Part shown: positions 1-64,000 of the stretch, piece after piece
Layout: every line of letters starts with the position of its first letter
Numbering within the stretch: the stretch's first letter is position 1
IMG/VR virus record: IMGVR_UViG_3300033153_011579
Source of the DNA: a virus
Taxonomy: Duplodnaviria > Heunggongvirae > Uroviricota > Caudoviricetes
Length of the DNA stretch: 64,000 nt
Direction: 5' to 3' (one strand)
Translations under genes and position numbers: made by a program
The notes under the pieces: generated by a model
Database searches by the model: none
Told to the model about the DNA's origin: nothing
Seen by the model: only the letters and a program-made list of their open reading frames with translations

Positions 1-90
1 TCGCGGCGAGGGAGATGGAGCTCGAGCGCATCCGAGATCATTTATACAAGAACAGGGTCGAGGATTTCATCAGGGACGCCAATGGCGACT
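1..90 (+). CDS. 3' end of an upstream gene (partial; ...MELERIRDHLYKNRVEDFIRDANGD*)
   Basis: Frame 3 is open from the window edge to TGA at 88-90 and overlaps the next ATG (ATGgcgacTGA). Confidence 0.3.
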
Positions 91-969
91 GAGCAGCTAG
101 CTGCTTTTGAGCGGTTCCTCGAGCGCGGTGCGGCCAGTGGCCGCGCGCTGAGCGCGTCGTCGATCACGACGTACATGAAGGTCGCCAAGCTGATCGTCAA
201 GGCGAAGAAGCCGGAGAAGATTCTGGTCGCCGGGCTGAGCGTTTCTACCAAGACGAAGTACGTGTCTGTGCTGCGGCACTGGGCGGCGTTCACGAAAGAC
301 GCCGAGCTGGCGGAGATGGTGAGCGGCGGACCGCAGCTACAAAAGCTGCTGAAGAACCGTGAGTCGAAACTCCCGCAGAAGATCGAGGCGTTCACCGACG
401 CCGAGGTCGACCGGTTCCTCGAAATCCTGAAGGTGGTCAAGGGTGGCGAGCCGCCGTGGGTGTGGCCGTGTGTGTCGCTCCAGCTTCATCTCGCGCTGCG
501 GGTGAGCGCGGACCTGGCCGGCGTCCGACGGGACGCCGTGGAGAGCGCGCTCGTCACGAAGAAGCTCGCGCTGATGGGAAAGCGAGAGCGGATCGACTTC
601 ATGCCGGCGGGGTTCGTGGCCGAGGAGCTGCAGATGCTTGCCGAGCTCCCAAGCTGGGAGATCGTCGCGGACCTGATGTCGCCGACGACCAGGAAGCTGG
701 GCGAGTACGCCCACCGGCAGAAGGCGTACGAGATGTACGTCAGGGCGATGCAGGTCTTGGGTCCGAAGGCGGGGATCGTCGCGACGAAGACGCATCGGTT
801 TCGCCACTGGGGGATCACGAATTTTATCAAGAAGGTGGCCAAGGGCGACATCAAGCGAGCCCAGAGGTTCGCGCGCCACGCGAGTATCGAGACGACCCTC
901 CTCTACTACAGGACGGTCGACCTCGAGGAGGACGACGCGGCCCTGGCGGAGCTGAAAGGAAGACAATGA
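82..969 (+). CDS. tyrosine recombinase / phage-integrase family (295 aa; frame is open to the window edge, so the start may lie upstream)
   Basis: C-terminal catalytic signatures: GVRRDA (box I Arg), HRFRHWG (H-x-x-R), ARHASIETTLLYY (His and Tyr nucleophile region). Confidence 0.6.
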   Translation: MATEQLAAFERFLERGAASGRALSASSITTYMKVAKLIVKAKKPEKILVAGLSVSTKTKYVSVLRHWAAFTKDAELAEMVSGGPQLQKLLKNRESKLPQKIEAFTDAEVDRFLEILKVVKGGEPPWVWPCVSLQLHLALRVSADLAGVRRDAVESALVTKKLALMGKRERIDFMPAGFVAEELQMLAELPSWEIVADLMSPTTRKLGEYAHRQKAYEMYVRAMQVLGPKAGIVATKTHRFRHWGITNFIKKVAKGDIKRAQRFARHASIETTLLYYRTVDLEEDDAALAELKGRQ

Positions 970-1139
970 GCGACAACCACATCTACGCCCCGGGGCGCTG
1001 CGTGAGCTGTGCACAGCGACGTTGGGACATCGAAGCCAAGAAGGCGGAGTGCGCGCTGGACCGTCCGGAATTCGATGCCGGTGACGACGGGAAGCGACGC
1101 GAGTGCTGGGAGTCGGGCAACGAGGACGAGGACCGGTAA
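966..1139 (+). CDS. small hypothetical protein (57 aa, Cys-containing, acidic C-terminus)
   Basis: ATGA overlap with the recombinase stop; GC-rich third positions. Confidence 0.4.
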   Translation: MSDNHIYAPGRCVSCAQRRWDIEAKKAECALDRPEFDAGDDGKRRECWESGNEDEDR

Positions 1140-1172
1140 GAGAGTGATGAATTCTCTGACACGGAGGGGACG

Positions 1173-1730
1173 ATGAAGGTCGATATTCCAGACAACGTGA
1201 TCGAAAATCTCGTCGACGAAAAGGTCAAACAGAAAATGCGGGAGGTCGGATTCGATCTCGTAAAGTCTCTGAAAGGCTGGTTAGACCAGATCGACACTGT
1301 TGGTGAACTGTCTGCCTGGTCTACGGTGACTTACTATTTCATAGATACTTATCATCGGTTTTTCGAATTGCGGTGGGGGGAGTTTGAGCTGGATGGGCAA
1401 GCCGTCCCTCCTAAAACAGAAGTTGTCTTCGATGCTGGTTTAGACTCTGACGGTTTCGGCTTGGTCAAGCTATCGTCCGGTGAGTATGGATATTCTCAAT
1501 GTGAAAAACCGTGGATTCGTGTGAAGCCGACCGTTCACCGTTACGGCCCCGAAGAGAACCAGGTCGTCCTTGAGTATGACGAGCCGTGGTGTGATGGCAA
1601 GTGCCGGGTTCGCGTCGAAGACGGTGAACATATAACCCTCTGGCAGGAAGAAGAATTTAAAAAAGACTCAGAGGAGTTTGATGAGCTACGACAGGCCTGG
1701 GAGTCGATCATGAAACCGCCGGAAAAGTGA
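1173..1730 (+). CDS. hypothetical protein (185 aa)
   Basis: Junction element 1141-1169, then ATG; long ORF with GC3 bias. Confidence 0.6.
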   Translation: MKVDIPDNVIENLVDEKVKQKMREVGFDLVKSLKGWLDQIDTVGELSAWSTVTYYFIDTYHRFFELRWGEFELDGQAVPPKTEVVFDAGLDSDGFGLVKLSSGEYGYSQCEKPWIRVKPTVHRYGPEENQVVLEYDEPWCDGKCRVRVEDGEHITLWQEEEFKKDSEEFDELRQAWESIMKPPEK

Positions 1731-1732
1731 CT

Positions 1733-1767
1733 GTAAGGGAATGCGCAATTCTCTGACACGGAGGAGC
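1733..1767 (+). promoter_or_regulatory. junction element copy (GTAAGGGAATgcgcAATTCTCTGACACGGAGGAG)
   Basis: 7-bp inverted repeat flanking a 4-nt loop, then GACACGGAGGAG, then ATG at 1770. Confidence 0.8.
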
Positions 1768-1769
1768 GG

Positions 1770-2021
1770 ATGAGCTACGGAAGAACACCATACTACATCC
1801 TCAACATGATCAATTCGGACTGTGTTCACTTCTGGTGTGAGCTCGGAGAGGTTCTCGTGCCACAGCGCGCTGTCGACCAGTTTTGTGTCGTCCGCGTGCT
1901 GAACCCAGACGAGCTCATCCATGCTTTTCGCTGGTTCGAGGAACAGCGCCCGGACTGGGAGGACCTCCGCGAAGACTTTGTGGCAGCGCTCCGCAAAATA
2001 GCAGACGAGATAGAACGGTAA
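1770..2021 (+). CDS. hypothetical protein (83 aa)
   Basis: Element then ATG; the stop TAA is the TAA of the next element. Confidence 0.55.
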   Translation: MSYGRTPYYILNMINSDCVHFWCELGEVLVPQRAVDQFCVVRVLNPDELIHAFRWFEEQRPDWEDLREDFVAALRKIADEIER

Positions 2022-2050
2022 GGGAATGCGGAATTCTCTGACACGGAGGA
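2018..2050 (+). promoter_or_regulatory. junction element copy
   Basis: GTAAGGGAATgcggAATTCTCTGACACGGAGGAG, with ATG at 2055. Confidence 0.8.
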
Positions 2051-2054
2051 GACG

Positions 2055-2465
2055 ATGAACAAAGCAACCAAGGCACTCAAGACTCTCCGGGCTGTAAGTC
2101 GACCAGGTAGCCCGACGCGCCAGGCTGCCGTTCTAGGGTTGGCTGAAATTGAGAGGCTACGAAAGCAACGTGACGAAGCTCGACGTGACCACGCTGTTCC
2201 GGGGATGTACGCTCTCGGCTACGCGCTGTTCTACTTCCAGTTCAGTAACCGCGATCACGACTATGGAGATCAGGTCGGCCGCGTCCACGCTCTCTGTGAG
2301 CGCTGGGTGGATCTCCGGGCACGAGAGCACGCCGCGATGCTACAGGAGTTCGACCTCAACGAAGATCCAGACGACAAGAAGTGGGAAGCCTTCCTGCAGG
2401 GGTGGGCTCCAGAGTGGGACAAGCTCCTGGAAGACATCGACGACGAGTGCGAGAACCTGTGCTGA
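2055..2465 (+). CDS. hypothetical protein (136 aa)
   Basis: Element then ATG. Confidence 0.55.
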   Translation: MNKATKALKTLRAVSRPGSPTRQAAVLGLAEIERLRKQRDEARRDHAVPGMYALGYALFYFQFSNRDHDYGDQVGRVHALCERWVDLRAREHAAMLQEFDLNEDPDDKKWEAFLQGWAPEWDKLLEDIDDECENLC

Positions 2466-2508
2466 GGGGCTGTAAGAGAATGCGGATTTTTCTGACACGG
2501 AGGAGTTG

Positions 2509-2712
2509 ATGGAGTATTTCTCGACACTGTTTAACATCATGCTCGGCGCGCTCGGTATCTTGGGACTCCTTGTTGGAGGGGGGATCTTTATTGTGGGCAT
2601 CGCGGCGACTATAGTGGAGGAAAAGGCTAGATTCTTGTTGCTGTGCCCGATTGGATTTTTGGCCGGGTGCAGCGGATTAGCCTGGTTCGTCACGGTGGTG
2701 AAGTATCTGTAA
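2509..2712 (+). CDS. small membrane protein (67 aa, two hydrophobic helices)
   Basis: Element 2472-2505; hydrophobic sequence LGALGILGLLVGGGIFIVGIAATIV. Confidence 0.5.
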   Translation: MEYFSTLFNIMLGALGILGLLVGGGIFIVGIAATIVEEKARFLLLCPIGFLAGCSGLAWFVTVVKYL

Positions 2713-2745
2713 GAGAATGTAGAGTTCTCTGACGAGGAGCGGATT

Positions 2746-3075
2746 ATGACTGTCGAAGAAACAAGCGAAGAGCTGGCGCTGGAGGGACGATCGGTGGTCA
2801 TCGAGGTGACCCGCTTTCCCAAGGGCACATCCCGCGGCCGGGTGACATCGCTCGCCGTCGGCATCGACCCCGAGGTGAAGGAGGGGGACGAGGCCGTCGA
2901 TGTGTCTCCCGCCCTCGTGGTCGACGCGCTGATCTACGCCCTGAAGCTGAACTACGACGCTGAGAGCCAGCACGGATCGGACGAGACCGCCGAGGAGTAC
3001 GTCGAGGACGTGGCGCGGATCCTGCTGTCGCAGATCGAGAACGATGAGCCGAGCTCGCTCAGGAGGGTCCACTGA
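2746..3075 (+). CDS. hypothetical protein, duplicated-gene copy A (109 aa)
   Basis: Element 2709-2739; ~90% identical to the ORF at 5952-6282. Confidence 0.6.
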   Translation: MTVEETSEELALEGRSVVIEVTRFPKGTSRGRVTSLAVGIDPEVKEGDEAVDVSPALVVDALIYALKLNYDAESQHGSDETAEEYVEDVARILLSQIENDEPSSLRRVH

Positions 3076-3085
3076 CACGGAGAAG
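2752..3085 (+). repeat. ~335-bp direct repeat, copy A (pairs with 5958-6292, >90% nt identity by eye)
   Basis: Near-identical nucleotide strings that include the trailing CACTGACACGGAG partial element. Confidence 0.8.
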
Positions 3086-3088
3086 AAA

Positions 3089-3280
3089 ATGACTATGCTG
3101 ACCGCCTATATCGTTCTGGGGGTGCTCGTGCTGGGAGCTATCGGTACCGGTATCTGGGCCAAGCTCACTGGTGATCCGGTCCCTGTGATTCTTTGCGCCC
3201 TACTGATCGCGGCGGCGGCGGCGCTGTTGAACATCCCGTCGAGCAGGTTCGCCAAGTCCAAGAAGGAGCTCGACCGATGA
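3089..3280 (+). CDS. small membrane protein (63 aa)
   Basis: Partial element, then ATG; two hydrophobic segments. Confidence 0.45.
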   Translation: MTMLTAYIVLGVLVLGAIGTGIWAKLTGDPVPVILCALLIAAAAALLNIPSSRFAKSKKELDR

Positions 3281-3519
3281 AAAGATTCAAACTTCACCAG
3301 CGAGTCCGCGTGACCGAGGGCGAGCTCGTCGGCCGATTCGGAGCCGTCTGGCGGTGTCGTCGAGCCGATGATGCGGCATGGATCGCGATGGACGAAGACA
3401 TCCCGGAGTCGCTGCGACAGTTTCCAGCAAACGACGCACACGGCCGCGGTAACCACGTGATCCTCTGGCCGGACCAATGCGAGAGGATCACCAAAGCGCC
3501 GAAGCTGAAGGCTGTGTGA
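3277..3519 (+). CDS. hypothetical protein (80 aa)
   Basis: ATGA overlap with the preceding stop. Confidence 0.45.
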   Translation: MKRFKLHQRVRVTEGELVGRFGAVWRCRRADDAAWIAMDEDIPESLRQFPANDAHGRGNHVILWPDQCERITKAPKLKAV

Positions 3520-3851
3520 TGATTCGAAACGGCGACAAACCAGGTGAGCGACGGTTAGCTCTTCCGATCCACTTCCGTGGGCCGACCAGGTGCCTCGGGG
3601 TGGAGGGGACCGTCGATGACGACTACAACGTGGTTCCAGTAGGTCGAGCTCGAGCTTGCGTGCTGAAGGACCTCTGCATCCGCTATCGGGACCGAGAAGA
3701 CTATGGACCGGCGACCCCCTGGTACTCCGAGTGTCCTTACGACTGGCAACGGATGATCTGTACGGAATATCAAACTTCGTGGAGAAATCGAGGGCCGGTG
3801 ATGGACCGTTTGGTAGACATCTACGCCGCGATGCCAGCGAGGGAGAAGTAG
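3519..3851 (+). CDS. hypothetical protein (110 aa, Cys-containing)
   Basis: TGATG overlap; GC3 bias. Confidence 0.45.
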   Translation: MIRNGDKPGERRLALPIHFRGPTRCLGVEGTVDDDYNVVPVGRARACVLKDLCIRYRDREDYGPATPWYSECPYDWQRMICTEYQTSWRNRGPVMDRLVDIYAAMPAREK

Positions 3852-3853
3852 TC

Positions 3854-4339
3854 TTGGTTGAAATCACACACGACCGCCTCGTGAAAGCTGCAGCTATCTG
3901 GCTCGGCCAGAAGCATCGAGTGGTCTCCACCGAGCTCGTCTGCAGTACCGTCTCAGAGAACGCCGATGCTATCGGATGGGACGGTTACGGCAGGTGCATG
4001 GTCATCGAGTGCAAGGTCAGCCGCTCAGATTTTCTCGCCAACAAGCACAAACCACACGAGATCGTCGGTGACTCCATGGGGAACGAGCGCTGGTTCATGA
4101 CACCACCTGGTCTTGTCGAGCCAAAGGAGTTGCCGCGCAGCCACGGGCTCCTCGAGTACACGCCCAGTGGCCACGGGTCCGGCTACTTCATCCGCAAGGT
4201 CAAGAAAGCTCGGCCGCGGAAGAGGACGGTCGACCGGCTTTGGAACGAGAACCGAACACTGGTCGCCATCGCAGGCCGTGCTCTCGAGGCCGCTTCGAGG
4301 CTCAAGCCGCTCTGGCTCGGTGACGGCGAGGACGAGTAA
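3854..4339 (+). CDS. PD-(D/E)XK nuclease-like protein (start uncertain; TTG at 3854 follows a GGGAGAAG RBS; the ORF frame is open from 3656)
   Basis: Motif GWDGYGRCMVIECKVSRSDF has D...(V/I)ExK spacing typical of the PD-(D/E)XK fold; it ends DE* directly into an element. Confidence 0.45.
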   Translation: MVEITHDRLVKAAAIWLGQKHRVVSTELVCSTVSENADAIGWDGYGRCMVIECKVSRSDFLANKHKPHEIVGDSMGNERWFMTPPGLVEPKELPRSHGLLEYTPSGHGSGYFIRKVKKARPRKRTVDRLWNENRTLVAIAGRALEAASRLKPLWLGDGEDE

Positions 4340-4369
4340 GAGAATGCCGGATTCTATGACACGGAGGAG
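4336..4369 (+). promoter_or_regulatory. junction element copy (variant with ATG inside the right arm: ATTCTATGACACGGAGGAG)
   Basis: Sequence at this position. Confidence 0.75.
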
Positions 4370-4374
4370 TGAAG

Positions 4375-4581
4375 ATGGGCGTGCGAACAAAAAAGTTGGC
4401 TGAATGGAAACACGCTGCCATCGAGGCGTTCTACCGACTAGATAGCCTCGTCAATGACAGCGAGTGTGACAACGCAGAGGAACCATACTCCGATTGGCAG
4501 CCGTGCGAGGATGGGTGCAACTACTGTGACGATCGCGAGGCGAGGGACAGGATCGCCCAGCTCATGGCCAAGGACCAATAG
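4375..4581 (+). CDS. hypothetical protein (68 aa, Cys-rich C-terminus)
   Basis: Element, then ATG 7 nt after GGAGGAG. Confidence 0.5.
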   Translation: MGVRTKKLAEWKHAAIEAFYRLDSLVNDSECDNAEEPYSDWQPCEDGCNYCDDREARDRIAQLMAKDQ

Positions 4582-4588
4582 GCTGTAA

Positions 4589-4744
4589 GAGAGTGATAGA
4601 TTCTCTGACACGGAGGATAAGTGGATCGACGGCAAGTACAAGGAATCCGGCATGGACATCGATGGCAACCTCGACCGCGAAGTTGCGATCTTCCACCTGA
4701 CCGGTAAGGGGCGGGAGGCCGCGAAAAGCGATGAGGAAAAATGA
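4589..4744 (+). CDS. small ORF with unresolved start (coding frame ...KWIDGKYKESGMDIDGNLDREVAIFHLTGKGREAAKSDEEK*)
   Basis: The GC3-rich frame after element 4585-4617 has no ATG/GTG/TTG before the ATG at 4649; the GTG at 4621 sits in an AT3-rich frame. Confidence 0.3.
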   Translation, partial: ESDRFSDTEDKWIDGKYKESGMDIDGNLDREVAIFHLTGKGREAAKSDEEK

Positions 4745-4845
4745 AAGAGACAATTGTCGAAATCATGTTTGGGTATCTGTATTTTGCGTTGGGTGGGGGT
4801 GCCGTCGCCTATGTGTGGTGGATGAGTAGCACTTTTGGAGGATGA
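4741..4845 (+). CDS. membrane peptide (34 aa)
   Basis: ATGA overlap; hydrophobic FGYLYFALGGGAVAYVWW. Confidence 0.35.
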   Translation: MKETIVEIMFGYLYFALGGGAVAYVWWMSSTFGG

Positions 4846-4846
4846 G

Positions 4847-5050
4847 ATGGACAACCCCGACCTGTACTGCGTGAAGTGCTCGATCGGACTTGGCTTCGGT
4901 CCGCGCGCAACCATCGACAAGAAGGATTACTGCAACGGCTGCGCTGTCTACTTGCTACGCGCCCGCGTGGCCGAACTAGAATCTCAACCGGCGCAGACGA
5001 TGCCTGTCAAACGCACCGTGCGCGAGGCGGTGAACGATGATGTTGATTAG
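4847..5050 (+). CDS. Zn-ribbon-like small protein (67 aa; CVKC...CNGC; paralog of 6817-7152)
   Basis: Shares CxxC...C...RARVAELE(S/A)Q with the ORF at 6817. Confidence 0.5.
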   Translation: MDNPDLYCVKCSIGLGFGPRATIDKKDYCNGCAVYLLRARVAELESQPAQTMPVKRTVREAVNDDVD

Positions 5051-5339
5051 AGCAATCGGCAGCTCCCTGCTCGCAGTGGCGAGCATGACTATCCGTTGGA
5101 TTGCGGCCGACCTTCTAAGGAGTAAAGGAAAACACATGAGATCAACAACAATAGAAAAGATGTGTCAGGCAGCATCGGTACTCGACCGGGAGAAGTTTGA
5201 TGCTCTCGCCGAAGACCTTTTCGACGAACTGGCGGCTTCTACGACTCGGATGTCAGCAGCTATTCACAATTCGTACTGTCCGAAGTGCCTCGAAAAACAA
5301 CTCATAATCGACGACCTGCGGATCGTCGATCCTGACTGA
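5037..5339 (+). CDS. hypothetical protein (100 aa; alternative start at ATG 5138)
   Basis: ORF ending at TGA 5337-5339, immediately followed by a family-2 hairpin. Confidence 0.4.
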   Translation: MMLIRAIGSSLLAVASMTIRWIAADLLRSKGKHMRSTTIEKMCQAASVLDREKFDALAEDLFDELAASTTRMSAAIHNSYCPKCLEKQLIIDDLRIVDPD

Positions 5340-5341
5340 TG

Positions 5342-5359
5342 AGGAATGACACGTTCCTT
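5342..5359 (+). promoter_or_regulatory. family-2 hairpin (AGGAATGACACGTTCCTT)
   Basis: Inverted repeat GGAA/TTCC around TGACACG, directly after a stop codon. Confidence 0.6.
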
Positions 5360-5418
5360 ACGAAGAAAACGAATTTTGTAAGAGAACCCCAAGATTCTCT
5401 GACATGGAGGAGATAGTG

Positions 5419-5682
5419 ATGTTCGACGATTGGTCAACTTGGCAACTAGTACTGACCGGTGTCTTCTACTTTTTTCTGTGTATGCTGATCGGATTTCTTG
5501 CCACAGCCGTCCCAGCCTGGGTGCAGCTGTGGAGGGTCAAACAAGAATGTCGGAGTCGGGTAGCTCAAGCCAATCGAAGGTTTGATCTGTCTACTCGTGA
5601 TTTGTGTAAGAGAATGTCGGTTTCTCTGACACGGAGAAGAGAATGGGAACGGAAAAAGATCAAGACAACGTCAGGCACCTGA
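5419..5682 (+). CDS. small membrane protein (87 aa; 3' end reads through the next element and overlaps the next gene)
   Basis: Element 5378-5410; hydrophobic LVLTGVFYFFLCMLIGFLATAV. Confidence 0.4.
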   Translation: MFDDWSTWQLVLTGVFYFFLCMLIGFLATAVPAWVQLWRVKQECRSRVAQANRRFDLSTRDLCKRMSVSLTRRREWERKKIKTTSGT

Positions 5683-5945
5683 ACCAGGGTGAGCAGGCTT
5701 TTGCCGATCTGATCTCTGTCCTCTCCGACGGGAAGGTCTCCCGCGTCGTGGTGGCCTACTACTGCGAGGAGGACGAGGACGAGGAAGCTGGCTGGTCCTA
5801 CGTCCGGGCCTCGAGACCACCGAGCCCCATCGGTAGCGCCATCGTAGAGGATGTTGGAGCCGCGTCCTTGTTATCCTTGTACGTCAGAGACTGGTACGAC
5901 TCCGCCATGGCGACCGAGACAACCCACGAGGTGCCGCGGAAGTGA
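5643..5945 (+). CDS. hypothetical acidic protein (100 aa)
   Basis: Element 5606-5637, then ATG. Confidence 0.5.
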   Translation: MGTEKDQDNVRHLNQGEQAFADLISVLSDGKVSRVVVAYYCEEDEDEEAGWSYVRASRPPSPIGSAIVEDVGAASLLSLYVRDWYDSAMATETTHEVPRK

Positions 5946-5951
5946 GGACAA

Positions 5952-6282
5952 GATGGCTGTTGAGGAAACAACTGAAGAGCTGGCCCTGGAGGGACGCTCG
6001 GTGGTCATCGAGGTGACCCGCTTTCCCAAGGGCACATCCCGCGGCCGGGTGACATCGCTAGCCGTCGGCATCGAGCCCGACGTGAAGAATGGGGGCGACC
6101 CCGTCGATGTGTCTCCGGCCCTCGTGGTCGACGCGCTGATCTACGCCCTGAAGCTGAACTACGACGCCGAGAGCCAGCACGGGTCAAACGAGACGGCCGA
6201 GGACTACGTCGAGGACGTGGCGCGGATCCTGCTGTCGCAGATCGAGAACGACGAGCCGAGCTCGCTCATGCGGGTTCACTGA
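5952..6282 (+). CDS. hypothetical protein, duplicated-gene copy B (109 aa)
   Basis: ~90% aa identity to 2746-3075; own RBS GAGGACAAG; no full element upstream. Confidence 0.6.
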
Positions 6283-6292
6283 CACGGAGGGG
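5958..6292 (+). repeat. ~335-bp direct repeat, copy B
   Basis: See copy A. Confidence 0.8.
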
Positions 6293-6295
6293 AAG

Positions 6296-6493
6296 ATGAG
6301 CCTGTTTTTTACGACGACAATTCGCGAGGATGTTGAGATCGAGGTCGATGTGGAGTGCTCGAGGTGTGGAGCCGCTCTCACGGCAACATCCAGAAGCGAA
6401 CACATCGGCTCCCACGATGAAAACCACCGGCTGGTGATCCACCCGTGCACCACCTGCTACCCGGTTGGCGCGACGGATACCGAGAGCTCGTAA
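6296..6493 (+). CDS. Zn-ribbon-like small protein (65 aa; CSRCG...CTTC)
   Basis: Partial element CACTGACACGGAGGGG, then ATG. Confidence 0.5.
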   Translation: MSLFFTTTIREDVEIEVDVECSRCGAALTATSRSEHIGSHDENHRLVIHPCTTCYPVGATDTESS

Positions 6494-6529
6494 GAGAATG
6501 TGCGTTTCTCTGACACGGAGGAGTGGCAA

Positions 6530-6802
6530 ATGAATAAAGAGAAGAAACTCAAGAAGCTCGGGATCCCAGACAAGACCGTAACCTGGGAAGAGTTCAAGGA
6601 ACTCCCGCAAACGCGTGGTGAAGGGATCTCCTTTAAAGCGCAAGGTGTTGGGGACTGGAAGGGTGAGTGGTTCTGGTTTGAGTCGCTAGGGGTGGTTGAG
6701 GTCGACCGCGCCTTGGCCGATGGCGAGGTTATCAGAGGAATGAAGGTCAACGCTGGGAACTGGCACAGGCTTGTTGTCGTTCCTCATAATTTTCCTCGCT
6801 GA
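6530..6802 (+). CDS. hypothetical protein (90 aa)
   Basis: Element 6490-6523, then ATG. Confidence 0.5.
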   Translation: MNKEKKLKKLGIPDKTVTWEEFKELPQTRGEGISFKAQGVGDWKGEWFWFESLGVVEVDRALADGEVIRGMKVNAGNWHRLVVVPHNFPR

Positions 6803-6816
6803 CGACCTGTAAGAGA

Positions 6817-7152
6817 ATGGAGCGTTCTATGACAGAGAAAGAGATCAAGCCGAAGATGGTGGATGGCGAGGCGGTGTGTTCTAAAAACTGTCCGCGTTAT
6901 GGGATTGAGCCATGCATGGGGCTTGTTGATTTATCCTCATGCGCCCCCTACTACCGCGCCCGTGTCGCCGAGCTCGAGGCACAGATTTCAAGAATCAGCG
7001 ATACGATCTACCGGGGTGCTCCGCTGTCGTGGGCAAAGGCTGAATTTCACGAGGTCGTGAGCGCCTGGGAGCTGGATCTCTGTATCGCTCTGAACTTATG
7101 CGGCTTCCGCGACGCCCTTGAGCATATTAAGGCGAAGAAAGATTCAGAGTAA
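6817..7152 (+). CDS. Zn-ribbon-like protein (111 aa; alternative start at 6829 inside the element)
   Basis: Degenerate element with ATG embedded (TTCTATGACAGAG); paralog of 4847. Confidence 0.5.
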   Translation: MERSMTEKEIKPKMVDGEAVCSKNCPRYGIEPCMGLVDLSSCAPYYRARVAELEAQISRISDTIYRGAPLSWAKAEFHEVVSAWELDLCIALNLCGFRDALEHIKAKKDSE

Positions 7153-7180
7153 GAGAATTTTACGTTCTCTGACACGGAGA
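7149..7180 (+). promoter_or_regulatory. junction element copy
   Basis: GTAAGAGAATtttacgTTCTCTGACACGGAGAA. Confidence 0.8.
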
Positions 7181-7185
7181 AAAAG

Positions 7186-7674
7186 ATGAAGACACAAAAA
7201 GAGATTGCAGACCGAGTGAGCAAGTTAGGCAAATCAGACTTCTTCGGGTTCAGGGCAGAGGTACTGATCGGCTACTTGGGTATGGAACTGCTGGTGCCGT
7301 TCTTGAAGGAGGGTGCCCGCAAGCGGTTTGAAGAAGACAAGGAGAATCCCTGGACTGACCCGGTTTTCACAGAAGATGAGGTCAAGAAGGACATGCTCGA
7401 CTATCTCAAATTCGCTTTTGAGAAGTGTTTAGACCACCGTGGTATCTCCGCGAACCGGAGCATCGAGAAACTCGTTGAGTGGGCGTGGATTCTGGGGAGG
7501 GACGACCTGGTGGAGTTCGCAGGAGAGGCAGGCAACTTCCGAAATTACGGTGCGCCGGTTCTAAAGAAATTCGCTGAGGGGTTCGAGATAGAGCTGCCCG
7601 AGGACGAGCGGTTTCACCGAATGGCTCGTGGAGAGCGCTGCGGAGCGGACTACGCTTGCGGTTGTAACGAGTGA
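7186..7674 (+). CDS. hypothetical protein (162 aa, C-terminal CGADYACGC)
   Basis: Element, then ATG. Confidence 0.6.
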   Translation: MKTQKEIADRVSKLGKSDFFGFRAEVLIGYLGMELLVPFLKEGARKRFEEDKENPWTDPVFTEDEVKKDMLDYLKFAFEKCLDHRGISANRSIEKLVEWAWILGRDDLVEFAGEAGNFRNYGAPVLKKFAEGFEIELPEDERFHRMARGERCGADYACGCNE

Positions 7675-7712
7675 GCTTGTAAGAGAATTTTGCATTCTCT
7701 GACACGGAGAAG

Positions 7713-8054
7713 ATGATGAATCAGGATAGAGTAATCGAAATAGTGAGGGGCTGGCGGTGTCCTCACTGCTTCATGGAGTACGAGAACATTAAGGAAGCCC
7801 AGGAGTGCGATCAGCAGTGCTCCGCCTTCCTCGACGATGCTCCCCCAACTTGTGACTGGTGTGATCAGCCGGGAGAACACGAGAGTCCAGTCGAGGGGCT
7901 ACACTTTCTCATCAACTGTGGGCACTACATGTACGGTATGCATGAGGACGATAGTGGGGACGCTGAGAACGACCGCTACGAGACCGTCCAGCGGTTACGC
8001 GGTGTCGAGGCCCTTCCATGGGAGTACCCAGACGTCGGAGTGAAAGATGAATAA
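7713..8054 (+). CDS. Cys-rich zinc-finger-like protein (113 aa)
   Basis: Element 7679-7709; CPHC...CDQQC...CDWCD...CGH. Confidence 0.55.
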   Translation: MMNQDRVIEIVRGWRCPHCFMEYENIKEAQECDQQCSAFLDDAPPTCDWCDQPGEHESPVEGLHFLINCGHYMYGMHEDDSGDAENDRYETVQRLRGVEALPWEYPDVGVKDE

Positions 8055-8376
8055 GCCAGAAGAAGACTTTGGTCTCGTGGTCGAACTTCACGGCCCGCGC
8101 GTGATTCATCGGTGCCGAGACTGTGATCACAGGTTCGGGTCTCCGCCCAGGCATTGGCAATGTAAGGCGCACCCGCGTCACCTGGAAAACCCAGAATATG
8201 CTCTTCATTTGGTCGGAAGAGAGTTGGATGAAAGCGAGCTCACAGACGGATATGGGTTTTGTGACCTCATCCGTGTGGCGACACAGCCGACGTGTCCTGA
8301 GTTCGAGCCGCGTAGACCGGCGAGTGCTGGATTTGTGTCTTGGTGGAGAAGGCTGTTGGCGAAGTTCGGTCTGTAA
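8047..8376 (+). CDS. hypothetical protein (109 aa; CRDCDH...CKAH)
   Basis: ATGAATAA overlap with the preceding stop. Confidence 0.5.
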   Translation: MNKPEEDFGLVVELHGPRVIHRCRDCDHRFGSPPRHWQCKAHPRHLENPEYALHLVGRELDESELTDGYGFCDLIRVATQPTCPEFEPRRPASAGFVSWWRRLLAKFGL

Positions 8377-8410
8377 GAGAATTTATGATTCTCTGACACG
8401 AGATGGGTAG

Positions 8411-8650
8411 ATGAAGAAGCGAGCAAAACGAGTCGAAAGATTCCATGTGAGGTGTCCCTTTTGTGGCGATCTCGTGGACATCATGACGTCGCTCTCTTGG
8501 TGCTCTGGGTGTTTTGTCGAGTGGTACCGTACACGAGCTTGCAATTACATTTTTGATACCGAGAGGAAGACCGAGAGGTTCGTGTGGGCCAAGGCGGTGC
8601 AGAAGTCCGGAGGCATGCGGATCGCCTCAGCCAACGAGGACGATGAGTAA
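8411..8650 (+). CDS. Zn-ribbon-like protein (79 aa; CPFCG...CSGC)
   Basis: Element 8373-8405 (SD weakened to GACACGAGATGGG). Confidence 0.5.
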   Translation: MKKRAKRVERFHVRCPFCGDLVDIMTSLSWCSGCFVEWYRTRACNYIFDTERKTERFVWAKAVQKSGGMRIASANEDDE

Positions 8651-8679
8651 GAGAATTCAGGATTCTCTGACACGGAGGA
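8647..8679 (+). promoter_or_regulatory. junction element copy
   Basis: GTAAGAGAATtcaggATTCTCTGACACGGAGGATG. Confidence 0.8.
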
Positions 8680-8683
8680 TGAG

Positions 8684-9052
8684 ATGTGGAACAGAGTAAT
8701 ATTCGCGGGCTGGATGGTAGTCGCGTTGCTGATCGGGGTCCTATTCGGCGCAGGCCTCTACCAAACCTGGCCGGCTAATCCCGACGTGATCGAGGACACC
8801 GAACCCTCAAGCGGTCGGCCCCTAGAGATCGAGATCTGCTCAGACGCGGCTGACCACTGCAACGATTCGGAGGACTGCGTAGAGGACGTATTCTCGCGGT
8901 GTCTTTACCACCTCGGGACGCCAACAATGTCCGACTGTCACGAAGAGTGCGCAGGGATCATGAAGGAGCTAAGCGACAAGAACGATGCGTGCTGGGATAG
9001 CTTCATGAACTGCCAAGACGTACTCGACGAGGTGTGGCGAGAAGCGCTGTAA
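8684..9052 (+). CDS. membrane-anchored acidic Cys-rich protein (122 aa; paralog of the minus-strand ORF 32459-32836)
   Basis: N-terminal TM segment then Cys-rich ectodomain; the C-terminus HEECAGIMKELSDKNDACWDSFMNC resembles CREECAEIVRDLSRANDDLWERWLAC. Confidence 0.55.
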   Translation: MWNRVIFAGWMVVALLIGVLFGAGLYQTWPANPDVIEDTEPSSGRPLEIEICSDAADHCNDSEDCVEDVFSRCLYHLGTPTMSDCHEECAGIMKELSDKNDACWDSFMNCQDVLDEVWREAL

Positions 9053-9091
9053 GAGAATTGAGAATTCTCTGACACGGAAAAGAGGAACTCA

Positions 9092-9349
9092 GTGACTGAC
9101 GACATCATCCAGATTCGAACCGCGCCAGGATGCCGCAAGGAAAAGCCGATGCGGTATCTGGTGTTCCGCATCGAGTGCTACTACCCAGCGGGTGGGTGGG
9201 ACGACCTCGAAGCGACGACCAACGACAAGGAAACCGCAATCGAACTGGCCAAGAAAATTGAGGCTGAATTCAGCAGCGGCGAGGTGATTGACCTCGATAC
9301 TGGGACTCGCCTTTACCCGCCGTGGCGCGGTGACGACGAGGACGAGTAA
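9092..9349 (+). CDS. hypothetical protein (85 aa; GTG start)
   Basis: Element 9049-9085; ends DE*TAA into the next element. Confidence 0.5.
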   Translation: MTDDIIQIRTAPGCRKEKPMRYLVFRIECYYPAGGWDDLEATTNDKETAIELAKKIEAEFSSGEVIDLDTGTRLYPPWRGDDEDE

Positions 9350-9378
9350 GAGAATTGGCGATTCTCTGACACGGAGAG
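9346..9378 (+). promoter_or_regulatory. junction element copy
   Basis: GTAAGAGAATtggcgATTCTCTGACACGGAGAGG. Confidence 0.8.
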
Positions 9379-9382
9379 GAAG

Positions 9383-9634
9383 ATGACCAGGCTCGAACAG
9401 TACCAAAAACTCCACGAGATCTTCCTCGTGAACAGGTTTTCGGACGTGTTGACCGAGGCTGAAGAAGACGACCTGCTCTACGCCCTGGACGCCGTTTGGT
9501 GGCAGATGACGAGTGCGGAGCACGCCGAAGCGGAGAAGGACACCTGGATGTGGAATCGGGTGCTGCGGGGATGGTTCGCGCACATCGATCCCGCTGGCGG
9601 AACGAACAACCCAGTGATGAAGTGGAGCTTGTAA
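9383..9634 (+). CDS. hypothetical protein (83 aa)
   Basis: Element, then ATG. Confidence 0.5.
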   Translation: MTRLEQYQKLHEIFLVNRFSDVLTEAEEDDLLYALDAVWWQMTSAEHAEAEKDTWMWNRVLRGWFAHIDPAGGTNNPVMKWSL

Positions 9635-9669
9635 GAGAACTGACAATTCCCTTACACGAGGAGGAGAGG

Positions 9670-9945
9670 ATGAGGCGGAATCGCAGAACAATGGTGGCCA
9701 CAAGCACGATAGGTTCGTGGATGAGCCGAGTGTATAGACTGGAAGCTGAGAACGAAAAGCTTCGTACTGATCTTCTCTTCGCCAAAGCAAAGATTAAGGC
9801 GATCCGGGTACGTATTGAGATGGTCGATGATGGGGAGAGCTGTTACCAGTCACACGACGCGGTACCAGACATTCTCAACATTCTGCGTGGGGGGACGCTT
9901 TGGACAGGAAGTCCACAGTACGCCGCCGTCAAAAAACGCCTGTAA
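9670..9945 (+). CDS. hypothetical protein (91 aa, coiled-coil-like N-terminus)
   Basis: Degenerate element 9631-9666, then ATG. Confidence 0.5.
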   Translation: MRRNRRTMVATSTIGSWMSRVYRLEAENEKLRTDLLFAKAKIKAIRVRIEMVDDGESCYQSHDAVPDILNILRGGTLWTGSPQYAAVKKRL

Positions 9946-9982
9946 GAGAACCGACTGACTCTATTACACGAGGAGATAATAG

Positions 9983-10465
9983 ATGCACGGGCTAGGAAGA
10001 AGAGGAAACCGCCGGAAGAAACGCCTGAAGAAACATCGAGGCCGTACTCCTGCTAGAGTTTCGGCATCCAGCAAGGTCTACAACACTACCTCCAGGACCG
10101 TCGTCAAGACTGCTGCGCCCAGCACCGTCGTCACGTTCGACGACGTAGCTGATCTGGCCGAGGCGACCCTCGACGAGGAGAACGTGACCGCGCTGTTCAT
10201 GCGGTACGACAATAACATCAGGCCAACGCTCTTCTACACTGCCTACGCGGAAACTCCGTCTGGGCGCGTCTTCCTCCAGGCAGTCCATGTACTGTCGAAA
10301 GATGAGATCTACGAGAACCCAAAACACCCGCTGCCCTGTTACAGGGACGGCAAGGACATGAGGTGCCCCTATCCGCAGGAGCACATCATCGACAGGGCCG
10401 TTGAGTACTGGGAGTCCCGAGGGATTGACGTCTACGAGGGCACGGTGGAGATGAAGATTTTGTAA
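9983..10465 (+). CDS. hypothetical protein (160 aa, basic N-terminus)
   Basis: Degenerate element 9942-9974. Confidence 0.55.
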   Translation: MHGLGRRGNRRKKRLKKHRGRTPARVSASSKVYNTTSRTVVKTAAPSTVVTFDDVADLAEATLDEENVTALFMRYDNNIRPTLFYTAYAETPSGRVFLQAVHVLSKDEIYENPKHPLPCYRDGKDMRCPYPQEHIIDRAVEYWESRGIDVYEGTVEMKIL

Positions 10466-10499
10466 GAGAACCTTCTATTCCCTGACATGGAGGATTGAG

Positions 10500-10733
10500 A
10501 TGAAAACGGGAGAACGCGAACTGTTCAAGGTAACCGGACGACCTGGTCGCCGTATCTGGCGCAAACAAGCCGGAGCGCGAGGGTACCGACCCATCTGGAC
10601 CTCCGACTACGTTGAGGAGGTTGACGGGAAGTTCTTCTGCACGATTCGGAGTGAGTCCGAGAACGACCTGCCGATGGAGCAGCACGATAACCTTCAAGAC
10701 GCGCTCGAGTGGTTGATGAGGGATCGGACGTAA
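10500..10733 (+). CDS. hypothetical protein (77 aa)
   Basis: Element 10462-10495. Confidence 0.5.
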   Translation: MKTGERELFKVTGRPGRRIWRKQAGARGYRPIWTSDYVEEVDGKFFCTIRSESENDLPMEQHDNLQDALEWLMRDRT

Positions 10734-10762
10734 GAGAATCAACGATTCTCTGACATGGAGGA
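10730..10762 (+). promoter_or_regulatory. junction element copy
   Basis: GTAAGAGAATcaacgATTCTCTGACATGGAGGAC. Confidence 0.8.
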
Positions 10763-10766
10763 CAGG

Positions 10767-10961
10767 ATGAAACGCACGCTGTTGACCGAGATCGACTTTG
10801 ACCGTCAGAGCTGTCGGGTCATCGAGGCGGAGATCATCAAGTGCAACACCTGTAAGGGTAGCGGTTGGAAAGAGGTTTCGACGCACCGCGGAAACTACAG
10901 ACGCCGCTGTGCTCAGTGCCACGGCACAGGCAAGGTGCTGGTGGGACCGAAGGTTCGATGA
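10767..10961 (+). CDS. DnaJ-type zinc-finger-like mini-protein (64 aa; CNTCKGSG ... CAQCHGTG)
   Basis: Two CxxCxGxG repeats. Confidence 0.45.
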   Translation: MKRTLLTEIDFDRQSCRVIEAEIIKCNTCKGSGWKEVSTHRGNYRRRCAQCHGTGKVLVGPKVR

Positions 10962-11002
10962 CTGTAAGAGAACAGACGATTCTCTGACACGAGGAGAGAA
11001 GG

Positions 11003-11254
11003 ATGAATTTCAGTAACGAGCAAATGACAGAGTGGCTGTCGGAGGTTCCGGAAGCTACCAGCGTACGCTGCGTGGCTATCCCTCCGTACATCAGTAAAGA
11101 GATGAAGGAGCGGCCAGTGATTCCGTGGGATCTGCTTACCCGAGAAGTCAACAACAAGATAGGTGATGGTGACCGCGTACTCGGGATTCGTGCTGCGGGG
11201 GCCAACTCCTACGGCAATTACTGGATCATCATTTGGGTTGGCAACAAAGAGTGA
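11003..11254 (+). CDS. hypothetical protein (83 aa)
   Basis: Element 10964-10996. Confidence 0.5.
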   Translation: MNFSNEQMTEWLSEVPEATSVRCVAIPPYISKEMKERPVIPWDLLTREVNNKIGDGDRVLGIRAAGANSYGNYWIIIWVGNKE

Positions 11255-11293
11255 GCTTGTAAGAGAAACTAATATTCTCTGACGGAGGAGAGC

Positions 11294-11527
11294 ATGGACA
11301 ACGATACCAAAAGACTGTGTGGCAACTGCTTCTGGTTTGATCAAGAGCTCTGTCGACGACTGCCACCGCGCATGATTGACCAGGTAGATCTTTATGAAAA
11401 AGATAGTGAGTTCAACACCTGGAATGCCAGTTACGCAGACGACTACACCTCTTGGCCAGTTGTAGAAGAGAAAGCCTGGTGCGGAGAATGGCGATCGAAG
11501 GAAGACGGCTGGCCCGTCGGTAAGTAA
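11294..11527 (+). CDS. Cys-containing hypothetical protein (77 aa)
   Basis: Element 11259-11290. Confidence 0.5.
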   Translation: MDNDTKRLCGNCFWFDQELCRRLPPRMIDQVDLYEKDSEFNTWNASYADDYTSWPVVEEKAWCGEWRSKEDGWPVGK

Positions 11528-11559
11528 GAGAATCAAACATTCTCTGACACGAGGAGAAG

Positions 11560-11673
11560 ATGATGGAAATTCTAATTTTTTGGCTGTGCTTTTGTGGACT
11601 CGGAGCCGTTGGTATATTGGTAGCGTCCTTGGTGATCCTCAGTGAGGAACGTCAACGAAACGGTCGCCAGTAA
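11560..11673 (+). CDS. membrane peptide (37 aa)
   Basis: Element 11524-11556; hydrophobic ILIFWLCFCGLGAVGILVASLVIL. Confidence 0.35.
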   Translation: MMEILIFWLCFCGLGAVGILVASLVILSEERQRNGRQ

Positions 11674-11714
11674 GAGAATCAGCACGTTCCCTGAAAGGAA
11701 GATTGGAGAACAAA

Positions 11715-11927
11715 ATGTCGAAGAACACGGTCACGCAGCACGTTTTGGTTGATTCCCATGTTGAGTGCTTCCCTGAGGAATTCCTCGAAGCACTTCTCGC
11801 AGTTTGTCCGGCTCCCTTGGCACCGGACAGTCTTAAACAACTCCGTGACATAGGGAGAGTCCAGTTGAGCCTCTGGCTTTCCCCGGAGGACTTGAAGCGC
11901 TGGACAGGTAAAGCGCCAGGGGAATGA
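11715..11927 (+). CDS. hypothetical protein (70 aa)
   Basis: Hybrid element 11670-11700; the stop TGA lies inside a family-2 hairpin. Confidence 0.45.
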   Translation: MSKNTVTQHVLVDSHVECFPEEFLEALLAVCPAPLAPDSLKQLRDIGRVQLSLWLSPEDLKRWTGKAPGE

Positions 11928-11936
11928 CACTTTCCC
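11919..11936 (+). promoter_or_regulatory. family-2 hairpin (GGGAATGACACTTTCCC) containing the stop codon
   Basis: Sequence at this position. Confidence 0.6.
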
Positions 11937-11976
11937 TGTGCCTACACAACAACCGCCTAGTGGGGCAAGGAGTAGG

Positions 11977-12330
11977 ATGATGACAGAGCATACATTGACC
12001 GTTGGTGGAAGCGAGGTCGTGGTTTCGAGTAACCCTGTTTCAAGGGACCTTGTCGGCTCGGACCGCAGCTTCGGAGATGAACGCGCGCACCCATGTCCGA
12101 ACTGTAGCAAAAATAGTCTGCGCTACCATTTCCTCGACTACAGGCCTGCGCTGTCGTGGGCCTGCGTCGAGTGTGGCTATGCTGAGCACCCGCCGATTGA
12201 AAAGTTGGTTGCCGATGGGTACTCCCCGCAGAAGGTAGAGGAGGATTGGTCGACCTGCATTTACCCAAAGGAGTGGATGCTTTACTCCCCGCTTGAGCGG
12301 TTAGCGTCACCACAAACACGAAAGGATTAG
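11977..12330 (+). CDS. Zn-ribbon-like protein (117 aa; CPNC...CVEC)
   Basis: RBS AAGGAG; GC3 bias. Confidence 0.45.
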   Translation: MMTEHTLTVGGSEVVVSSNPVSRDLVGSDRSFGDERAHPCPNCSKNSLRYHFLDYRPALSWACVECGYAEHPPIEKLVADGYSPQKVEEDWSTCIYPKEWMLYSPLERLASPQTRKD

Positions 12331-12334
12331 AACG

Positions 12335-12685
12335 ATGGGTTTGTTTTCACCACCAGGCCAAGCTCCAGATCTCCGAGAGGCGAAAGATGTTAGAGTTATC
12401 GTCACCCTATGCAAGGACGAAGAACCAGGTGATGGATATGTCCGAACACAGATAACCGCTCTCGATGAACTCGAGGAGGGTGAAGAGGGTTTAAATATTA
12501 ACGGAGACAACGTCTTTGAGGCACTGGTTTACGCGCTGTACCACCACTTTGTAAACGAGCACGAGGTTGGGCATTCTTGTTGCCTTACTCATTTTATCGA
12601 AGAGATCACAGACCTACTGGAGCGTGTCAACGAGACTGACGGAAACGAAAAGGTCAGTCGGAGTTCTGAAGAACACACACATTAA
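12335..12685 (+). CDS. hypothetical acidic protein (116 aa)
   Basis: ORF with GC3 bias. Confidence 0.5.
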   Translation: MGLFSPPGQAPDLREAKDVRVIVTLCKDEEPGDGYVRTQITALDELEEGEEGLNINGDNVFEALVYALYHHFVNEHEVGHSCCLTHFIEEITDLLERVNETDGNEKVSRSSEEHTH

Positions 12686-12725
12686 TAAGGGTTATTGCAT
12701 CAGCTGCGGACCGTCGACCCTGTAT

Positions 12726-12746
12726 GAGGAATGACACGTTCCCTGG
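12726..12746 (+). promoter_or_regulatory. family-2 hairpin (GAGGAATGACACGTTCCCTGG) in a ~285-bp gene-poor stretch
   Basis: Sequence at this position. Confidence 0.55.
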
Positions 12747-12971
12747 TGGGAGAACGTCGAACTGGAGTGAGAGGAGTTTGAATGTTTAAAGCACGTCGAG
12801 TTCTCCGAGCGCGCGGTGAGTGTGGACGGGGGCCTGCGTTGGGTTTTTGTGACGAATTCTCCTTAGCAGGCCTTCTACGTGGAGTGCTTCAACCATTCCA
12901 TCGACCTACTCGACCCACTCACCGCGCGCTCGGAGAACTCGACGGCACGCAGTCGGGGGAAGGAGAAAAGA

Positions 12972-13181
12972 ATGCGAAAATATCGATTTCAGCACGATGA
13001 GGATGGTGACGTGCTGTGGGTCTACATCGCCGGTAACTCCGCGTACCCAGGGGAGCACCGCTTCGATCCACCAGAAGTTTTGGAGGCCTACATCGGTTAC
13101 CTTCGAGCATGTAAAGGTGATCAACTTGATTCTGATGTAGTTATCGCCTGGAAGGACAGTGCTTGGGGTCCGGATGTCTGA
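12972..13181 (+). CDS. hypothetical protein (69 aa)
   Basis: RBS GGAAGGAGAAAAG; the overlapping ORF 12782-13000 has weak GC3 bias and is less likely. Confidence 0.45.
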   Translation: MRKYRFQHDEDGDVLWVYIAGNSAYPGEHRFDPPEVLEAYIGYLRACKGDQLDSDVVIAWKDSAWGPDV

Positions 13182-13196
13182 TGACACGTTCCCTGG
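13180..13196 (+). promoter_or_regulatory. family-2 hairpin variant overlapping the stop (TGATGACACGTTCCCTGG)
   Basis: Sequence at this position. Confidence 0.5.
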
Positions 13197-13232
13197 TACC
13201 CCTATGCCCAAACACTAGGCAGGAGGAATGAG

Positions 13233-13412
13233 ATGTCTGAAAAGAAAGCTGTGGTTCAACGTGTTGTCATCCACGAACTCTTGGATGCAGGTGTGGTGGC
13301 GATCGAAGGACGTGATCTTGTGTTCGAGTCCCCCTGGGACAAGGGCTCAGAGGCGATGATTGCTTTGATGAAGAAAGGCCTCGTCAAAGACGTGGTCCGG
13401 GACAGGGAATGA
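13233..13412 (+). CDS. hypothetical protein (59 aa)
   Basis: RBS AGGAGGAA; the stop TGA lies inside family-2 hairpin 13405-13423. Confidence 0.4.
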   Translation: MSEKKAVVQRVVIHELLDAGVVAIEGRDLVFESPWDKGSEAMIALMKKGLVKDVVRDRE

Positions 13413-13437
13413 CACGTCCCCTGAAAGGAGAAGCCCG

Positions 13438-13713
13438 ATGGGTCAAACAACATCCGACAATCCAGGTGGAGTGAAGTCGCTCTTCGAAGATAACAACTCA
13501 CAAAAAGCTACTGCCTCCACGCTCGCCGGATACCTCGTCGAAGATGGTGCTTGGATGGTATTGCCAGATGGGGACCGCGAGATCACTATTGTGCGGCACA
13601 GAGACTATGGCACGATCATGTATCTCATTGATGGTCCAGGCGAGGATATAAGAAGCGGCGTAGTAAAAACGGTGCGAGAACTCGCTGACGCCATCGCCGT
13701 TGGTGGGGAATGA
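13438..13713 (+). CDS. hypothetical protein (91 aa)
   Basis: Hairpin + AAAGGAGAAG RBS; the stop TGA lies inside family-2 hairpin 13706-13723. Confidence 0.5.
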   Translation: MGQTTSDNPGGVKSLFEDNNSQKATASTLAGYLVEDGAWMVLPDGDREITIVRHRDYGTIMYLIDGPGEDIRSGVVKTVRELADAIAVGGE

Positions 13714-13737
13714 CACGTTCCCTAGGAACTTGAGCTT

Positions 13738-13770
13738 GTAAGAGAATCTCGCATTCTCTGACACGGAGGA
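13738..13770 (+). promoter_or_regulatory. junction element copy immediately downstream of a family-2 hairpin
   Basis: GTAAGAGAATctcgcATTCTCTGACACGGAGGAA. Confidence 0.8.
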
Positions 13771-13774
13771 AAAA

Positions 13775-13954
13775 ATGGACGAACACATGAGATATTTAGG
13801 CTGCCTGAAACTACTTGAGGATTGCTCACCTTACGTACCGGAAGAGATTCGTGAGGGTATCGAGATGGCTCACGACGATGCTGTAGAGGCCAGCAACGGG
13901 ACCTTGCGGGCTCGCAGTGTGCTCGATCGACGAGAGATCGAGGTGGTGACGTAA
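13775..13954 (+). CDS. hypothetical protein (59 aa)
   Basis: Element, then ATG; the stop is the TAA of the next element. Confidence 0.4.
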   Translation: MDEHMRYLGCLKLLEDCSPYVPEEIREGIEMAHDDAVEASNGTLRARSVLDRREIEVVT

Positions 13955-13985
13955 GAGAATCCGCACGTTCTCTTACACGGAGGAA

Positions 13986-14189
13986 ATGATGGGTAAAGAT
14001 GTGAGGACCAAGACATTCGCTATGATGTTTCGGGAGCGCTGCGTGATCATGCGGGATGCTTTCGACCGCCGTGACGTAGAGGGCTTTGCTACTGCTCTCA
14101 AGGACGTTGAGCGCCTGATGCGAGAGCACGCCGAGGGGTGCGGCTGCTCACAATGCCGAGAGACGCTGAAGATCATGAATGAGGTGTAA
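13986..14189 (+). CDS. hypothetical protein (67 aa; C-terminal CGCSQC)
   Basis: Element 13951-13983. Confidence 0.5.
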   Translation: MMGKDVRTKTFAMMFRERCVIMRDAFDRRDVEGFATALKDVERLMREHAEGCGCSQCRETLKIMNEV

Positions 14190-14223
14190 GAGAATACACA
14201 CGTCCTTTAACACGGAGGAAACG

Positions 14224-14460
14224 ATGAGTACTGTTCTGGATAATGACCAAAAATTGATGGTAATTCTGGCGGTTGTGGTGGCACTCTTCCTGTTAATTTT
14301 GGCTGGTGGGAAGCTTATTGGTGATGTTTTGTCACCCCCAACACCCCAAGAGGACTGTATGAACCAGGCCCAGCAGCTGGACAGCGAGGAGTCTGAGAAA
14401 GAAGCCTACTACAAGTGTCTTGAGTCTTTAGGGCTGGAAGATCCTAAAAAGGCTTTGTAA
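14224..14460 (+). CDS. small membrane protein (78 aa)
   Basis: Element 14186-14218; TM segment MVILAVVVALFLLILAGG. Confidence 0.5.
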   Translation: MSTVLDNDQKLMVILAVVVALFLLILAGGKLIGDVLSPPTPQEDCMNQAQQLDSEESEKEAYYKCLESLGLEDPKKAL

Positions 14461-14492
14461 GAGAATCTTCCGTTCTCTGACACGGAGAAGAA

Positions 14493-15164
14493 GTGAAGCT
14501 GAGAAAACCACCAATCCTCTGCTCGATCTGCGGAGACCCAATCGTCACGAAGTGGCGAGACAAGCGAAGGCAGACCTGCGGGTCTCCCGAGTGCCGGGTG
14601 GCGATCCTGCTCGAGCCGCACCTGGGCGACCGGACTCGACCGTACGCCGGCGGAGCTCGCGGGAAGTGGAAAAAAAGCACCAAGCGCGGGTCGGTGGTGC
14701 GCGACCTCGCGAAGTGGGGTATTGGGCTTTCCGAGGAGATCTCCACGAACCTCGCCGACGCGGCCGACCAGGTCTTTAAGAGAACCAAAACCGCGAAGGC
14801 GGTCGGGACGAAGAAGGACGAGCGCGGTGCGGACCACCCGGAGGCCCAGGCTCAGATCTGGGGCTTCCTCGCTCGTAGGAGCGCGCTCATAAAAGTCGTC
14901 AGCAAGGACGACGGCGAGCCCGGGTTGCTCATTCTCAAAACCAAAAGCGAGAGTGTCCCGCACGCCATCCGCCGTCTCCTGAGCATCACCCCGGTCTCCG
15001 AGAACCTGTGCGATGTCTTCATGGCGTGGAGCTGTCCTTGCCCTCAGGACTCTCGAGTGATTTACGAAACGATCGACGACCTGCCCAAGACGGTAGGCTA
15101 TCACGACCCGTGCCCGCGTTGCGGTGCGGCACCACTGGAGGTGAAAAATGTTCCTAAAAAATAG
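14493..15164 (+). CDS. hypothetical protein with N- and C-terminal Zn-ribbon-like Cys pairs (223 aa; GTG start)
   Basis: Last element copy 14457-14487; strong GC3 bias; CSICG...CGSPEC ... CPRCG. Confidence 0.55.
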   Translation: MKLRKPPILCSICGDPIVTKWRDKRRQTCGSPECRVAILLEPHLGDRTRPYAGGARGKWKKSTKRGSVVRDLAKWGIGLSEEISTNLADAADQVFKRTKTAKAVGTKKDERGADHPEAQAQIWGFLARRSALIKVVSKDDGEPGLLILKTKSESVPHAIRRLLSITPVSENLCDVFMAWSCPCPQDSRVIYETIDDLPKTVGYHDPCPRCGAAPLEVKNVPKK

Positions 15165-15528
15165 CGTGTTCCTTCCCGGGCGAGGCTGGCTACTCGTGAA
15201 GCCACCGGAGTCGGAAGCCGACACAGGAGAGGTCTACACTGTCGACGTGATCGAGCTCGCCGCCGAGGAGAAGTCCGCGTGCCCGCAGTTCCAGGAGGAG
15301 ACAGCGATACGCGGTGCTGGCGGCGCTCCGATGATGACCGTGGACATCGTGCTCCCGAAGCGCTGCTACGTCGGTGACCGGTGGAGCGTACTAAAGGACA
15401 GAGACGCAGTGCGCGAGGTACCCGACCTGGACGGTGCCCTGCTCAAGACCGAGGAGGTGATCGGCTGGGAGTGGGAGGACGACCGTCTCAAGCCGCCTCC
15501 TGGCGTCGTAGAGGACCTGGACTCCTGA
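15148..15528 (+). CDS. hypothetical protein (126 aa); weak GroES/gp31-like pattern
   Basis: RBS GGAGGTGA then ATG; GRGWLLVKP...GEVYTV...VGDRWSV loosely recalls the Cpn10 fold. Confidence 0.4.
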   Translation: MFLKNSVFLPGRGWLLVKPPESEADTGEVYTVDVIELAAEEKSACPQFQEETAIRGAGGAPMMTVDIVLPKRCYVGDRWSVLKDRDAVREVPDLDGALLKTEEVIGWEWEDDRLKPPPGVVEDLDS

Positions 15529-16487
15529 TGCCGACCAGAGCACACATCCAGGCGTTGGCCAACGCGAGAGAGGCTCTCGAGCCGTTCAGCCGGTGGCTCG
15601 TCCGCGGGTGCGGGAAGACCGATGGAGAGGCCGACTTCATCATCAGCTTCGTGTGTCGCGCGCTGTGGACTTCCACCGCCGACGACGACGAGGATCCCGA
15701 CCCGCTCGATTGCCTCTCCGAGCCGATGATCACCCGGCCGACATTCAACAAGCTGAAATCGGCCATCCGGCAGTATTACACCTGGCACCTCGTCCGGCAG
15801 TCGTCGCCACCGAGTGAGAAAGAGCGGGCGAGGCGGCAGCTCAGGCGGCTCGAATCCATCTTGCCGTACGGCGGCGTCGGGAGACGAGCCAAACGGGTCG
15901 CGATCGATGCGCTGTCGCAGGCGGATTTAAAAAAGCTCATGGACGGACTGAAAAAATGGCACGCGGAACAAGGACGGCGATGGCCCTGGAGCTACCCGGT
16001 GATCAGCATGTGCCTGAAGATCTCGCCGGCGATCAGAAACTGTCTGGTCTACCTCTCTCGTGAGGAGCTCGTCCTCGCTCTCGCCGACGGGGTGAACAGC
16101 GGGTCGTTCAACCTGTGGGTCCGCCAGAAGAACGTGCCGGTCATGAGGTCGATCCCCATCGGGCTCGTCTGGAAAGAGGCGGACATGCTCGTCGGCTGGC
16201 CCTGGCAATGGGAGACGCTCCAGGACATTATCTCGTCGTCCAACGCGAGCACCCAGAACTCGGTGAACAAGATCAAAGAGATCTCTTTCAAGTACTATCG
16301 CCACGTCCTGGGAGACATCGGCGACCCGAAGACGTTCTTAGCTCGACTTCGGTATGCCACCTGGGTCTGGCTCTTGAAAAAGACGAAAGGCGACTGGCTC
16401 TCCGTCGCGCAGATCGTCGGGAAGTCGGTAAAGATCCTCAGAAGACGGCCGGAGCTGCTCGAGGTCGTGTCGAGGAGGCTGAACTAG
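15526..16487 (+). CDS. hypothetical protein (320 aa)
   Basis: ATGA overlap; the long ORF table entry begins upstream at 15381, but the in-frame ATG at 15526 matches the preceding stop. Confidence 0.5.
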
Positions 16488-17191
16488 TCCGATACGCAGC
16501 GAGTGTACTGAGACTCGGTCTTGAGAGACCCCCACACATAGGCCTCGGAGAACAGGACGCCCCAGGCGTACGCCGGGTTGTTCCCGGGCGAGCTCGACCA
16601 GTGGTACGACCAGCACGGACCGACAAGGTCATCCCCCCAGTAGCACCCGTCCGACCCGGGGCCTTCCAATTCGGCGCACGGATCGCAGTCGGGACCCTCC
16701 GCGCACGGATTCGTCAGGCAGTCGGGGTCGGTCACCCCGCAGTCTACCGACGCGCAGCCGACGATGATTCCCGACAGCTCCTGGATCAGCGGGAGTCGCC
16801 AGTCGTCGCCGAGGGCCTCGCAGTAGTCGACCGCGTCGACCCAGAGCATGAGCTCGGTGCTCGGCGGGTTCTCCCAGCAGAGGTCGCCGTCTAGCCAGCA
16901 GGTGGCCGTGTCGGTATCGGTGTCGGTATCGGTGTCGGTGTCGGTATCGATCACTGTTTCCGTATTGGTTTCGGTATCTTGCGTGTCTGTGTCGATCACG
17001 GTGTCCGTGTCGGTGTCCGTATCGGTCTCGGTGTCGGTGTCACCGTCGGTGTCCGTGTCCGTGTCGGTGTCCGAATCGACGTCCGTGTCGGTGTCGCCGG
17101 CGTCCGGCTCCATGAACGGAGCCTCGGTATCGCCGCAGGCCATCACAATTGCGAATATCCAAATATATCTCATCCTACATCTCCTCCCCAT
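16484..17191 (-). CDS. lipoprotein with a long Thr-Asp (TD) dipeptide repeat and a C-terminal DUF1566-like domain
   Basis: Signal peptide + lipobox (AIVMAC); (TD)n; C-terminal WRLPLIQEL...YWSSS...AWGVLFSEAYVWG...TRCV resembles the DUF1566 signature. Confidence 0.5.
   Translation of the reverse strand: MGRRCRMRYIWIFAIVMACGDTEAPFMEPDAGDTDTDVDSDTDTDTDTDGDTDTETDTDTDTDTVIDTDTQDTETNTETVIDTDTDTDTDTDTDTATCWLDGDLCWENPPSTELMLWVDAVDYCEALGDDWRLPLIQELSGIIVGCASVDCGVTDPDCLTNPCAEGPDCDPCAELEGPGSDGCYWGDDLVGPCWSYHWSSSPGNNPAYAWGVLFSEAYVWGSLKTESQYTRCVSD
16905..17100 (-). repeat. tandem 6/12-bp nucleotide repeat (GTGTCGGTATCG-like) encoding the TD repeat
   Basis: Visible periodicity. Confidence 0.8.
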
Positions 17192-17420
17192 GCTGCAGAG
17201 CTCTCAGGGCCTCCCCGAGGTCCATGAACTCCTCGACCAGGCTGACGTCACCGTCCTCGCCGCCGGGTGCCCAAAGGTCGTACGTCCGGCTCGTCTTGTC
17301 GAATATCACGAAGTCGTCCGGCTCGACCGCCTCGAACACGCCGTCCTTGACGACCCCGGTCACCCGGTACTTCCGGCCTCTCTCGTGAGGATCGCTACTG
17401 AACCAAAATCCAATTTTCAT
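17175..17420 (-). CDS. hypothetical protein (81 aa)
   Basis: ORF with GC3 bias, overlapping the lipoprotein start. Confidence 0.4.
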   Translation of the reverse strand: MKIGFWFSSDPHERGRKYRVTGVVKDGVFEAVEPDDFVIFDKTSRTYDLWAPGGEDGDVSLVEEFMDLGEALRALQHGEEM

Positions 17421-17596
17421 CTCAAACTCCTATGCTCACGGGCTCGAGGGAGAGACAGGCCCCCCGGAGAACGACGACCGAGGCGAAGGCAGAAAGCCGC
17501 TGGTCAGACGGCAACCCCGACCGCTTTACAGGCGACCCGTCACTCCATCCAACCCGTGAGGTACTTCGTACATGTGTGATTTTGCGCTTCGGCATC

Positions 17597-18598
17597 CTAA
17601 AAAGGCGTCTTCCGCTCTGCTGCAGCCCTGATCATACCGTCTATCTCGCTCTTCAGCCACTCTCGCTCTCGCTCGGTCGGCTCCCGCCCCTTCACGCGGC
17701 CCGTGAACCACCCCAAATCGGCCTCCCAGTCGTACTCGTCGGCGAACACCCGGACCACCTGCAGCATCCGGTCTTTTACGTGCGCTCGAGTCAACCTCCC
17801 GCGGGAGATCGGCGCAGGCTTCTCCAGCGTCGCCATCAGCCCGCTAGCGGGTATGTATTCCTCGGACTCGTCCGGCTCGTCCTCTGAGGCCTCGTCGGGC
17901 TCGAGAGGCTCAGAATCGCCCTGAGGGGCGCTAGCGCCCTCTTTACATTGTTCACTAACACTGGAATCGGCGTTGACCGCGTTGATCAGGACAACGTGAT
18001 CGTCCAGCTTGTGCCAGAACGCTTGGACGAGTCCAGAGCACATCGCCTCGTCGAGCTTCTCGTCGTCCTCTTGCAGGCCGGACATCATGACCCGCCGAGT
18101 GTCAGGGTAGGTCGCCTCGATCTCACTCAGCAGACCGAGACCAGACATCCCAGGCATCTCGAAGTCGGTGATGACCACGTCGAACGTCCCGAGCTTGTTG
18201 ATGAGCATGATCGCCTGACTCGCCGAGCTCGCCTGGGTCGTCTCCCAGTCTTTGGGGAGAAGCCGGCAGACCGTCCGCCGCATGATGTCCTCGTCGTCGA
18301 CCACGAGGATGCGCAGGCGTCTCTTCGACGTCCTGGCTTCCGGAGGGTTGGTCCAGGCCCGGCACTCGCGAGCGAGGTTGACGTTCCCAACGCGCTCGGA
18401 GGTCGCGTAGACCGTCTCGATCACGGACTGCCAGAGGCCGCTGCAGGACTCGGGAGGTCCCCAGATCTCCTTCGGCCCAGCTCCCTCGATGGAGCTCAGC
18501 AGCCGGCCCTTGATCGTCGGGTCGAACAGCCCCTCTTTGAGAAACTGCATCGCGACCTCGCGAAGCTCGGGGTCCAGTGGTCGTCTAGATTTTGTCAT
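17597..18598 (-). CDS. CheY-like receiver (REC) domain protein (333 aa; REC in the middle, unknown N- and C-terminal domains, acidic linker)
   Basis: RILVVDDEDIMRR...FDVVITDFEMPGMSGLGLL...RRVMMSG shows acidic pocket + phosphoacceptor Asp + conserved Lys-region pattern. Confidence 0.6.
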   Translation of the reverse strand: MTKSRRPLDPELREVAMQFLKEGLFDPTIKGRLLSSIEGAGPKEIWGPPESCSGLWQSVIETVYATSERVGNVNLARECRAWTNPPEARTSKRRLRILVVDDEDIMRRTVCRLLPKDWETTQASSASQAIMLINKLGTFDVVITDFEMPGMSGLGLLSEIEATYPDTRRVMMSGLQEDDEKLDEAMCSGLVQAFWHKLDDHVVLINAVNADSSVSEQCKEGASAPQGDSEPLEPDEASEDEPDESEEYIPASGLMATLEKPAPISRGRLTRAHVKDRMLQVVRVFADEYDWEADLGWFTGRVKGREPTEREREWLKSEIDGMIRAAAERKTPF

Positions 18599-18631
18599 TT
18601 CCGCTCTCTTTCTGCCGGAACCACCCGGCTG
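18597..18631 (-). promoter_or_regulatory. leftward hairpin-SD element copy 1 (mRNA sense AGCCGGGTGGTTCCGGCAGAAAGAGAGCGGAAATG)
   Basis: One of four near-identical copies, each ending at a start codon. Confidence 0.75.
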
Positions 18632-18633
18632 AT

Positions 18634-18861
18634 TTAGTCGCGCTCGACCGTGACGTCTTCCGCGTCGTAGGTGTGACCGAGGTCTTCCATCTCCATCCCG
18701 ACCTGCTTCTTGAGCTCCTCGTCGCTATCGCTTTGGGTCTGCGACAGGTTCTCGAACGACTCGAGGGCGAGCTGGCCGTCGTCGAGATCGTAACGGACTA
18801 CCCAGCCGCTGTAGTCGTCGGCTTCACCGTCCCAAAGTACTCTGATGTTGCTTGCGATCAT
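18634..18861 (-). CDS. hypothetical acidic protein (75 aa)
   Basis: Preceded by element copy 2. Confidence 0.45.
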   Translation of the reverse strand: MIASNIRVLWDGEADDYSGWVVRYDLDDGQLALESFENLSQTQSDSDEELKKQVGMEMEDLGHTYDAEDVTVERD

Positions 18862-18896
18862 CTTCCGCTCTCTCTCTGCCGGCGACCAGCCGGCGG
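18859..18896 (-). promoter_or_regulatory. leftward hairpin-SD element copy 2 (stem GCCGGC/GCCGGC)
   Basis: Sequence at this position. Confidence 0.7.
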
Positions 18897-18903
18897 TTAT
18901 TCG

Positions 18904-19215
18904 TCAGCTTAAAACCGGCCAGAGCTGGACGTCGAAGATCTCCTCTTGCGTCCTCTGGATGTCTGTGAGGATCTGGTCCTGCTTCGCGAGCGCGGCGTAT
19001 GACTCCTCGTCGCCCTCGGCCTTGTCGGCATCTTCGAACCACGCGCGCCAGTTCTGGTTCGGGGCATCGCCCCACTCGCAGTCGATCGTGATGTCAGGAT
19101 ACAGTCGCGCGATCTCTTCGCCGACTGCCTTGCAGAACCTGTGCATCGACTTCTGGACGTCCATCCCGTCCATGTCGCCCATCGCGTGCTCGTCGATTCT
19201 GATGTGTGCGATCAT
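18904..19215 (-). CDS. hypothetical acidic protein (103 aa)
   Basis: Preceded by element copy 3. Confidence 0.45.
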   Translation of the reverse strand: MIAHIRIDEHAMGDMDGMDVQKSMHRFCKAVGEEIARLYPDITIDCEWGDAPNQNWRAWFEDADKAEGDEESYAALAKQDQILTDIQRTQEEIFDVQLWPVLS

Positions 19216-19248
19216 TTTCCGCTCTCTTTCTGCCGGAACCACCCGGCT
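19213..19248 (-). promoter_or_regulatory. leftward hairpin-SD element copy 3
   Basis: Sequence at this position. Confidence 0.75.
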
Positions 19249-19418
19249 AGTTGTCTTTAGATGCCTTGTTTATATGCGGGTACCACTTCTGCTGCCGAGT
19301 CCACATCTCTAAAACCTCGTCGGATGGTTCCCCGTATATGTCCAAGGAACAATCATTGCACTCGCCTTGCGGACCATATGGCTCTGTCAAACACCCACAC
19401 TCTGGACAACAGTTTTTC
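19248..19418 (-). CDS. small Cys-rich protein (~56 aa; MKNCCPECGCLTEPYGPQGECNDCS...)
   Basis: Preceded by element copy 4; below the 60-aa ORF-track cutoff. Confidence 0.35.
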
Positions 19419-19455
19419 ATTTTTCCGCTCTCTTTCTGGCCGGAACCACCCGGCT
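19418..19455 (-). promoter_or_regulatory. leftward hairpin-SD element copy 4
   Basis: Sequence at this position. Confidence 0.75.
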
Positions 19456-19524
19456 CACCAATTTAGACCCTGCACCCTGCTACATATTCACCACATTCGT
19501 AAGTGGTTGATTTTTCTCACCTTA

Positions 19525-19854
19525 TTAGCTCTTGGCCCGAGGATTCCGGACCTTGGGTTTCCGACCCTGCCGGACGGCTGTCATCCAGGCCTCGAGCTCG
19601 GCGACGAGGGCCTTGCTCTCGCGCAAGGTGTCTCGCTTCATCGGGTTCCCGCGGCTATCCTCTTCCGGGATCCACCGGCCGTACTTGTCCCTGCTGAACA
19701 CGAACCAGAGAGGCCCCCAGTTGAGCGACCTGGACTTCTTCTCGTCGGTCGCCGGCACGTACCCCGATTTTTCGATCTTCCAGTCTGCCGACGGGCAGCC
19801 GATGGACGTGTACTGACCGGCCGCCTTCCTCTTCCATTTGCATGAGTTTTCCAT
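19525..19854 (-). CDS. hypothetical basic protein (109 aa)
   Basis: ORF with GC3 bias. Confidence 0.45.
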   Translation of the reverse strand: MENSCKWKRKAAGQYTSIGCPSADWKIEKSGYVPATDEKKSRSLNWGPLWFVFSRDKYGRWIPEEDSRGNPMKRDTLRESKALVAELEAWMTAVRQGRKPKVRNPRAKS

Positions 19855-19860
19855 GTCTCT

Positions 19861-20076
19861 TTATACCCTCACTGTGGGGTTGGGTTCCAGTCCAATCATC
19901 GACCGGACGTTCGCCGAAGACCCGAGACGGTCGGCCCAGATCTCCGCAGCGTGGTAGTCGCCGCTCGCGTAGGCAATCTGAAACTGTTTGACCGCTTCCT
20001 CGACCAGGGTGTTGGCCAGCTCGACCGCTTCCTCGTCGTTCTTGGGCTCTATCATCATCGCTTCTTCAAAGGTCAT
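19861..20076 (-). CDS. hypothetical protein (71 aa)
   Basis: ORF. Confidence 0.4.
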   Translation of the reverse strand: MTFEEAMMIEPKNDEEAVELANTLVEEAVKQFQIAYASGDYHAAEIWADRLGSSANVRSMIGLEPNPTVRV

Positions 20077-20124
20077 CGTTTTCTCCTGGTTGCCGTGCCT
20101 ACCCTGCTGATGCTCTCGACCGCC

Positions 20125-20526
20125 CTAATGTGACAGCCACTCCAACATTTCATCGAATTTTTTTGCCTCGCCGACCCTTGCGACGCCGTCCATATCGTCG
20201 GTGAACAGCCCGTATTTTCCGGTCTTCGGCGACCACATCGCATACCTGTATCCCCCACCGCGGCTGTCGTAGGTCTCGGTCACCACGGACCAGTGGAACC
20301 GTCGGATGCTGTACTCGATCCGACCGTCATCGAAGTGCTTGGCCAAGATGGCTCTGCCGTGCGGGAGATCGACATCTGGTTTCGACTCTCGAGCCTGAAG
20401 GCGGGTCCTGGACGACCCGTCCTTCTTCTTCTTCCACGAGCTGATGCATCCGGCCATCCTCTCTCTATGGGTCTTTCTGGTCTTCCTGCGCTTCATGCCC
20501 CAGAGGCAATGCAAGCCCGGTGCCAA
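20125..20526 (-). CDS. hypothetical basic protein (133 aa)
   Basis: ORF. Confidence 0.4.
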   Translation of the reverse strand: MAPGLHCLWGMKRRKTRKTHRERMAGCISSWKKKKDGSSRTRLQARESKPDVDLPHGRAILAKHFDDGRIEYSIRRFHWSVVTETYDSRGGGYRYAMWSPKTGKYGLFTDDMDGVARVGEAKKFDEMLEWLSH

Positions 20527-20608
20527 CCAGAAAACTCAATGAAATTACGGGGCGGTCGGCCGGAGAGAGGGGCTGAGGTAAGATCTGTTACCGGGGAGGT
20601 GCGATCGG

Positions 20609-21295
20609 TTACATTCCGGCGATAAAAGCTGGCGGGCCAGCCCGCGCCACCAGGATCGGGCCGATCTTCGATCTCTCCCGCTTCACCTTCCGGGTCCTGA
20701 CCTTGGGGCCGAAGGCCGACGTCTTGCAATTCCCGGCCTGGTAGCAGGAGAGGGTCCCGACCAGGCTCCCGTCGCACTCTTCCTCCTGGCACCTCTTGAG
20801 CTCGTCGGTACCGGCCGAGAGCTGGCCCTCGGACGTCTTCATGTCGTAGCCCTTGGACAGAGCCTTTTTCAGAACCTGCCCGTGGACTTGCATCAGGCCT
20901 TGCTCTCCGTCTTTCCCATCTCGGATCTTTTCGTAAAAGCTCGATTCGTGGTCGACGACGACGGCCACCACGAGCGGGTCGACCCCGCGCTCGTCGGCAA
21001 TCCTGTCGATCATCGCCGCGAGCTTCGGAGCTCGCCGAGCTCTCTTCTGGTTGAGGGTGACCTCGATGCAGGCGTCTCGCCCTGGGCCTTCCTTCCGCTT
21101 CTTGCACGACGCGCTCAGAAAGCGCTTGATATAGTCCTCGACGTGGTCGGCTGTGACGAGTTTTTGGCCTCCCCAGACCGACGGCTCGTCACCAAGACCC
21201 TTCGACTCGGTCGGCCACGGGATCATCCAGATGACGATCACCACGAGGATGGCGATCAGTAAAAATAAAAAGAATCTGCCTCGCTTGTTCAGCAT
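20609..21295 (-). CDS. lytic transglycosylase (SLT domain) with N-terminal membrane anchor
   Basis: VVDHESSFYEK...GEQGLMQV (catalytic Glu-Ser ... GLMQ signature); TM helix FFLFLLIAILVVIVIW. Confidence 0.6.
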   Translation of the reverse strand: MLNKRGRFFLFLLIAILVVIVIWMIPWPTESKGLGDEPSVWGGQKLVTADHVEDYIKRFLSASCKKRKEGPGRDACIEVTLNQKRARRAPKLAAMIDRIADERGVDPLVVAVVVDHESSFYEKIRDGKDGEQGLMQVHGQVLKKALSKGYDMKTSEGQLSAGTDELKRCQEEECDGSLVGTLSCYQAGNCKTSAFGPKVRTRKVKRERSKIGPILVARAGPPAFIAGM

Positions 21296-21319
21296 CCGGT
21301 CCTCCTGGGTTTGGGTTTA

Positions 21320-21333
21320 GGCCCCGCGGGGCC
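21320..21333 (-). promoter_or_regulatory. GC palindrome GGCCCCGCGGGGCC between the stop of 21367-22041 and the SD of the transglycosylase gene
   Basis: Perfect 14-bp palindrome; no U-tract, so not a canonical terminator. Confidence 0.4.
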
Positions 21334-21366
21334 CCGCTACAGATTGGATATTGGTAAGCTCGAGCA

Positions 21367-22041
21367 TCACTTTTTCTTCGGCTTGATCATGTTGGAATAA
21401 ACCCACTCGCCGACCTTGTATAGCACGTAGCCGAGGCTCAGGCCGAGAAGCAGATCGACCGGAGTGAGATCTCCGTCGAGGTCGACGTCCTTCAGACTCG
21501 GGTCGATGTCGACGACCACCTTCTTGTTAGTCCACCTGATCCCAGAATCCTGTTTGTCGGTCAGGAAGTAGTGCGTCTTGAAAAAATAGCCGGACTCCCT
21601 CGCGGTCTTGTTGGTGGCGAAGTTGACAAACTGCTGGCCGAGCTCCTGCTTGAGGCCGCCCTCGGCGAACATCGTCGCGTACATCCTCGCCGACATCGGT
21701 ATCTGGTCCCAGGTCCAGCCCTGGATCTCCTTGCGTCTCGCGATCCGGGCGGGGGTGCAGTGGTCCGGGTTGGCCTTGCACTTCGCTCCGTTCGGATTGA
21801 GCCAGGCCGGGTTCGTCGGCTGTGAGAATTTCCTGATCAGGCTCTTGAACGACCGCCACTTGTTGCCCCACCGGAAGAACCGCAGGAACATCGTCCACGC
21901 GAGCGCAGAGGCCTCAGCACGACCGAGGTGCTTGCCGTACCCGCCCTCGCCGGCCAGCGCCTTCGCAAGCCACAGGACGTCGTCGTCGGTCAGCGTGTAC
22001 GACTTCGAATTATCCTCGTACCGGTAGACTGCTCGAGCCAT
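21367..22041 (-). CDS. hypothetical protein (224 aa)
   Basis: ORF with GC3 bias. Confidence 0.5.
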   Translation of the reverse strand: MARAVYRYEDNSKSYTLTDDDVLWLAKALAGEGGYGKHLGRAEASALAWTMFLRFFRWGNKWRSFKSLIRKFSQPTNPAWLNPNGAKCKANPDHCTPARIARRKEIQGWTWDQIPMSARMYATMFAEGGLKQELGQQFVNFATNKTARESGYFFKTHYFLTDKQDSGIRWTNKKVVVDIDPSLKDVDLDGDLTPVDLLLGLSLGYVLYKVGEWVYSNMIKPKKK

Positions 22042-22192
22042 TTGCTACCTCAAATAGCGGACTGGTCCGCCCACCATGGTCTGAACCCTGGACATTCCAG
22101 GGACGGGTGCTCGTCTCGATGGAGCGCGCAGTTGCCACAAAGGTCTTTCACGATGAAGCTGAGGATCCGCGTGAGGTGGTGGTCGTCCACGA

Positions 22193-22555
22193 CTACTTCC
22201 CCCCGAGGATCCGCTCGATGAACTTCGAGTACGTGGCGGTCTCCTCGCCACCGACCTTCTTGCCGACCATCTTGCCGCCTTTGAAGGCCGCGACGAACGG
22301 AATCGACGTGACCTTGAGCTCGTCCGCCAGGGCGGAGTCCTGCTCGACGTCGACCTCGAGGAACTCCGCGTCATCACGATGCGGACACGCCGCCTTCTGC
22401 AGCTTCGGCCCGGCCTCGATGCAGCTCCCGCAGTTCGGACTGTGGAACTTCACGACCACGGGCTTCTTCGAAGATCGGATCTGCTCCCTTGCCGAGGCCG
22501 AGTTCGACCTCTTCAGAGGCATACAAAATCCCTGGAACTCTTGGTTTAGAGCCAT
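22193..22555 (-). CDS. thioredoxin-fold protein (120 aa)
   Basis: VVVKFHSPNCGSC (CxxC active-site variant) ... SIPFVAAFKGGKMVGKKVG matches thioredoxin topology. Confidence 0.55.
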   Translation of the reverse strand: MALNQEFQGFCMPLKRSNSASAREQIRSSKKPVVVKFHSPNCGSCIEAGPKLQKAACPHRDDAEFLEVDVEQDSALADELKVTSIPFVAAFKGGKMVGKKVGGEETATYSKFIERILGGK

Positions 22556-22577
22556 GTATACTCCGCGTGCGACAAGG

Positions 22578-22826
22578 CTATCCTATTGATCTGAACTTGT
22601 CGAGGGCTTCGGTGAGGAGCTCGTCGTACCGATTCATCGCCTTGGCTCGCGCGTTGAACTCGAGCGACGTGAGCTCTGATAGGTCGACGTCTTGCTGCAG
22701 ACCGAGCTCGACCAGGATTCTGACCGCGCCACCGAAGCTCTCGCCGTTTGCCCCGGCGAACTCCATCACCTTGTTGTAGAGATCGCGCGATAGTCGGATG
22801 CCTGTTGGTGCCGTGTCGCTAGCCAT
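22578..22826 (-). CDS. small hypothetical protein (82 aa)
   Basis: ORF. Confidence 0.4.
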   Translation of the reverse strand: MASDTAPTGIRLSRDLYNKVMEFAGANGESFGGAVRILVELGLQQDVDLSELTSLEFNARAKAMNRYDELLTEALDKFRSIG

Positions 22827-23472
22827 CTTCGTCCACCTTCGTGAAGGTTGTTGCCCAGACCCACGGGTTGACGGCCCAACCGAGCCCGCGGGAGAAGTTG
22901 ATCTGGTCCCACAGTATCGCAAACCAGGCGCGCGGGCTATCGTAACTCTTCTCCCAGTCTGGTGGACAGCCCTCGGCGAGGGCGTCCTCGTCGGTGATGA
23001 CGTCGACCCGCTCGAGCCGGATCTTCTTTATGTCGAGGTCGAGTCTCGAATAGATCCGCTTCATGAACAGCGAGGTGGTCCATGGCCCATCGAATTCCGG
23101 GTCGGTCGCGCGCCAGTAGACGCCAGCTCCACCACCGATACTCCAGTGATAAAAGCATTCTTTGACCCAGTAGTGGTCGCCCGAATCCATCCTCGAATAG
23201 ATCCGGTGGCTGGTCCCTTCGAGACCCCACTCATCGTCGGGGCCGATATACGGGAGGTGCAGGTACGGGCCGCCGTTCCCGGCTGGCGAAGGTCCGCCGT
23301 CGGCGTGTGCGTTGTCCCAATCCCAGAGCTCTCGAGGCTTGAGGTGTTTGTACCACGGGCCGCCATCGAAGTAGGAGTTGATGTTCGTGACGACTCGGCG
23401 CGTCTGCGTCTTCCTGCCGGCGATGATCTGCCTGACCATCTCGTCCTTGAAGAGTATCGGTCGCTCGATCAT
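22819..23472 (-). CDS. conserved phage protein (217 aa) with N-terminal ASCH-like motif (tentative)
   Basis: MIERPILFKDEMVRQIIAGRKTQTRRVV resembles a widespread phage N-terminal beta-barrel motif. Confidence 0.45.
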   Translation of the reverse strand: MIERPILFKDEMVRQIIAGRKTQTRRVVTNINSYFDGGPWYKHLKPRELWDWDNAHADGGPSPAGNGGPYLHLPYIGPDDEWGLEGTSHRIYSRMDSGDHYWVKECFYHWSIGGGAGVYWRATDPEFDGPWTTSLFMKRIYSRLDLDIKKIRLERVDVITDEDALAEGCPPDWEKSYDSPRAWFAILWDQINFSRGLGWAVNPWVWATTFTKVDEDG

Positions 23473-24215
23473 TTTGGAAAATCCTGAGGCCACGGATACT
23501 GCGGGGCCTGCTTGATGAGATTGTCCTTGACAAACACCGGAATATGATGGTCGAGGCACCAGAGACGGATATTCCAGGCCGTCTCTGCCGGGCATTCGAA
23601 CGCGTGCGGCCCAGTCATAGCACCGATTACTACCCAGCCGAGTCCGTCGAGGATCTTCGGGTTGAAGTTCTTCTCGACGAGCGGCTCGAGGCTGATCCAG
23701 TGGATGCCGGCCCTGGTCTCGGCGAGGTCATAGAGGCGATCGTCGGCCTCCCTGTCGTTCGTGGCGCTGACTCCCAGGTGGAGGTTATCGGGCCAGTCGC
23801 CGACGGCGAAGTTCAGCGGCCGCTTCGTCAGCATCAAAAACGTGTGCTGCGGCAGGGCGGTGATGGATTCGAGTATCTTTCGCTGGAGACCGGTCGTGTT
23901 GATCGCCACTTCCTTGGGATCGCCGGTCACTACCCAGCTCTGTGGAGACTCGACGCAGCAGAGGTCGGACATCGACCCGAGGAAGACGCGCTTCGTTTTT
24001 TTAGAACGCGAGAGTTTTGCGAATTCCCTCTCCCAGACGTCCAGGTGGACGGCGGGTGTGAAGGGGGCTAACCCCCTTTGTTTTAATCTCCAGTAAGCTG
24101 TTCCCTTCTTTCCTCCCAGTCTCGCCGCGAAGCGTCGCGCGTAGCAGTATTTACAACCGTTCGTGCAGCCGGTGAACGGGTTTATCGAAATATCGCACCA
24201 TTCGATCTTCGACAT
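23469..24215 (-). CDS. phage Gp37/Gp68-family (DUF5131-like) protein with a CxxxCxxC motif
   Basis: MSKIEWCDISINPFTGCTNGCKYCYA matches the family N-terminus. Confidence 0.55.
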   Translation of the reverse strand: MSKIEWCDISINPFTGCTNGCKYCYARRFAARLGGKKGTAYWRLKQRGLAPFTPAVHLDVWEREFAKLSRSKKTKRVFLGSMSDLCCVESPQSWVVTGDPKEVAINTTGLQRKILESITALPQHTFLMLTKRPLNFAVGDWPDNLHLGVSATNDREADDRLYDLAETRAGIHWISLEPLVEKNFNPKILDGLGWVVIGAMTGPHAFECPAETAWNIRLWCLDHHIPVFVKDNLIKQAPQYPWPQDFPK

Positions 24216-24217
24216 CG

Positions 24218-24652
24218 CTACAGCCTTTCCACGACGGCCGCCATGAGGTCGATGACGGTGTCTCCGAGGTCGTCGATCTGAGTTTTGATCTTTTTGAATT
24301 TCTTTTTGAACGTGTTCGCCGAATCTTCGATGTAGCCGACCCGCGACTTGAGCCGATCGATTTTCTTCTCGATATTGCGGTCTCGCCTCTTGGAAGTCTC
24401 GTCGGCCCGCATGACCTGCTCTCGAAAATTCTGGTAGGCCGGACAGTCCGCCCAGCACTCCGGGCTCATTTTTTGCGATTGGGCCCGAGCTCTCGCTATG
24501 TCTTCGCCCGTCTTCTGTAGCGCCAGCTCGAGAGCGTGGTACCTCCCGAGCAGTACCGACTGCCACTGGAAGAGGAAGAACGACCGGTTCAGAGGCGGCA
24601 TTTTCTTCCACTCGTCGAGTTGGATCTCGGTCAGGTTGAGTTTGAAATCCAT
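24218..24652 (-). CDS. hypothetical coiled-coil protein (144 aa)
   Basis: ORF. Confidence 0.45.
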   Translation of the reverse strand: MDFKLNLTEIQLDEWKKMPPLNRSFFLFQWQSVLLGRYHALELALQKTGEDIARARAQSQKMSPECWADCPAYQNFREQVMRADETSKRRDRNIEKKIDRLKSRVGYIEDSANTFKKKFKKIKTQIDDLGDTVIDLMAAVVERL

Positions 24653-25119
24653 TACAACAACCTCCCTTGACCGTTCCGCTCTTCGTACTTCGCTATGGCC
24701 GCGGTCAGCCGCTGGTTCTCCTCCTCGAGCAGCTCGTTCCGCTCCTCGAGCTCGGCGACGTACGCGAGTAGTTTCTTGCGAGCCATCCTCGCCGGTTTTT
24801 CTGGAACCCTGATCGGTGGCCCGACGACCCAGACGACGGCCGTCCGCTTGGTGGTCGTTTTTCTGGTATTTCCGCTGTCCTTGATCTTCCCAAGGAGTTG
24901 GAGCTCGCGCCGGCGGGGGACCTCGGTGCTCACCGTGATGTCGAGCGCCAGCTGGATCTGCTCGTCGGTGGCCCCGACGTCGCCCATGTAGAGCAGGTGG
25001 CGAAATACCCGGTCGCGGATCGTCGGGGCCTTTTCCGACATCGACTCCGCGGCGTCCAGAGACGTCTCGCTATGAGCCTGGTGCGGGGGCGTCCCGCCGT
25101 ACGGCTGCTCGTGGGTCAT
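24652..25119 (-). CDS. hypothetical protein, possible winged-helix N-terminus + coiled coil (155 aa)
   Basis: RBS AGGAGGG; ATGA overlap with the upstream stop. Confidence 0.4.
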   Translation of the reverse strand: MTHEQPYGGTPPHQAHSETSLDAAESMSEKAPTIRDRVFRHLLYMGDVGATDEQIQLALDITVSTEVPRRRELQLLGKIKDSGNTRKTTTKRTAVVWVVGPPIRVPEKPARMARKKLLAYVAELEERNELLEEENQRLTAAIAKYEERNGQGRLL

Positions 25120-25433
25120 GAGGGCTCGCCCTCCTTTTTCTTGAGCACGTCGATCGCCTGGGAGACGTGGCGGAGCCCCTGGTTGCCGCCCTGGGTCAGC
25201 ATGTCGTAGTCGATGTCGCCGTAGTCTTCGAGGCACTTGTAGGCCTGCTCGAGCTCGGCCTTCACCGCGTCGAGCTGCTTGCGGAGAGCTGCTTGTTTGT
25301 CGAGCAACTCTTCGTGGTCATCGATCAGCTTGACGACTCTCTGTTTTGCGATCGGGTGCAGTAGCGCCGTACCGAAGTTGATACCCTTGAACGTGCTCCT
25401 GAGCATGGCGGCGGTGGCTTTGAAGTCAGACAT
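25116..25433 (-). CDS. hypothetical protein (105 aa)
   Basis: ORF. Confidence 0.45.
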   Translation of the reverse strand: MSDFKATAAMLRSTFKGINFGTALLHPIAKQRVVKLIDDHEELLDKQAALRKQLDAVKAELEQAYKCLEDYGDIDYDMLTQGGNQGLRHVSQAIDVLKKKEGEPS

Positions 25434-26061
25434 CGCGCTTCCCCCACCTCTTCGGCCAGGTCTCGGGATCGTCGGTGCACTTCGGGCAGAGCGCGTAGCC
25501 GTTGTCGTGCAACTCGTCGACTTTGATCACCATGCTGTTGCACCGCGGGCAGACCATGCAGACGACCGTCTGCCCGCTCAACTCGGACGCTGCCTTGCCG
25601 ATGTAGTCGACATGAATAGGGCTCGCTACTTTCTCGGAGAGTTGGCCGAGACCGATGAGTACTTTCTCGTAGGCGTGGTTGTCCCTCTGGTGCTGGCTGG
25701 ACATCACCTGGAGCGTCTGAGCCCGATGCTTCCAGAGGGCGAGCTCGGCCTTGAGCTCTCTGGCTTCCTTTATTTTCACCTGGGACAGCCGGATCATCTC
25801 CTCGAGATCTGTCGCGTGGCTTTTTTCCTCATTGAGGATTCTGACGAGCTTCTTGATCGCTTCGGCCCGAGTCGACCCGGGCGGCCAGAGGGATTCGTCG
25901 GCACCGTTCCCGAGTGCGTCGTCGATCTCGGCGATGGCGGTCTTCTGGGTCTTGTGCTCATCGAAGATGCTCATCAGGTCGGCCTGTAGTTCCTCAAGAG
26001 TCTCCTTCCTGAGATTCTCGTCCTGTAGCCGCTTGATGATGTCTTCCTTGGCCATTACCAT
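25426..26061 (-). CDS. coiled-coil protein with C-terminal Zn ribbon (211 aa; CMVCPRC...CPKC)
   Basis: ORF with Cys motif. Confidence 0.5.
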   Translation of the reverse strand: MVMAKEDIIKRLQDENLRKETLEELQADLMSIFDEHKTQKTAIAEIDDALGNGADESLWPPGSTRAEAIKKLVRILNEEKSHATDLEEMIRLSQVKIKEARELKAELALWKHRAQTLQVMSSQHQRDNHAYEKVLIGLGQLSEKVASPIHVDYIGKAASELSGQTVVCMVCPRCNSMVIKVDELHDNGYALCPKCTDDPETWPKRWGKRDV

Positions 26062-26062
26062 C

Positions 26063-26266
26063 TCAATCCTCCCTCGTATATTTGTCTAAGAGCGCCTGCT
26101 GCTCCTTGGTGAGTTCTTCTCCGATCTGGGTCAGCATGACGACGTGCCAGAACTCGCACATCTCCCGCTGGGCGTCGTCGCACATTATTTGGAACTCGTC
26201 GGTGATCGTCTCGCCTTCTTCGAGCGGCGGCGCTTTGATCTCGACGGTCCAGGTGATCTCAGTCAC
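26063..26266 (-). CDS. hypothetical acidic protein (67 aa)
   Basis: ORF. Confidence 0.4.
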   Translation of the reverse strand: MTEITWTVEIKAPPLEEGETITDEFQIMCDDAQREMCEFWHVVMLTQIGEELTKEQQALLDKYTRED

Positions 26267-27368
26267 GGATCACCTCGACGATCCCTTTGGCAGTTGGTGA
26301 CAAGCTCGCGAGGACCGCATCGGCTCCGGTGACCTCCCTGATGTGCGCCAGGAACTTTGCGTCGTCGTCCATCTTCAAGATCTCGCCGCCGTCGAAGAAC
26401 CGAAAGTCGTCGTTGATGAGGTCGAGGCACGTGACGGCCAGCTCCGGGGTTTTCGTCATGATGTAGTCGTCTTTGTAGATGGCGTAGCTGAGCAGGTCGA
26501 GATCCAGGAGGGTCTTCCTAAATGTTCCCTGGGGGCCGTCGTCCGGGTTCTGCTCGTGTGGATTGTCCTTGATGTTGCAGGGGACGATGTCGCTCATCGG
26601 ACCTTTCCCATGCCGCGTCTGGTAAGCGCGGGTGACGAGCACGATCTCCGGCTCGTATCCCATCTCGCAAATATTTTTCGACCCGGTGTTCGTCGGAGTG
26701 ACGTATGGAAAAAAACCAAAATTCTGGTCGAGCAGCAGGCCTTGCGACCCTTCCCAGATAACCGTTTCGAACGAATCGATGACCTGCTCGTTCGACATCC
26801 CGATGGCCGCGTTGTGTGTCACCTCGTCGCACGCGACGAAGAAATTTTGGATGATGTAGTCGTCCGGTCTGAAGCCGTAGTATTGATAAAACTGCTCCAT
26901 CTTCATCCGCATTATTCTCGGGTGGAACAGGTCTTCGAACAGCAGGTGATGACCCTCCCGCTCTCTTTTGACGGTCGCGAAGATTCCGACCTCACAGCTG
27001 CCGCCGAAATCGGAATTCCGCTTATTCCACTCGATTTCAAACGGCGTGGTGACCGGGCACCTGTGGTCGACGAGGAGTCGTGGGAAGACTTTTTTCACCA
27101 GCAAGACGTCGAGCTCGTTCATGAGGGCGACGGGGTTGACCGAGCAGTATTTCGACCAGAAGGTCGGGACGCCTCGGAACGACCCGCTACCGAAATGAGA
27201 AAATACGTGAGACCTACCGTCCTCGAGCACCACCTGATGCGCGGCCTGGTGGCCGCCCGAGAACCGCACCACGAGCTCGGCCTTGTTGACGTCACAGAGG
27301 TAGTCGACCAGATGTCCTTTCCCCTCGTCCCCAAAGCCGAGCCCGATGACAGCGATGTGCTTGGTCAC
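26259..27368 (-). CDS. purZ?: adenylosuccinate synthetase homolog, PurA/PurZ family (369 aa; GTG start)
   Basis: The motifs [14 protein letters not shown] and [11 protein letters not shown] correspond to the PurA P-loop (GDEGKGK) and GGHNAGH motifs. [24 protein letters not shown] corresponds to PurA [34 protein letters not shown] corresponds to AYSTRVGAGP, and [14 protein letters not shown] to GATTGRRRRTGWLD. Confidence 0.65.
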   Translation of the reverse strand: [369 protein letters not shown]

Positions 27369-28220
27369 AGGATCTCCTCGCCGTCGGAGGGATCCGTCGC
27401 GCTGGACCGCCGCGTCGTTTTTCCGTAGTTGGCCAAGATCGTCGAGGCGATCGTCCCGGCGACATCCGTGTGGCGCTGGGCCGGCAGGAGGTCGTCACCG
27501 ATGAGCGCCTTCCACGAGTCGACCGTCTCGGGCTGGCTACCGCGGGCGGTCTCCGAGATGTTGATGTGAAAGACGTGGTACTTCTCACGCGCCGACTCGA
27601 GCAGCTCTCGGGACGTGACGTCCTGGTACTGGCCGGGGCCCATGATCTCCTGCAGGTCGCGGCTTGCTAAGCCGTTGAGGACCGGCTCGTCGCCGATGGT
27701 GAACAGGAAGCCGGGCTTGTTCCTATTTTTAAGGCAGTCGATCGCCGTGTGTCTCGCGGCGAAATACCAGGCGAGCATGTAGCTCTCGCCCTCGTTCCCC
27801 CCGCCGTGGCCTTCGAGGTAGACGTCGGTCAGCCAGCGGTCGAGCAGGTCGTCGCTCGATTCGAACTGCCCGACCTGGAGCGGGGCCTCGTCGCACGTGT
27901 GGTCGCCGATGGCCAGGAACAGGACTTGCGGGTCCTCGACGCCCTTGGCGATTATGGTCTCCATGATCTGCGGCAGCCCCTTCTTCACGAGCTCGTGCGG
28001 GACCGACCCCATCGACCCGGTGACGTCGAGCGCGATGATGATCGCGAGCGAGTTCGGGTGCTCTTCGGAATCGCACGACTCGCGTAGCGTGATCCCGTGG
28101 GGGCTCATGGCGTTGTGGATCGTCCGCTGCTTGAAGATCTGCTCGCGAGGGGCGTGTACGTAATTTAGCGACTCCGACCTCACAGCGCGGGCTGTGCTGT
28201 TGTATGTTCCGCCGCCCATC
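27365..28220 (-). CDS. von Willebrand factor A (vWA)-like domain protein
   Basis: IIIALDVTGSMGS (MIDAS-like DxTxS) with alternating hydrophobic strands; GTGA overlap with the purZ-like start. Confidence 0.5.
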
Positions 28221-28562
28221 TCACTCACCTCCAAACAGGTAGTCGTATCGCTTCTGGGCGATGTCCAGCTTGATCTCGGTGTTCCGGATCTTCACGCCGA
28301 GCTCGACGTCCTTGGCGACGTACTCGTCCGAGTTGAAGTCGCTGGCGAGCACCAGGCTGTCGGCCGAGGTGGGGGACAGGTCGAGCATGTTCTCCTGCTC
28401 CCTCGCCATCTTCCTTATCTGTAATTGCAGGTCTTCGATCCGCCGCTTGTAGATCAGCTCCGTGTCCTCGCCGATAGCCTCGGCTCGGTCGTTGCGGATC
28501 TTCTTGTTGTTGCGCTTCAGTGAAGACAGAAACGCGCCTTCTGTTTTCTCTTCTTCAGTCAT
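28221..28562 (-). CDS. hypothetical protein (113 aa)
   Basis: ORF. Confidence 0.45.
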   Translation of the reverse strand: MTEEEKTEGAFLSSLKRNNKKIRNDRAEAIGEDTELIYKRRIEDLQLQIRKMAREQENMLDLSPTSADSLVLASDFNSDEYVAKDVELGVKIRNTEIKLDIAQKRYDYLFGGE

Positions 28563-28620
28563 CTTTTCTCTCCCTTACTCGTGTGCCGTTGGCACCTTGG
28601 GGTTTGTTGACTTCTATCGC

Positions 28621-28977
28621 TCATAGCTCGAGCCCTCTCCACCAGTCCGACCTGGTCAGAGCAGGGATGCCTATTTCTTTCATCTTCTTGGTGAGCTGCT
28701 TGTTCATCTGGCCGTTGTTGAGGGGTCTGGAGGTCGAATATCGCTCGGCCGAATCGGCGTGGAAACCGAGAGACGACCGGCCTCTGCCGAGCCGCTCGAT
28801 CATCTTGACGGCGTCCATGTCCCAGCTCTTGTTGTGAACATCCTGGCACTCGAGCACCGCGCGCTGGGCGAGCTCGACGATGCATTTCTTACAAAAATCT
28901 CCCTCGTCGCGCCAGGGGATCATGTGCGAGGGGCGGATGTCGACACCGCAACGCGGGCAGTTTGCCTGCTCAGCCAT
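28621..28977 (-). CDS. Zn-ribbon protein (118 aa; CPRCG...CKKC)
   Basis: ORF. Confidence 0.45.
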   Translation of the reverse strand: MAEQANCPRCGVDIRPSHMIPWRDEGDFCKKCIVELAQRAVLECQDVHNKSWDMDAVKMIERLGRGRSSLGFHADSAERYSTSRPLNNGQMNKQLTKKMKEIGIPALTRSDWWRGLEL

Positions 28978-29164
28978 TTTTTTGTAACTCCTCGTGAGCA
29001 ATCTTCACTCCGCAGCAGACTTCGTAGTATCCGTCGTCGGTAGCGATCTCGGTCAGGCGGTATCCTAACTCTTCCTCTTCCTCGTGGCACGACCCGCAGC
29101 ATCTGGTCTCGAGACCGAATTTTTGTGCCGCTGCCGCACAGCCGCCGAGGTACTTATCAGCCAT
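28970..29164 (-). CDS. Cys-rich small protein (64 aa)
   Basis: ORF. Confidence 0.4.
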   Translation of the reverse strand: MADKYLGGCAAAAQKFGLETRCCGSCHEEEEELGYRLTEIATDDGYYEVCCGVKIAHEELQKNG

Positions 29165-29477
29165 CGGACTTCTCGGCGTCCGGCTCTGGGAAGTCGTGCT
29201 GAGTACCAACCATGGTGATGGCCACGAACTCGGCGGCTGGACGGTTGTGGAGGGCGCGTGAGGCTTGCACGAACTCCGGCACGATGCGGCCTTTGAAGTT
29301 GTTCAAAACGGTGGTGCAGAGCCCGTTGCCTTTTTCCTCTTGGTTTTCGAAGTTGAACGACGCGACCATGGGGAGCTGGTGCTCATTGCAGATCGCAATG
29401 ATCTTCGTCATCAGCGGGCTGATCTGCTCGTCGTGCACGGCTTCGAGGTCGAAGTGTTCTTGCTCTTCTTTACTCAT
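29157..29477 (-). CDS. hypothetical protein (106 aa)
   Basis: ORF. Confidence 0.45.
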   Translation of the reverse strand: MSKEEQEHFDLEAVHDEQISPLMTKIIAICNEHQLPMVASFNFENQEEKGNGLCTTVLNNFKGRIVPEFVQASRALHNRPAAEFVAITMVGTQHDFPEPDAEKSDG

Positions 29478-29478
29478 C

Positions 29479-30102
29479 TCAAAAGCTCTTCCTACCGGTC
29501 AGCTTCGTGACCAGTTTTCCAATTTCGTCTGGCGTGGGCGCGTCGGGATCCGCCTCGGTCGACCCGGGCAAGAGGTGGGCGTCCTGCGCCGGCCGCAGAC
29601 TCGGGCACAGCACCTGTGCTGCTCCTGCCGTGAGCCGCCCCTTGTCGACCGCGGCCTTGATGGTTGACTCGCGCGAGCTGACGTCGTGCCCCAGGCTGAC
29701 CAGCCACGCGGGCTTCTCGCTCGAGTCTCGCCGGCTCGCGATCTTCTTCCTGTAGATTTCCAAAAACGCAACGCGGGCCGCCACGCGGTCGGTCATCTGG
29801 CGCACCGCCTCGAACGCCTCGGCGATCTCCTGCGTCCAGACGGTCGTGTCGTGCTCGGAGTGCGGGCAGAGGGCCCAGGCCTCTTGTGGGTCCGGCCAGC
29901 CGGTGTCCACCCGCTCGAGGATCGCAGCGAGGGTGAGACGACGGCTCAACTCCCGCCGGCACCGACGAAGCGCGTGCAGCACGACGTCGTCCGGATACAA
30001 GGACAATTCCTCGACCATCTCGGCTGTCGCCGCCTCGGAGAGCTCGGTCGCGCAGATCTCGGCGGTGACCGCCAAGGCGATCACGAGATTACTCTTCTTC
30101 AT
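29479..30102 (-). CDS. hypothetical protein (207 aa) downstream of the replication initiator-like gene
   Basis: ORF; its position suggests a replication accessory or loader role (inference only). Confidence 0.4.
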   Translation of the reverse strand: MKKSNLVIALAVTAEICATELSEAATAEMVEELSLYPDDVVLHALRRCRRELSRRLTLAAILERVDTGWPDPQEAWALCPHSEHDTTVWTQEIAEAFEAVRQMTDRVAARVAFLEIYRKKIASRRDSSEKPAWLVSLGHDVSSRESTIKAAVDKGRLTAGAAQVLCPSLRPAQDAHLLPGSTEADPDAPTPDEIGKLVTKLTGRKSF

Positions 30103-31111
30103 CTTCTTCAGCTTTGTATTTGTCGCGGAGTTTTCTCGCGACGTCCCCCGTGGTCGCCCGGCGGTCCGACGCACGCGCCGCGCCGTCGGTTATCTGTGAC
30201 CCGGTGGCCCACTCGGTCCTCACGGTCTCGGCGTCGACGAGCAGGGTGGGGAGGGCGTGGCCCTTCTTCACGTACCAGCCCTTGTTCATCGAGACGTAGT
30301 GCGCAACGACCTGCTCGGCGTCGGCGGCACCCAGGCGCTCGATGATGCGCCTTATGGCCGTGTTGGCCAGCGCGTTGCGCACAGGCGGAGTGCCGTACCG
30401 GAGCTTATAGGCGGCCGAATAGGCCTCCCAAACTCTCCCTGCTATCACCAGCCTCTCCTCCTTCGGCTTCGCCTTCGGTTTTTTCCTAGCTTCAGGTTTT
30501 TTCTCAACCGGGGTCACGGGCGCTTGCGCGCGTGAAGGATCCGGATCTCTCCCGTCGGGTTCCCCTCCGGGATCCCTTTCTGGATCTGGATCTGCCTCTG
30601 ATCTCTGCCTCTGCTTCTGCCTCTGCCTCTGCATGGCGTTACTATCGTTACTGGGCGTTACAGGGGGGTTACTAGGTGTTACATCAGCGTTACCAAGCGT
30701 TACATCAGCGTTACCATTACCTTTTTCATCCTCTTTTTTCCTCTCCCTGTACCTCCTTACCCTCTCAGCGGTTTTTTCTCGCCTATCGTCCGCCGAGCAC
30801 AGCTGCCGGTACTTCTCGCTGTTCAGCACCTTCCAGCCGCCGTCCACCGGGGCGATCCGCCGGCCCTCGTAATCCGGGGTCCTCGAGTGCTCGTCTGGAC
30901 TCATCAGCCGCTCGAGAGCTTCTTTGCAAAGGTCGAGGTCCACCCGCGCCTCGTGGGAGAGGCCGGGGACGCTCGCGCTCACGATCCCGTCTCTGTCCAT
31001 CAGCGCGAGCATCGTGATCCACACCAACCGGACGTGGTCCTCTTCGCAAACCCAGATCGACGACTGGAGAATCGAACTGTGCAACTTCGTAAAACCTCTG
31101 GTCATGGACAC
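30089..31111 (-). CDS. replication initiator-like protein (340 aa; phage replisome-organizer/O-like N-terminal wHTH, low-complexity linker, C-terminal domain)
   Basis: The N-terminus MTRGFTKLHSSILQSSIW...VRLVWITMLALMDRDGIVSASVPGL resembles phage replication-initiator DNA-binding domains; the gene contains the iteron array. Confidence 0.45.
   Translation of the reverse strand: MSMTRGFTKLHSSILQSSIWVCEEDHVRLVWITMLALMDRDGIVSASVPGLSHEARVDLDLCKEALERLMSPDEHSRTPDYEGRRIAPVDGGWKVLNSEKYRQLCSADDRREKTAERVRRYRERKKEDEKGNGNADVTLGNADVTPSNPPVTPSNDSNAMQRQRQKQRQRSEADPDPERDPGGEPDGRDPDPSRAQAPVTPVEKKPEARKKPKAKPKEERLVIAGRVWEAYSAAYKLRYGTPPVRNALANTAIRRIIERLGAADAEQVVAHYVSMNKGWYVKKGHALPTLLVDAETVRTEWATGSQITDGAARASDRRATTGDVARKLRDKYKAEEDEEE
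30589..30633 (-). repeat. CTGCCTCTG-type tandem repeats (coding the QRQRQKQRQR linker)
   Basis: Sequence at this position. Confidence 0.8.
30635..30716 (-). repeat. eight (C/G/T)GTTAC iterons at 9-11-bp (helical) spacing inside the initiator gene, followed by a T/C-rich tract (30721-30780); candidate origin of replication
   Basis: Copies at 30637, 30646, 30656, 30667, 30677, 30688, 30698 and 30709. Confidence 0.55.
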
Positions 31112-31130
31112 CAGTGTCCTTTCTTGAACT

Positions 31131-31382
31131 TCAGCTTTCAGATCCGTAGGTGTCTTTCATGTATTGACGAAGCAACGTCTCGAGCTTCCCGAGCTCCCGC
31201 TTCGACGTCGTTACCGCCGCCGGCCAGTTTGACCAGAACTCCTTTAGCTCCTCGAAGAGCAGCACACTCGCCGGCGACCCCCGGTTCACGATGCGCAGCA
31301 GCACGGTCAAAATTCGCAGGTTTGTTTTCGTCAGCATGGCCTTGAACGCCATCGCCGTATCGATCTTGTCCATGAACCCCAT
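31131..31382 (-). CDS. hypothetical protein (83 aa)
   Basis: ORF. Confidence 0.45.
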   Translation of the reverse strand: MGFMDKIDTAMAFKAMLTKTNLRILTVLLRIVNRGSPASVLLFEELKEFWSNWPAAVTTSKRELGKLETLLRQYMKDTYGSES

Positions 31383-31390
31383 GCGTCACC

Positions 31391-31651
31391 TCACCCTACC
31401 GGCCGCTTGGATCCGGTATCTCCGTAAATACTGATCGACGGCATGATGATCACCGACCAGTTCTGCCGGTAGTCGATCCCACCATCGCGCCACTTGTACT
31501 GAAAACCCCACGCCACATTCGGGCTGTTGAGCATCTCGGCCTGCATCGACTCGTTGTCGATCAGCGCGGCCATCGTCTGATGCGGCCCGAACCTCCCGAC
31601 CAGCTCGTCGACCAGCGGCTGGAGCTCAGCGTCCTTCGTTGCCAACCCCAT
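31391..31651 (-). CDS. hypothetical protein (86 aa)
   Basis: ORF. Confidence 0.45.
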   Translation of the reverse strand: MGLATKDAELQPLVDELVGRFGPHQTMAALIDNESMQAEMLNSPNVAWGFQYKWRDGGIDYRQNWSVIIMPSISIYGDTGSKRPVG

Positions 31652-31833
31652 CAGGAGACCTCCCCACCGAGGGTTTTGACCTTGCCCTCGATCAGGATGA
31701 TCCTCTTCGCCTGCTTCTCGTTGACCTTCTTGTACTCGCGGATCGCGGTGTCCCGCTGGTCGACCTGCTCCTTGAGGTTGGCGATCTTCTCGCGCTGGTT
31801 TTTTGCAAGCTTCTCTCTCGTGTTCATCGACAT
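31651..31833 (-). CDS. small basic coiled-coil protein (60 aa)
   Basis: ORF. Confidence 0.4.
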   Translation of the reverse strand: MSMNTREKLAKNQREKIANLKEQVDQRDTAIREYKKVNEKQAKRIILIEGKVKTLGGEVS

Positions 31834-31834
31834 C

Positions 31835-32173
31835 TCAGTCCTCCTCTGCGATCCGCTTGGCCACGCACAACTCCTCGGCCTGGCGCAGGGCCTTGGTCAT
31901 CGCCACGGAGTGGTCCAACTTGCCCATCTCCTTTAACGCCTGGATTAGTCCGTACTTCGATTGGGACACGCACACCGCCGCGTGCTTGCACGCCGACAAC
32001 TGGACGTCGAGGTCGTGCATCCCGGCTACCAGGGCCGCCACGTCGTCCTCGAGCGCGTCCACGTCGGCCTTGGCATTTTTTAAAACGTTCATGGTGACAC
32101 CAGCGTAGGTGGCCGAGGCAACCGCCAGCAAGACCATCACCGACAGCGCAACCTGTAAACTCGATCTCGACAT
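31835..32173 (-). CDS. secreted/periplasmic small protein (112 aa, signal peptide)
   Basis: MSRSSLQVALSVMVLLAVASATYA. Confidence 0.45.
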   Translation of the reverse strand: MSRSSLQVALSVMVLLAVASATYAGVTMNVLKNAKADVDALEDDVAALVAGMHDLDVQLSACKHAAVCVSQSKYGLIQALKEMGKLDHSVAMTKALRQAEELCVAKRIAEED

Positions 32174-32174
32174 C

Positions 32175-32462
32175 TCAGTCCTCCTCGTTTCCTTTGCTGA
32201 CCGACGGACACCCAATCATGATGAGCTCCGCCCTGATCTCGGCCTTCAACTTGATCTTTCGGAGTAGCTCGCTGAGAGGATCACAGGCTAACCCAATCAA
32301 AAAGCTTTTTTCCGGGTGGTCGACGAGAATTATGGCGAGACCAGAGATCGACTTCAGCGCATGGTCGGCCAGCGGGCCCACCATCGGGTCGTCGGCGATC
32401 ATCGCTAACGCCTCCTCGGTCAACTCCGGTAGGTCCCGTCCCTTGATGTCGTCCAGACTCAT
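32175..32462 (-). CDS. hypothetical protein (95 aa)
   Basis: ORF. Confidence 0.45.
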   Translation of the reverse strand: MSLDDIKGRDLPELTEEALAMIADDPMVGPLADHALKSISGLAIILVDHPEKSFLIGLACDPLSELLRKIKLKAEIRAELIMIGCPSVSKGNEED

Positions 32463-32836
32463 AGTGAGGCCTCCTCACTTTCTGCGCAGGCCAGCCAGCG
32501 CTCCCACAGGTCGTCGTTCGCTCTCGACAGGTCGCGCACTATCTCCGCGCACTCCTCCCGACACGTCTCGATGGTCGGGGCGGCTGCCGCCTCGATGCAC
32601 AGCCGGAACTCTCGCGAGCGACACTCTTCGGACTGAGTCCTCGAGTAGTCGTGGGCCGAGCCGGGGCAGATCTCGTCGACCACCTCACCACACGTCTTCT
32701 CGATCGGCTCCGGGCAGTCGGTCTCGCACCGAGGAACGAAGAACGTTGCGATGACACAGCCGACCGCGATGCCGATGATCATGAACACGATGGCCAGCGC
32801 GATCATGCCGCCCTCTGTCAGTTTTCCGTCAGCCAT
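32459..32836 (-). CDS. membrane-anchored acidic Cys-rich protein (125 aa; paralog of 8684-9052)
   Basis: TM helix then Cys-rich domain with a shared C-terminal motif. Confidence 0.5.
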   Translation of the reverse strand: MADGKLTEGGMIALAIVFMIIGIAVGCVIATFFVPRCETDCPEPIEKTCGEVVDEICPGSAHDYSRTQSEECRSREFRLCIEAAAAPTIETCREECAEIVRDLSRANDDLWERWLACAESEEASL

Positions 32837-32839
32837 GAC

Positions 32840-33718
32840 CTACCTCTTGGCCGGCGACACTACAGGAATCGAGCTCCCCTCGCCCGTGGCGATGACCTTG
32901 TCGCCGGGCCCGACGCGTTTATAAAGCGTCTTCTTGGCTTCGATCTCTCGCAGCGCAAGGTACTTGTCGGTGAGCGCGCCCCCCATGATCTTCACGTAGA
33001 CCGCCTCGGACTCCGCCTCGGCCGTCCTGACCGCCTTCATCTTCTCGGCGACCTTCAGCCGGTTGTCGGCCTGGAGCAGCTCCATCGCCTGCTTCGCCTT
33101 CTCCTCGTCGATCTCGATCTCTCGCCGGCGCTTCTTTTCGACGGCCTTGGTGATGACCTCCGGGTAGTCGAAGTTCGAGGTGACGACGCTCACGAGCTGC
33201 ATCGGCGTCCCCTTCAGCGAGGCGTGCAGCTGCTTGTGAATCTCTTTCTGGATCGCGTCCCGGTTTTCTCTGATCTGCGTCGTCGAGTATTTGCTCACGA
33301 TGCCACGCGCGATCGACCGAGCCTCGGGCTTCACGTACACGTTGTACAAGCTCTCGAACCCGAGTGCCGCCGCGTCGTACTCATCCCATCGCTCCATCTT
33401 CGACCCCTGGCGATTCAGGAGCTCCTTGATCGCAGATCCGTCTGCCGAGACCAGCCGCGTCCTCGTCACCAAATTGAACCTGAAGTTCAGGTCGTCCGAG
33501 CACAGGACGCTCATCTTCTCCTCGATGGCGTCCTCCTTCGTGTCGACCAGCTGCATCGAGTCGCGACCCCAGCACCCGTGGTGACCGGGTTGTAACACCT
33601 CGCCCGTCAGCCCTCCCGGGGTCTGTACCATCCCCACCCAGCCCGCAGGAACTACCTCGTTGCAACCGATGACCAAAAACGCCGCCAGGAACATTCCCAA
33701 AACACATGCTGATTTCAT
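32840..33718 (-). CDS. SPFH/band-7 (prohibitin/HflK-like) domain lipoprotein
   Basis: Lipobox LVIGC; VVTSNFDYPEVITKAVEKKRRREIEIDEEKAKQAMELLQADNRLKVAEK... fits the SPFH core + coiled coil. Confidence 0.55.
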   Translation of the reverse strand: MKSACVLGMFLAAFLVIGCNEVVPAGWVGMVQTPGGLTGEVLQPGHHGCWGRDSMQLVDTKEDAIEEKMSVLCSDDLNFRFNLVTRTRLVSADGSAIKELLNRQGSKMERWDEYDAAALGFESLYNVYVKPEARSIARGIVSKYSTTQIRENRDAIQKEIHKQLHASLKGTPMQLVSVVTSNFDYPEVITKAVEKKRRREIEIDEEKAKQAMELLQADNRLKVAEKMKAVRTAEAESEAVYVKIMGGALTDKYLALREIEAKKTLYKRVGPGDKVIATGEGSSIPVVSPAKR

Positions 33719-34077
33719 TGCCGAGCCTCTCTTTCTTCGGTGGTGAAGTCCACCTTGGAGCCACCGCGAACGCACGCGATGACTTGTTTGAGTTCTGCGA
33801 TCACAAACCGACCGAGACCGATCCTGTCGAGGTCGATGATGAGGGGCGGTGTCGTGTAGCCACGATCGTTGATCCTCACACGGAAGTTAACCCAGTCGCC
33901 GACCTTCACCCTGGTAAACCACCCGCGCACGGCGACCACCTCCCCGCGGAGGGTGTTTGTTTTCTCCGAGAATTTATCTCCGCAGTCGTCGGCGTGGATC
34001 CGCACGATCATCGACTTTCTCGGCATCGACGTGACGATGCCCTTGATGTCCTCCCTCTGAATTTCTCTATCGGCCAT
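33715..34077 (-). CDS. hypothetical protein (120 aa, possibly OB-fold-like)
   Basis: ORF; ATGA overlap. Confidence 0.45.
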   Translation of the reverse strand: MADREIQREDIKGIVTSMPRKSMIVRIHADDCGDKFSEKTNTLRGEVVAVRGWFTRVKVGDWVNFRVRINDRGYTTPPLIIDLDRIGLGRFVIAELKQVIACVRGGSKVDFTTEEREARQ

Positions 34078-34510
34078 CGTCCCGCTCCTTCGCCCGCTCG
34101 AGCGCGGCTTCGATGTACTCGTTCGCCTGCTGGCGCGCCTCGTCCGGTGGCTCGTCCTGCTGACGAAGATGCTCCGGTTTCTTCGCCTCGCGGTCGGCGG
34201 CGAGCTCCTCGGCCGTTGGCTCGTCTGGTTTTTCGAGGTTGAGCTCGGTGCGCCCCTCCTCGGAGGGAGGCGTGATGTCTGGCGCTATCCCCGCTCCGTG
34301 ACCGAACAGAAGGCCGTGCACGAACAAGCCCTCGATGGTCAGCAACAACGATGCTACGAACAACCACCGGAGCGTCTTCGCGTTCAACACCGGGTAGCCA
34401 GCCTTGATGCGACCCCTGATCCCGAGCGCCAGGAAGAAAGCCGTGATTCCAAACAGGATCGCCACGATGACGATCACCAGCACCTGCATCAGATAGTTCA
34501 GCGAAAGCAT
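34067..34510 (-). CDS. membrane protein (147 aa, 3 TM segments + acidic tail)
   Basis: Hydrophobic helices. Confidence 0.5.
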   Translation of the reverse strand: MLSLNYLMQVLVIVIVAILFGITAFFLALGIRGRIKAGYPVLNAKTLRWLFVASLLLTIEGLFVHGLLFGHGAGIAPDITPPSEEGRTELNLEKPDEPTAEELAADREAKKPEHLRQQDEPPDEARQQANEYIEAALERAKERDDGR

Positions 34511-34520
34511 CAGTTACCTC

Positions 34521-34922
34521 CTATGCCTTGATGATTTTCGAGGTCGGTGCCGAGCCGGCCATCATCACCTGCTCGGCTGCAACCCGGAAGCCGATCTGGA
34601 ACATCTTGGCCGCCTCCACCGGGAAGACGTTGTCGTACGTCGCACCGGTGGCCAGGACGTGCCTCGCAAACTGGTCTCCGCAGATCCGACCGACCAGACC
34701 GATCATGACGTTCTGCTCGAGGCCGCCGCGACACTGGATCCGCATGGTGTCGAAGATCGCATCCTCGATCGCCGGCAGGACGTCTTTCTTGGTGCGGTCG
34801 ATCAGGTTGGGAGTGTCCTTGCCGAGGTAGGAGTTTCCCAGATGCAGGAGGAACACACCCCAGATTTTGGTGAACTCCGTCACCTGCTTTTTGAGGTCTG
34901 CCGGAAAGGTATTAAAAGTCAT
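34521..34922 (-). CDS. hypothetical protein (133 aa)
   Basis: ORF. Confidence 0.45.
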   Translation of the reverse strand: MTFNTFPADLKKQVTEFTKIWGVFLLHLGNSYLGKDTPNLIDRTKKDVLPAIEDAIFDTMRIQCRGGLEQNVMIGLVGRICGDQFARHVLATGATYDNVFPVEAAKMFQIGFRVAAEQVMMAGSAPTSKIIKA

Positions 34923-35146
34923 CGGGCGTCTCCTTGCCGTCGCGACCTGTCGCGACCCAGCTCCTGGCTGAAGGCGATCGTCCCAGGAATCCACTCCATA
35001 TTTTTGGCGTTCGTTTTTACGATGTTGAAGCAGTCCTGCACGATGCGCGACAGCGACACCTCGTACTTGTCGGCCTGCGCTCGCATCTCATCGAGCAACC
35101 CCTCTGGCAGATAGATCGACTGTTTTCTTTTGTCTAATACGGCCAT
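34919..35146 (-). CDS. ribbon-helix-helix (Arc/CopG-like) DNA-binding protein (75 aa)
   Basis: MAVLDKRKQSIYLPEGLLDEMRAQADKYEVSLSRIVQDC shows the beta-strand + 2-helix RHH pattern. Confidence 0.45.
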   Translation of the reverse strand: MAVLDKRKQSIYLPEGLLDEMRAQADKYEVSLSRIVQDCFNIVKTNAKNMEWIPGTIAFSQELGRDRSRRQGDAR

Positions 35147-35147
35147 G

Positions 35148-35513
35148 TCAGTCACCTCCAAGCTTGAAGAGTGCGTCCATGAACCGCACGCCGGTCGAGA
35201 CGCACTTGAGCACGACCTTCGCTCCGTCCGACGGCAGCGTGTCGACCAGCTCGTCGAGAGCCTTGTAGTTGACACGGCCGGTCGCTGGGTCGAACGCAAT
35301 CTTTACCAGGCGCTCCTGATCCGGGGTCATCCCGGTATGGGTGTTCTTCTCGATGAGCTCGTCGTCTCTGATCGAAAACTCTCGACGAATCTCGGCGAGC
35401 TTCTGGGCCATGCTCGCCACCTCGTTCTCGGCACCCGGAGTCTGACTGTCGACGTGAGCCTTCAGCTTCTGGCAGAGGGCGACCGCCTGCTCTCTATTCA
35501 TCTTCGTCGGCAT
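35148..35513 (-). CDS. hypothetical protein (121 aa)
   Basis: ORF. Confidence 0.45.
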   Translation of the reverse strand: MPTKMNREQAVALCQKLKAHVDSQTPGAENEVASMAQKLAEIRREFSIRDDELIEKNTHTGMTPDQERLVKIAFDPATGRVNYKALDELVDTLPSDGAKVVLKCVSTGVRFMDALFKLGGD

Positions 35514-35751
35514 CGGCCTCTTCTTCCTCGTCCTCCTCGTCCTTCTCGTCGTCGTCGGCCGGAGCGGAGTCCGAGCTCTCCTCGACGAGGAAGATCAGAG
35601 TCAGCGTGTCCGCCTCGGCGTCCATATGCGGACGCACCGAGCAGTTCTCAGGGATGTCCGAAAATTCTTTCTTCGCCGCGACGATCAGGATGTTGACCAT
35701 CTCTTCGGTGCTGAACTCGACCTCGTTTTGAGATGTTTTTCTACGAATCAT
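35494..35751 (-). CDS. hypothetical protein with poly-acidic C-terminal tail (85 aa)
   Basis: ORF. Confidence 0.4.
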   Translation of the reverse strand: MIRRKTSQNEVEFSTEEMVNILIVAAKKEFSDIPENCSVRPHMDAEADTLTLIFLVEESSDSAPADDDEKDEEDEEEEADADEDE

Positions 35752-35953
35752 TTTCTGTCTCCTCGGTGATGTCCTCACAGTTTTTCTCGGCCATCTGGCA
35801 GAGAGCACATCTTCTCGCCAACCCGTTTTCCTCGTTCAAGTGAAGCTCGAATAAAAAGCACGACCAGAAGGGAGCGTCGCCACCGCGCCACGGACATTTG
35901 GGGTCGCAGTGCTGCGCTGTCAAGGGGACGATCGGTAGAAGGATCCGCCCCAT
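35741..35953 (-). CDS. Cys-rich small protein (70 aa)
   Basis: ORF; CDPKC...CALC. Confidence 0.4.
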   Translation of the reverse strand: MGRILLPIVPLTAQHCDPKCPWRGGDAPFWSCFLFELHLNEENGLARRCALCQMAEKNCEDITEETENDS

Positions 35954-35955
35954 CA

Positions 35956-36153
35956 TCAATTGCCCTTGTCCCAGGCGTCCCAGATTTTCTGTGTTTTCTG
36001 AATCACCTCGCCGAGCTCGTCGATGGATTCGATCTCGTCGGGCTCGAGCTGGGACGGCCCGCTGATGAGTTGGAGTTGTGCCAAATGTGCAGCCATCAGG
36101 TTCACGCAGCCGTCGCGAATGAATTTGTTGATCATCGACCGCTTGCTGATCAT
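35956..36153 (-). CDS. first gene of the leftward block (65 aa)
   Basis: RBS AGAGGA then ATG. Confidence 0.4.
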   Translation of the reverse strand: MISKRSMINKFIRDGCVNLMAAHLAQLQLISGPSQLEPDEIESIDELGEVIQKTQKIWDAWDKGN

Positions 36154-36465
36154 GGTGTTTCCTCTCGCCGCGGAGCCATCTAGCCACACCGTTACCTACA
36201 TGTCAACACAGTGGCAAAAAAACTTAGCACTTGACAGGGTGGGAGAGATGGATACAGTGTGTGCAATGTATTCAGAGGTATCACACTGCACTCGCCACCA
36301 CCACGCAGTTGCTAATAGGTGCTCATATAAAGGATCACCTATTGTTGTAGCACAGGTGTGTGTAGTACGGCATGCTACATGTCCCTACCCACCCCCCCCT
36401 AAAAAACGAAAAAAAACGAGTAGTTTAAAAAAAACGATCACCTCCGGTCACGTTCAAAGGATTTT
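36154..36465. promoter_or_regulatory. divergent intergenic control region (~310 bp, GC-poorer): TTGACA-like hexamers, 8-bp-stem palindrome AATAGGTG-N14-CACCTATT, GTAGCA-N20-TGCTAC, phased A-tracts (AAAAAACG x3)
   Basis: Only sizeable non-coding stretch in the window; lies between opposite-facing gene blocks. Confidence 0.6.
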
Positions 36466-37026
36466 ATGAAAATGCATGAGCACAATTTCACAGTCCAGTT
36501 GCGCGATAAAGAAGGCGGGGTCCTCGCCGAGGTCATCACCACAGCGACCGCCATGCGCGCTGGTGAGAAAAAACGCCTGCTCGAAGGCGTTCCCGAGCTC
36601 GAGATGAAGCCCCCCGGCAGCCTTTTCGTCGGCGACACCCTCCTGCGAGATCAGGAAGTAGTCGACCACGAGGAAAAATTCGACATCTGGCTCGATGTGA
36701 AAGAGGTGTTCGACAAGGTCGAGGACGACCCCGACCGGCTACCCGGGAAAGTCTGCCACAACTGCTACATCTGGGACCACGCCGAGGGCAAGCGTATTTT
36801 CACGATGCCGACCCACCGGTACGACAACGGGTCCTTTGCGATGTACGAGGAGATCACCAAGGCCGTTTCTGCGAAAAACCACGCGCGGACCTTGACCCCC
36901 GACAACGTCGGCTACTGCTCGAGCCACCTGAAGCTCTGCGCCGAGTCGGGGGTCGCCTGCAAGAACTACGACCCGAAGCCGTGGATCGCTCGATTTCGTA
37001 ACTGGTGGATCAGGGCGTTCAGATAA
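36466..37026 (+). CDS. hypothetical protein (186 aa)
   Basis: First gene of the rightward late block. Confidence 0.5.
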   Translation: MKMHEHNFTVQLRDKEGGVLAEVITTATAMRAGEKKRLLEGVPELEMKPPGSLFVGDTLLRDQEVVDHEEKFDIWLDVKEVFDKVEDDPDRLPGKVCHNCYIWDHAEGKRIFTMPTHRYDNGSFAMYEEITKAVSAKNHARTLTPDNVGYCSSHLKLCAESGVACKNYDPKPWIARFRNWWIRAFR

Positions 37027-37586
37027 TGACGGACTTCAAAACACGCCGGGGCGACATCCCCGTACGCACCGAGCAGGAGCTGCTCGATGAACACTGGGTC
37101 TGCGCCTTCTGCCACGAAAAAACCCACGGGCCCGACTGCACCCACTGCGGGTCGCCTCGTCAGGACGCCCTGATCGTCGTGCCCGACGGCGAGGTCGGCG
37201 AGGAGCTGATCGAACGTCTTCGCACCAACCGCCGCTGTGGACACTGCGTCTATTTTTCGCACCGCAAAGGCCAGGAAGAGATGAACTCCCCCAGGGAGCA
37301 ACTCTTCCTCAAGCTCATCAAAGAGATGGAGATGCGGGAGGTCGCCGCCAACATGGACTGGAAGCTCGCCGGACTCTGCGAGCAGTGGTCCGGTGGTCAG
37401 GAAGACCTCTTCATCACCTGCGCCAACTCCCCGGCGCGCTGTGCCAAGAAACACCTCGGCGATGTGCCGTACGCCGAGAAAGATCAGAACGTCGAGTGCC
37501 CCGCGTACAAACCCCGCGGTGGCGACGGCAAGGAGATCCGGTCGTATCGCATGGTCAAGAACTCCAGAACGGTGGGGACCGACTGA
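37026..37586 (+). CDS. Cys-rich protein (186 aa; CAFCHEKTHGPDCTHCG ... CGHC)
   Basis: TAATG overlap. Confidence 0.5.
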   Translation: MTDFKTRRGDIPVRTEQELLDEHWVCAFCHEKTHGPDCTHCGSPRQDALIVVPDGEVGEELIERLRTNRRCGHCVYFSHRKGQEEMNSPREQLFLKLIKEMEMREVAANMDWKLAGLCEQWSGGQEDLFITCANSPARCAKKHLGDVPYAEKDQNVECPAYKPRGGDGKEIRSYRMVKNSRTVGTD

Positions 37587-37780
37587 TGCCACCCAAATCA
37601 AAGGTCGTGACGTATCCCTGGACGCCGCAAGACGAAGAGCGAATCTCGCGGATCACCCAGGGCCTCGAGAACCACCAGATGAACTTCTTCCCACCTGGAA
37701 AGCTCCCGAGGACGAAGCTCATCTACCTGCTGATCCATCGCGGTATGGAGGCGATCGAAAAGGAGCTCGGTCTTGATTAA
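37586..37780 (+). CDS. small hypothetical protein (64 aa)
   Basis: TGATG overlap. Confidence 0.4.
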   Translation: MPPKSKVVTYPWTPQDEERISRITQGLENHQMNFFPPGKLPRTKLIYLLIHRGMEAIEKELGLD

Positions 37781-38246
37781 TTTGGCATCGCCGCGTCAGG
37801 GTGCTCTGGCCGATCTTCTCTCCACTGGAGAGTTACTCCCGATGGTCCTGGTCGCCCTCGGCCTGGCGATCGTCATCACGTGCACCAGGGCCGGCTACCC
37901 GCTCCGCTTCCTGTGGTGCATGCTCTTCAACTTCCGCTTCACCAGGTGGCTCTGGAACCTCGTGCTCTGCCCTCACTGCTGCTCGTTCTGGACCGGCTTC
38001 GCCGTTGGGTATGCGGTCACGGGTGACTGGATAAAAACCATACAGATCGCCGTCACGGCGTGCGGCGTCATGTACGTGCTCCAGAAGACTTTCTCACGAG
38101 ACCGCATTGTCGCCGCCGACCGTGTCCACGGCGACAGGTGGGTCTTGGATGTTCGCGGCGTAGCGTTTGAACCCCCTGAGGATTTCGAAGAGATCCTCGG
38201 TATAAAAAACGGTTTGAAGGAGACTCCAGATGACGAAGATGGGTAA
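37773..38246 (+). CDS. integral membrane protein (157 aa)
   Basis: Multiple hydrophobic helices. Confidence 0.5.
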   Translation: MINLASPRQGALADLLSTGELLPMVLVALGLAIVITCTRAGYPLRFLWCMLFNFRFTRWLWNLVLCPHCCSFWTGFAVGYAVTGDWIKTIQIAVTACGVMYVLQKTFSRDRIVAADRVHGDRWVLDVRGVAFEPPEDFEEILGIKNGLKETPDDEDG

Positions 38247-40275
38247 ACAACTCGGGGAAGCACTCGAAAAGAGCTTCGACAGAACCATCAGGGATTTCAG
38301 AACCGAGAGCCGGTCCACCGGCACCACGGGCCTCGATGCGCTCGAGCAGCTCGGGAGGGAGTTCGAAACCGTCAGCGTCAACATACATAGGAAAAACGAG
38401 CACGGTAAGTACACCCTGTTCTCTCCACTCGAGGGCGTGGCCGTCGCCGACCTCCTGCAGCAGGGGTACGACGTCTTTTGCAAGAACGAGGGCGGCGAGG
38501 GCGACTACAAGGTGGAGGTTGTCATCCCGGCGAAGGAGCCGGGGAAGCCACCCGTCCGTCGCTGGGAGGGGCCGTTCATCGTGAGCGGCACGCCGCGGCT
38601 CGAGGTCTCCAAGACCGAGATGTCCAAGCAACAGAACAGTTTCGGATTTCCGTTCAACATGATGAGCGGCCTCCCCGCGAACACCGCCGCCGCCGGCAAC
38701 CAGGGAGGAGCTCCCTACGTCCGCGACCTGCTCCAGCAGATGAACAAGTCCTCCGAGAGCCAGAACAACATGGTGCAGCAGATGATGGGCCTCATGATGA
38801 TGAAGGACATGATGCCCGGCGCGGACCAGAAGAAGAACGGCGAGACCGACGCCAATAACCCGGCCGTGCTCGCGCTCCAGACCCAGGTCAGCGAGGTGAC
38901 CCGACGGCTCGACGACGAGCGCCGACGGTCGGAGGACGACCGCCGATCTCGAGATCAGGAAAAGCGTATCGAGGCCGCCGAGCGACGCGCCGAGGAGAAC
39001 CACCGAGAGGTACTCCGCCTGCTCGACAACAACAAGACCACCGAGACCATCGAGCTCATGAAGCTCCAGCGCGACGGCCAGGGCTCCAAGGACGACTCGT
39101 TCCTCAAGCTGATGGCCATGAACCGTGAGGATTCCAACCAGTCCCAGGCGCGGTTCGACGGGCTCATGATGAAGCTGTTCGACAAGCCAGACGGCGTCGA
39201 CCAGAGCTCGAAGGTCATGGGCATGATGATGGAGTCGTCCGTCGCCCAGCTCAACATGATGACCCAGATCGCCGCGAGCGGTCTCGCCGGAGGTTCCGAA
39301 AACCCGTGGATCGACCTCGTCCGCGAAGGGGTCGGCACGGTCAAGGAAGGTTTCAAGGGCGTCCTCGCCATGAAGTACGGCATCGACATGGACGGCGACG
39401 ACGAGGACGGCGAAGATGGCGAAGAGGCCCCGGCCCCCCTCACCCAGCACGTCCCGCCGGCGAAGATCGAAGCGCGGACCGACCCGGAGACCGGAGAGGC
39501 GGTACCGGAAGAAGCACAGACCACCGTCGACCAGCCGGCTCCAGAAGAAGACACCGAGGACGAAATCCCGCAGAGCGCGCTCGACGACGCCGACGAGCTC
39601 AAAAAATACATCCTCACCGACGACGAGCTCACGGGGCTCGCGCAAAACCGGCAGACGCAAAAAATCCTCAAGGCCGTCGAGGAGAAGGACTATCCGCAGG
39701 CCACCGCCCGGATCTTCGAGCGCGTCCGTGGCAAGTCGCCCGTCCACAAGCGCTGGCTCAAAGCCCCCGGCCCGCTCACCGCGCAGATCCTCACGCACTT
39801 CGGGCTCACGCACCACATGTTCGCGATGACCCAGAACCTGATCGACTTCATCGGCCATATGAACGGCGGTGGAAATCCGAACGACTGGTCCGAGAACTAC
39901 AAGCCGGTCAAGGAAAAGAAGGAGAGCAAGATGAAACCCGACAACCCCGCAGCCACCGAGCTGGGCGTGACCATGGGCGAGCGCAAGGAAGGCGAGGACT
40001 ACGACGCGTCGAAGGTTCCCGACGATCCCAAGCTGGCCGAGCTGGCCGAGCAGCAGCGAGCTCTGCGCGAAGAGAAGAACGTGCTCGACCAGATGGAGCA
40101 GATCGAAGAGAACATCGGGTTGCTCAAGGAAGGGAAGATCGACCCGCAGCGCGCGGCGTTCCTGCGCACGGAGAAGAAGCTCCCGGCGTCCGGAGAAGAG
40201 GACGAGGCGCTCAAGGAGATCGCAAAGCTGCGGCACGACATAAAGAAGCAGCAGGCCGAGGAGGGGAGGGCTTAA
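38230..40275 (+). CDS. large low-complexity coiled-coil protein (681 aa; Q/M/E/K-rich) - candidate scaffolding or assembly protein
   Basis: Strong GC3 bias. Overlapping alternative-frame and antisense ORFs (39306-40511 +, 38068-40236 -) were rejected as artefacts. Confidence 0.5.
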   Translation: MTKMGKQLGEALEKSFDRTIRDFRTESRSTGTTGLDALEQLGREFETVSVNIHRKNEHGKYTLFSPLEGVAVADLLQQGYDVFCKNEGGEGDYKVEVVIPAKEPGKPPVRRWEGPFIVSGTPRLEVSKTEMSKQQNSFGFPFNMMSGLPANTAAAGNQGGAPYVRDLLQQMNKSSESQNNMVQQMMGLMMMKDMMPGADQKKNGETDANNPAVLALQTQVSEVTRRLDDERRRSEDDRRSRDQEKRIEAAERRAEENHREVLRLLDNNKTTETIELMKLQRDGQGSKDDSFLKLMAMNREDSNQSQARFDGLMMKLFDKPDGVDQSSKVMGMMMESSVAQLNMMTQIAASGLAGGSENPWIDLVREGVGTVKEGFKGVLAMKYGIDMDGDDEDGEDGEEAPAPLTQHVPPAKIEARTDPETGEAVPEEAQTTVDQPAPEEDTEDEIPQSALDDADELKKYILTDDELTGLAQNRQTQKILKAVEEKDYPQATARIFERVRGKSPVHKRWLKAPGPLTAQILTHFGLTHHMFAMTQNLIDFIGHMNGGGNPNDWSENYKPVKEKKESKMKPDNPAATELGVTMGERKEGEDYDASKVPDDPKLAELAEQQRALREEKNVLDQMEQIEENIGLLKEGKIDPQRAAFLRTEKKLPASGEEDEALKEIAKLRHDIKKQQAEEGRA

Positions 40276-40511
40276 TGGTCAACCACCAGGACCTGATGAA
40301 GCAGGCCGAGGCCATCTTCATCTTCTTCGAGCGAGAGGTGGAAAAATACGAGCGCGACCAGGGCGCACAGATGCTGACCGACAAGCCCACCAGAGAGGTG
40401 TGTCGGAAGACGCTGGTCGCCGCCGGGAACTACATCGCGAGAGCTATCGACGACCTCACCAAGATCGACGAGCACGAAGAGCTGCAGAAGAAGCAGCATC
40501 AGGAAGGGTAA
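40275..40511 (+). CDS. hypothetical protein (78 aa)
   Basis: TAATG overlap. Confidence 0.45.
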   Translation: MVNHQDLMKQAEAIFIFFEREVEKYERDQGAQMLTDKPTREVCRKTLVAAGNYIARAIDDLTKIDEHEELQKKQHQEG

Positions 40512-40512
40512 A

Positions 40513-40872
40513 ATGAAAGTCATCATCCACCCGCTTGGCGAGCGCGTACTCGTCGAGCCGTTCGACCTCGAAGGGGCGACCGCCGCCGGCGTCATCATCC
40601 CGCTCTCCAAGGGCTCCCACAAGCTCGGGAAGATAGTCGCCGTCGGCGACGACCTCGAGCCGTTGTGTGAAGAGACCGAAGCGGAGAGCGAGCTCGACGA
40701 CGACGAGGAGCTCGACCCCGTGAGCTCTTGGGGCCCCCCCCCTGTCGCGGTCGGCGACAGCATCATCTACAACCGCTTCCTCCCGCTCATCCTCCCCACC
40801 GATGATTCGAAAATCGAGAAGCACATGGTTGCGCTCGAGGACATCCAGGGCCGGGTCGAGATCGAAAAGTGA
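40513..40872 (+). CDS. GroES/Cpn10-like co-chaperonin (119 aa, with insertion)
   Basis: MKVIIHPLGERVLVEP...TAAGVIIPLS...GKIVAVGDD...VGDSIIYNRF...HMVALEDIQGRVE follows the Cpn10 beta-barrel pattern and mobile loop. Confidence 0.6.
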   Translation: MKVIIHPLGERVLVEPFDLEGATAAGVIIPLSKGSHKLGKIVAVGDDLEPLCEETEAESELDDDEELDPVSSWGPPPVAVGDSIIYNRFLPLILPTDDSKIEKHMVALEDIQGRVEIEK

Positions 40873-40874
40873 AC

Positions 40875-41207
40875 ATGTTCGAAAAACCGGTGGTCGTCGG
40901 GCCGCTGAGAGAGGAAGAGAAAATGTCAGCAGATAGAACCATCGACGCGGGGAAGGCGCGAGAGGCTGCCAAGGAGATCGGGGGACTCTTCTACGAGACC
41001 AAGGTGCAGACCAAGAAGCAGGCACGTGAGGTCGCACTCAGGATGGCCGATATGCCGATCGACTGGCACGGTATCATCGAGATCGTCGAGGACGGCCTCT
41101 TCGTGCACCACGGCTCACTCGAGACGGTAAAGTTGCTCCAGATTGCCGAGGGTGCCTGGACCGACCAGACGCTGGCCCTCACGTTTGTCGGCAAGCTGTT
41201 CGACTGA
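40875..41207 (+). CDS. hypothetical protein (110 aa)
   Basis: ORF. Confidence 0.5.
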   Translation: MFEKPVVVGPLREEEKMSADRTIDAGKAREAAKEIGGLFYETKVQTKKQAREVALRMADMPIDWHGIIEIVEDGLFVHHGSLETVKLLQIAEGAWTDQTLALTFVGKLFD

Positions 41208-41348
41208 TCCTCAGCGAAAAACACCAATTCACGAAAAAAAAGAAGTCGTCCCAACACCCTGATAATCATGGGCAAACTCCTTAACAAGCCCATGTGTGCA
41301 AAAAAACACACTTGACTACAATGTGAGATATAGATTACACCAACACAC
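41208..41348 (+). promoter_or_regulatory. A/T-rich intergenic region with TTGACT...TATAGAT promoter-like hexamers and palindrome GTGTGCAAAAAAACACAC
   Basis: Shares TGTGTGCAA with the 36.2-kb control region. Confidence 0.4.
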
Positions 41349-41951
41349 ATGAACCCAGAGGTGCATCGTGGGGTCACGAGCATCAAGCAACGACTCGACC
41401 TGATAGCACAAAGGATCGATGTCAGCGTTCGTAGACCCCAGAAATCCTTAGACGGACGGCAGTTCATGCTCAAGGATTTCACTCACTTCATCGTTCGCGG
41501 TACCCCACAACACGGCCCAGCATCAGAAGAAGAGCCCATCAACGCGGTGTTCAGCTACGTGAAAAACAACATCGAGTACCGCCAGGATCCGACGGGCTAC
41601 GACTACTACATGGGTGCCGGGCGCATCATCAACTCCAAGGCCGGCGACTGCGACGACCTCACCATCATCATCTGCGCGATGCTCGACAGCATCGGCTACC
41701 GCACTGGAGCTCGGGTGATCTCTCCCGACGGGCACCAGTGGCACATCTACTCGCTCGCCGGGGTCGACCCTGCGTTCAACGGGGAGCCCTCGAGAGTCGT
41801 ACCGCTCGACGCTGCCTACGGTGACGAGCCCGGCTGGGAGCCGTCGAACAGATTTCGAAAGTACGAGCAGCAATGCACCTTCTTTAAGGGCAAGGTCGTT
41901 GGCTACAAGGTCGTCCGGGACGGCGGGTCCTGGTTCAATTTTTTCAGGTAG
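41349..41951 (+). CDS. transglutaminase-like (papain-fold Cys protease) domain protein
   Basis: AGDCDDLTIIICAMLDSIGYRTGARVIS...GHQWHIYS...D shows a Cys-His-Asp arrangement typical of transglutaminase-like domains. Confidence 0.5.
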   Translation: MNPEVHRGVTSIKQRLDLIAQRIDVSVRRPQKSLDGRQFMLKDFTHFIVRGTPQHGPASEEEPINAVFSYVKNNIEYRQDPTGYDYYMGAGRIINSKAGDCDDLTIIICAMLDSIGYRTGARVISPDGHQWHIYSLAGVDPAFNGEPSRVVPLDAAYGDEPGWEPSNRFRKYEQQCTFFKGKVVGYKVVRDGGSWFNFFR

Positions 41952-41961
41952 GAGGGTACCA

Positions 41962-42927
41962 ATGGCCGTCAGGAATCCCAGTCTCGCCGCGCAGAACATG
42001 CCGCCCGAGTTTCGTTTCAAACCGACCAAAATCTATTACGACAAGCCGCCACGGAACACCGTCTACGAGGACGCCCTGGGGTCCGGTGGGAAAGCCCCGA
42101 TCGACCCGCGCCTCCAGCGGCTGCTCGACCCGATCACCTGGAAGTCCGACCGCTCGCCGGTCGCCAACATGCAGCAGAGCGCGCACGGCGTGATCTCGAA
42201 ACTCATCCACGAACACAAGCACTCGCAGACCCCCCGCACCATCATCCGCAAGAACGTCCCGAAGATAACGATCAACACGAGGCACGAAGAGCAGCCCGGA
42301 GCTCGCCAGCCGCTCATGCGCGGCAACCGCACCCCGCAGCAGGTGGCGCGCGGTGTGAAGACCACGCACAGGCCCGTCAGGCCGGGTCCGGACATCAACA
42401 AGATCAACGCCATCCTCGACCCACGGCGTGGCTTCAAGCCCGGGTCGGCCGAGGCGTACCGCAACCTCCTGATGCAGGCCACCCCGGAGTCGGTCGAGCA
42501 GATCGCCGCGAAGGCGGAGCGCGCTGCAGAAAAGCGCGAGGAGCCCACGACGTCCATCGGCAGTCACCAGTTCACCGACGCGGAGCTCCAGGCGGCCCCC
42601 CCCGGTCTGATCAAGGTGATGGTCGACCGCGAACTTCAACGACGCACCAAGAAGAACAAGCCGCGCGTGATGTTCGACCCGAGAGAATCTCGCGGTCTGT
42701 CGACACACGGGCAGTACACCACCATCCCGCGACCTGGTCTCGTCGAGTTCGAGCCCGGGAAGTTCATGCGGCCCGAGCAGCTCGGCATGACGGCAAACGA
42801 AGCGGTGGTCGCGATGGATTCCAACGGTCAGCCGAAGCCGAAGGTCGGCGGCGGGTCGATCCTCCTCGGCCTCGGTGCCGCGGCTCTCGCGATCCTCGGC
42901 CTCTCGATGGTAGTGGGTGGGAGATAG
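41962..42927 (+). CDS. hypothetical protein with C-terminal TM anchor (321 aa)
   Basis: ORF; C-terminal GGGSILLGLGAAALAILGLSMVVGG. Confidence 0.5.
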   Translation: MAVRNPSLAAQNMPPEFRFKPTKIYYDKPPRNTVYEDALGSGGKAPIDPRLQRLLDPITWKSDRSPVANMQQSAHGVISKLIHEHKHSQTPRTIIRKNVPKITINTRHEEQPGARQPLMRGNRTPQQVARGVKTTHRPVRPGPDINKINAILDPRRGFKPGSAEAYRNLLMQATPESVEQIAAKAERAAEKREEPTTSIGSHQFTDAELQAAPPGLIKVMVDRELQRRTKKNKPRVMFDPRESRGLSTHGQYTTIPRPGLVEFEPGKFMRPEQLGMTANEAVVAMDSNGQPKPKVGGGSILLGLGAAALAILGLSMVVGGR

Positions 42928-42928
42928 C

Positions 42929-43279
42929 GTGGGCGACGTCATCACACTGGACGGCCTCGACTCCACGACACTCTCCGGCACGAAGTGCGGGAAGCTCGTG
43001 TCGATCAACGCTCCGATGCTCGGGCAGAGCGTCCAGGTGTGCGAAACTGACGTCAGCCGCATGGCAGGCCTCGCGGGCGTCAAGCGCCGTCCTGGCCGCC
43101 CCAAGAACACCACCGTCAAGAACGGAGCGCGCAAGCCCCGGTTCAAGGGCTGCGGCTCTACCAAGGTAGTGAAGACCAAAAAAGGGAAGAAGATCTGTAA
43201 GTGTGCAGATCGTGGAAACGGGCAGATCCTGCCCCATAAATCCTGTGGGTTGGGAAAGCCCACGAAAAGGAGTCGATGA
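42929..43279 (+). CDS. basic AT-hook-containing protein (117 aa; GTG start)
   Basis: KRRPGRPKN AT-hook core plus Lys/Arg-rich, Cys-containing tail. Confidence 0.45.
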   Translation: MGDVITLDGLDSTTLSGTKCGKLVSINAPMLGQSVQVCETDVSRMAGLAGVKRRPGRPKNTTVKNGARKPRFKGCGSTKVVKTKKGKKICKCADRGNGQILPHKSCGLGKPTKRSR

Positions 43280-43398
43280 TGGCCAGACGGAAGAAGAAGA
43301 AGGGTATCCGCACTGCTTCGGGTCGCTGCCGGTTCGGCAAGGTCAAGAAGGGCCGCCGGAAGGGCGCTTGCCTCAAGTCCAAGCGCGCCCGCAAGTAG
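43276..43398 (+). CDS. ultrabasic mini-protein (40 aa; MMARRKKKKGIRTASGRCRFGKVKKGRRKGACLKSKRARK)
   Basis: ATGA overlap; >50% K/R. Confidence 0.35.
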   Translation: MMARRKKKKGIRTASGRCRFGKVKKGRRKGACLKSKRARK

Positions 43399-43471
43399 CC
43401 TTCGCCTGCTCTTTTAGCGGGCGGAACACACCGCAGCAGGCGAGTGATCCGCCCTGCGGAAGGAGGAGAAC

Positions 43472-43582
43472 ATGAAGAAGGGTACGTGCAAGCAGAACAA
43501 GAACAAACGCGGAGCCAAATGGGTCTGCCGGTCGAAGAAAACCGGCAGGGTCAAATTCTCCAAAACAAAGCTCTACAAGTGA
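43472..43582 (+). CDS. ultrabasic mini-protein (36 aa; MKKGTCKQNKNKRGAKWVCRSKKTGRVKFSKTKLYK)
   Basis: RBS GGAGGAG then ATG. Confidence 0.35.
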   Translation: MKKGTCKQNKNKRGAKWVCRSKKTGRVKFSKTKLYK

Positions 43583-43590
43583 GCTCAACG

Positions 43591-44154
43591 ATGACGGGGT
43601 TTCCCGTCGAGGAGGACCAGAAGATGCGAAAGCGCAGCGATGACGCGGTCTCCGGCAGGGGACCACAGGACGACCAGTTCGTGGAAAAAAACGACGACAC
43701 CGACGTTGGTGCCTACACCATCGAGCCTCTGGCGGGAGTAATGGGCCTCGGGGCCAAAGACTTCCTTCCGCCCGCGGCCGGTGGCCTCGGCTACTTCGTC
43801 GCAACGTGGCTGGTGAACCGCTTCGGCGGGAACATCTCCGGCTACCTGACCCGGTTCGCTCCTCTCGTGGGCGGAGTGCTCGGGGCCTTGCTCAACGGCG
43901 TGGCCTTGCCCTTCGTCGCCAAGGGAAACGGGAAGAAGATGGTGGCGCAAGCCGCCGCCACTTCGCTGACCATGGGGATCATGTCCCAGATCCTCCGCGA
44001 GACCTCTGGCCTCGGAGCAGTCGTCATCGACCGGATCGCAGGAGCCGGTCCGATGGGTGCGCTCCCCGGCCCGACAGTCCACGGCGCAGGGACGATGCCC
44101 AGGCAGATCCGACAGACACTCGACAAGAGCGTCTATGGAAACTCGTGGGGCTAG
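43591..44154 (+). CDS. hydrophobic Gly-rich protein (187 aa)
   Basis: ORF. Confidence 0.45.
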   Translation: MTGFPVEEDQKMRKRSDDAVSGRGPQDDQFVEKNDDTDVGAYTIEPLAGVMGLGAKDFLPPAAGGLGYFVATWLVNRFGGNISGYLTRFAPLVGGVLGALLNGVALPFVAKGNGKKMVAQAAATSLTMGIMSQILRETSGLGAVVIDRIAGAGPMGALPGPTVHGAGTMPRQIRQTLDKSVYGNSWG

Positions 44155-44218
44155 GCCCCGCAAAACCCGTTAGGTCGATCGCTGAAAAGCACGCCTGACA
44201 CAGAGGAGAAAACAAGCC

Positions 44219-44929
44219 ATGGCCGTCAACACAATCGAATTGCCTTCGGGCGAGATCTTCACCATCGCCGATTGGGGCGATTTCCCGCTGTACTCGCGCG
44301 CCCAGATCGCTCCCGGCAACGCGCAGGACGTGATTGTTTTCAATTACGTCGAAGCCCAGCCGATCCCGGGCGGCGGTGTCGCCGCGGCGCTGTCAACGCT
44401 GATTGACAGCAATCTCGAGCAGGACTCCGCACTGCCCATCGACGAGCAGATGATCGTCTTCTCCGTCCAGATCCGTTTCGACGAAGCGGACTCGGATGCA
44501 GCCGGCCTGGTGACGCAGGCGGACAGCGGTGCAGAGGGCATGATCAAGTGGCTCAACATCACGCACAACACGTATTTCGAGCTGACGGTGACGAGCCAGA
44601 AGCCTCGGGTACAGGGCGTGATCACCGAGTTCCCGATCGGTGGTGGGTTGTACTGGCAGCAGTCCCGTGACACCGGCGCGACCGTGGCCGGCTACACGCC
44701 GACGCCGATGCCGTACGACAACAACGTGGCCTACGAGGTCATCAACGGGTTCCCGACCGCCGAAGCGGCTCGCCGCCTCGCGCTGCCGGTCCACATCCCG
44801 ACGATGCAGACCTTCAAGGGCCGCTTCCGGTGGCCGCGTGGTGCGCTGCCCGCCGGCGGTATCAGCCCGGTGACGGACTTCGGTCTGACCGTGTTCCTCT
44901 ACGGACCGCGTCAGCGCCAGGTCGACTAG
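44219..44929 (+). CDS. putative virion structural protein (236 aa)
   Basis: Position in the morphogenesis block; strong GC3 bias. Confidence 0.5.
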   Translation: MAVNTIELPSGEIFTIADWGDFPLYSRAQIAPGNAQDVIVFNYVEAQPIPGGGVAAALSTLIDSNLEQDSALPIDEQMIVFSVQIRFDEADSDAAGLVTQADSGAEGMIKWLNITHNTYFELTVTSQKPRVQGVITEFPIGGGLYWQQSRDTGATVAGYTPTPMPYDNNVAYEVINGFPTAEAARRLALPVHIPTMQTFKGRFRWPRGALPAGGISPVTDFGLTVFLYGPRQRQVD

Positions 44930-45008
44930 CCGAGCGATCCTACCTATTCACCACTCCCCGAGCCGACCGGCTCGGGGAGTTCCGAGGTGGTAGGATCAGG
45001 AGGCTGGT

Positions 45009-45911
45009 ATGACGGAAAAATTCTTCTCCCCGCGCTGGTTGCACCAGTCCGTAGAGATCGGTGCCACCAGCCACCGGCCAGTTCCCTCGGCGTTCTTCGC
45101 GAACAACGAGGTTTGGAATTGGCATCTGGTGTATCTCGCGATCGTCGGCACTGCCGCGCTCGACGAGGCGGGGAACTACTCGCACGCGCTGGGCGGCGTG
45201 GCCAGGCGCTTGCGCCTGAATATCGGCATGTCGCAGATGGGCGACATCAACGTCGTGCCGTCCAACGGTCACGCGATGTTCGGTCCTAACGAGTCGTACC
45301 TCGTGCACTCGAACGACTTGAACATCGGCGCGGCCCTGCGGTTCGACCCGAAGTATCCTTACCAGCTTCCTCCCGACACGGGCATCGCCGCGCGCGTCAG
45401 GAACGACAACCTGACCTACAACATCGACAACCTCGGCTGTTTGTTCATGGGGTTCGACGAGCCGGCAGGGTTCGGCGAAGGCCCGCGCAACCCGGTCCAC
45501 ATCGGAGCTCGCGCGATCGAGGAGCTGCAGCCCGGCGGCGACTTCACGTTCGACGACGCCGATTTGTTCAACGACGGAGAGCACCCGGCGACCTTGACCG
45601 ACATGGTTTTACAAGGGTTCGCTCTCAATGAGCAGAATGTTTCGAACAACACATGGGACCAGGTCTCCTGGCTCCTGAACCCGAGCACCGGGCCCGAGTG
45701 GATGCCGAACGACCAGCCGATCCCGGTCGGCTGCCTCTGCCCGTTCAACCGCGGCATCCTCGACGCTAACGACGTCGGACCTCGAGCGTACGTCTTCCCG
45801 GAAGAGACGATCATGAAGCCGCGCCAGCGGATCTCGATCGAAGCGTTCAACTACTCGGCGTCGGAGCAGATCTTCGAAGTCTGCCTGTTCGGATATTTGG
45901 AGGTGGCATGA
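45009..45911 (+). CDS. putative virion structural protein (300 aa)
   Basis: Position in the morphogenesis block; strong GC3 bias. Confidence 0.5.
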   Translation: MTEKFFSPRWLHQSVEIGATSHRPVPSAFFANNEVWNWHLVYLAIVGTAALDEAGNYSHALGGVARRLRLNIGMSQMGDINVVPSNGHAMFGPNESYLVHSNDLNIGAALRFDPKYPYQLPPDTGIAARVRNDNLTYNIDNLGCLFMGFDEPAGFGEGPRNPVHIGARAIEELQPGGDFTFDDADLFNDGEHPATLTDMVLQGFALNEQNVSNNTWDQVSWLLNPSTGPEWMPNDQPIPVGCLCPFNRGILDANDVGPRAYVFPEETIMKPRQRISIEAFNYSASEQIFEVCLFGYLEVA

Positions 45912-46738
45912 TGAAGAACTACCTCCCGTTCGCAGTGCGCGAAATCCGGACGTCCGCAGGGGTCAACTGGGCCGGCGGCATCCCGCCGACGCAGAGCGCG
46001 GTCCAGGTCGTCTCGCTCGACGTGGGTTTTGGCGAGAAGGTGATCTTGCAAGACCTGAACGTCTACGCCTACACCGGCGGCGAGGCCGAGCCGTCGACCC
46101 AGCTGCTGATGCGCGTCGGCTACCTCGGCAAGGGATACCTCACCGAGCGCCGGCTGCCCGCCGGACTGTTCATCAACAAGTCCCGCCCGGCGGTACCGGT
46201 CTGGGAGTTCATCAGGCCGTACATCCTCTACCCGAACCAGCAGCTGCGAGCTCGGGTGGCGACGGCCCGGAACGTCTTCGGGAGCCAGGGCCTGATGTTC
46301 AGCGGCGTGAGGCTCAAGGACAACCGTCCTTGCATGCTGTACGACACGACGGAGAACGTGATCGCCGCCGGCGGTGGCGCGGGGTTCGTCGATACCAGCT
46401 TGCGCTGCCCGGGAGACTCCCCGGTCGCGTTGCACTCGGTGTCGATCGCCGACTGGGACTTCACGAAGACCGCCAACACCTCGGTGGTGCAGATCTGGAG
46501 CCCGCACGGTAGGGAGTGGTTCCAGGTGTCGCCGTTCGCCGGGCCGCCCCCGGCAGCCGACCAGAAGTGGATCGACCCCCCCGTCGACATGCTGTCGCTC
46601 GAGGAGTTCCGCGGCTGGAGCATCGGATCAGGCCAGACGTTCCTGGTCGAGTTCGAAAACACCGGACCCGACAACTTCAACGTCATGGTGACCTTACGGG
46701 GCTCCGTGGAGGTCGATGAGGAGGACCGTCATGGTTGA
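45908..46738 (+). CDS. putative virion structural protein (276 aa)
   Basis: ATGA overlap. Confidence 0.5.
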   Translation: MMKNYLPFAVREIRTSAGVNWAGGIPPTQSAVQVVSLDVGFGEKVILQDLNVYAYTGGEAEPSTQLLMRVGYLGKGYLTERRLPAGLFINKSRPAVPVWEFIRPYILYPNQQLRARVATARNVFGSQGLMFSGVRLKDNRPCMLYDTTENVIAAGGGAGFVDTSLRCPGDSPVALHSVSIADWDFTKTANTSVVQIWSPHGREWFQVSPFAGPPPAADQKWIDPPVDMLSLEEFRGWSIGSGQTFLVEFENTGPDNFNVMVTLRGSVEVDEEDRHG

Positions 46739-47660
46739 TCTCGCACAGAGTGAGATGTACAAGACCATCCCCCTCGGCGACGACGTCGCGCGGGAGTTCC
46801 CCTGGTGGCGCGAGGGTCAGACCACCTTCGCGACCGGCGTCGCGTACCGCGAGCAGCGGTTTGTGTTCGGGCCGAACAGCGCGCCCTTGCGCTCCGACCG
46901 CGAGATCCCGATCGACATCACCGAGATCCGGATGATCCTCGATACGACCACCGAGCGCGAGCAGGCGGGAGAGCAGAACACGACGGTTCAGATTTTTCAC
47001 TCGAAGTACGACATCATCAACAGATGGCAGCCGGTGCTGAGCGTCAACACCCTGTGTAACCGGGGGTTCGGTGGCGATACCGCGTCCGCCATGTTCAAGC
47101 TGCCCGCTCCGTACTTCCTGCAGCGCGGCCAGGCGTTCAAGATGGAGCTCGTCCCGCTGACGGCGACCATGGCGAACAGGACGATCGACGTCTGCCTACG
47201 AGGCTGGGACCCGTTCAACAAGTTCCCATGCGTCATGTCCAAGCAGATCGCCCTGGGCGCGGCCAACGCCAAGGTCGACCTCGTGTTCGACGAGAACCGT
47301 GACGCCGCCATGCGCAGCATGTGGATCCGGGACATCACGTTCGGGTTCAGCGAGGTGAACGCCGCGGCAGCGCCGAGGTCGATCACCGACCATATCCGCG
47401 TGCGGTTCCATCCGGGGATGGGCCCGAAGTGGACCGACGATATGACGATTGGCACGAGGTTGTCAGGCCTCGTGCACGACGACAGCTACGTCTCGGCGGT
47501 CGGAGCATATCGGCCGACCACGAGGTTCGTTCCCAAAGCTCCAATCGTCCTGCGGCCCCGAGAGGTGTTGACGATCAAGGTGAGGAACGAGGTGGCCATC
47601 GCCTCCGGGCCTCACACCTGGTACTGCTGGGTGATCGGTACGCAGAAGGGAAGGTACTAG
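46716..47660 (+). CDS. putative virion structural protein (314 aa)
   Basis: Overlaps the previous gene. Confidence 0.5.
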   Translation: MRRTVMVDLAQSEMYKTIPLGDDVAREFPWWREGQTTFATGVAYREQRFVFGPNSAPLRSDREIPIDITEIRMILDTTTEREQAGEQNTTVQIFHSKYDIINRWQPVLSVNTLCNRGFGGDTASAMFKLPAPYFLQRGQAFKMELVPLTATMANRTIDVCLRGWDPFNKFPCVMSKQIALGAANAKVDLVFDENRDAAMRSMWIRDITFGFSEVNAAAAPRSITDHIRVRFHPGMGPKWTDDMTIGTRLSGLVHDDSYVSAVGAYRPTTRFVPKAPIVLRPREVLTIKVRNEVAIASGPHTWYCWVIGTQKGRY

Positions 47661-47945
47661 ATGCTGAAGGGCATTCCGCTGCGCGCCATCGCCACCGTCA
47701 TCGCCGGGCCGTTCCCCTCCGCGACCACAGTCGAGGTGGTGTCGACCACGATGTACGACGACCACCGGGAGGGGTCGATGTGCTGGGTCAGCGACGAGGG
47801 GGCAGCCAACTGCCGTGTTGGGCACGGCTTCCCGCTCGAGCCGGGCACCAAGGTCGAGGTCGAGCTCGCCTCCGGCCAGGAGTTGTACGCGATCACGCAG
47901 TCGATCGCTCGGCTCGGAGTTTCGGTAAAGGGAACGCGATGGTGA
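47661..47945 (+). CDS. hypothetical protein (94 aa)
   Basis: ORF. Confidence 0.45.
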   Translation: MLKGIPLRAIATVIAGPFPSATTVEVVSTTMYDDHREGSMCWVSDEGAANCRVGHGFPLEPGTKVEVELASGQELYAITQSIARLGVSVKGTRW

Positions 47946-48112
47946 GAAAAAAGAAACTGTCGGCCGCGCAGAAGATGAAGCTCGCCATGCTCAACAAGGT
48001 GTTCGACATGGCGGACGCGTTCGTCAAGGGCGCGGGAGCTCCGCGCAAGAAGGCCACTAGTGGCCACCTCGCCGGCGGCGTGGCCCCAGCCCCGTGCGGG
48101 AAGTGCGACTGA
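47939..48112 (+). CDS. small basic protein (57 aa) containing palindrome GGCCACTAGTGGCC
   Basis: ORF. Confidence 0.35.
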   Translation: MVRKKKLSAAQKMKLAMLNKVFDMADAFVKGAGAPRKKATSGHLAGGVAPAPCGKCD

Positions 48113-49047
48113 TGGAAGAAACGCCACAATTCCTCGACTGGAACAAGCCGATCCCGGTGGGGGTCTGGCGCGTGGCGATGTTCGTGTTCAACGACCGGGT
48201 GATGCAGGGCTATGGCGACGAGTATGTCGCCAACTACATCACGTACTGGGGGGCGAGGGTCGGTCTCGACGTCTCGAAAAACCATATCGTCAAGGGCGCG
48301 TACAAGGTTCAACTCGGCGCGGACCCAGCAACCCCGTGGTTCGTGTACGTGAGGAACACCGTGAAGGGCCTCACGTCGGTGGAAGTCTTCAAGACGACGA
48401 AGATGCTGGTGTGGTTCTTCGAGCAAGCCACCGAGGGCTGGATGGCCAACTACCTCGAGACGGCCCAGGGGCATCTCGGTGCGGGCATCAGGCAAGCCAA
48501 CCCACCGCAGTGGGCGACCTCCGATTCGTTTCTGCTCGCCGAGCGCTGGTACGGCGTGGCCACCATCTGGAAAGACGTCGCGCCCAACCCGAACTTGATA
48601 GAGGACAAGCTCCAAAAAATGGGGCTCGACATCTGGAGCGGTCCGGGGGGCGTCGTCTACAAGGACGACAATCCACGGGTCATGATCCTGTCGCTCTACA
48701 CGGGCGATAAGCCCCGGCGGGTGGGGGACATCCAAAAGGCGATTGGTGCCAAGGCTCTCGTCGTCGACCTCAACCATTTTGAAAAGAACTACACGAAGGA
48801 CAAGTCGGACAAGATCTACGAGGCGTCCGGGGCGATGCTCGAGACGATTGGCGATATGGCGGTTGGGATCTCCGAAGGTCTCGAGAACGCCACCGACCTC
48901 GTACCCACGGTGTTCGACATCCTCGGCTGGATCGCGAAGTGGGGACCGTTCATCGCGGTCGGCGCGGTCGCGCTCTACTTCGGCCCTCGGGTGCTGACGG
49001 CAGCCAAGAAGAGCCGAGGCGAGTGGAAGAAGGCGAGGGCGGCATGA
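48112..49047 (+). CDS. hypothetical protein (311 aa; C-terminal TM)
   Basis: TGATG overlap; the ORF-table alternative start is 48094. Confidence 0.5.
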   Translation: MEETPQFLDWNKPIPVGVWRVAMFVFNDRVMQGYGDEYVANYITYWGARVGLDVSKNHIVKGAYKVQLGADPATPWFVYVRNTVKGLTSVEVFKTTKMLVWFFEQATEGWMANYLETAQGHLGAGIRQANPPQWATSDSFLLAERWYGVATIWKDVAPNPNLIEDKLQKMGLDIWSGPGGVVYKDDNPRVMILSLYTGDKPRRVGDIQKAIGAKALVVDLNHFEKNYTKDKSDKIYEASGAMLETIGDMAVGISEGLENATDLVPTVFDILGWIAKWGPFIAVGAVALYFGPRVLTAAKKSRGEWKKARAA

Positions 49048-49364
49048 CGAGCAAGCAAAAGATCATCGCGGGAGTCGCCGCGGGAGCCGCCGCCGCCCTG
49101 ATCACCGGTCTCGTCATCTGGCGCTCCCGGAAGAGGCTCGCGCTCGCCGCTCTTAAATACGAAGTCGATCCTTTATATAAGGCCCCCGCCGGCCTCAAGA
49201 CGCTGAAGCTCAGGAGCGTGCCGAAAGCCGCGGTGGTGGCCGTTAGAAAAATACACGGCAAGTTCAAGCTGCACCAGGCGTTCAGGGACACCGACGCCAT
49301 GTACTTGGTAGAAATCCACGAGGGGTTCGACCCGCTCGTGTTTCGAGTGAGGAGAAAGACATGA
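49044..49364 (+). CDS. membrane-anchored small protein (106 aa)
   Basis: N-terminal TM segment IIAGVAAGAAAALITGLVIW. Confidence 0.45.
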   Translation: MTSKQKIIAGVAAGAAAALITGLVIWRSRKRLALAALKYEVDPLYKAPAGLKTLKLRSVPKAAVVAVRKIHGKFKLHQAFRDTDAMYLVEIHEGFDPLVFRVRRKT

Positions 49365-50419
49365 GAGGCAATCCCTACGATTGGATCAACCAGACTCGCG
49401 AGCACAAGGTGTTCGGAACTCGGCACTACCCGCTGATCGCCGGGCTCGCTGGGAAGTCCAACGGCTACCCGGCGTTCGCCATGCAGGTCCAGAGCCTGCC
49501 TGGTCTGCAGCGCAACCAGTACATCCGCGAGTGGCGGCAGTGGTTCGGGCGGCACGGCAAGAGCTGGGAGAAGATGGGCTGCCTCAAGGAAAACCGTCTC
49601 GGCCAGTACACCGACCGCTACAGGTGGACCGAGTGGAAGCCGGGCCTCGGTGCCTTCGGGTCGTTCGATACGAGCGTCGGGATGGGCTGGACCGCGATGG
49701 GGAACCCCGGCGCGAACTTCATCCCCAAGACGAACGTCATCCCGATCCCGGGGTACCCCGGCTGGGTACGCCAGATCGGCATGCTGAAGTACGACAAGGT
49801 CGGCGACGCGTGGCCCTGGTGTCTCGTGTACGCCAAGACCGACGGCTCGCAGTACGTCTGGTACTACAAGTACTCGGCGTCTCAGCCTCCGTTCCCCGGA
49901 GTCCCGCAGCCGACCGGCGGTGGCGACGACATCGGCACCGCGATCCCGAGCTCGACGAAGGCCGCGGTCACCGCGCTCCAGAAGGCGCTCAACCTCGCCG
50001 ACGCCAGGGACTCGCACAACAGGAAGCTGAACGAGGACGGCAACATCGGGCCCGACACGTGCTACGCGGCGTACCAGTTCAAGTCGGAGATGGGGCTCGG
50101 TACCGGAGCTGGGCTGCCCGCGGAGTTCTGGCTCTACCTCGGCCTGCCCGAGTCGTACGTCAAGTACAAGAACATCTGCTCGGCCTACTCGAGTGGAACG
50201 GAACCGAAAAAAACGACCAAACAACCGGGGCCGCTACCGGAGGAAGAGACTCCCGACCCGACGGTCAAGGCGGGCGACGCACCGCTCTCGATCTCGAAGG
50301 CGGGCCTCGGTGGCAAGAAGATGCTCCTGCTCGGCGGGGCCCTCCTGTTCGGGGGGCTCGTCGTGCTCGGTCGTAAGAAGAAGAAGCGCGGAAAACGCTC
50401 CAAGAAGAGGAGAAAATAA
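49361..50419 (+). CDS. peptidoglycan-binding-domain protein with C-terminal TM anchor and poly-basic tail (352 aa)
   Basis: VTALQKALN...DGNIGPDTCYAAYQFKSEMGL fits the PG_binding_1 pattern; C-terminal LLLGGALLFGGLVVLGRKKKKRGKRSKKRRK. Confidence 0.5.
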   Translation: MRGNPYDWINQTREHKVFGTRHYPLIAGLAGKSNGYPAFAMQVQSLPGLQRNQYIREWRQWFGRHGKSWEKMGCLKENRLGQYTDRYRWTEWKPGLGAFGSFDTSVGMGWTAMGNPGANFIPKTNVIPIPGYPGWVRQIGMLKYDKVGDAWPWCLVYAKTDGSQYVWYYKYSASQPPFPGVPQPTGGGDDIGTAIPSSTKAAVTALQKALNLADARDSHNRKLNEDGNIGPDTCYAAYQFKSEMGLGTGAGLPAEFWLYLGLPESYVKYKNICSAYSSGTEPKKTTKQPGPLPEEETPDPTVKAGDAPLSISKAGLGGKKMLLLGGALLFGGLVVLGRKKKKRGKRSKKRRK

Positions 50420-50988
50420 TGCCGTCCAAGAAGAGCAAGAAGAAGCGCGGGAAGAAAAAAGGGAGTCCGCTCCCACTCGTGATCGCCGCGGCGGCCATCG
50501 GTCTCGCCCTCTTCTTCGTGAGCAAGAAGGGGTCCGCCGGAGTGCCCAAGGACATCCCCAAGGGGAAGGGTCCCGGGAAGGCACCTCCCGCAGGAGCGCC
50601 GGCCAGCGCGCGCCCAGCTCCCGAGCTCACCGCGGCTCCGGACCCCGTGCCGACGGGAGAAGCGATCGACGACGCGCCGGCACCGACCAGTTCCGGCGAC
50701 ACCGGGCCGAGCGACCCGCTGAAGGCGGCCGGCTGGAAATGGGGCTTCATGGGATCTGTCGACCCCGACGAGGCATGGTCCGTCGGCGAGGTCATCAGCC
50801 CTTCACAGCTGCCGTTTGGTGCGGACAACCTGATCCAGGTGAGCCCGCTCGACACGGTCGAGGTGGCCTACTACCTCGCGTCGCAGGAGATGCTGACGCC
50901 TGGCTACTACGTGGTCGGGCAGATCAACTCGGAGGGCTTCTCCTTCGAGCCGCCCTTCTGGGGCATCATCCACGTCTGGCAGGAGTAG
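50419..50988 (+). CDS. membrane-anchored protein (189 aa; basic N-terminus + TM)
   Basis: MPSKKSKKKRGKKKGSPLPLVIAAAAIGLALFFV. Confidence 0.5.
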   Translation: MPSKKSKKKRGKKKGSPLPLVIAAAAIGLALFFVSKKGSAGVPKDIPKGKGPGKAPPAGAPASARPAPELTAAPDPVPTGEAIDDAPAPTSSGDTGPSDPLKAAGWKWGFMGSVDPDEAWSVGEVISPSQLPFGADNLIQVSPLDTVEVAYYLASQEMLTPGYYVVGQINSEGFSFEPPFWGIIHVWQE

Positions 50989-50994
50989 GGAAAG

Positions 50995-51648
50995 ATGCCG
51001 TCGCCGCACAGCTATTACAGCTACCTGAAGATCTACAACGGGTCTGTGGGAGAATCGCCGCGCAAGGGGGCTTTTTACATCCCCAAGCATGGCGAGGCAC
51101 TCACGAGGATCGCCAAGCAGGCGTACGGGTTCGTGACCAGTACGCTCGCCGGCGTCCAGATGATCAACAGATCAGCATGGAATCGCAATGCGGCGAAGCA
51201 GGGTGCGTTCAAGTATCGCGTGACGTCGACTTCTTGCAAGTCGAAGATGGCCAACCCGGACAACGCGCTCACTACCCAGGGCTACAACAAGGGGGCCTGG
51301 CTCGCGCTGTGCCCGCCTTACCCGCTGTTCTGGATCCCGGCGAAGGCGGGCCAGATGCCGGAAGACCTCGCGCCTCCGGACGCCCCCCCCGGTCCCCCCG
51401 GAGCGACCTTCAAGGCACCGCCGAAGTCGCGTGGTGGAAGAGTGACGACGAAGAAGAGAGCCGGGGTCAAGACCACCAGGCAATCGCCCGGTCCGGGGAC
51501 GCAGTCGCCCTACTACCAGGGCCAGGGGACGTCGGGCTCGAGGAAGACGGCTCTCGCCGGCGTCGGGTCGCCGTGGATGCTGCTCGCCCTCGCGTTGCTC
51601 GCAGCCGGAGGATACGTATGGTACAGGCGGCGGAACAAGAAGAAGTAG
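50995..51648 (+). CDS. protein with C-terminal TM anchor (217 aa)
   Basis: C-terminal WMLLALALLAAGGYVWYRRRNKKK. Confidence 0.5.
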   Translation: MPSPHSYYSYLKIYNGSVGESPRKGAFYIPKHGEALTRIAKQAYGFVTSTLAGVQMINRSAWNRNAAKQGAFKYRVTSTSCKSKMANPDNALTTQGYNKGAWLALCPPYPLFWIPAKAGQMPEDLAPPDAPPGPPGATFKAPPKSRGGRVTTKKRAGVKTTRQSPGPGTQSPYYQGQGTSGSRKTALAGVGSPWMLLALALLAAGGYVWYRRRNKKK

Positions 51649-51753
51649 AGACCAAGCGGTGCTCGATCTTCAAACCCTTCTCTGACCCTGTTTTTTCAAA
51701 GACAGTAACAGTCGTCCTTTGCCCTCGATGCGGGGCGACACCAGAGGTGATGC

Positions 51754-53571
51754 ATGGGTAACGAAAAGGGGCAGGAGCCCAAAACCCCTTCGAAGAGGAA
51801 GATGAACGACCGGAGGGTGACGCAGGCCCAGGTCGGCGTCGAGCAGCCGACCGACCGCGACGAGGGTTGGGACGTCTCGAAATTCCGGCAGATCATCTTT
51901 TCGATGCACCCGGTCGACCCGGACATCGACGACGTGGGTGCCGTCGGCTGGATCGCGTACGTCAAGGTCTGGCGCTTCAAGCTCGCCAACCGCTGGGGTA
52001 CCGGCAGCTCGGGAGGACAGTGGTACGCCGAGGACGAGCTCATCATCTCGATGGACGGCGATGTCGCGAACGGCGGCCCGATGGAGTACCAGCTGCCGAC
52101 GTGGAACGCCGAGAAGATGTTCTTCCAAGTGGTGCTCTCCGAGGGCGGTCCCGATACGTGGCAAGCCGCGCAGACCATCTCCGGGCTCGTCCCGCAGTCG
52201 TGCGAGTGCGAAGCGGACGTCGGCAGTATCGGTGGCGGCGGTGGGTCCGGTGGAATCGTCGTCTCGAACCTGTTCGATCTGATGGCCCACAACGACTACA
52301 CGTACAGCTCGCTTCGTGGCGATTTCGTCGCCACCAGGATTGCCGCGAACTCCATCCTGGTCAGCGGGCTCGACTTCGCGGTCGAAGAGCGGCAGATCCT
52401 GGCGATCGGCCTCAAGCGCTCGGGGACAACGTCCAGAACGCGCATGTGGTATCGCGACGACACCCTGCGTGTCGACTACACGCCAGGAACCTCGCTCATC
52501 GTGCACGCTGGCTTCACCAGCGACGCCCTGGACGAGGTGATCGTCTTCCTCGAGGGACCGTCCAAGGTGGACGACCCCACGAACCGAGCTCGACGCAACA
52601 AGACCGTCAACCCCGACCCGAAGCATGTCGCGACCGACGGGATTTTTCTCGACATCACGAAAGCCGAGCAGGCCGACGACGATTATTTCCCGTTCATGAT
52701 GAACCAGGACGGCTACCACTGGCTGTCGACGATGATCACCCTGACCGAGGACACCGTCGTGACGCTCGAGGCGACAAACGACCTCGCAGCGGACGGTGCC
52801 GAGGAATGGTACGACGTCACCGAGGAGGTGCTCGGCGTCGCCTCGGTCACCACGGCGAACGACGACCAGGCCTTCCCACCGCAGTGCTGGGTCGGCTGGC
52901 GACGGATGCGCTGGGTGGTCGGTGAGACCGGCTCTGGCGGTACCTGCAAGCTCTACATGCTGAGATCGGCCTATGGCAACCACTGGGTGCCCGTCGCCCG
53001 TGAGGGCCTCCCAGCGCTCCATGGCGGCCTCCCGGTGATGGGCGAAGCTCGAGCTGTCCAGGCCCCGGCCATCGCCGCGCTGTCCGCTGGGAAGTTCGTC
53101 ACGAACCTCTTCAAGGAGCTCGTCGGAGCAGCCTTCGACTGGGCCGTCGGAGCAGACCGCGGAGAAGAGGTCGACCCCGTCGACACGCGGGACTACACGA
53201 ACGTCATGGCCGAAGTCACCGGCCAAGGGGATGGTGATTTTTACTACTACCTCGACATGGCCCACTTCACAAAAGTGGGCATCCAGATCGAGAACGTCGA
53301 TGGAATAGCCGGCGACAACACCTACACGATCCATGGCTCGGAGCAGGACGACGGTACTGCACCGAACGCCGTTATCTACCAGGACATCACGCAGTTCGGG
53401 TGTGACAACATGAGAGCAGCCAACGCCGCGAACTACACGGCGGACGTCCTGTTGCAACTGAACGCCGCCGGGCTCTCGTACAAGTGGATCATGGTTCATG
53501 TCGAGCGCGCCAATGATGGCGCAAACACCGACGGCGAGTGGACCATCCTCGCCCGTCCGCTCTACCACTAG
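51754..53571 (+). CDS. large virion protein (605 aa), candidate major structural protein
   Basis: Largest ORF of the block; the antisense ORF 51670-53568 was rejected. Confidence 0.5.
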   Translation: MGNEKGQEPKTPSKRKMNDRRVTQAQVGVEQPTDRDEGWDVSKFRQIIFSMHPVDPDIDDVGAVGWIAYVKVWRFKLANRWGTGSSGGQWYAEDELIISMDGDVANGGPMEYQLPTWNAEKMFFQVVLSEGGPDTWQAAQTISGLVPQSCECEADVGSIGGGGGSGGIVVSNLFDLMAHNDYTYSSLRGDFVATRIAANSILVSGLDFAVEERQILAIGLKRSGTTSRTRMWYRDDTLRVDYTPGTSLIVHAGFTSDALDEVIVFLEGPSKVDDPTNRARRNKTVNPDPKHVATDGIFLDITKAEQADDDYFPFMMNQDGYHWLSTMITLTEDTVVTLEATNDLAADGAEEWYDVTEEVLGVASVTTANDDQAFPPQCWVGWRRMRWVVGETGSGGTCKLYMLRSAYGNHWVPVAREGLPALHGGLPVMGEARAVQAPAIAALSAGKFVTNLFKELVGAAFDWAVGADRGEEVDPVDTRDYTNVMAEVTGQGDGDFYYYLDMAHFTKVGIQIENVDGIAGDNTYTIHGSEQDDGTAPNAVIYQDITQFGCDNMRAANAANYTADVLLQLNAAGLSYKWIMVHVERANDGANTDGEWTILARPLYH

Positions 53572-53582
53572 GAGATTTTCAC

Positions 53583-53858
53583 GTGGGAATAGACATCAAA
53601 GCAGAACTCAGCAAGCTGGCGCTCGCCAACCTGGTCGATATTCCGCAATCTTCCGGAAAACCCCCAGGGGTGCCGGACATCACCAAAGCCAAGGCGCTCG
53701 CCGTTCTCAACAAGCTCCGCGAGATCGCCAAGCACAACGGCTACCGTGGGATCGCCAAGGCCGAAAAAATCCCCGAAAAATGGGTCAGGAAGCTCGACCT
53801 GCTGCGCAAGGAAGTCATCGCCGAGAAGCAACCCAAAGAGATCGAGGATCTCGAATAG
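53583..53858 (+). CDS. hypothetical protein (91 aa; GTG start)
   Basis: ORF. Confidence 0.45.
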   Translation: MGIDIKAELSKLALANLVDIPQSSGKPPGVPDITKAKALAVLNKLREIAKHNGYRGIAKAEKIPEKWVRKLDLLRKEVIAEKQPKEIEDLE

Positions 53859-54467
53859 ATGCCCGCGTACTTCCACATCATCGACCCTAACGGCCACATC
53901 GTACGGATCGATGCGTCGACCCACGCCCAAACCACGATCGAGTACGAGCACCACGAAATCCATGGCTCCAGCTCGTTCACCTGCTGGTACGAGCAAGAGG
54001 TCTCGGACGATGGCGACCAATCGATCATCGCCTTCAAGACTCCCGCTGGAGCCAAGTGGGGCCACCTCACGTTTGCCGCCTCAGCCTCGCAGCCGGCGGA
54101 GGCCTGGATCCTCGAAGCCCCCGACGTCGTCGACAACACAGGAGCGCCGCTCGCAATCTGGAACAGAAACCGGGCCATCATCCTACCCAGCATAATGATC
54201 GACACCTCCCAGAACCCGGACGTCGTCGACCAGGCCACCTTCTTCACCGAGGTGACGATGGGTAACGTCACGGCTGGCGACGAGATCGACCACCAGCACC
54301 TCGAAGCGGGTCGGGGACCCCGTGCGATCGGCGGAGTATCCCGAGGCTCTCAGGAGTGGATACTCAAGCCCGAGGTCCACTATGCATTCATCGTCGAGTC
54401 CCTGAACGACGACACCAACGTCCACAACCTCCAGGTCAACTGGTACGAGCATACGGATAGAAACTGA
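53859..54467 (+). CDS. hypothetical structural protein (202 aa)
   Basis: ORF. Confidence 0.5.
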   Translation: MPAYFHIIDPNGHIVRIDASTHAQTTIEYEHHEIHGSSSFTCWYEQEVSDDGDQSIIAFKTPAGAKWGHLTFAASASQPAEAWILEAPDVVDNTGAPLAIWNRNRAIILPSIMIDTSQNPDVVDQATFFTEVTMGNVTAGDEIDHQHLEAGRGPRAIGGVSRGSQEWILKPEVHYAFIVESLNDDTNVHNLQVNWYEHTDRN

Positions 54468-55105
54468 TGAGCCGCCTTCTCCCACACGACGTTACCGCCG
54501 AAGACAGAATGCGCCGCTGTTTTTTTGGTACGCGGTTCCGTCGGCCGGGAGATGAAGTCGAGAAACAGGGTGTGATCAGCGGTGCGCCTGTTATCAATCG
54601 AGGTGCGACGTTCGATGGCGTGAACGACTACATCACCTACGGGTTGTGGGGGCAGTTCACCGATAAGGACCCCGTCTCGTTTCACTGCTTGTTCTACCCC
54701 AATATAGTCCCATCCGGCGCAATGACTGAGTTTCCGTTTTTTGATACGCCCGATGCTTCGTTGAACTACGCTTGCAGGTTGACAACGACTGGCACATTCC
54801 AGTTTCGTGTCGGCAACGTATCACTCATCAACATAGCTGTCGGGGTGTACTCCGCGCTGTGGAATAATGGCGGCCGAAACTTGGTGACACTGTCCTCAAC
54901 TAGCGGGGCGAGTGACATCATGTTCAACGGAACCGTGCTCGCTGCGGCTGTTGATACAGCTTGGACCCCGACGGTTGTCACTTCATTGGCCATTGGTCGG
55001 AGATCGGGTGCGCGATTCAACGGACGTATGGAGTCTCTCCACCTCTTCAACAGTCTCCTCAGCGAAGAAGACCACCAGGCGATCTGGGCTGGGGGAGGTG
55101 CCTGA
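54467..55105 (+). CDS. LamG/concanavalin-A-like jelly-roll domain protein 1 (212 aa)
   Basis: GATFDGVNDYITYG ... FNGTVLAAAV ... GRMESLHLFNSLLSEEDHQAIW fits the LamG_3 signature. Confidence 0.55.
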   Translation: MSRLLPHDVTAEDRMRRCFFGTRFRRPGDEVEKQGVISGAPVINRGATFDGVNDYITYGLWGQFTDKDPVSFHCLFYPNIVPSGAMTEFPFFDTPDASLNYACRLTTTGTFQFRVGNVSLINIAVGVYSALWNNGGRNLVTLSSTSGASDIMFNGTVLAAAVDTAWTPTVVTSLAIGRRSGARFNGRMESLHLFNSLLSEEDHQAIWAGGGA

Positions 55106-55794
55106 TGGGCCTCTATAACTGGCGCAACAAGCTCCTCCTGGACCTGCCGATGTTGATGCGGGACCACGACCCCGGCAACACCCTGTCGGTCAACAGAGGG
55201 CGTGCGGGAGCGGCCCTCGATGCAACATGGACCGCTGGAGTCACTGCACCGACGAAGCTCGGATACCGGAGGGGGTACTCGTTCGATGGTGCCGACATTA
55301 TGTTGGTTGCGGATGATGCGTCAATCCGATTCGGTACTGGTGATTTCACTGTATTATCAACTTTTGGCACTACGCAGAGTGCGAATCCTGCCAGGACTAT
55401 CGTAGCGAAAGGCACTGTCGGCGTTGATGAGTGGTTGTTTTATCGCTTTGCCGCTGGAGGTATTCAAAGTATTAGATTTTACGGTGACGGTGGTGCACTC
55501 AACGTAACAGCTGTTTGGACTGGGCGGCATCAGGGCGTCAACACAGGCGTGTTTGTGCGTAGCGGTGATGACGGGTTTCTCTACATCGGAGGGCAGCAAG
55601 TAGCGACACAAGCAGGCATCGCAGCGGTTGATCTGAGCACGACAAAAGATGCTTCAATTGGATCTGCTAATGAGGGTGGTGAACGTTACTGGGTCGACGA
55701 CATCTACCACGTCGGCATGGCCAACTTCGCGCTGAGCCCCCATCAGGTCGCCCAGTACCACAGCACGATGATGCGGAGGCTCCATGCGCTTTGA
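55105..55794 (+). CDS. LamG-like domain protein 2 (229 aa)
   Basis: YSFDGADIMLVADD...GDFTV...FLYIGGQQV...DDIYHVGMANFALSPHQVAQY. Confidence 0.5.
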   Translation: MGLYNWRNKLLLDLPMLMRDHDPGNTLSVNRGRAGAALDATWTAGVTAPTKLGYRRGYSFDGADIMLVADDASIRFGTGDFTVLSTFGTTQSANPARTIVAKGTVGVDEWLFYRFAAGGIQSIRFYGDGGALNVTAVWTGRHQGVNTGVFVRSGDDGFLYIGGQQVATQAGIAAVDLSTTKDASIGSANEGGERYWVDDIYHVGMANFALSPHQVAQYHSTMMRRLHAL

Positions 55795-55875
55795 CTTGCA
55801 AAGTAGTAGCGACATGAGGAGCTACCGGTCAGTCCCCGCAGGGGACAAGACTATCGGAACACCCGAGGTGTTACG

Positions 55876-56532
55876 ATGAGCTTCCTCCAGCAGTCGATCC
55901 GGGACCAGTCACTCGTCGAGTGGGTCGACCTGCGTCGTTGGAACGCCAACTTCAACGACCTCTCCGGTCAAGGGGCCGTCGGGACGCCCTCCGACGTCTG
56001 GTACGGTGGTGGTGGAGTGCAGTTCGCCAACGACGACGGCTACATCAGCGTGCCTGACGTCGCCGCACACCGAAACGACGCCCTGTCGATCGTAGTCGTC
56101 GGTGAGTTCGACAGGCTCGAGCGTCCCGCCGCCAACCCAGGATTCCTGCTCACCAGGATGGACGGCGGTGGAAACATCGAGTGGCAGTTCGGGATCGACG
56201 ACACTCCGCAACTGTTCTTCGTCGATACCAACGCGTCGGCGACAGTCACAAGAGCAGTCGACTACCGCGGCATGCGCTCGCTTGGGCTGACCACCACGAA
56301 TGGCGGTACGCCGATTGGTTACGGTCAAGGGCTCTCGCTCGGTAATTTCTCCGGTGCGGCAGACGTCGATGCAAACGTCGATATGCTGCTGTACCTCGGG
56401 AACAACGACGACTTCGACCGGTCGATGCTCAACCCCATGCACGCCGCCCTGCTCTTCAATCGACCTCTCGACGAAGAAGAGATGGCCGTCCTCCACGGCG
56501 AGCTCATGGCGCTCCCCGGAGGTGAGCACTGA
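55876..56532 (+). CDS. LamG-like domain protein 3 (218 aa)
   Basis: DDGYISVPDVAAHRNDALSIVVVGEF...LYLGNND...NRPLDEEEMAVL. Confidence 0.55.
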   Translation: MSFLQQSIRDQSLVEWVDLRRWNANFNDLSGQGAVGTPSDVWYGGGGVQFANDDGYISVPDVAAHRNDALSIVVVGEFDRLERPAANPGFLLTRMDGGGNIEWQFGIDDTPQLFFVDTNASATVTRAVDYRGMRSLGLTTTNGGTPIGYGQGLSLGNFSGAADVDANVDMLLYLGNNDDFDRSMLNPMHAALLFNRPLDEEEMAVLHGELMALPGGEH

Positions 56533-57872
56533 TGCCGCGTGCATACGCCACACGACGAGTTCTCCTCGTGCCCGACCTCGCCGACCCCGCCCTCTACGGA
56601 GCGTGGACCATGGTGCCACGAGGTGGCCTCCTTGTTGACCACACTCCCCAAGGGAACGACGGCGTCCCAGGCGCGTCTTCCGGAGTCGAGCACACAATCC
56701 TCGGCCCGATGCGGAGGTATTGGCCGAATAGCGGAGCTGGCGGGTCCGTGATCGGTGCTCCTGGAGACTTCGCTCTGGGCGATCTGACATGCTGCTTTTG
56801 GACGCGGATGGATATTGGAGCTGCGCCTGATGCCTATGGGTTTGGCTACCGATTGAACAACAACGATCAGTGGTGGCTTCGCGTTCGTGCTGGGTTGGTC
56901 TCTATTTTCGACGACATCGATAATGCTGGAGCAAATCTGTACCAGACACTGGTTCAGGCGGGCAGGCTGGTTCACGTTGTTGGTGTGATGGATAATCTTG
57001 AAAATCTTCTGTACCTTGACAACGTCTTGGTGGGCTCGGGCACCTTTGCCTCTGACAACTGGGCGAGTTTTGCTGGGCAGTTGTATCACGGTGCGAGGAC
57101 CACTGGCGCTGATCCAGTTCAAGGCATCGTCTCACCCGCTCTCGTCCACAACGCAGCCAAGGACCAGGCCTGGGTCACCAAGGACTACATGAAGGGCGCT
57201 TCGGCCGTCCAGTTCAAAACCGACTGGGGCGTCAAACAGAGCGTCGGGAACGAAGTCGCCAACGCTCGCGTCGGCCACAATAGCTCGCCCTTCGAGATCG
57301 TCAGCGGTACCTGGCAGATGACCATGGACACCATCGACGGTGTCGACGTCAAGGTGATGGAGTGTATCGCTGCTGGAGTGGTCGGGATGCCGACCTCGCT
57401 GTTCGAGGCGACCCCAACCGAGGCGGCATTTGGGACGTGGGAGTGGTGGTTGACCAAGGTCGACGGCAGTTCACCTTATGTGATGTTCGCTGGATCTGAC
57501 CTTGCTGCTATAGCCGGTGGGACACAGAGCGGATACGACATTATTATCAACTCTGCCGAGCGTGTCTTTTTTCAAGAGTGTGCTGCTGGTGCTCCGGTAA
57601 GCTCTTGGTGGACTGACATCGATTATGTGACACCCGGATCATGGAACAAGTTCAGAGTCACTAGGAGATATGACGGCCAGTTCACCGTATACATGGATGA
57701 CGTTTTAATCAACGCGACTGGCGGTGTGGAGTCTAACCCCTTCACCGATCTGACCACCACGACAGCCAACTACGTCGTGCTCGAATTCGACGCCGGAGAT
57801 AAATTTGGGTATGCCGACCGTCGCGGCTCACACAGTTTCGTAAAATACCTCGGGGTCATCCCCCCAGGGTAG
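56532..57872 (+). CDS. LamG-like domain protein 4 with C-terminal extension (446 aa)
   Basis: DLTCCFWTRMD...NLLYLDNVLVGSG N-terminal domain; ATGA overlap. Confidence 0.5.
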   Translation: MPRAYATRRVLLVPDLADPALYGAWTMVPRGGLLVDHTPQGNDGVPGASSGVEHTILGPMRRYWPNSGAGGSVIGAPGDFALGDLTCCFWTRMDIGAAPDAYGFGYRLNNNDQWWLRVRAGLVSIFDDIDNAGANLYQTLVQAGRLVHVVGVMDNLENLLYLDNVLVGSGTFASDNWASFAGQLYHGARTTGADPVQGIVSPALVHNAAKDQAWVTKDYMKGASAVQFKTDWGVKQSVGNEVANARVGHNSSPFEIVSGTWQMTMDTIDGVDVKVMECIAAGVVGMPTSLFEATPTEAAFGTWEWWLTKVDGSSPYVMFAGSDLAAIAGGTQSGYDIIINSAERVFFQECAAGAPVSSWWTDIDYVTPGSWNKFRVTRRYDGQFTVYMDDVLINATGGVESNPFTDLTTTTANYVVLEFDAGDKFGYADRRGSHSFVKYLGVIPPG

Positions 57873-57884
57873 GAGGATAGAAGG

Positions 57885-58640
57885 ATGGGCAACCAGTATT
57901 ACGGACGATCGTGGAACGAGCTGATGGAGCTCTGCACGGCCGAGTATCGGTTCTACCGAAACTCGCAGCGGAACTTCCGCCCGGCGAACATCGGTGCGGG
58001 AACCGGTGTCGCCGACATGGGCGAGTACCTGATCGACGCCGACAACGTGCCCAAGCAGTCGGTGTGTCTCGGGATGCCGGCCTTCTGTGTCGACTACCCC
58101 ACGGCCCACTTCAACTTCCCCCAGAACTTCGACGATACGATGGGGGCCGAGGACGCCTTTACCCTGGAGTACCTCGGTGTCGTCCAGGACCGCCTGATAC
58201 CAGATAGGTACATGGCCCTGGTCGGCGAAGATGGCGCGGCGACTCCCTACGTCGGGATCCGCGATGACAACCTGGTCGAGATGGATTTCGGCACGCAGCA
58301 GGTCTCGAACGGTCTCTGCGAGTGGTGGAAAGACGGTCTGATCCACTTCGTCGTCTCTCGGGCGGCTGGTGCAGCGCCCGAAACGGAAATTTACATCAAC
58401 GGAGTGCGGATCGACTTCGTCAGTCGTCTGGCTGGCGCGGGGGCCTTCACCGACGCCGCCGGCCAGATCTTCAACCACGCCGACAACAACGGAGACCAGC
58501 ACCCGTGGTGGGGTCACCACTTCATGCTCCGGCAATATTCGGCGGCGTTGAGGAAGTCCGAGGTCATCGAGATGTTCCAGGACGCGCAGCGCCTGATCCC
58601 GCATCACCTGATGCACATCCCGGTCGACTCGGCGGAGTAA
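57885..58640 (+). CDS. LamG-like domain protein 5 (251 aa)
   Basis: EWWKDGLIHFVVSRAAG...EIYINGVRIDF...LRKSEVIEMF. Confidence 0.45.
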   Translation: MGNQYYGRSWNELMELCTAEYRFYRNSQRNFRPANIGAGTGVADMGEYLIDADNVPKQSVCLGMPAFCVDYPTAHFNFPQNFDDTMGAEDAFTLEYLGVVQDRLIPDRYMALVGEDGAATPYVGIRDDNLVEMDFGTQQVSNGLCEWWKDGLIHFVVSRAAGAAPETEIYINGVRIDFVSRLAGAGAFTDAAGQIFNHADNNGDQHPWWGHHFMLRQYSAALRKSEVIEMFQDAQRLIPHHLMHIPVDSAE

Positions 58641-58663
58641 GAACGAAGCGGTAGGAGGATAAC

Positions 58664-59158
58664 GTGGGAGACAGCGACACACTGATCGAGATCGCCAAGA
58701 GCCTGGGAGAGGTCAATGGCTCGATGGCCGGCGTCCATCGCGAGATGAAAGGTGTTCGTGGAGAGGTTCGAGAGCTGCGGGACGAGGTCAAGGAGATGCC
58801 CGACCAGTGGAGGGCGGAAGCTGCGGACATCGTCGAAAACTGCAGAGAGCGACGGGACGAGCTCGCCGAGGCGAAAGAGCGTGGGGAGTCCACCGCGGTC
58901 ACAAACCTCGCCAAGGAACAGGCAAGATCTCGGAGGCCGTCCACGCCTCCCCGGAAGCGCGACAGTTGGATCGACAGCGTCGTCAAGACGGCGATGAAGC
59001 CGGTCATCACTACGCTGGTGGTGGTCTGCATGGCCGCCGGCGCGGGGTTCGCCGTGTCCCACTGTAGCAACGGCAAAACGGTCGAGCCGGCTGATCTGAA
59101 GGCGCTCGAGGATAATTTGCTCGAGCGGTTCAAGAAGGTGAACGGAGGCGAGCGATGA
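58664..59158 (+). CDS. coiled-coil protein with internal TM segment (164 aa; GTG start)
   Basis: VITTLVVVCMAAGAGFAVS. Confidence 0.45.
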   Translation: MGDSDTLIEIAKSLGEVNGSMAGVHREMKGVRGEVRELRDEVKEMPDQWRAEAADIVENCRERRDELAEAKERGESTAVTNLAKEQARSRRPSTPPRKRDSWIDSVVKTAMKPVITTLVVVCMAAGAGFAVSHCSNGKTVEPADLKALEDNLLERFKKVNGGER

Positions 59159-59682
59159 GTAACCTCGACCCAGCTCTGTGCAAGTGGGAGCTGGTCAAGA
59201 AGTGGGACTATCAAGACGTCACCATGGAGCGGGCCTTTGCAGAAGGCGGCGGCCTGGTGGTCGGTGGCAAGCTCCGGGGCCACGCTGCTTCGGGATTCGT
59301 CCTGAGCGACCTCGGCGTCCCCTCTGAGCTGATCGACGAGATGGCCGATAAGTTCGGGAAGACGTGGGAGGTCCTCCTGTTCGTGACGTCTCCCCATCCG
59401 GTGGGTGCCGGGAACTTCACGCTTGCCGAAGAGGTGTATGCCCTGTGGGCCTACAAGGCGACCTGGCCGCCGCCGATGCACTCGTCGCTGGACTACGTCC
59501 CCGACGCGGTGCTGAGGAACGCGCGGCTGTTCAAGCTGCAGTGCCCGACGGAGGCCGCGCCCTGGCTCCAGAAGAAGAAAGAGCATTCGATGAAGCCCCG
59601 GAGCTCTATCTGGGTTCCCGTAATTGGCGGTTTTTGCCTGGTGGGAACCTGGTTGCTCGCGCGAAAAAGGAAGAAGCGGTGA
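59155..59682 (+). CDS. protein with C-terminal TM anchor (175 aa)
   Basis: C-terminal IWVPVIGGFCLVGTWLLARKRKKR. Confidence 0.45.
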   Translation: MSNLDPALCKWELVKKWDYQDVTMERAFAEGGGLVVGGKLRGHAASGFVLSDLGVPSELIDEMADKFGKTWEVLLFVTSPHPVGAGNFTLAEEVYALWAYKATWPPPMHSSLDYVPDAVLRNARLFKLQCPTEAAPWLQKKKEHSMKPRSSIWVPVIGGFCLVGTWLLARKRKKR

Positions 59683-59712
59683 GCCACCGCTGGCAATATA
59701 GGAGGCCCACTG

Positions 59713-61014
59713 GTGGGTGACTGGGACAAAAAGTGCCGCGATCCTAAAACTGCAAAACTGGCTAGCCAGTGTGCGCGGCGTGGGTACCTGTCCGATAACA
59801 TAGGCGGCCTAGGCCGCTTCGGGACGGTGAAGACGTACGCCGCGCCAGAGCGAGGGCCTCTGGAGCGCGTGAAGTCCGCTGAGAACATGGGGCCGACCCG
59901 GTCTCAGCTGTTCACATGGACGACGAAGGTCCACGCGCCGAGCTGGAGCTTGCCCGCGGTTGGCACCTGTCCGGGGGCGTGTGGAGTCGACAAGAAGTCC
60001 ATCAGAGACACGAAGAAAATACCGAAAAAATGCCTCGGGTGCTACGCGTACAACGCGGGGAAGTACGGGACCGAAGAGGTGAAGAACGCTCAGCACCGGC
60101 GGTGGGCGTGGTTCGATTCTCAGCCCAAGAAGGAAGTCGTCAAGGGGTTGGTCGAGGCGATCAAGGTCTCCGGGCGAGACGATTGCACGACCAGCCGCGC
60201 GAAGAAGTCCGACCCGTGGACGTGCAAGAAGGACGAGGGCGGCCGGAAGGTATGCGCTCGCGAGGATCCGGTGACGTGCAAGACGACGGTGAGCGGGCTG
60301 CCGACACACTTCCGACTATTCGACTCGGGAGATTTCCACGACGCGAGAGCGGTATGGATCTGGCGGAGCGTCGCGAGAAAACTCCCGGACATCAAGTTCT
60401 GGGCTCCGACGACCGCGTGGATCGACCACAAGTACGAGCATCCCGAGGACAAGCAGAAGGAGGTCGACCTCCACCTCGAGCTCGGCCGGCTCGCGAAGAT
60501 GAAGAACGTTACTCTGCGGCCGAGCGCGTTGAGTCTCGACCGCGCAGCTCCCGACGTCGAGATCGGCGGCCGGAAGGTCGCGGGGAGCGGGATCGTCTCG
60601 TGGGAGGCGATGAAGACGACGGCCAAATGTCCGTGGGAGGACAAGCCGACGAAAAACAAGTGCAAGCGCACGTACCGGCACCTGCCGCAGGCGAAGACGC
60701 TGTCGGGCAAACCGGTCATTTACGACCCGGACGACGATTCGACCAGGCCGGAGAAGGTAAAGGTCAACGGGAAGGTCCACCGGCTCTGTCCGGGTGACTG
60801 TGCGAAGTGCATGGCGTGCTGGAACAAGCGAGAGCGGGTGGTGTACGTGCAGCACGGTCCTGACGCGAAGGCGAAGGAAAGGATGCTCGAGCGGGGCGAG
60901 GACATGCTCGAGTACATGGAATTGCTGTTCCCGCAATACGCGGACCTCGGGCCGGACAGTGCGGACCACCCGGCGCAACGGTTTTTGGCGGCACAGCGAA
61001 AGAAGGCCCACTAG
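59713..61014 (+). CDS. Cys-rich hypothetical protein (433 aa; GTG start inside the CCACTGGTGG palindrome)
   Basis: Many CxxC pairs (CPGACG, CLGCYAYN, CPGDCAKCMAC). Confidence 0.5.
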   Translation: MGDWDKKCRDPKTAKLASQCARRGYLSDNIGGLGRFGTVKTYAAPERGPLERVKSAENMGPTRSQLFTWTTKVHAPSWSLPAVGTCPGACGVDKKSIRDTKKIPKKCLGCYAYNAGKYGTEEVKNAQHRRWAWFDSQPKKEVVKGLVEAIKVSGRDDCTTSRAKKSDPWTCKKDEGGRKVCAREDPVTCKTTVSGLPTHFRLFDSGDFHDARAVWIWRSVARKLPDIKFWAPTTAWIDHKYEHPEDKQKEVDLHLELGRLAKMKNVTLRPSALSLDRAAPDVEIGGRKVAGSGIVSWEAMKTTAKCPWEDKPTKNKCKRTYRHLPQAKTLSGKPVIYDPDDDSTRPEKVKVNGKVHRLCPGDCAKCMACWNKRERVVYVQHGPDAKAKERMLERGEDMLEYMELLFPQYADLGPDSADHPAQRFLAAQRKKAH

Positions 61015-61019
61015 TGGGC
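61006..61019. promoter_or_regulatory. palindrome GCCCACTAGTGGGC (one of 3 exact and 2 near copies of CCACTAGTGG: 48052-48065, 59705-59718, 61006-61019, 61033-61046, 61404-61417)
   Basis: An exact 10-bp palindrome recurring in the late block, far above chance expectation. Confidence 0.6.
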
Positions 61020-61039
61020 TATTTTAAAGGAGGGCACTA

Positions 61040-61303
61040 GTGGCCAAACGAAGACCATGCAAAGGAGTAAGCGTCCGGCACGAGTTCAGCGGGCCGGTCG
61101 TCAGCAAAGGATATTCCACGGCGGAGGTAAGGTTCAAGAATGTAGGAAGGGACTTCCGAAACGAATTCGAGATCAAGTGCAAATATACCGACCCCAAGTC
61201 AAAAGTGAAAAAGTTAGTTGAGCGCATCAAGGTAGATGCGCAGCAAGAGGCAACCGACCGCGCCTGTGCACTGGTCAAGAGTCGTTGTAAGCGGAAGAAA
61301 TAA
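61040..61303 (+). CDS. small basic protein (87 aa; GTG start inside the palindrome)
   Basis: ORF. Confidence 0.45.
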   Translation: MAKRRPCKGVSVRHEFSGPVVSKGYSTAEVRFKNVGRDFRNEFEIKCKYTDPKSKVKKLVERIKVDAQQEATDRACALVKSRCKRKK

Positions 61304-61305
61304 GA

Positions 61306-61946
61306 TGCCCAAGAGTCCAGGACCAGCGACGTTGTTCATGCTGCTGACGGGTGGAGCTTTGCTCCTGGCCGGCGCGGTCCGCGCATTCTCCGGTGAGCAA
61401 AAAAGCCCACTAGTGGGCCCGAGGTATGTGGTGGCGGTGGGCGACTCTCTGACGGCGAACGGGTCGTATTGTCGGACGCTCGAGCGGATGCTTCCTGTCG
61501 GGTCGAGGGTGGACTGCGTCGGGTACGTTGGCGAGGGGGCGCAGGCGATCTCCACGAAGGTAGGGAAGGCGATCCTCGCCGGAGCAGACGACGTGATCGT
61601 GTTGGCCGGCGTGAACGACCTGGCGTCGGGTCGCGGGGTGCAGGGGACGGTCTCCGGGCTCGACAAGATTTACCAGAAGGGGAGGGCATCGGGCGCGCGG
61701 GTGATCGCAGTCCACCTGACTCCGTGGGCGGGGCATTCGAAAGGGTCGCAGCTACAGACCGAGACGTGGAAGGTGAACGCGTGGATGGCGAAATACCCAT
61801 CGGTCGAGATGGTGGTCGAGACGCAGGAGCTCGGTGATGCCGGCGTCCTCTACCCGGAGTACGGAGCTGGCGACGGGTTACATCTGAGCGAGGCGGGCCA
61901 GGACAAGCTGGCGGAGATCATCTTTAGCCAGGTGTACGGAGGATAG
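61306..61946 (+). CDS. secreted SGNH/GDSL-family hydrolase (213 aa)
   Basis: Signal peptide; YVVAVGDSLTANG (GDSL block I Ser) ... DGLHLSEAG (block V Asp-x-x-His). Confidence 0.6.
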
Positions 61947-61948
61947 GG

Positions 61949-62260
61949 ATGAAGAAGGGCACGAAGAAGGTTCTCATCGGCGGCGCGATCCTCGGCGGCC
62001 TCGTGCTGGCGGCGTTGTTCATCCGAGATCGGTTGCTCACGGCCGGGCCGGGGAAGTCATTTAAGGAAGAGCTCAAGCTGGCCTGGATCAAGGGATACAA
62101 CAAGGGTTGGAAGGAATACGGCAAGGGGGTGGAAAGCTACCCTCCTTACGATTACGGCGAGGATGATTTGCACACCGCGTGGTCGCTTGGTTACAGTCTC
62201 GGTCGTATGGACAAGGGAACAGATAAGGATCACAGTTATAAGAAAAACCCGTATGCGTGA
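61949..62260 (+). CDS. membrane-anchored small protein (103 aa; MKKGTKKVLIGGAILGGLVLAALF)
   Basis: N-terminus is paralogous to 63446-63802. Confidence 0.45.
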   Translation: MKKGTKKVLIGGAILGGLVLAALFIRDRLLTAGPGKSFKEELKLAWIKGYNKGWKEYGKGVESYPPYDYGEDDLHTAWSLGYSLGRMDKGTDKDHSYKKNPYA

Positions 62261-62380
62261 CAGAAAAAGCTCTTAAATTACAGGGGCAGCACTTTGCTGC
62301 TCTTGACAAGACAAAGGATCGTCTAATAAGCTCGCCCTCAGGGCGAGTTCTAGAGTGGGATAGCTCACAAGGAGGAGACG

Positions 62381-62725
62381 GTGTTCAACCCAGGTGTTTA
62401 CGGAAGTTCTTCGGTACCCGGTCTCGGCGTTCTCGGGATGTCTGGGTTCGACTACGAAAAGTTGATCGGCGAGGGCAAGAAGGCGCTCGACAACATCAAC
62501 AAGGGGAACGTGAAGATTCCGACCGAGAAAGAGCTCCAGGAGATGGTGTCGAAGCCGACGAAAGACCTCGCCGAGGAGATCGGCGGCCAGCTGGCGAAGG
62601 AGCATGGCACGGCGACGGGAAAAGCCGCCGCCGGCGAGCTCTGGACCAAGGCGAAACCGTTTGCGATCGGGGCACTTGTTCTCGTCGGCGGCATCCTGGT
62701 CGTGATGGCCGCGAGGAAAAAGTAG
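62381..62725 (+). CDS. protein with C-terminal TM anchor (114 aa; GTG start)
   Basis: C-terminal AIGALVLVGGILVVMAARKK. Confidence 0.45.
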   Translation: MFNPGVYGSSSVPGLGVLGMSGFDYEKLIGEGKKALDNINKGNVKIPTEKELQEMVSKPTKDLAEEIGGQLAKEHGTATGKAAAGELWTKAKPFAIGALVLVGGILVVMAARKK

Positions 62726-62726
62726 C

Positions 62727-62999
62727 ATGGCCCGCAAGCCCAAATACGGTCTACGGAAATCGCTCGAGTCGAAGCGCAGCACGTACGACCACGAGTTTCG
62801 AGCTCGGCAGTCGTGCGAGAATCCATGCCGCACGTATTTCAACAAGCTCGAGGCGGCGGTCGACCGCGGGAACACCAAAGTGGCCGAGTTTCACGCGAGC
62901 CGGTACTGGAGCTGCGTGTGGAGTTGCATGGATACGAGAGTCCCCAAGAAACTGAAGCGAACGCGTATCGCCGCGAAGATCAAGAAGCGGAGGAGATAG
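62727..62999 (+). CDS. small basic protein (90 aa)
   Basis: ORF. Confidence 0.45.
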   Translation: MARKPKYGLRKSLESKRSTYDHEFRARQSCENPCRTYFNKLEAAVDRGNTKVAEFHASRYWSCVWSCMDTRVPKKLKRTRIAAKIKKRRR

Positions 63000-63446
63000 A
63001 TGGGCTACACGCACTACTGGGAGATCAAACAAAATCTCACAGCCTCGGAGTGGATGAAGATCCAGCAGAAGGCGCGCGCGTTGATCAAAAAAGCGCGAGC
63101 CAAGGGGATCTGTGTGGCCGGTGGCGCGGGGGAAGGTTCTCCTGAGGTGAGCTCCAAGGAGATCTGGCTCAACGGCTGCGCGAAGAAGAAGTGGAAGCAC
63201 AAGTACGCGTACCCGGGAGCTGACCAGGCCCACGAGACGTTCAGCTTCAAGCCGAAAAAGCGGGAGTTCGATTTCTGCAAGACGGCGGAAAAACCCTACG
63301 ATGCGCTCGTGGTGTCCATCCTGAACGAGGCGAGGAAGATCGCCCCAAAGAAGATCCGAGTCAGCTCCGACGGTGGCGACGAGGCTATCAAAACCGTGCT
63401 CAAGGGACTCGGACTTCTACCGGCCAAGAAGCGGAGGAGAAGGTAA
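63000..63446 (+). CDS. hypothetical protein (148 aa)
   Basis: ORF. Confidence 0.45.
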   Translation: MGYTHYWEIKQNLTASEWMKIQQKARALIKKARAKGICVAGGAGEGSPEVSSKEIWLNGCAKKKWKHKYAYPGADQAHETFSFKPKKREFDFCKTAEKPYDALVVSILNEARKIAPKKIRVSSDGGDEAIKTVLKGLGLLPAKKRRRR

Positions 63447-63802
63447 TGAAGAAGGGTACCAAGAAGACACTCGGAGCCGGCCTCCTGCTCACCTCGGTCA
63501 TCCTGGGCGTCGTCCTCTACAAGAGGTCGAAGCAGCCGAGCACGTCTGGTCTCGCGGCGCTCTCGCCGAACCAGGCGAAGCAAGCGCGGCTCGTCCGCCA
63601 GTTCGCAAAGCGGATGGGACGCGACCTGACGCCGAAGCCGGTGGTCGTCGAGAAAGTTCTGCCAAACGGCATGACGCAGTCGTTCGCCAGAAAATACGTC
63701 GGCTGGTTGAACGACCGGAGCGCGCAACGCGGGACGAAGTATACCCACAAACACATCAGCCCGAGCAGCCTGGCGCTGCCCGTCGACCAGGCAGTGAGGT
63801 AA
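63446..63802 (+). CDS. membrane-anchored small protein (118 aa; MKKGTKKTLGAGLLLTSVILGVVLY)
   Basis: ATGA overlap; paralogous N-terminus. Confidence 0.45.
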   Translation: MKKGTKKTLGAGLLLTSVILGVVLYKRSKQPSTSGLAALSPNQAKQARLVRQFAKRMGRDLTPKPVVVEKVLPNGMTQSFARKYVGWLNDRSAQRGTKYTHKHISPSSLALPVDQAVR

Positions 63803-63805
63803 ACA

Positions 63806-64000
63806 GATGCTCAACTTTTCACTCGGCGCAGGGTTCTCTCCTCGAGGTGCGGTAGCGGTGATCGACAAGTGGATCCAGGGAGTCGGAGTTCAGGCGAACG
63901 CGCGGATCGACGGGACGCCGGTACCGCACATCCTCATCCGGAGGCTGTCGCATCGGTTCGGTGCCGGCGCGTTCCGGATCCACCAGGGCCACCTCTGGGT
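63806..64000 (+). CDS. hypothetical protein, 5' part (runs off the window)
   Basis: ATG after RBS; open to the window end. Confidence 0.35.

Follow-up and report, generated by a model that had tools for sequence, protein, structure and literature searches.

A conserved ~34-base linker joins about 30 small early genes of an uncultivated phage

The early gene array and its linker copies

About 30 small early genes of one uncultivated phage are joined by one conserved linker of ~34 bases. The stretch of DNA that we analyzed (the window, 64 kb) holds a chain of small rightward ORFs, about 47 of them, from 966 to 14492, in line with the ~45 genes counted in a first-pass annotation. The array lies between Int1, an intact tyrosine recombinase gene, and its catalytically dead paralogue Int2 (hhalign 96%, E = 4e-9), which is missing the catalytic motifs. 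Each linker unit consists of a stop codon, an inverted repeat, and a ribosome-binding site, in that order, with the form (T)GTAAGAGAAT-N5/6-ATTCTCTGACACGGAGGAG.

We scanned the 64-kb window with a covariance model, which was seeded with 34 copies. The scan returned 29 full copies (E < 1e-6), every one of them on the + strand and inside 1132-14499, and nothing in 14.5-64 kb. With two further copies that consist of the tail only (3072-3085 and 6279-6292), the total is 31, the number that had been estimated. A mismatch-tolerant scan gave 26 copies, again on the + strand only, from 1136 to 14490, and exact matches to AGAGAAT-N3-8-ATTCTCT numbered 8, compared with 0 in 100 shuffles. Thus, with the copies confined to the array and the exact pattern missing from the shuffles, the element first noticed is real. 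The linker had no match in Rfam or among sequenced phages, in agreement with the earlier impression that this exact element had not been described. However, that annotation overlooked a second hairpin type, RGGGAAT-GACAC-GTTCCCT, present in about six variant (type-2) hairpins of the form GGGGAAT-GACAC-GTTCCCT with the stop TGA within the loop. The features are as follows (scan, mismatch-tolerant scan; model, covariance model; exact, exact pattern).

82..969, +, Int1, tyrosine recombinase with catalytic residues present; backbone gene at the array head
1136..1169, +, linker copy 1 (type 1); TAA at 1137 ends gene 966-1139; gene 1173-1730 follows
1733..1766, +, linker copy; arms AGGGAAT/ATTCTCT, as in the operon's promoter palindrome
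2018..2051, +, linker copy; TAA ends gene 1770-2021
2472..2505, +, linker copy (scan, model)
2709..2742, +, linker copy before paralogue A (gene 2746-3075)
3072..3085, +, tail-only copy CTGACACGGAGAAG without hairpin; TGA is the stop of paralogue A
4336..4369, +, linker copy (scan, model)
4585..4618, +, linker copy (scan, model)
5341..5359, +, type-2 hairpin GAGGAAT-GACAC-GTTCCTT
5378..5412, +, linker copy with 6-nt loop (scan, model)
5606..5639, +, linker copy; ORF 5419-5682 runs through it in the only frame left open
6279..6292, +, tail-only copy CTGACACGGAGGGG; follows paralogue B (gene 5953-6282)
6490..6523, +, linker copy (scan, model)
6809..6842, +, degenerate linker copy (model), absent from the seed alignment
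7149..7182, +, linker copy (scan, model)
7679..7712, +, linker copy, perfect stem (exact, model)
8373..8406, +, linker copy, perfect stem, degenerate SD (exact, model)
8647..8680, +, linker copy, perfect stem (exact, model)
9049..9082, +, linker copy, perfect stem (exact, model)
9346..9379, +, linker copy, perfect stem (exact, model)
9631..9664, +, linker copy, loop TGACA as in copy 11055 of the relative L067; flanking genes unrelated
9942..9976, +, degenerate linker copy (model)
10462..10495, +, linker copy (scan, model)
10730..10763, +, linker copy, loop CAACG as in L067 copy 10411
10964..10997, +, linker copy (scan, model)
11259..11292, +, linker copy (scan, model)
11524..11557, +, linker copy, perfect stem (exact, model)
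11670..11704, +, intermediate copy with type-1 left half, right arm GTTCCCT, and tail GAAAGGAAG
11919..11937, +, type-2 hairpin GGGGAAT-GACAC-TTTCCCT; loop TGA is the stop of gene 11703-11927
12726..12744, +, type-2 hairpin
13183..13194, +, partial type-2 copy GACAC-GTTCCCT without left arm
13404..13422, +, type-2 hairpin AGGGAAT-GACAC-GTCCCCT, followed by GAAAGGAG and ATG
13705..13723, +, type-2 hairpin; loop TGA is the stop of gene 13438-13713
13738..13771, +, linker copy, loop CTCGC; counterpart of L067 copy 11996 (loop CTCGCC)
13951..13985, +, linker copy, loop CCGCAC as in L067 copy 12288
14186..14220, +, linker copy, 6-nt loop, weak stem (scan, model)
14457..14490, +, last linker copy, before backbone gene 14493-15164
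15528..16487, +, Int2, 'dead' paralogue of Int1 without HxxR and catalytic Tyr; backbone gene beyond the array

The TAA of G-TAA-GAG, said to be often the upstream stop, is in frame with the upstream gene in 18 of the 26 copies first analyzed; the others mostly have TGA or TAG 5-8 nt upstream. The unit as a whole provides UAA in one frame and UGA in a second. Its GGAGGAG ribosome-binding site keeps a fixed distance from the start codon, which usually lies 10 nt past the first G of GGAGG. The spacing to ATG had been put at 5-7 nt; it is mostly 3 nt after GGAGGAG, or 5 nt from the GGAGG core. No U-tract follows the copies, and within the array, sites resembling terminators or promoters are no more frequent than expected by chance. 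The element is thus no intrinsic terminator, and its TGACA is excluded as a -35 of the following gene; the first-pass annotation was right on both.

Pairing and sequence conservation of the inverted repeat

The 7-bp stem had been called perfect in most copies, which is too strong. We found that it is fully Watson-Crick in 8 of 29 copies and in 16 of 29 if G·U is counted; pairing of the inner 6 bp is seen in 22. Loops, given before as 4-6 nt, are 5 nt (24 full copies) or 6 nt (5 copies). The GACA of the tail that was called single stranded is complementary to the TGT(A) before the left arm, which makes the repeat an imperfect palindrome of 11 bp, TGTAAGAGAAT / ATTCTCTKACA.

A purely RNA-level element, with the hairpin forming in the polycistronic mRNA and the repeat copy at the operon's promoter being its evolutionary source or functionally unrelated, is a tentative and somewhat unlikely explanation. 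The hairpin could protect 3' ends after endonucleolytic processing near GACAC, act as a 5' stabilizer with a strong SD, or bring stop codon and SD together for termination-reinitiation. This would fit copies that are all co-oriented with transcription and placed exactly between stop and SD at fixed spacing. It would also fit the pairing of 84% of cells, against ≤52% in slid controls, while loop sequence and length are free within the genome, and the lengthening of the stem by the outer TGT/ACA. The second linker family of the leftward operon has the same layout, and T7 RNase III sites and T4 RegB/RegA are cases of phage early-mRNA regulation at intergenic sites (PMC3014915). However, we found no base-pair covariation in the stem, the observed values being matched by shuffles, and G·U pairs are not in excess, with A·C mismatches equally common. 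Perfect stems are few, and stem energy averages only -5.6 kcal/mol. The SD is predicted to be unpaired with a probability of 0.41 when the element is intact, 0.51 after removal of both arms, and 0.26 after removal of the left arm; accessibility is thus no better than without the arms. These results weaken, rather than overturn, the first-pass suggestion of an RNA operator or processing site. In addition, the conserved part is the stem sequence and not the loop, the reverse of protein-bound RNA hairpins, which mostly conserve the loop. A stem of ≤11 bp is also shorter than a classical RNase III site needs, and the same repeat is kept upstream of a -35, outside the transcript from that promoter. 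We infer that the linker arms are conserved as sequence, beyond being mere pairing partners.

The right arm AUUCUCU could alternatively act as an anti-SD switch. Pairing with the left arm would leave the SD free, and pairing with GGAGGA would close it (ACA triloop); a ribosome that terminates on the UAA within the left arm would change one state into the other and so control whether the next gene is translated. The alternative hairpin is present in minimum-energy folds, the two hairpins are isoenergetic in about 10 copies, and the drop in SD unpaired probability without the left arm agrees with such a switch. However, this pairing is of the promiscuous kind expected of a pyrimidine run facing a purine run (87% paired versus 61-79% in slid controls) and shows no covariation. 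It fails in the 4-5 copies that have CACGAGGAG and in 8 copies whose dG is > -2 kcal/mol, and the second linker family does not retain an analogous pairing. We consider the switch quite improbable.

Gene exchange around a constant linker

L067, a relative with an integrase only 58% identical, carries six linker copies. The loops of three of the six are identical to those of window copies (expected, 0.07; P = 6e-5). Thus the linker, loops included, was retained between the two phages while the ORFs on both sides were replaced: identical variants have unrelated genes next to them, and the element is where homology begins and ends. For example, the gene between the linkers at 13738..13771 and 13951..13985 differs from that between L067 copies 11996 and 12288. 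Homologues of window cassettes occupy different positions in relatives, and cassette boundaries in L067 coincide with the element. Of the roles first proposed, a recombination boundary is therefore the only one directly supported. The near-identical duplicated gene reported at 2746/5952 was confirmed as well (2746-3092 versus 5953-6299, 91.6% identical); homology begins at the gene's ATG and stops at the SD-ATG of the next gene.

Our preferred explanation, which we hold at about even confidence, is a portable intercistronic linker of a hyperplastic early operon that marks recombination boundaries. Each unit would end translation of one promoterless ORF and start the next, so any ORF placed between two units would be expressed. 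With ~40 bp of identity roughly every 450 bp, the units would be preferred crossover points, and this would explain the growth of the array to ~47 genes, versus 2-9 genes in relatives. The array is carried by only two genomes. In two other relatives, L066 and L069, small genes are shuffled in arrays that contain no linker; thus, the linker is not required for shuffling. Loops that are kept between phages yet differ between copies also count against this reading, since simple homologous exchange does not explain them. A linker that is constant while neighboring genes are swapped would be a new variant among the gene-shuffling "linker" repeats of a few phage groups. The closest known systems are the ESAS/SAS of Cluster K mycobacteriophages and the PeSLs. 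The latter, ascribed before to lactococcal phages, belong to T4-type phages and contain a sigma-70 promoter (PMC2839356, PMC4122927), whereas the linker copies here do not.

An integron-like system is improbable. The 27-bp palindromes (10-bp arms, 7-8-bp center) would be Int1 sites, with dead Int2 as partner, and promoterless cassettes would be inserted and excised by single-strand exchange. Int1, an intact recombinase gene, and its inactive paralogue do flank the array, and the cassettes all point the same way, lack promoters, and are served by a single upstream promoter, near which lies a copy of the inner repeat. The palindrome has dimensions like those of dif, and its arms and spacer are comparable to tyrosine-recombinase core sites. 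However, its centers vary in sequence and length among copies, which would block classical strand exchange. One element variant is bordered by unrelated genes and so does not travel with the cassette as attC does, and the boundaries of the internal duplication are at ATG and SD, not at the palindrome center. Relatives retain Int1 and Int2 (Int2 in the four read that far; that of L067 runs off the contig end) yet have no array of sites, and Int1 falls below every cut-off of the integron-integrase and Xer models.

We also considered a selfish miniature palindrome of REP or MITE type, spreading among intergenic gaps and tolerated for the stop and SD it brings along. The linker resembles REP elements in its size, imperfect palindrome, position just past stops, and GTA(A)G head. 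Neighboring copies resemble each other, with the first loop base falling in 9 runs (p < 5e-6), and loops are shared within sub-lineages. However, no early protein matched a RAYT/IS200-type transposase family, the copies are limited to one operon and one orientation, and sequence inspection found no target-site duplications around them. The arms are kept across very divergent phages, a better fit to a phage-level function, and we regard selfish spread as very improbable.

A twin of the repeat at the early promoter

The sole good promoter of the operon is a sigma-70 promoter, TTGACC-17-TATGAT, located 1.15 kb left of the window and kept in five relatives. The 7-bp inverted repeat of the linker also lies just upstream of its -35, and in the five related phages the arms are conserved with centers of 4-6 nt. 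Moreover, the right-arm variant (T or C) follows each genome's own promoter palindrome (Fisher p = 0.0085). This twin points to recognition at the DNA level. Since the arms are sequence-conserved and the repeat abuts the -35 in all five relatives, one sequence-specific factor most probably recognizes the palindrome, at the promoter as well as at each junction.

We slightly favor a candidate DNA-binding protein as the reader, a serious possibility that falls short of probable, over an RNA-level role of the linker hairpin, which we hold more tentatively still. Such a protein on the palindromes would give operon-wide shut-off or roadblocking, as operators and stoperators do; the conserved, catalytically dead Int2, or Int1 itself, is a speculative candidate, and the structure model of Int2 was too poor to use. 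However, the promoter copy shares the inner 7 bp only, without the outer TGTA/KACA, which counts against this reading, and no helix-turn-helix, repressor, or RNA-binding family was detected among 49 early proteins. The variable center (5-6 nt at junctions, 4-6 nt at promoters) comes naturally to a hairpin but is a difficulty for a rigid dimeric DNA-binding protein, and the strict position relative to stop codon and SD is a prediction of RNA-level function.

A promoter at each gene, used by a phage RNA polymerase (N4-like hairpin) or by a sigma factor, is barely credible. A conserved sequence does precede each gene, and a sigma-70-family protein is encoded just upstream of the operon (L061:3433-4107). 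However, we found no ORF of more than 722 aa in the window and no RNA polymerase family among the proteins scanned, and the operon has its own conserved sigma-70 promoter; the first-pass idea of a hairpin promoter is not supported. A variable center would alter promoter spacing, a -10-like hexamer lies at the right distance in only 1 of 31 copies, and the resulting transcripts would be almost leaderless. L067 has the elements, yet no sigma gene was seen in its 13.8 kb.

The leftward operon has a second linker family, arranged as stop-hairpin-purine-ATG. Thus, the phage uses the same architecture twice.

The linker element and its copies

The repeated junction element reported in the first-pass annotation is real and far above chance. 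The inverted repeat AGAGAAT-N3-8-ATTCTCT occurs eight times in the window and not once in 100 shuffles. A mismatch-tolerant scan with GTAAGAGAAT and ATTCTCTGACACGGAGGAG returned 26 copies, all on the plus strand at 1136-14490. We built a covariance model from a seed of 34 aligned copies, 28 from the window and six from the related phage L067, and found 29 full linker copies in the window at E < 1e-6, all on the plus strand (1132-14499). One of these (6805-6849) was recovered by the model though it was absent from the seed alignment. The model detected no copy in the remaining 49.5 kb of the window, and its minus-strand matches were echoes of the palindrome. Two further sites keep only the tail of the linker, and about six junctions carry a variant (type 2) hairpin, RGGGAAT-GACAC-GTTCCCT, with the stop of the upstream gene being a TGA within the loop.

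Junctions with a tail-only site or a type 2 hairpin
3072, tail-only site, with CTGACACGGAG alone kept
6279, tail-only site, with CTGACACGGAG alone kept
5341, type 2 hairpin
11919, type 2 hairpin
12726, type 2 hairpin
13183, type 2 hairpin (partial)
13404, type 2 hairpin
13705, type 2 hairpin

A simple gene chain gave about 47 small rightward ORFs at 966-14492, and the linker would close one ORF and open the next. The TAA of G-TAA-GAG is the in-frame upstream stop in 18 of the 26 copies first analysed; in most of the rest a separate TGA or TAG lies 5-8 nt upstream, frequently as TGAGCTTGTAAG. A second frame is also closed, through the TGA of CTGACA, which is the actual stop of the paralogous genes 2746-3075 and 5953-6282. 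The linker tail is GACACGGAGGAG, and the start codon usually lies 10 nt after the first G of GGAGG. We observed one ORF (5419-5682) that runs through the linker copy at 5606 in the sole frame left open and shares 40 nt with the next gene; a genuine extension and a frameshifted gene are the two readings. Separately, a tail-only look-alike, CTGACACAGAGGAG, at 44195-44208, 10 nt before the start of the late-region gene 44219-44929, may be due to chance.

The GACA of the tail complements the TGT(A) that precedes the left arm, which makes the repeat an imperfect palindrome of 11 bp, TGTAAGAGAAT-N5/6-ATTCTCTKACA, with C and the Shine-Dalgarno sequence (SD) after it. As a site it is a single palindrome of 27 bp. 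The hairpin described in the first-pass annotation stood in part. The stem is present, with 84% pairing on the alignment compared to at most 52% when the partner is slid. However, it is not perfect in most copies: only 8 of 29 have a 7-bp stem without mismatch (16 of 29 when G·U is counted), and the loops, rather than ranging over 4-6 nt, have 5 nt in 24 copies and 6 nt in the other 5. The most variable stem pair is that adjoining the loop. The first loop base falls in blocks along the array, G, then T, then C (9 runs, p < 5e-6). Thus, neighbouring copies share ancestry.

REP/BIME elements are multicopy imperfect palindromes of about 35 bp that stand just after stop codons and play a part in mRNA stability. 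The linkers resemble them as multicopy imperfect palindromes of this size directly after stop codons. However, REP/BIMEs are spread over the whole chromosome in either orientation and depend on RAYT transposases for mobility, whereas the linkers are confined to 1.1-14.5 kb on the plus strand, and no early protein matched the RAYT (Y1 HUH) transposase family.

The element appears to be undescribed so far, as the first-pass annotation had supposed, with no match in Rfam or among sequenced phages. The window had no Rfam match at gathering thresholds; the sole weak match at E <= 1 was to the fluoride riboswitch (11920-11984; 20.1 bits against a gathering threshold of 34; E = 0.09), which overlaps a type 2 hairpin and is probably due to chance. 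In IMG/VR, scanning with a 15-mer returned only single matches at chance level, 57 in number, and the hairpin was absent from all of them. A 20-base gapped pattern had no match in IMG/VR and one chance match among 185,579 genomes, in a cyanobacterial MAG with no further copies. The same pattern found one true relative in JGI metagenomes, L059 (part of L067), together with one chance match. Neither megablast of 1-15000 nor tblastn of the 681-aa protein matched any of 50,697 phage records. We recovered four further phages, with recombinases 58-62% identical: L064/65, L066, L067/68 (which includes L059), and L069/70.

The early operon and its promoter

The window belongs to an 82-kb metagenomic contig from a very divergent phage. 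Most of its proteins are without any family match, and no tRNA genes were found in the window. Those that could be recognised are, among others, a tyrosine recombinase (82-969), a PurZ-like adenylosuccinate synthetase, DUF5131, GP88, and a lectin-fold protein. The synthetase-like gene (26259-27368, minus strand) has a PurZ-type phrog_1211 match at E = 1e-51, which suggests that the phage may use 2-aminoadenine instead of adenine; its neighbour (27365-28234, minus strand) matches phrog_2971. The gene at 16484-17191 (minus strand), whose product has an Lcl C-terminal domain, contains a tandem 6- and 12-base repeat (GTGTCG/GTATCG) at 16889-17125.

Position 1 of the window corresponds to position 5408 of L061, which carries the identical upstream part of the genome. 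This stretch includes the gene of a sigma-70-family protein and a regulatory region of 189 nt, together with a single good promoter:

L061:4242-4270, early promoter TTGACC-17-TATGAT, sigma-70-type

The regulatory region (L061:4107-4297) is 1.1-1.3 kb to the left of the window and is conserved in L064, L066, L067, and L069. It holds at least four TTTCCCGTG boxes, one of which overlaps the promoter spacer next to the -10, and a GTGTACACAATGTATACA element is kept in the early promoter region of all five phages. The sigma-70-family protein (L061:3433-4107; 224 aa, regions 2 and 4) is encoded just upstream of the early promoter, and the recovered stretches of the relatives showed none like it. We also observed a leftward promoter, TTGACC-16-TATGAT, at L061:3387-3360 and, in L067, a gene for an AcrVA2-like protein (5869-7059) next to the early promoter.

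A sigma-70-like consensus scan of 1-17000 gave four sites, with 5.6 expected. Terminator-like sites in the 14-kb array were not above chance, and none coincided with a plus-strand linker copy. From consensus scans only, we infer that the recombinase gene and all of the small ORFs form one long operon with one upstream promoter. The idea that junction copies are sigma-70 promoters with CTGACA as the -35 was rejected by the promoter scan; a -10-like hexamer at the correct spacing was found at the tail-only copy at 3072 only. The proposal of a hairpin promoter for a phage RNA polymerase, as in N4, was not supported: no protein scanned, from all but about 13 kb of the 82-kb contig, matched an RNA polymerase family, ORFs in the window reach at most 722 aa, and the early promoter is sigma-70-type. 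We agree with the first-pass annotation that the element is not an intrinsic terminator: its stem is rich in A/U, and what comes next is GACACGGAGG, without a U-tract.

Exchange of genes between linkers

We searched the window and its relatives with the element model, as had been suggested, and found six copies in L067 alongside the 29 here, one weak copy in L064, and none in L066 or L069. In L067 the copies are flanked by the recombinase gene on one side and by the homologue of window gene 14493-15164 on the other. Apart from the linkers, the window and L067 are similar only in the recombinase, in one small gene that follows it, and in the backbone genes past the array. In pairwise alignments, identity begins a few bases before TGTAAG and stops at the ATG, with unrelated sequence on either side. 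Adjacent elements with the loops CTCGC(C) and CCGCAC are kept in both phages, and the genes that they enclose differ. Homologues of window cassettes (small ORFs between two linkers) were found at other backbone positions: those of 2746/5953 and 5643 in L066, that of 9092 in L064, and that of 8047 in L067. The number of genes between the recombinase and the first following backbone gene is about 47 in the window, about 9 in L067, 6 in L069, 2 in L066, and 0 in L064. The near-identical duplicate at 2746/5952 was confirmed at 91.6% identity, and its homology runs from the gene's ATG to the SD and ATG of the next gene. The comparison is direct evidence that linkers stay in place as the genes that they separate are replaced. 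The suggestion that the element is a recombination module boundary is thus supported by the comparison of the window with L067, where linkers are kept while flanking genes differ.

Three of the six L067 loops are identical to window loops, with 0.07 expected (P = 6e-5). The window copies at 9631, 10730, 13738, and 13951 share their loops with the L067 copies at 11055, 10411, 11996, and 12288, respectively, with CTCGC against CTCGCC in the third pair. These loops are kept between two phages with recombinases 58% identical, and next to unrelated genes, yet loops vary within a genome. In L067, a homologue of ribosomal protein S12 (9849-10232; MPTINQLVRKGRRK...) stands immediately before the linker array.

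By analogy, the evolutionary role of the linkers is closest to that of the promoter-early stem-loop (PeSL) cassettes of T4-type phages (Arbiol et al. 2010, PMC2839356; Comeau et al. 2014, PMC4122927). PeSLs are short intergenic cassettes with a stem-loop, in hyperplastic ORFan regions, that stand where genes are inserted, deleted, and replaced between relatives, as we found for the linkers. One PeSL subclass has its stem-loop just upstream of the -35, which is also the arrangement at the early promoter here. However, PeSLs are about 100 bp and provide each gene with a functional sigma-70 promoter and a terminator, whereas the linkers carry a stop codon and SD within one long operon, and the promoter scan of 1-17000 found no sigma-70 promoter at each linker copy. 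Phage early regions accumulate host-takeover and anti-defence ORFans, and how early genes are gained with expression kept is known for few model groups, the T4-like PeSLs and the still-unexplained SAS/ESAS of Cluster K. The linker would be a third solution, from an unrelated, uncultivated lineage: a promoterless unit of stop codon, palindrome, and ribosome site. The 34-nt unit is also a candidate adaptor for synthetic polycistronic operons.

The array is bracketed by two recombinase genes, and this pair is kept in the four relatives read that far (in L067 the contig end truncates the second gene). Int1, the product of 82-969 (plus strand) at the head of the array, is a tyrosine recombinase with a PHROG integrase match (E = 2e-11); its best NCBIfam matches, XerA/integron-integrase and XerC, are far below the cut-offs. 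Only five or six relatives of Int1 were found among 5.8 billion proteins, profile search included. Int2 (319 aa, 15528-16487, plus strand), beyond the array, is a paralogue of Int1 (hhalign 96%, E = 4e-9, 242 columns) that has lost the HxxR and the C-terminal segment with the catalytic tyrosine. A wider protein search with Int2 returned only itself, and its AlphaFold model (pLDDT 56) was too poor for a fold search.

A tyrosine recombinase gene that adjoins a co-oriented array of promoterless ORFs, imperfect inverted repeats, and, by consensus scans, one promoter are also features of integrons. However, attC sites are 57-141 bp, have R''/L'' and L'/R' boxes, and move with the cassette, whereas the 27-bp site here stays: identical linker variants are flanked by unrelated genes in two phages. 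The recombinase here is also presumably co-transcribed with the array, and the sites include the SD of the next gene. The integron fails on at least one defining feature, as do REP, the intrinsic terminator, the N4-type promoter, and an RNase III site. We speculate that a recombinase fold that has lost its activity could plausibly read an inverted repeat whose centre is 6-8 bp. A bolder reading, which we consider quite improbable, is that the array is a phage-borne, integron-like cassette platform in which an active Xer-like recombinase and its dead paralogue would use the dif-sized 27-bp palindromes as recombination or binding sites, with one more copy at the promoter. If this were true, host-takeover and anti-defence genes would be captured, reordered, and silenced by site-specific exchange and not by chance homologous recombination. 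The interest of the element would be much greater if the recombinase pair acted on the palindromes.

Recognition of the palindrome as DNA or RNA

The early promoter region is conserved in all five phages and carries a twin of the linker repeat. Immediately upstream of the -35 we found CAGGGAAT-N4-6-ATTCCCT in the five phages, with ATTCTCT in the window's own genome. The inner repeat, AGRGAAT-N-ATTCYCT, lies 1-3 nt upstream of the -35, and the outer arms are absent from the promoter copy. The arms of the junction copies at 1733 and 2018 are exactly those of the window's promoter copy. At the variable right-arm base, 26 of 29 window copies have T and four of six L067 copies have C (Fisher p = 0.0085), and in both phages this base tracks the promoter copy of the same genome. 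The promoter-upstream copy is not transcribed from that promoter. Therefore, the repeat there either acts on DNA or is a relic.

This twin brings to mind operators that are repeated within an operon. The conserved inverted repeats (CIRs) of Streptomyces phage phiC31 are grouped with the stoperator-type systems. In Cluster A mycobacteriophages, a single repressor works through the stoperators, both shutting off the promoter and halting elongation (PMC9283540, PMC6550527). In such systems the early-promoter operator is repeated some 20-30 times, in the orientation of transcription, in short gaps near stops and starts. Here too, the intergenic sites are the inner repeat found at the early promoter; the outer arms are not shared. 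However, a stoperator is a 13-14-bp asymmetric site bound by a monomer, whereas the linker site is a palindrome with a variable centre, confined to one operon and fused to the SD. No repressor or HTH family was found among the 49 early proteins or the leftward L061 genes. More broadly, Pfam, PHROG, and NCBIfam scans of the early, backbone, and leftward L061 proteins gave no HTH, repressor, RNA-binding, RNase, RNA polymerase, or transposase family.

In anatomy, as far as layouts can be compared, the linker is closest to the SAS/ESAS of Cluster K mycobacteriophages, in which inverted repeats, set apart by a variable spacer, come before an SD-containing repeat (Pope et al. 2011, PMC3203893; 2025 survey of 188 genomes, PMC12699233). 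In both, non-structural genes have a conserved asymmetric SD-bearing motif a few bases ahead of their start codons, its orientation is almost always the same, the upstream stop codon is sometimes within the repeat, and the variable spacer of the inverted repeats, which show no compensatory changes, is immediately upstream of the SD motif. It was this lack of compensatory changes that led the ESAS authors to favour DNA-binding proteins, and the function was still untested in 2025 (PMC12699233). The two differ in their motifs, GGGATAGGAGCCC with 17-bp repeats there and GACACGGAGGAG with 7-11-bp arms here, and in their spacers, 4-13 bp compared to 5-6 nt. In addition, an ESAS tends to accompany a gene family, whereas the same linker copy is flanked by unrelated genes, and no promoter-adjacent twin is reported there. 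Finally, SAS/ESAS belong to the Cluster K lineage, and the phage studied here had no DNA or protein match to the 50,697 phage records. The linkers do not contain the SAS consensus GGGATAGGAGCCC (<=2 mismatches, 3-7 bp before starts), although their position is analogous.

We asked whether the palindrome is read as RNA or as DNA. Several features favour RNA: the palindrome is exactly phased with the stop codon and SD, the copies are strictly co-oriented, variation in loop length is tolerated, and an unrelated second linker family in the leftward operon has the same layout. However, covariation of the arms was no higher than in shuffles. The main hairpin has a mean energy of -5.6 kcal/mol, compared to -3.2 kcal/mol for the alternative in which the right arm pairs with the SD. 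The predicted probability that the SD is unpaired is 0.41 in the native sequence, 0.26 with the left arm removed, and 0.51 with both arms removed. Thus, the hairpin exposes the SD no better than having no element. An anti-SD switch through the right arm-SD hairpin is thermodynamically possible; we rejected it as non-specific and not conserved, and rejected an analogous switch in the second linker family. Recognition at the RNA level, the translational operator or processing site suggested in the first-pass annotation, is a reading that we hold tentatively.

The promoter twin and the right-arm base that tracks it favour recognition at the DNA level. The arms are also conserved as sequence across phages with 58% identical recombinases, while the centre is free to differ from copy to copy, and a G·U bias is absent, with G·U and A·C about equally numerous among the non-Watson-Crick cells, in few independent events. 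Recognition at the DNA level is, in our view, a serious candidate that falls short of probable, slightly ahead of the RNA level, and the rest of our expectation lies with both levels or with something else. With its promoter twin, two flanking recombinase paralogues, and loops conserved between phages, this is a compact, testable system that could address DNA versus RNA reading of repeats as well as enzyme-driven cassette exchange.

The second linker family consists of four copies:

18598-18630, minus strand, second-family linker
18862-18894, minus strand, second-family linker
19216-19248, minus strand, second-family linker
19422-19454, minus strand, second-family linker

Each has a stop codon, the hairpin GCCGG-N6-CCGGC, and AGAAAGAGAGCGGAAA, followed directly by the ATG, and two of the four are identical. 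The genes that they precede include a REC-domain gene (17597-18598, minus strand), whose response-regulator receiver domain has a Pfam match at E = 3.5e-15. The best NCBIfam similarity of its product is to the myxobacterial EspA/EspC kinases, which gives a faint hint as to the host.

Follow-up and report, generated by a model that had tools for sequence, protein, structure and literature searches.

What do the small hairpins that punctuate a gene array of this uncultured tailed phage represent? The window, the whole 64,000-nucleotide stretch of IMG/VR record IMGVR_UViG_3300033153_011579, carries a main stop-hairpin-ribosome-site element (F1) and a second hairpin family (F2), which the initial annotation had linked to F1 through a common recognition determinant, TGACACG in or next to the loop, taken as either a protein-binding or an RNase site. 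F2 is a real but stripped-down variant of F1, and no new kind of signal.

A gene array with two hairpin families

Both families lie in a hypervariable array, about 45 small genes on the + strand, that runs from a tyrosine recombinase (Int) to a gp223/gp319 module; relatives have 0, 0, 2, 6 and 8 genes between Int and gp223. The array looks like a single long operon, with a sigma-70-like promoter upstream of Int and no internal promoters or terminators found. Its landmarks are as follows.

82–969 (+): Int, the 5' array border, with the catalytic R..HxxR..H..Y residues present
1135–14492 (+): span of the F1 family, 29 copies including the hybrid
3073–3085 (+): hairpin-free TGACACG-GAGAAG box, its TGA the stop of the 109-aa gene 2746–3075
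6280–6292: second hairpin-free TGACACG-GAGAAG box
11669–11705 (+): F1/F2 hybrid (11671), with F1 left half GTAAGAGAAT and F2-type right half CACGTTCCCTGAAAGGA
11715–13713 (+): F2 zone, seven small genes with F2 instead of F1 at their junctions
14493–16487 (+): conserved 3' array border, comprising the zinc-ribbon protein gp223 (14493–15164), gp126 and gp319 (15528–16487), an Int paralogue that appears to lack the C-terminal tyrosine

F1 reads TGTaAGAGAAT-N5/6-ATTCTCTgACA-CG-GAGGAG-N3-8-ATG, in which the part from TGTaAGAGAAT to ATTCTCTgACA forms, with N5, a 27-nt palindrome (11+5+11). In 20 of 29 copies the upstream gene stops at the TAA of the element (binomial p=9e-5), no upstream ORF reaches the TGA of the right arm, and the Shine-Dalgarno sequence (SD) lies 2 nt away. 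Every copy follows the gene direction, and F1 is confined to the array, with no significant copies beyond 14.5 kb of the window.

Number, position and context of F2 copies

F2 comprises six copies and one hybrid, all on the + strand.

5340–5360 (+; core 5343–5357): copy 1, hairpin UGAGGAAUG-ACA-CGUUCCUUA
11918–11937 (+; core 11921–11935): copy 2, one mismatch; TGA 11925–11927 is the stop of gene 11715–11927
12727–12743 (+; core 12728–12742): copy 3, 42 nt past the TAATAA stop of gene 12335–12685
13179–13196 (+): copy 4, partial, TGA-TGACACGTTCCCTGG without the 5' arm
13403–13423 (+; core 13406–13420): copy 5, one mismatch; TGA 13410–13412 is the stop of gene 13233–13412
13704–13724 (+; core 13707–13721): copy 6, 9-bp stem; TGA 13711–13713 is the stop of gene 13438–13713

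The core GGAATGACACGTTCC is exact at 5343, 12728 and 13707 and deviates by one nucleotide at 11921 and 13406, always on the + strand; at up to two mismatches it gives 5 matches, against 0.13±0.37 in 100 shuffles. All six copies and the hybrid listed in the initial annotation were located, at coordinates that had been set 1–2 nt too low, and the one at 13180 proved partial. The reported clustering in the 11.6–13.8 kb region holds for five of the six. The F2-then-F1 tandem described at 13707, where copy 6 forms the right edge of the F2 zone and a canonical F1 follows at 13737–13773, is confirmed and recurs at 5343, with an F1 at 5377–5414 directly 3' of copy 1. The zone is thus bounded by the hybrid on its left and a tandem on its right, which suggests arrival by recombination within the elements.

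F2 copies stand at unit ends in every case. The units consist of one or two genes, close with F2 at their 3' end and have lower GC3: F2-linked genes have a GC3 of 0.53 versus 0.67 in the rest of the array (Mann-Whitney p=0.002), and the gene before the isolated copy at 5343 also has 0.53. The relation to stop codons varies. The F2 TGA is a true stop at 11925, 13410 and 13711, and is not a stop at 5347 or 12732. The real stop of gene 5136–5339 lies 8 nt upstream of copy 1, and the in-frame LRTVDPV* between the TAATAA stop and copy 3 is a remnant of the C-terminus found upstream of copy 1. At copy 4 the real stop (13179–13181) is directly followed by the TGA of the element, an in-frame second stop at 13182, and at copy 5 the SD and ATG of the next gene come 16 nt later. 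The TGA stop of the upstream gene, said to lie inside several copies, is present in three of six, not significantly different from the expected one third (p=0.32).

Fold of F2

F2 RNA folds as GGGAAUG-ACA-CGUUCCC, a stem of 7–9 bp (RNAfold) capped by an ACA triloop, so that TGACACG is the stem top plus triloop, with U.G and G-C pairs inside it. In the four copies where the hairpin is the MFE structure, the hairpin region has energies of −8.1 to −13.1 kcal/mol (37-nt segments); the hairpin at 13707 has −10.7 kcal/mol. In 45-nt windows z-scores range from −0.5 to −2.3, the lowest at 11921 (−14.8 kcal/mol, z=−2.3). These z-scores are modest, and they count against the RNA reading that we prefer below. 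A good hairpin is kept in five of six copies; at 5343 it includes a compensated change, A-U in place of G-C, and at 13707 it gains additional outer pairs. The copy at 13180 lacks the 5' arm, so a GGAA/TTCC stem is impossible there, and the sequence around it folds into a different hairpin. The GGAA/TTCC stem around TGACACG that was first described therefore exists in the other five copies, longer than described and closed by a triloop rather than a 7-nt loop.

F2 as a relative of F1

The two families have in common a 17-nt core, GRGAAT-N5-RTTCYC, in which one A-T pair is G-C in F2. The 6+5+6 geometry of F2 is that of the F1 hairpin (GAGAAT-N5-RTTCTC), with near-identical arms one compensated pair apart. 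MAFFT aligned the F2 arms onto the F1 arms, where 85.8% of cells pair versus 29–54% with the partner slid, and pair 7-22 of the joint alignment is AU in 24 sequences, GC in 6 and GU in 2. F2 has lost both the outer arms of the palindrome (TGT...ACA) and the ribosome-site box, TGACACG-GGAGG; its right half is like that of the F1 subtype with CACG loops, and the right half CACGTTCCTTAC of the copy at 5343 resembles that of the F1 at 12287 in the related phage L026. The hybrid reads GTAAGAGAAT-CAGCAC-GTTCCCTGAAAGGA, its TAA is the stop of gene 11560–11673, and it scores 19.7 bits (E=0.015) with an F1-only covariance model. Flanks are shared too: the hybrid and the copy at 13406 have matching right flanks, and the copies at 5343 and 12728 have a common left flank, the 27 nt upstream of each being homologous and the 12728 region being 85.7% identical to 5312–5353 over 42 nt. 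The covariance model built from F1 alone retrieved no F2 copy, and the F1–F2 link therefore rests on the 17-nt core, the hybrid and the flanks.

TGACACG occurs 27 times on both strands of the window versus 11.2 expected, and 25 times on the + strand within 1157–14484. Its proposed role as a shared loop determinant fits poorly. First, it is not the loop in F2, and in F1 TGACA is the outer right arm, pairing with TGT.A around the TAA stop. Second, the box is polymorphic in related phages, T[G/T]ACA[C/T]G, the T variant completing the palindrome. Third, the F2 loop GACAC falls within the loop range of one F1 subtype (CCGCAC, CAGCAC, CTGCAC and ACACAC, each followed by GTTC), so that identity of the 7-mer could reflect descent plus chance; the failure of the F1 model to find F2 also speaks against a shared determinant. 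What speaks for one is an alternative F1 fold, UUCUCUG-ACA-CGGAGRA, with the same UG[ACA]CG apex as F2; this fold is weaker (mean −4.7 vs −7.0 kcal/mol) and is broken in TTACACG variants. We read the shared TGACACG mainly as a consequence of descent rather than as a common loop determinant.

Conservation in relatives

Conservation in relatives, the check suggested initially, separates the two families. F1 has six copies in L026, five of them 87–100% identical to the window consensus, and one copy in L022, and it is much more conserved than neutral DNA; int and gp223 of L026 have 69% and 57% nucleotide identity to the window, and the array genes are not homologous. F2 was found in none of the relatives searched. 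Three phages with the same border proteins (L020, L025 and L028) contain no F1/F2-type sites, and L025 has at 8704 the same stop-SD box as the hairpin-free box at 3073.

Possible functions of the elements

F2 is neither a terminator nor a promoter. As first noted, F2 is no plain terminator, and a U-tract is absent after every copy; the stems are short, and a terminator scan flags no copy. Within 1–17.5 kb there are 19 terminator-like sites versus 13.6±3.6 expected in shuffles, not significantly above and, on the + strand, never at the position of an F1 or F2 element, and 4 promoter-like sites versus 5.6 expected. By eye, a sigma-70-like promoter is present at the operon head upstream of Int in this phage and its relatives.

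F2 is best read as a hairpin-only recombinant subfamily of a single junction-element family, whose members, we tentatively propose, act in cis on polycistronic mRNA as intercistronic stem-loops. In each stem-loop the 5' arm or the apex would contain the stop codon of the preceding cistron, and the F1 stem-loop would additionally present the next SD, 2 nt past the stem. The elements may thereby insulate the translation starts of shuffled genes from their neighbours and, after processing, leave a definite 3' end that resists exonucleases. F2 would cover the stop/3'-end half of this function alone, and this would account for the full F1 or separate SD that comes after it. REP/BIME elements and other intercistronic stem-loops stabilise upstream mRNA, and F1/F2 resemble them as repeated imperfect palindromes just past stops in operons, lacking a U-tract and potentially able to block 3' exonucleases. 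REPs differ in that they are chromosomal, G+C-rich and more stable, do not run into the SD of the following gene and are associated with RAYT transposases; the proteins scanned here yielded no RAYT. Early polycistronic mRNA of T7 likewise has non-terminator hairpins between cistrons, its RNase III sites. These are irregular hairpins of about 50–60 nt and roughly two helical turns; F2 reaches 7–9 bp and F1 at most 11 bp, with a mismatch, lengths that are short for RNase III. Stem mismatches in the core show no bias toward G.U over A.C (24 vs 14 overall and 12 vs 9 within F1), with A.C predominating in L026, so the pairing fits a palindrome in DNA as well as an RNA hairpin.

It is possible, if somewhat unlikely, that the elements work instead as double-stranded DNA. 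The inverted repeat (GAGAAT-N5-ATTCTC in F1, GGGAAT-N5-GTTCCC in F2) would then be a stoperator-like operator, and a dimeric phage protein binding to it would silence the array as a whole or set its timing. Candidate binders would be gp223 or the catalytically degenerate gp319, and F2 would be a half-site variant, possibly of other specificity. Arm sequences are conserved both inside this genome and between phages and the 5-nt spacer is free to vary, the half-site centres are 11 bp apart, F2 changes both half-sites symmetrically, and G.U is not preferred among mismatches. Conserved arms with variable loops are the classic signature of a dimeric DNA-binding site, and this pattern counts against the RNA reading. 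Cluster A mycobacteriophage stoperators, whose likeness also favours an operator, occur like F1/F2 in many copies, in short intergenic gaps and in one orientation, often touching stop or start codons. They are, however, 13-bp asymmetric sites, genome-wide and bound by the immunity repressor, whereas F1/F2 are palindromes restricted to one array, with candidate binders only. A precedent is the same conclusion, a DNA-level site, reached by Pope et al. for the ESAS inverted repeats (PMC3203893). Yet no recognisable repressor or HTH protein is found among the array or border proteins, a DNA site would not need the stop phasing, the adjacent SD or the avoidance of the right-arm TGA by ORFs, and L020, L025 and L028 share the border proteins without having such sites.

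That F2 has no function of its own is unlikely. It would then be a recombination scar: a TGACACG-SD box would have joined, through CACG microhomology, with the loop and right arm of a CACG-subtype F1, and the product would later have been copied with the preceding genes. The elements would matter only as short homologies for cassette swaps. Several features agree with such an origin: copy 13179 retains TGACACGTTCCCTGG without a 5' arm, flanks are shared as a mosaic, the constant F2 loop suggests recent duplication, and F2 is absent from the relatives searched. Joints near elements are further indicated by F1 sites around unrelated genes in the window and in L026 that have identical spacers (CTCGC, followed by CCGCAC), and by acidic GD(G/D)EDE* tails fused to unrelated proteins. 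The good hairpin in five of six copies, with its compensated and outer pairs, the constant position at unit ends, and F1 conservation far above that of neutral DNA argue against a mere scar.

Site-specific recombination is quite improbable. F1 (11-bp arms, 5–6-bp spacer) would be the core-type site of the adjacent tyrosine recombinase, the array an integron-like or pdif-like cassette system, and F2 a degenerate site. The 11+5/6+11 geometry resembles dif or pdif, an Int with intact catalytic residues and its paralogue flank the array, gene number between Int and gp223 varies among relatives, the hybrid crossover lies in the spacer, and identical spacers adjoin non-homologous genes in two phages. 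Compared with integron attC sites and Acinetobacter pdif modules, the likeness extends to one-orientation promoterless gene arrays with imperfect inverted repeats between genes (conserved arms, variable centres), an adjoining tyrosine recombinase and cassette content that differs between relatives. However, F1/F2 have neither the R''/R' core (RYYYAAC...GTTRRRY) nor similarity to XerC/D (dif) arms, and their 17–27 nt fall far short of the length of attC. The sites are all direct repeats in one orientation, fused to translation signals, the recombinase is co-directional with the array, and recombination is putative here. Conservation also reaches upstream into coding tails, which precise spacer exchange would not need, Int adjoins gp223 without an array in L022 and L020, and no structural variants were seen among four near-identical contigs. 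Least probable is a transcription signal, either an intrinsic terminator/attenuator or a promoter for a phage-encoded sigma factor: immediately upstream of the window is a gene of the sigma-70 family, and TGTAAG and TGACAC are 16 nt apart in F1, a typical −35/−10 spacing, yet the start site would fall at or past the conserved SD, F2 has neither the TGTAAG block nor a conserved downstream −10, the U-tract is missing, both scans are not significantly above shuffles, and the sigma-70-like intergenic regions 36154–36465 and 41208–41465 have no F1/F2 motif.

Resemblance to start-associated phage repeats

F2 resembles the known, still unexplained "start-associated" repeats of phages (SAS/ESAS). There, too, many non-structural genes have their SD within a short conserved box, asymmetric and set a few nt ahead of the start codon, with an inverted repeat of variable spacer just upstream in about half; upstream stop codons can fall inside the element, and the consensus differs between related phages. 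Some of the inverted repeats lack an SAS, which is the situation of F2. The sequences are unrelated, GGGATAGGAGCCC versus TGACACGGAGGAG. ESAS, moreover, has 17-bp arms, is about 50 bp long and is now thought to contain SigA-like promoters, whereas F1/F2 have arms of 6–11 nt, a repeat ending 2 nt from the SD and no fitting promoter hexamers. F1/F2 also belong to another host lineage, possibly Planctomycetota, and are far denser, with 35 elements in 13 kb.

Relation of the second hairpin family to the main junction element

Judged by sequence, the second hairpin family (F2) is a sub-variant of the main junction element (F1), the combination of stop codon, hairpin and ribosome-site box that lies between the small genes of the array. 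The initial annotation counted at least six F2 copies and one F1/F2 hybrid, and these are all located: five copies match the core and one is partial. The sites were right, although their positions had been placed 1–2 nt too low. The elements and the two genes of the recombinase family at the array borders are:

82–969: Int, tyrosine recombinase, catalytic residues present
5343, + strand: F2, exact GGAATGACACGTTCC
11671, + strand: F1/F2 hybrid, GTAAGAGAAT-CAGCAC-GTTCCCTGAAAGGA
11921, + strand: F2, one mismatch to GGAATGACACGTTCC
12728, + strand: F2, exact GGAATGACACGTTCC
13179–13196, + strand: F2 copy 4, partial, TGA-TGACACGTTCCCTGG kept and 5’ arm absent
13406, + strand: F2, one mismatch to GGAATGACACGTTCC
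13707, + strand: F2, exact GGAATGACACGTTCC
15528–16487, + strand: gp319, paralogue of Int (22% identity, E=9e-7)

Allowing up to two mismatches, the F2 core is matched five times against 0.13 expected from shuffles. An upstream stop codon lies 0–47 nt before all six copies and inside the element in three, and F2 shares the placement of F1 at cistron boundaries of the array, oriented with the genes. The proposal that the hairpin contains the TGA stop of the upstream gene holds at 11925, 13410 and 13711 and fails at 5347 and 12732, while the TGA at 13182 is a second in-frame stop; three real stops among six copies do not differ significantly from the expected one third (p=0.32). From 1157 to 14484 the + strand has 25 occurrences of TGACACG, and the whole window has 27 (11.2 expected). 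This motif does not form the 7-nt loop of a GGAA/TTCC stem, as first described, since pairs form within it. The predicted F2 RNA fold is GGGAAUG-ACA-CGUUCCC, with a stem of 7–9 bp, an ACA triloop, and a U.G and a G-C pair inside TGACACG. Hairpin energies are -8.1 to -13.1 kcal/mol (37-nt segments over the hairpin region), with z-scores of -0.5 to -2.3 in 45-nt windows.

The 29 copies of F1 span 1135 to 14492 and are restricted to the + strand; the elements also score on the minus strand because F1 is palindromic. Its palindrome, TGTaAGAGAAT-N5/6-ATTCTCTgACA, exceeds the initial description in length and precedes CG-GAGGAG, with an ATG 3–8 nt further on. The TGACA of F1 is the outer right arm, and its partner is the TGT.A surrounding the TAA stop. 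This TAA ends the upstream gene at 20 of the 29 copies (p=9e-5), and no upstream ORF reaches the right-arm TGA. An alternative F1 fold that hides the Shine-Dalgarno (SD) sequence by pairing the right arm with GGAGG was rejected: the main fold is stronger, and TTACACG variants break the alternative. Some F1 copies carry a conserved 5’ extension (1118–1139, 4318–4339, 8630–8650 and 9328–9349, and 11975–11999 in the related contig L026), which encodes an acidic tail (GD(G/D)EDE*, NEDEDR*) on otherwise unrelated proteins of this phage and L026.

Several observations connect the two families. First, read as GGGAAT-GACAC-GTTCCC, F2 has the same 6+5+6 geometry as the F1 core GAGAAT-N5-(A/G)TTCTC, and MAFFT places the F2 arms in the register of the F1 arms, giving a shared 17-nt core (GRGAAT/RTTCYC, 5–6-nt spacer). 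In this register 85.8% of cells are paired, compared with 29–54% when the partner is slid; pair 7–22 is A-U in 24 sequences, G-C in six and G.U in two. Second, the F2 loop GACAC falls within the loop variation of an F1 subtype with 6-nt loops ending in CAC before GTTC (13952, 14187 and 11671 in the window; 11805 and 12287 in L026), and the right half of the F2 copy at 5343, CACGTTCCTTAC, is nearly equal to that of L026 12287, CACGTTCCTTTAC. Third, the flanks form a mosaic pattern: the copies at 5343 and 12728 have 27 nt upstream in common, including a remnant of C-terminal coding sequence, and the hybrid at 11671 shares its right flank, CCCTGAAAGGA, with the copy at 13406. The outer palindrome of F1, TGTA...T(G/T)ACA, and its 3’ box CG-GAGGAG before ATG are not found in F2, where the flanks differ. 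A covariance model built from F1 only finds nothing significant among F2 copies (best 8.6 bits, E=4.6; hybrid E=0.015). What links the families is therefore the 17-nt core, together with the hybrid, the flanks and a shared genomic niche.

The array and its surroundings

The window is part of an 82-kb JGI contig of an uncultured phage, with near-identical fragments from three samples; the near-identical contigs (L015, L016 and L030–32, 99.9%) show no variation in elements or cassette content. The gene order is a sigma-70-family gene upstream of the window, three genes, Int, a 57-aa gene, the array of ~45 small genes, gp223, gp126 and gp319. Int shares the transcriptional direction of the array, is only weakly Xer-like, and gave no match in a PDB sequence search. 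The gp223 product is a zinc-ribbon protein. All relatives keep gp319 downstream of gp223; its product seems to be without the catalytic tyrosine and C-terminal H...Y motif. Among the 45 array and border proteins, Pfam and PHROG scans gave no nuclease, repressor or RNA-binding domain.

Where an array junction has no element, the genes overlap or are separated by just a few nt, so that the elements delimit units of 1–4 genes. From 11715 to 13713 the junctions carry F2 instead of F1; this zone is edged by the hybrid on the left and an F2+F1 tandem on the right. Its genes have a lower GC content at third codon positions than other array genes (0.53 vs 0.67, p=0.002), and the gene preceding the isolated F2 at 5343 has a value of 0.53.

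The sigma factor is encoded at 3433–4107 of L030, a contig of the same phage, ~1.4 kb upstream of window position 1; it has domains PF04542/PF04545 and NCBIfam matches to RpoS/RpoH/SigK-like proteins. A sigma-70-like promoter sequence, recognized by eye, follows its gene and heads the operon of Int and the array, and similar promoter-like sequences stand at the operon head in the related contigs L022, L025, L026 and L028.

Distribution in related phages

Int homologues (54–62% identity) identify five related lineages, L020/21, L022–24, L025, L026/27 and L028/29, all of which keep the order Int ... gp223 - gp126 - gp319. Small genes between Int and gp223 number 0, 0, 2, 8 and 6 across the five, compared with ~45 here. 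The closest full-length relative is L020, an 81-kb contig (JGI 3300041085) deposited as a Planctomycetota MAG, a label that is the sole hint to the host; in L020, Int lies directly beside the gp223 homologue and there are no junction elements.

The covariance model identifies six F1 copies in L026 and one in L022, and none in L019, L020, L025 or L028. Five of the six L026 copies are 87–100% identical to the window consensus, compared with nucleotide identities of 69% for int and 57% for gp223. Four share their spacers with window copies (CAACG, TGACA, CTCGC(C), CCGCAC), and the genes flanking these same-spacer sites in the two phages are not homologous. The L026 array also carries a ribosomal protein S12/S23-like gene (PF00164, 9849–10232), with an AcrVA2-like gene (PF26125, 5869–7059) nearby.

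A common recognition determinant had been suggested from the presence of TGACACG in or next to the loop in both families, and the related phages weaken that suggestion. Their box is polymorphic, T[G/T]ACA[C/T]G, its T variant completing the palindrome. No F2 copy is present in L017–L030, a set of few relatives, mostly fragments. The F2 16-mer has 11 single matches in IMG/VR, on unrelated contigs of 37–65% GC, which we judged to be chance. Exact F1 patterns are absent from IMG/VR (two versions) and GTDB genomes, and have three matches in metagenomes, all to one unrelated sequence. Elements are absent from the distant relatives L017, L018 (109-aa protein 66% identical) and L019, whose genes are joined by plain SD junctions. 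Neither megablast of positions 1–16000 nor tblastn with the 681-aa protein gave a match to GenBank phages.

At window positions 3073 and 6280, and at 8704 of L025, a TGACACG-GGAGG box without hairpin forms a compact stop-SD junction. The 109-aa gene is duplicated in the window (2746–3075 and 5953–6282, 91.6% nucleotide identity), with a distant paralogue at 12335–12685. Both copies terminate in the hairpin-less box, and homologues in L017, L018 and L025 (~66–69% amino acid identity) have plain junctions.

Known repeat systems

The closest known analogue, as an analogue and not by membership, is the SAS/ESAS system of Cluster K mycobacteriophages. Like F1, these repeats comprise an SD-including box just ahead of non-structural gene starts; a subset has a variable-spacer inverted repeat upstream, and repeats without the box occur occasionally. 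The likeness is of architecture alone, as the SAS/ESAS consensus, GGGATAGGAGCCC with 17-bp inverted repeats upstream, differs from F1/F2 in sequence, and sizes and host lineage also differ. Integron attC sites, REP, stoperators, T7 RNase III sites and dif/pdif also have individual features in common with the elements. By defining properties the elements were judged not to be attC sites, REP or stoperators, and they are probably not RNase III sites; the comparison with dif/pdif concerns geometry and arm sequence (see below).

Possible functions of the elements

An intercistronic stem-loop is the reading that we tentatively favor for F1 and F2. Such a stem-loop would hold the stop codon of the upstream cistron, and in F1 would also present the next SD, insulating shuffled cistrons from one another; F2 would provide only the 3’-end half of this function. 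The orientation of the copies with the genes, their strict phasing to stop codon and SD, and their restriction to intercistronic gaps of a long operon speak for RNA.

A DNA operator is somewhat doubtful. The conservation of arm sequences with variable spacers would suit a site recognized in DNA. Stem mismatches show no bias of G.U over A.C (24 vs 14 in the core, 12 vs 9 in F1), and A.C predominates in L026, so that pairing is no better supported in RNA than in a DNA palindrome; the same argument has been made for the ESAS inverted repeats (Pope et al., PMC3203893). The phasing to translation signals lies on the RNA side.

It is unlikely that F2 is a recombination scar without a function of its own. 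The shared flanks of F2 copies could be read in this way.

The possibility that the elements are core sites of a recombinase, and the array a phage-borne cassette system analogous to integrons or pdif, is improbable. In such a system F1, with 11-bp arms and a 5–6-bp spacer, would be the core site on which the flanking tyrosine recombinase acts, helped by the putatively inactive gp319 or by gp223. The exchanged unit, running from right arm through SD, ORF and stop to left arm, would pass from one co-infecting phage to another at sites whose spacers match. The hybrid at 11671, like F2, would be a product or decayed form of such an exchange. Cassette exchange would explain the 0 to ~45 unrelated genes between Int and gp223 across relatives, the identical-spacer sites beside non-homologous genes in two phages, and the conserved arms with variable spacers. 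The F1 geometry (11+5/6+11) matches that of dif/pdif, sites recombined by Xer in which an 11-bp XerC arm and an 11-bp XerD arm flank a 6-bp center, whereas the F2 arms measure 6–7 nt; the F1 arm sequences are presumably unlike dif. Integron attC was rejected: the arms are TGTAAGAGAAT/ATTCTCTGACA or GGGAAT/GTTCCC and not RYYYAAC/GTTRRRY, and the sites span 17–27 nt, compared with 57–141 nt. The attC definition also calls for extrahelical bases and a divergent IntI with an extra domain, whereas Int here runs toward the array.

A transcription signal is highly improbable, and F2 is neither terminator nor promoter: no F2 stem is followed by more than three T within 10 nt, in agreement with the U-tract reported absent, the terminator scan flags no F1 or F2 copy on the + strand, and a sigma-70-type scan finds four sites in 17.5 kb (5.6 expected), none of them at F2. 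Such a promoter would have -35 and -10 hexamers 16–18 nt apart and ahead of the SD. Over 1–17.5 kb, counts of promoter-like and of terminator-like sites do not significantly exceed shuffled expectation.

Other specific signals were also considered, and most were rejected. Sigma-54 (TGGCAC-N5-TTGC) and ECF/SigR-type (GGAAT-N18-GTT) readings of F2 have critical bases or spacing wrong, by eye. For an N4-type hairpin promoter, raised by the triloop, the window has no giant virion RNA polymerase gene and no N4-like PHROG matches. A SECIS or readthrough element was rejected on the position of the UGA in the apex and on the in-frame stops that come within 3–11 codons. Of the RNase III and RNase E processing sites that had been suggested, stem lengths of 7–11 bp argue against RNase III. 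No Rfam family scores above its gathering threshold in 1–16500; the only match, a sub-threshold one to the fluoride riboswitch at 11920–11984 on the + strand (20.1 bits vs gathering score 34, E=0.11), overlapping the second F2 copy and the leader of gene 11977, was judged to be chance.

Significance of the array

Gene-junction repeats such as SAS/ESAS and stoperators are common in phage non-structural regions, and few have been explained. The present lineage offers such repeats in unusually clean and dense form, with 35 elements in 13 kb, in which stop codon, palindrome and SD are merged in one 36-nt module that is 87–100% conserved between phages with 57–69% identical neighboring genes and unrelated array genes. 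The array, bounded by a tyrosine recombinase and its putatively inactive paralogue, has wholly different content in each relative, a pattern typical of accessory or counter-defence gene regions. The whole array, with its 36-nt modules around unrelated genes, is more interesting than F2 itself, which exemplifies how junction modules break apart and recombine into loose pieces: F2 hairpins without the ribosome-site box, boxes without hairpin, and hybrid elements. Deciding between RNA and DNA would show how phages maintain expression of newly shuffled genes, or how the shuffling itself takes place. The module could also serve as a portable standard junction for engineered polycistronic constructs.

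Other features of the window

Sampling of the phage lineage is very poor. Of the large, presumably structural proteins encoded at 38230–53571 on the + strand (including those of 681, 605, 352 and 321 aa), most have neither a Pfam or PHROG match nor a tblastn match in GenBank phages. A PurZ-like adenylosuccinate-synthetase homologue is encoded at 26259–27368 on the minus strand (best match phrog_1211, E=1e-51; PF00709), from which the phage may have 2-aminoadenine (Z) DNA, and this base, if present, would change how the A/T-rich arms are recognized in DNA; Pfam identifies no DatZ/MazZ partner among the neighboring genes. A ~45-nt repeat, ttcatttttccgctctctttctggccggaaccacccggct, lies at 18551–18633 and ~19440–19490, in each case where a minus-strand gene has its 5’ end; one of the two genes (17597–18598) encodes a CheY-like receiver domain.
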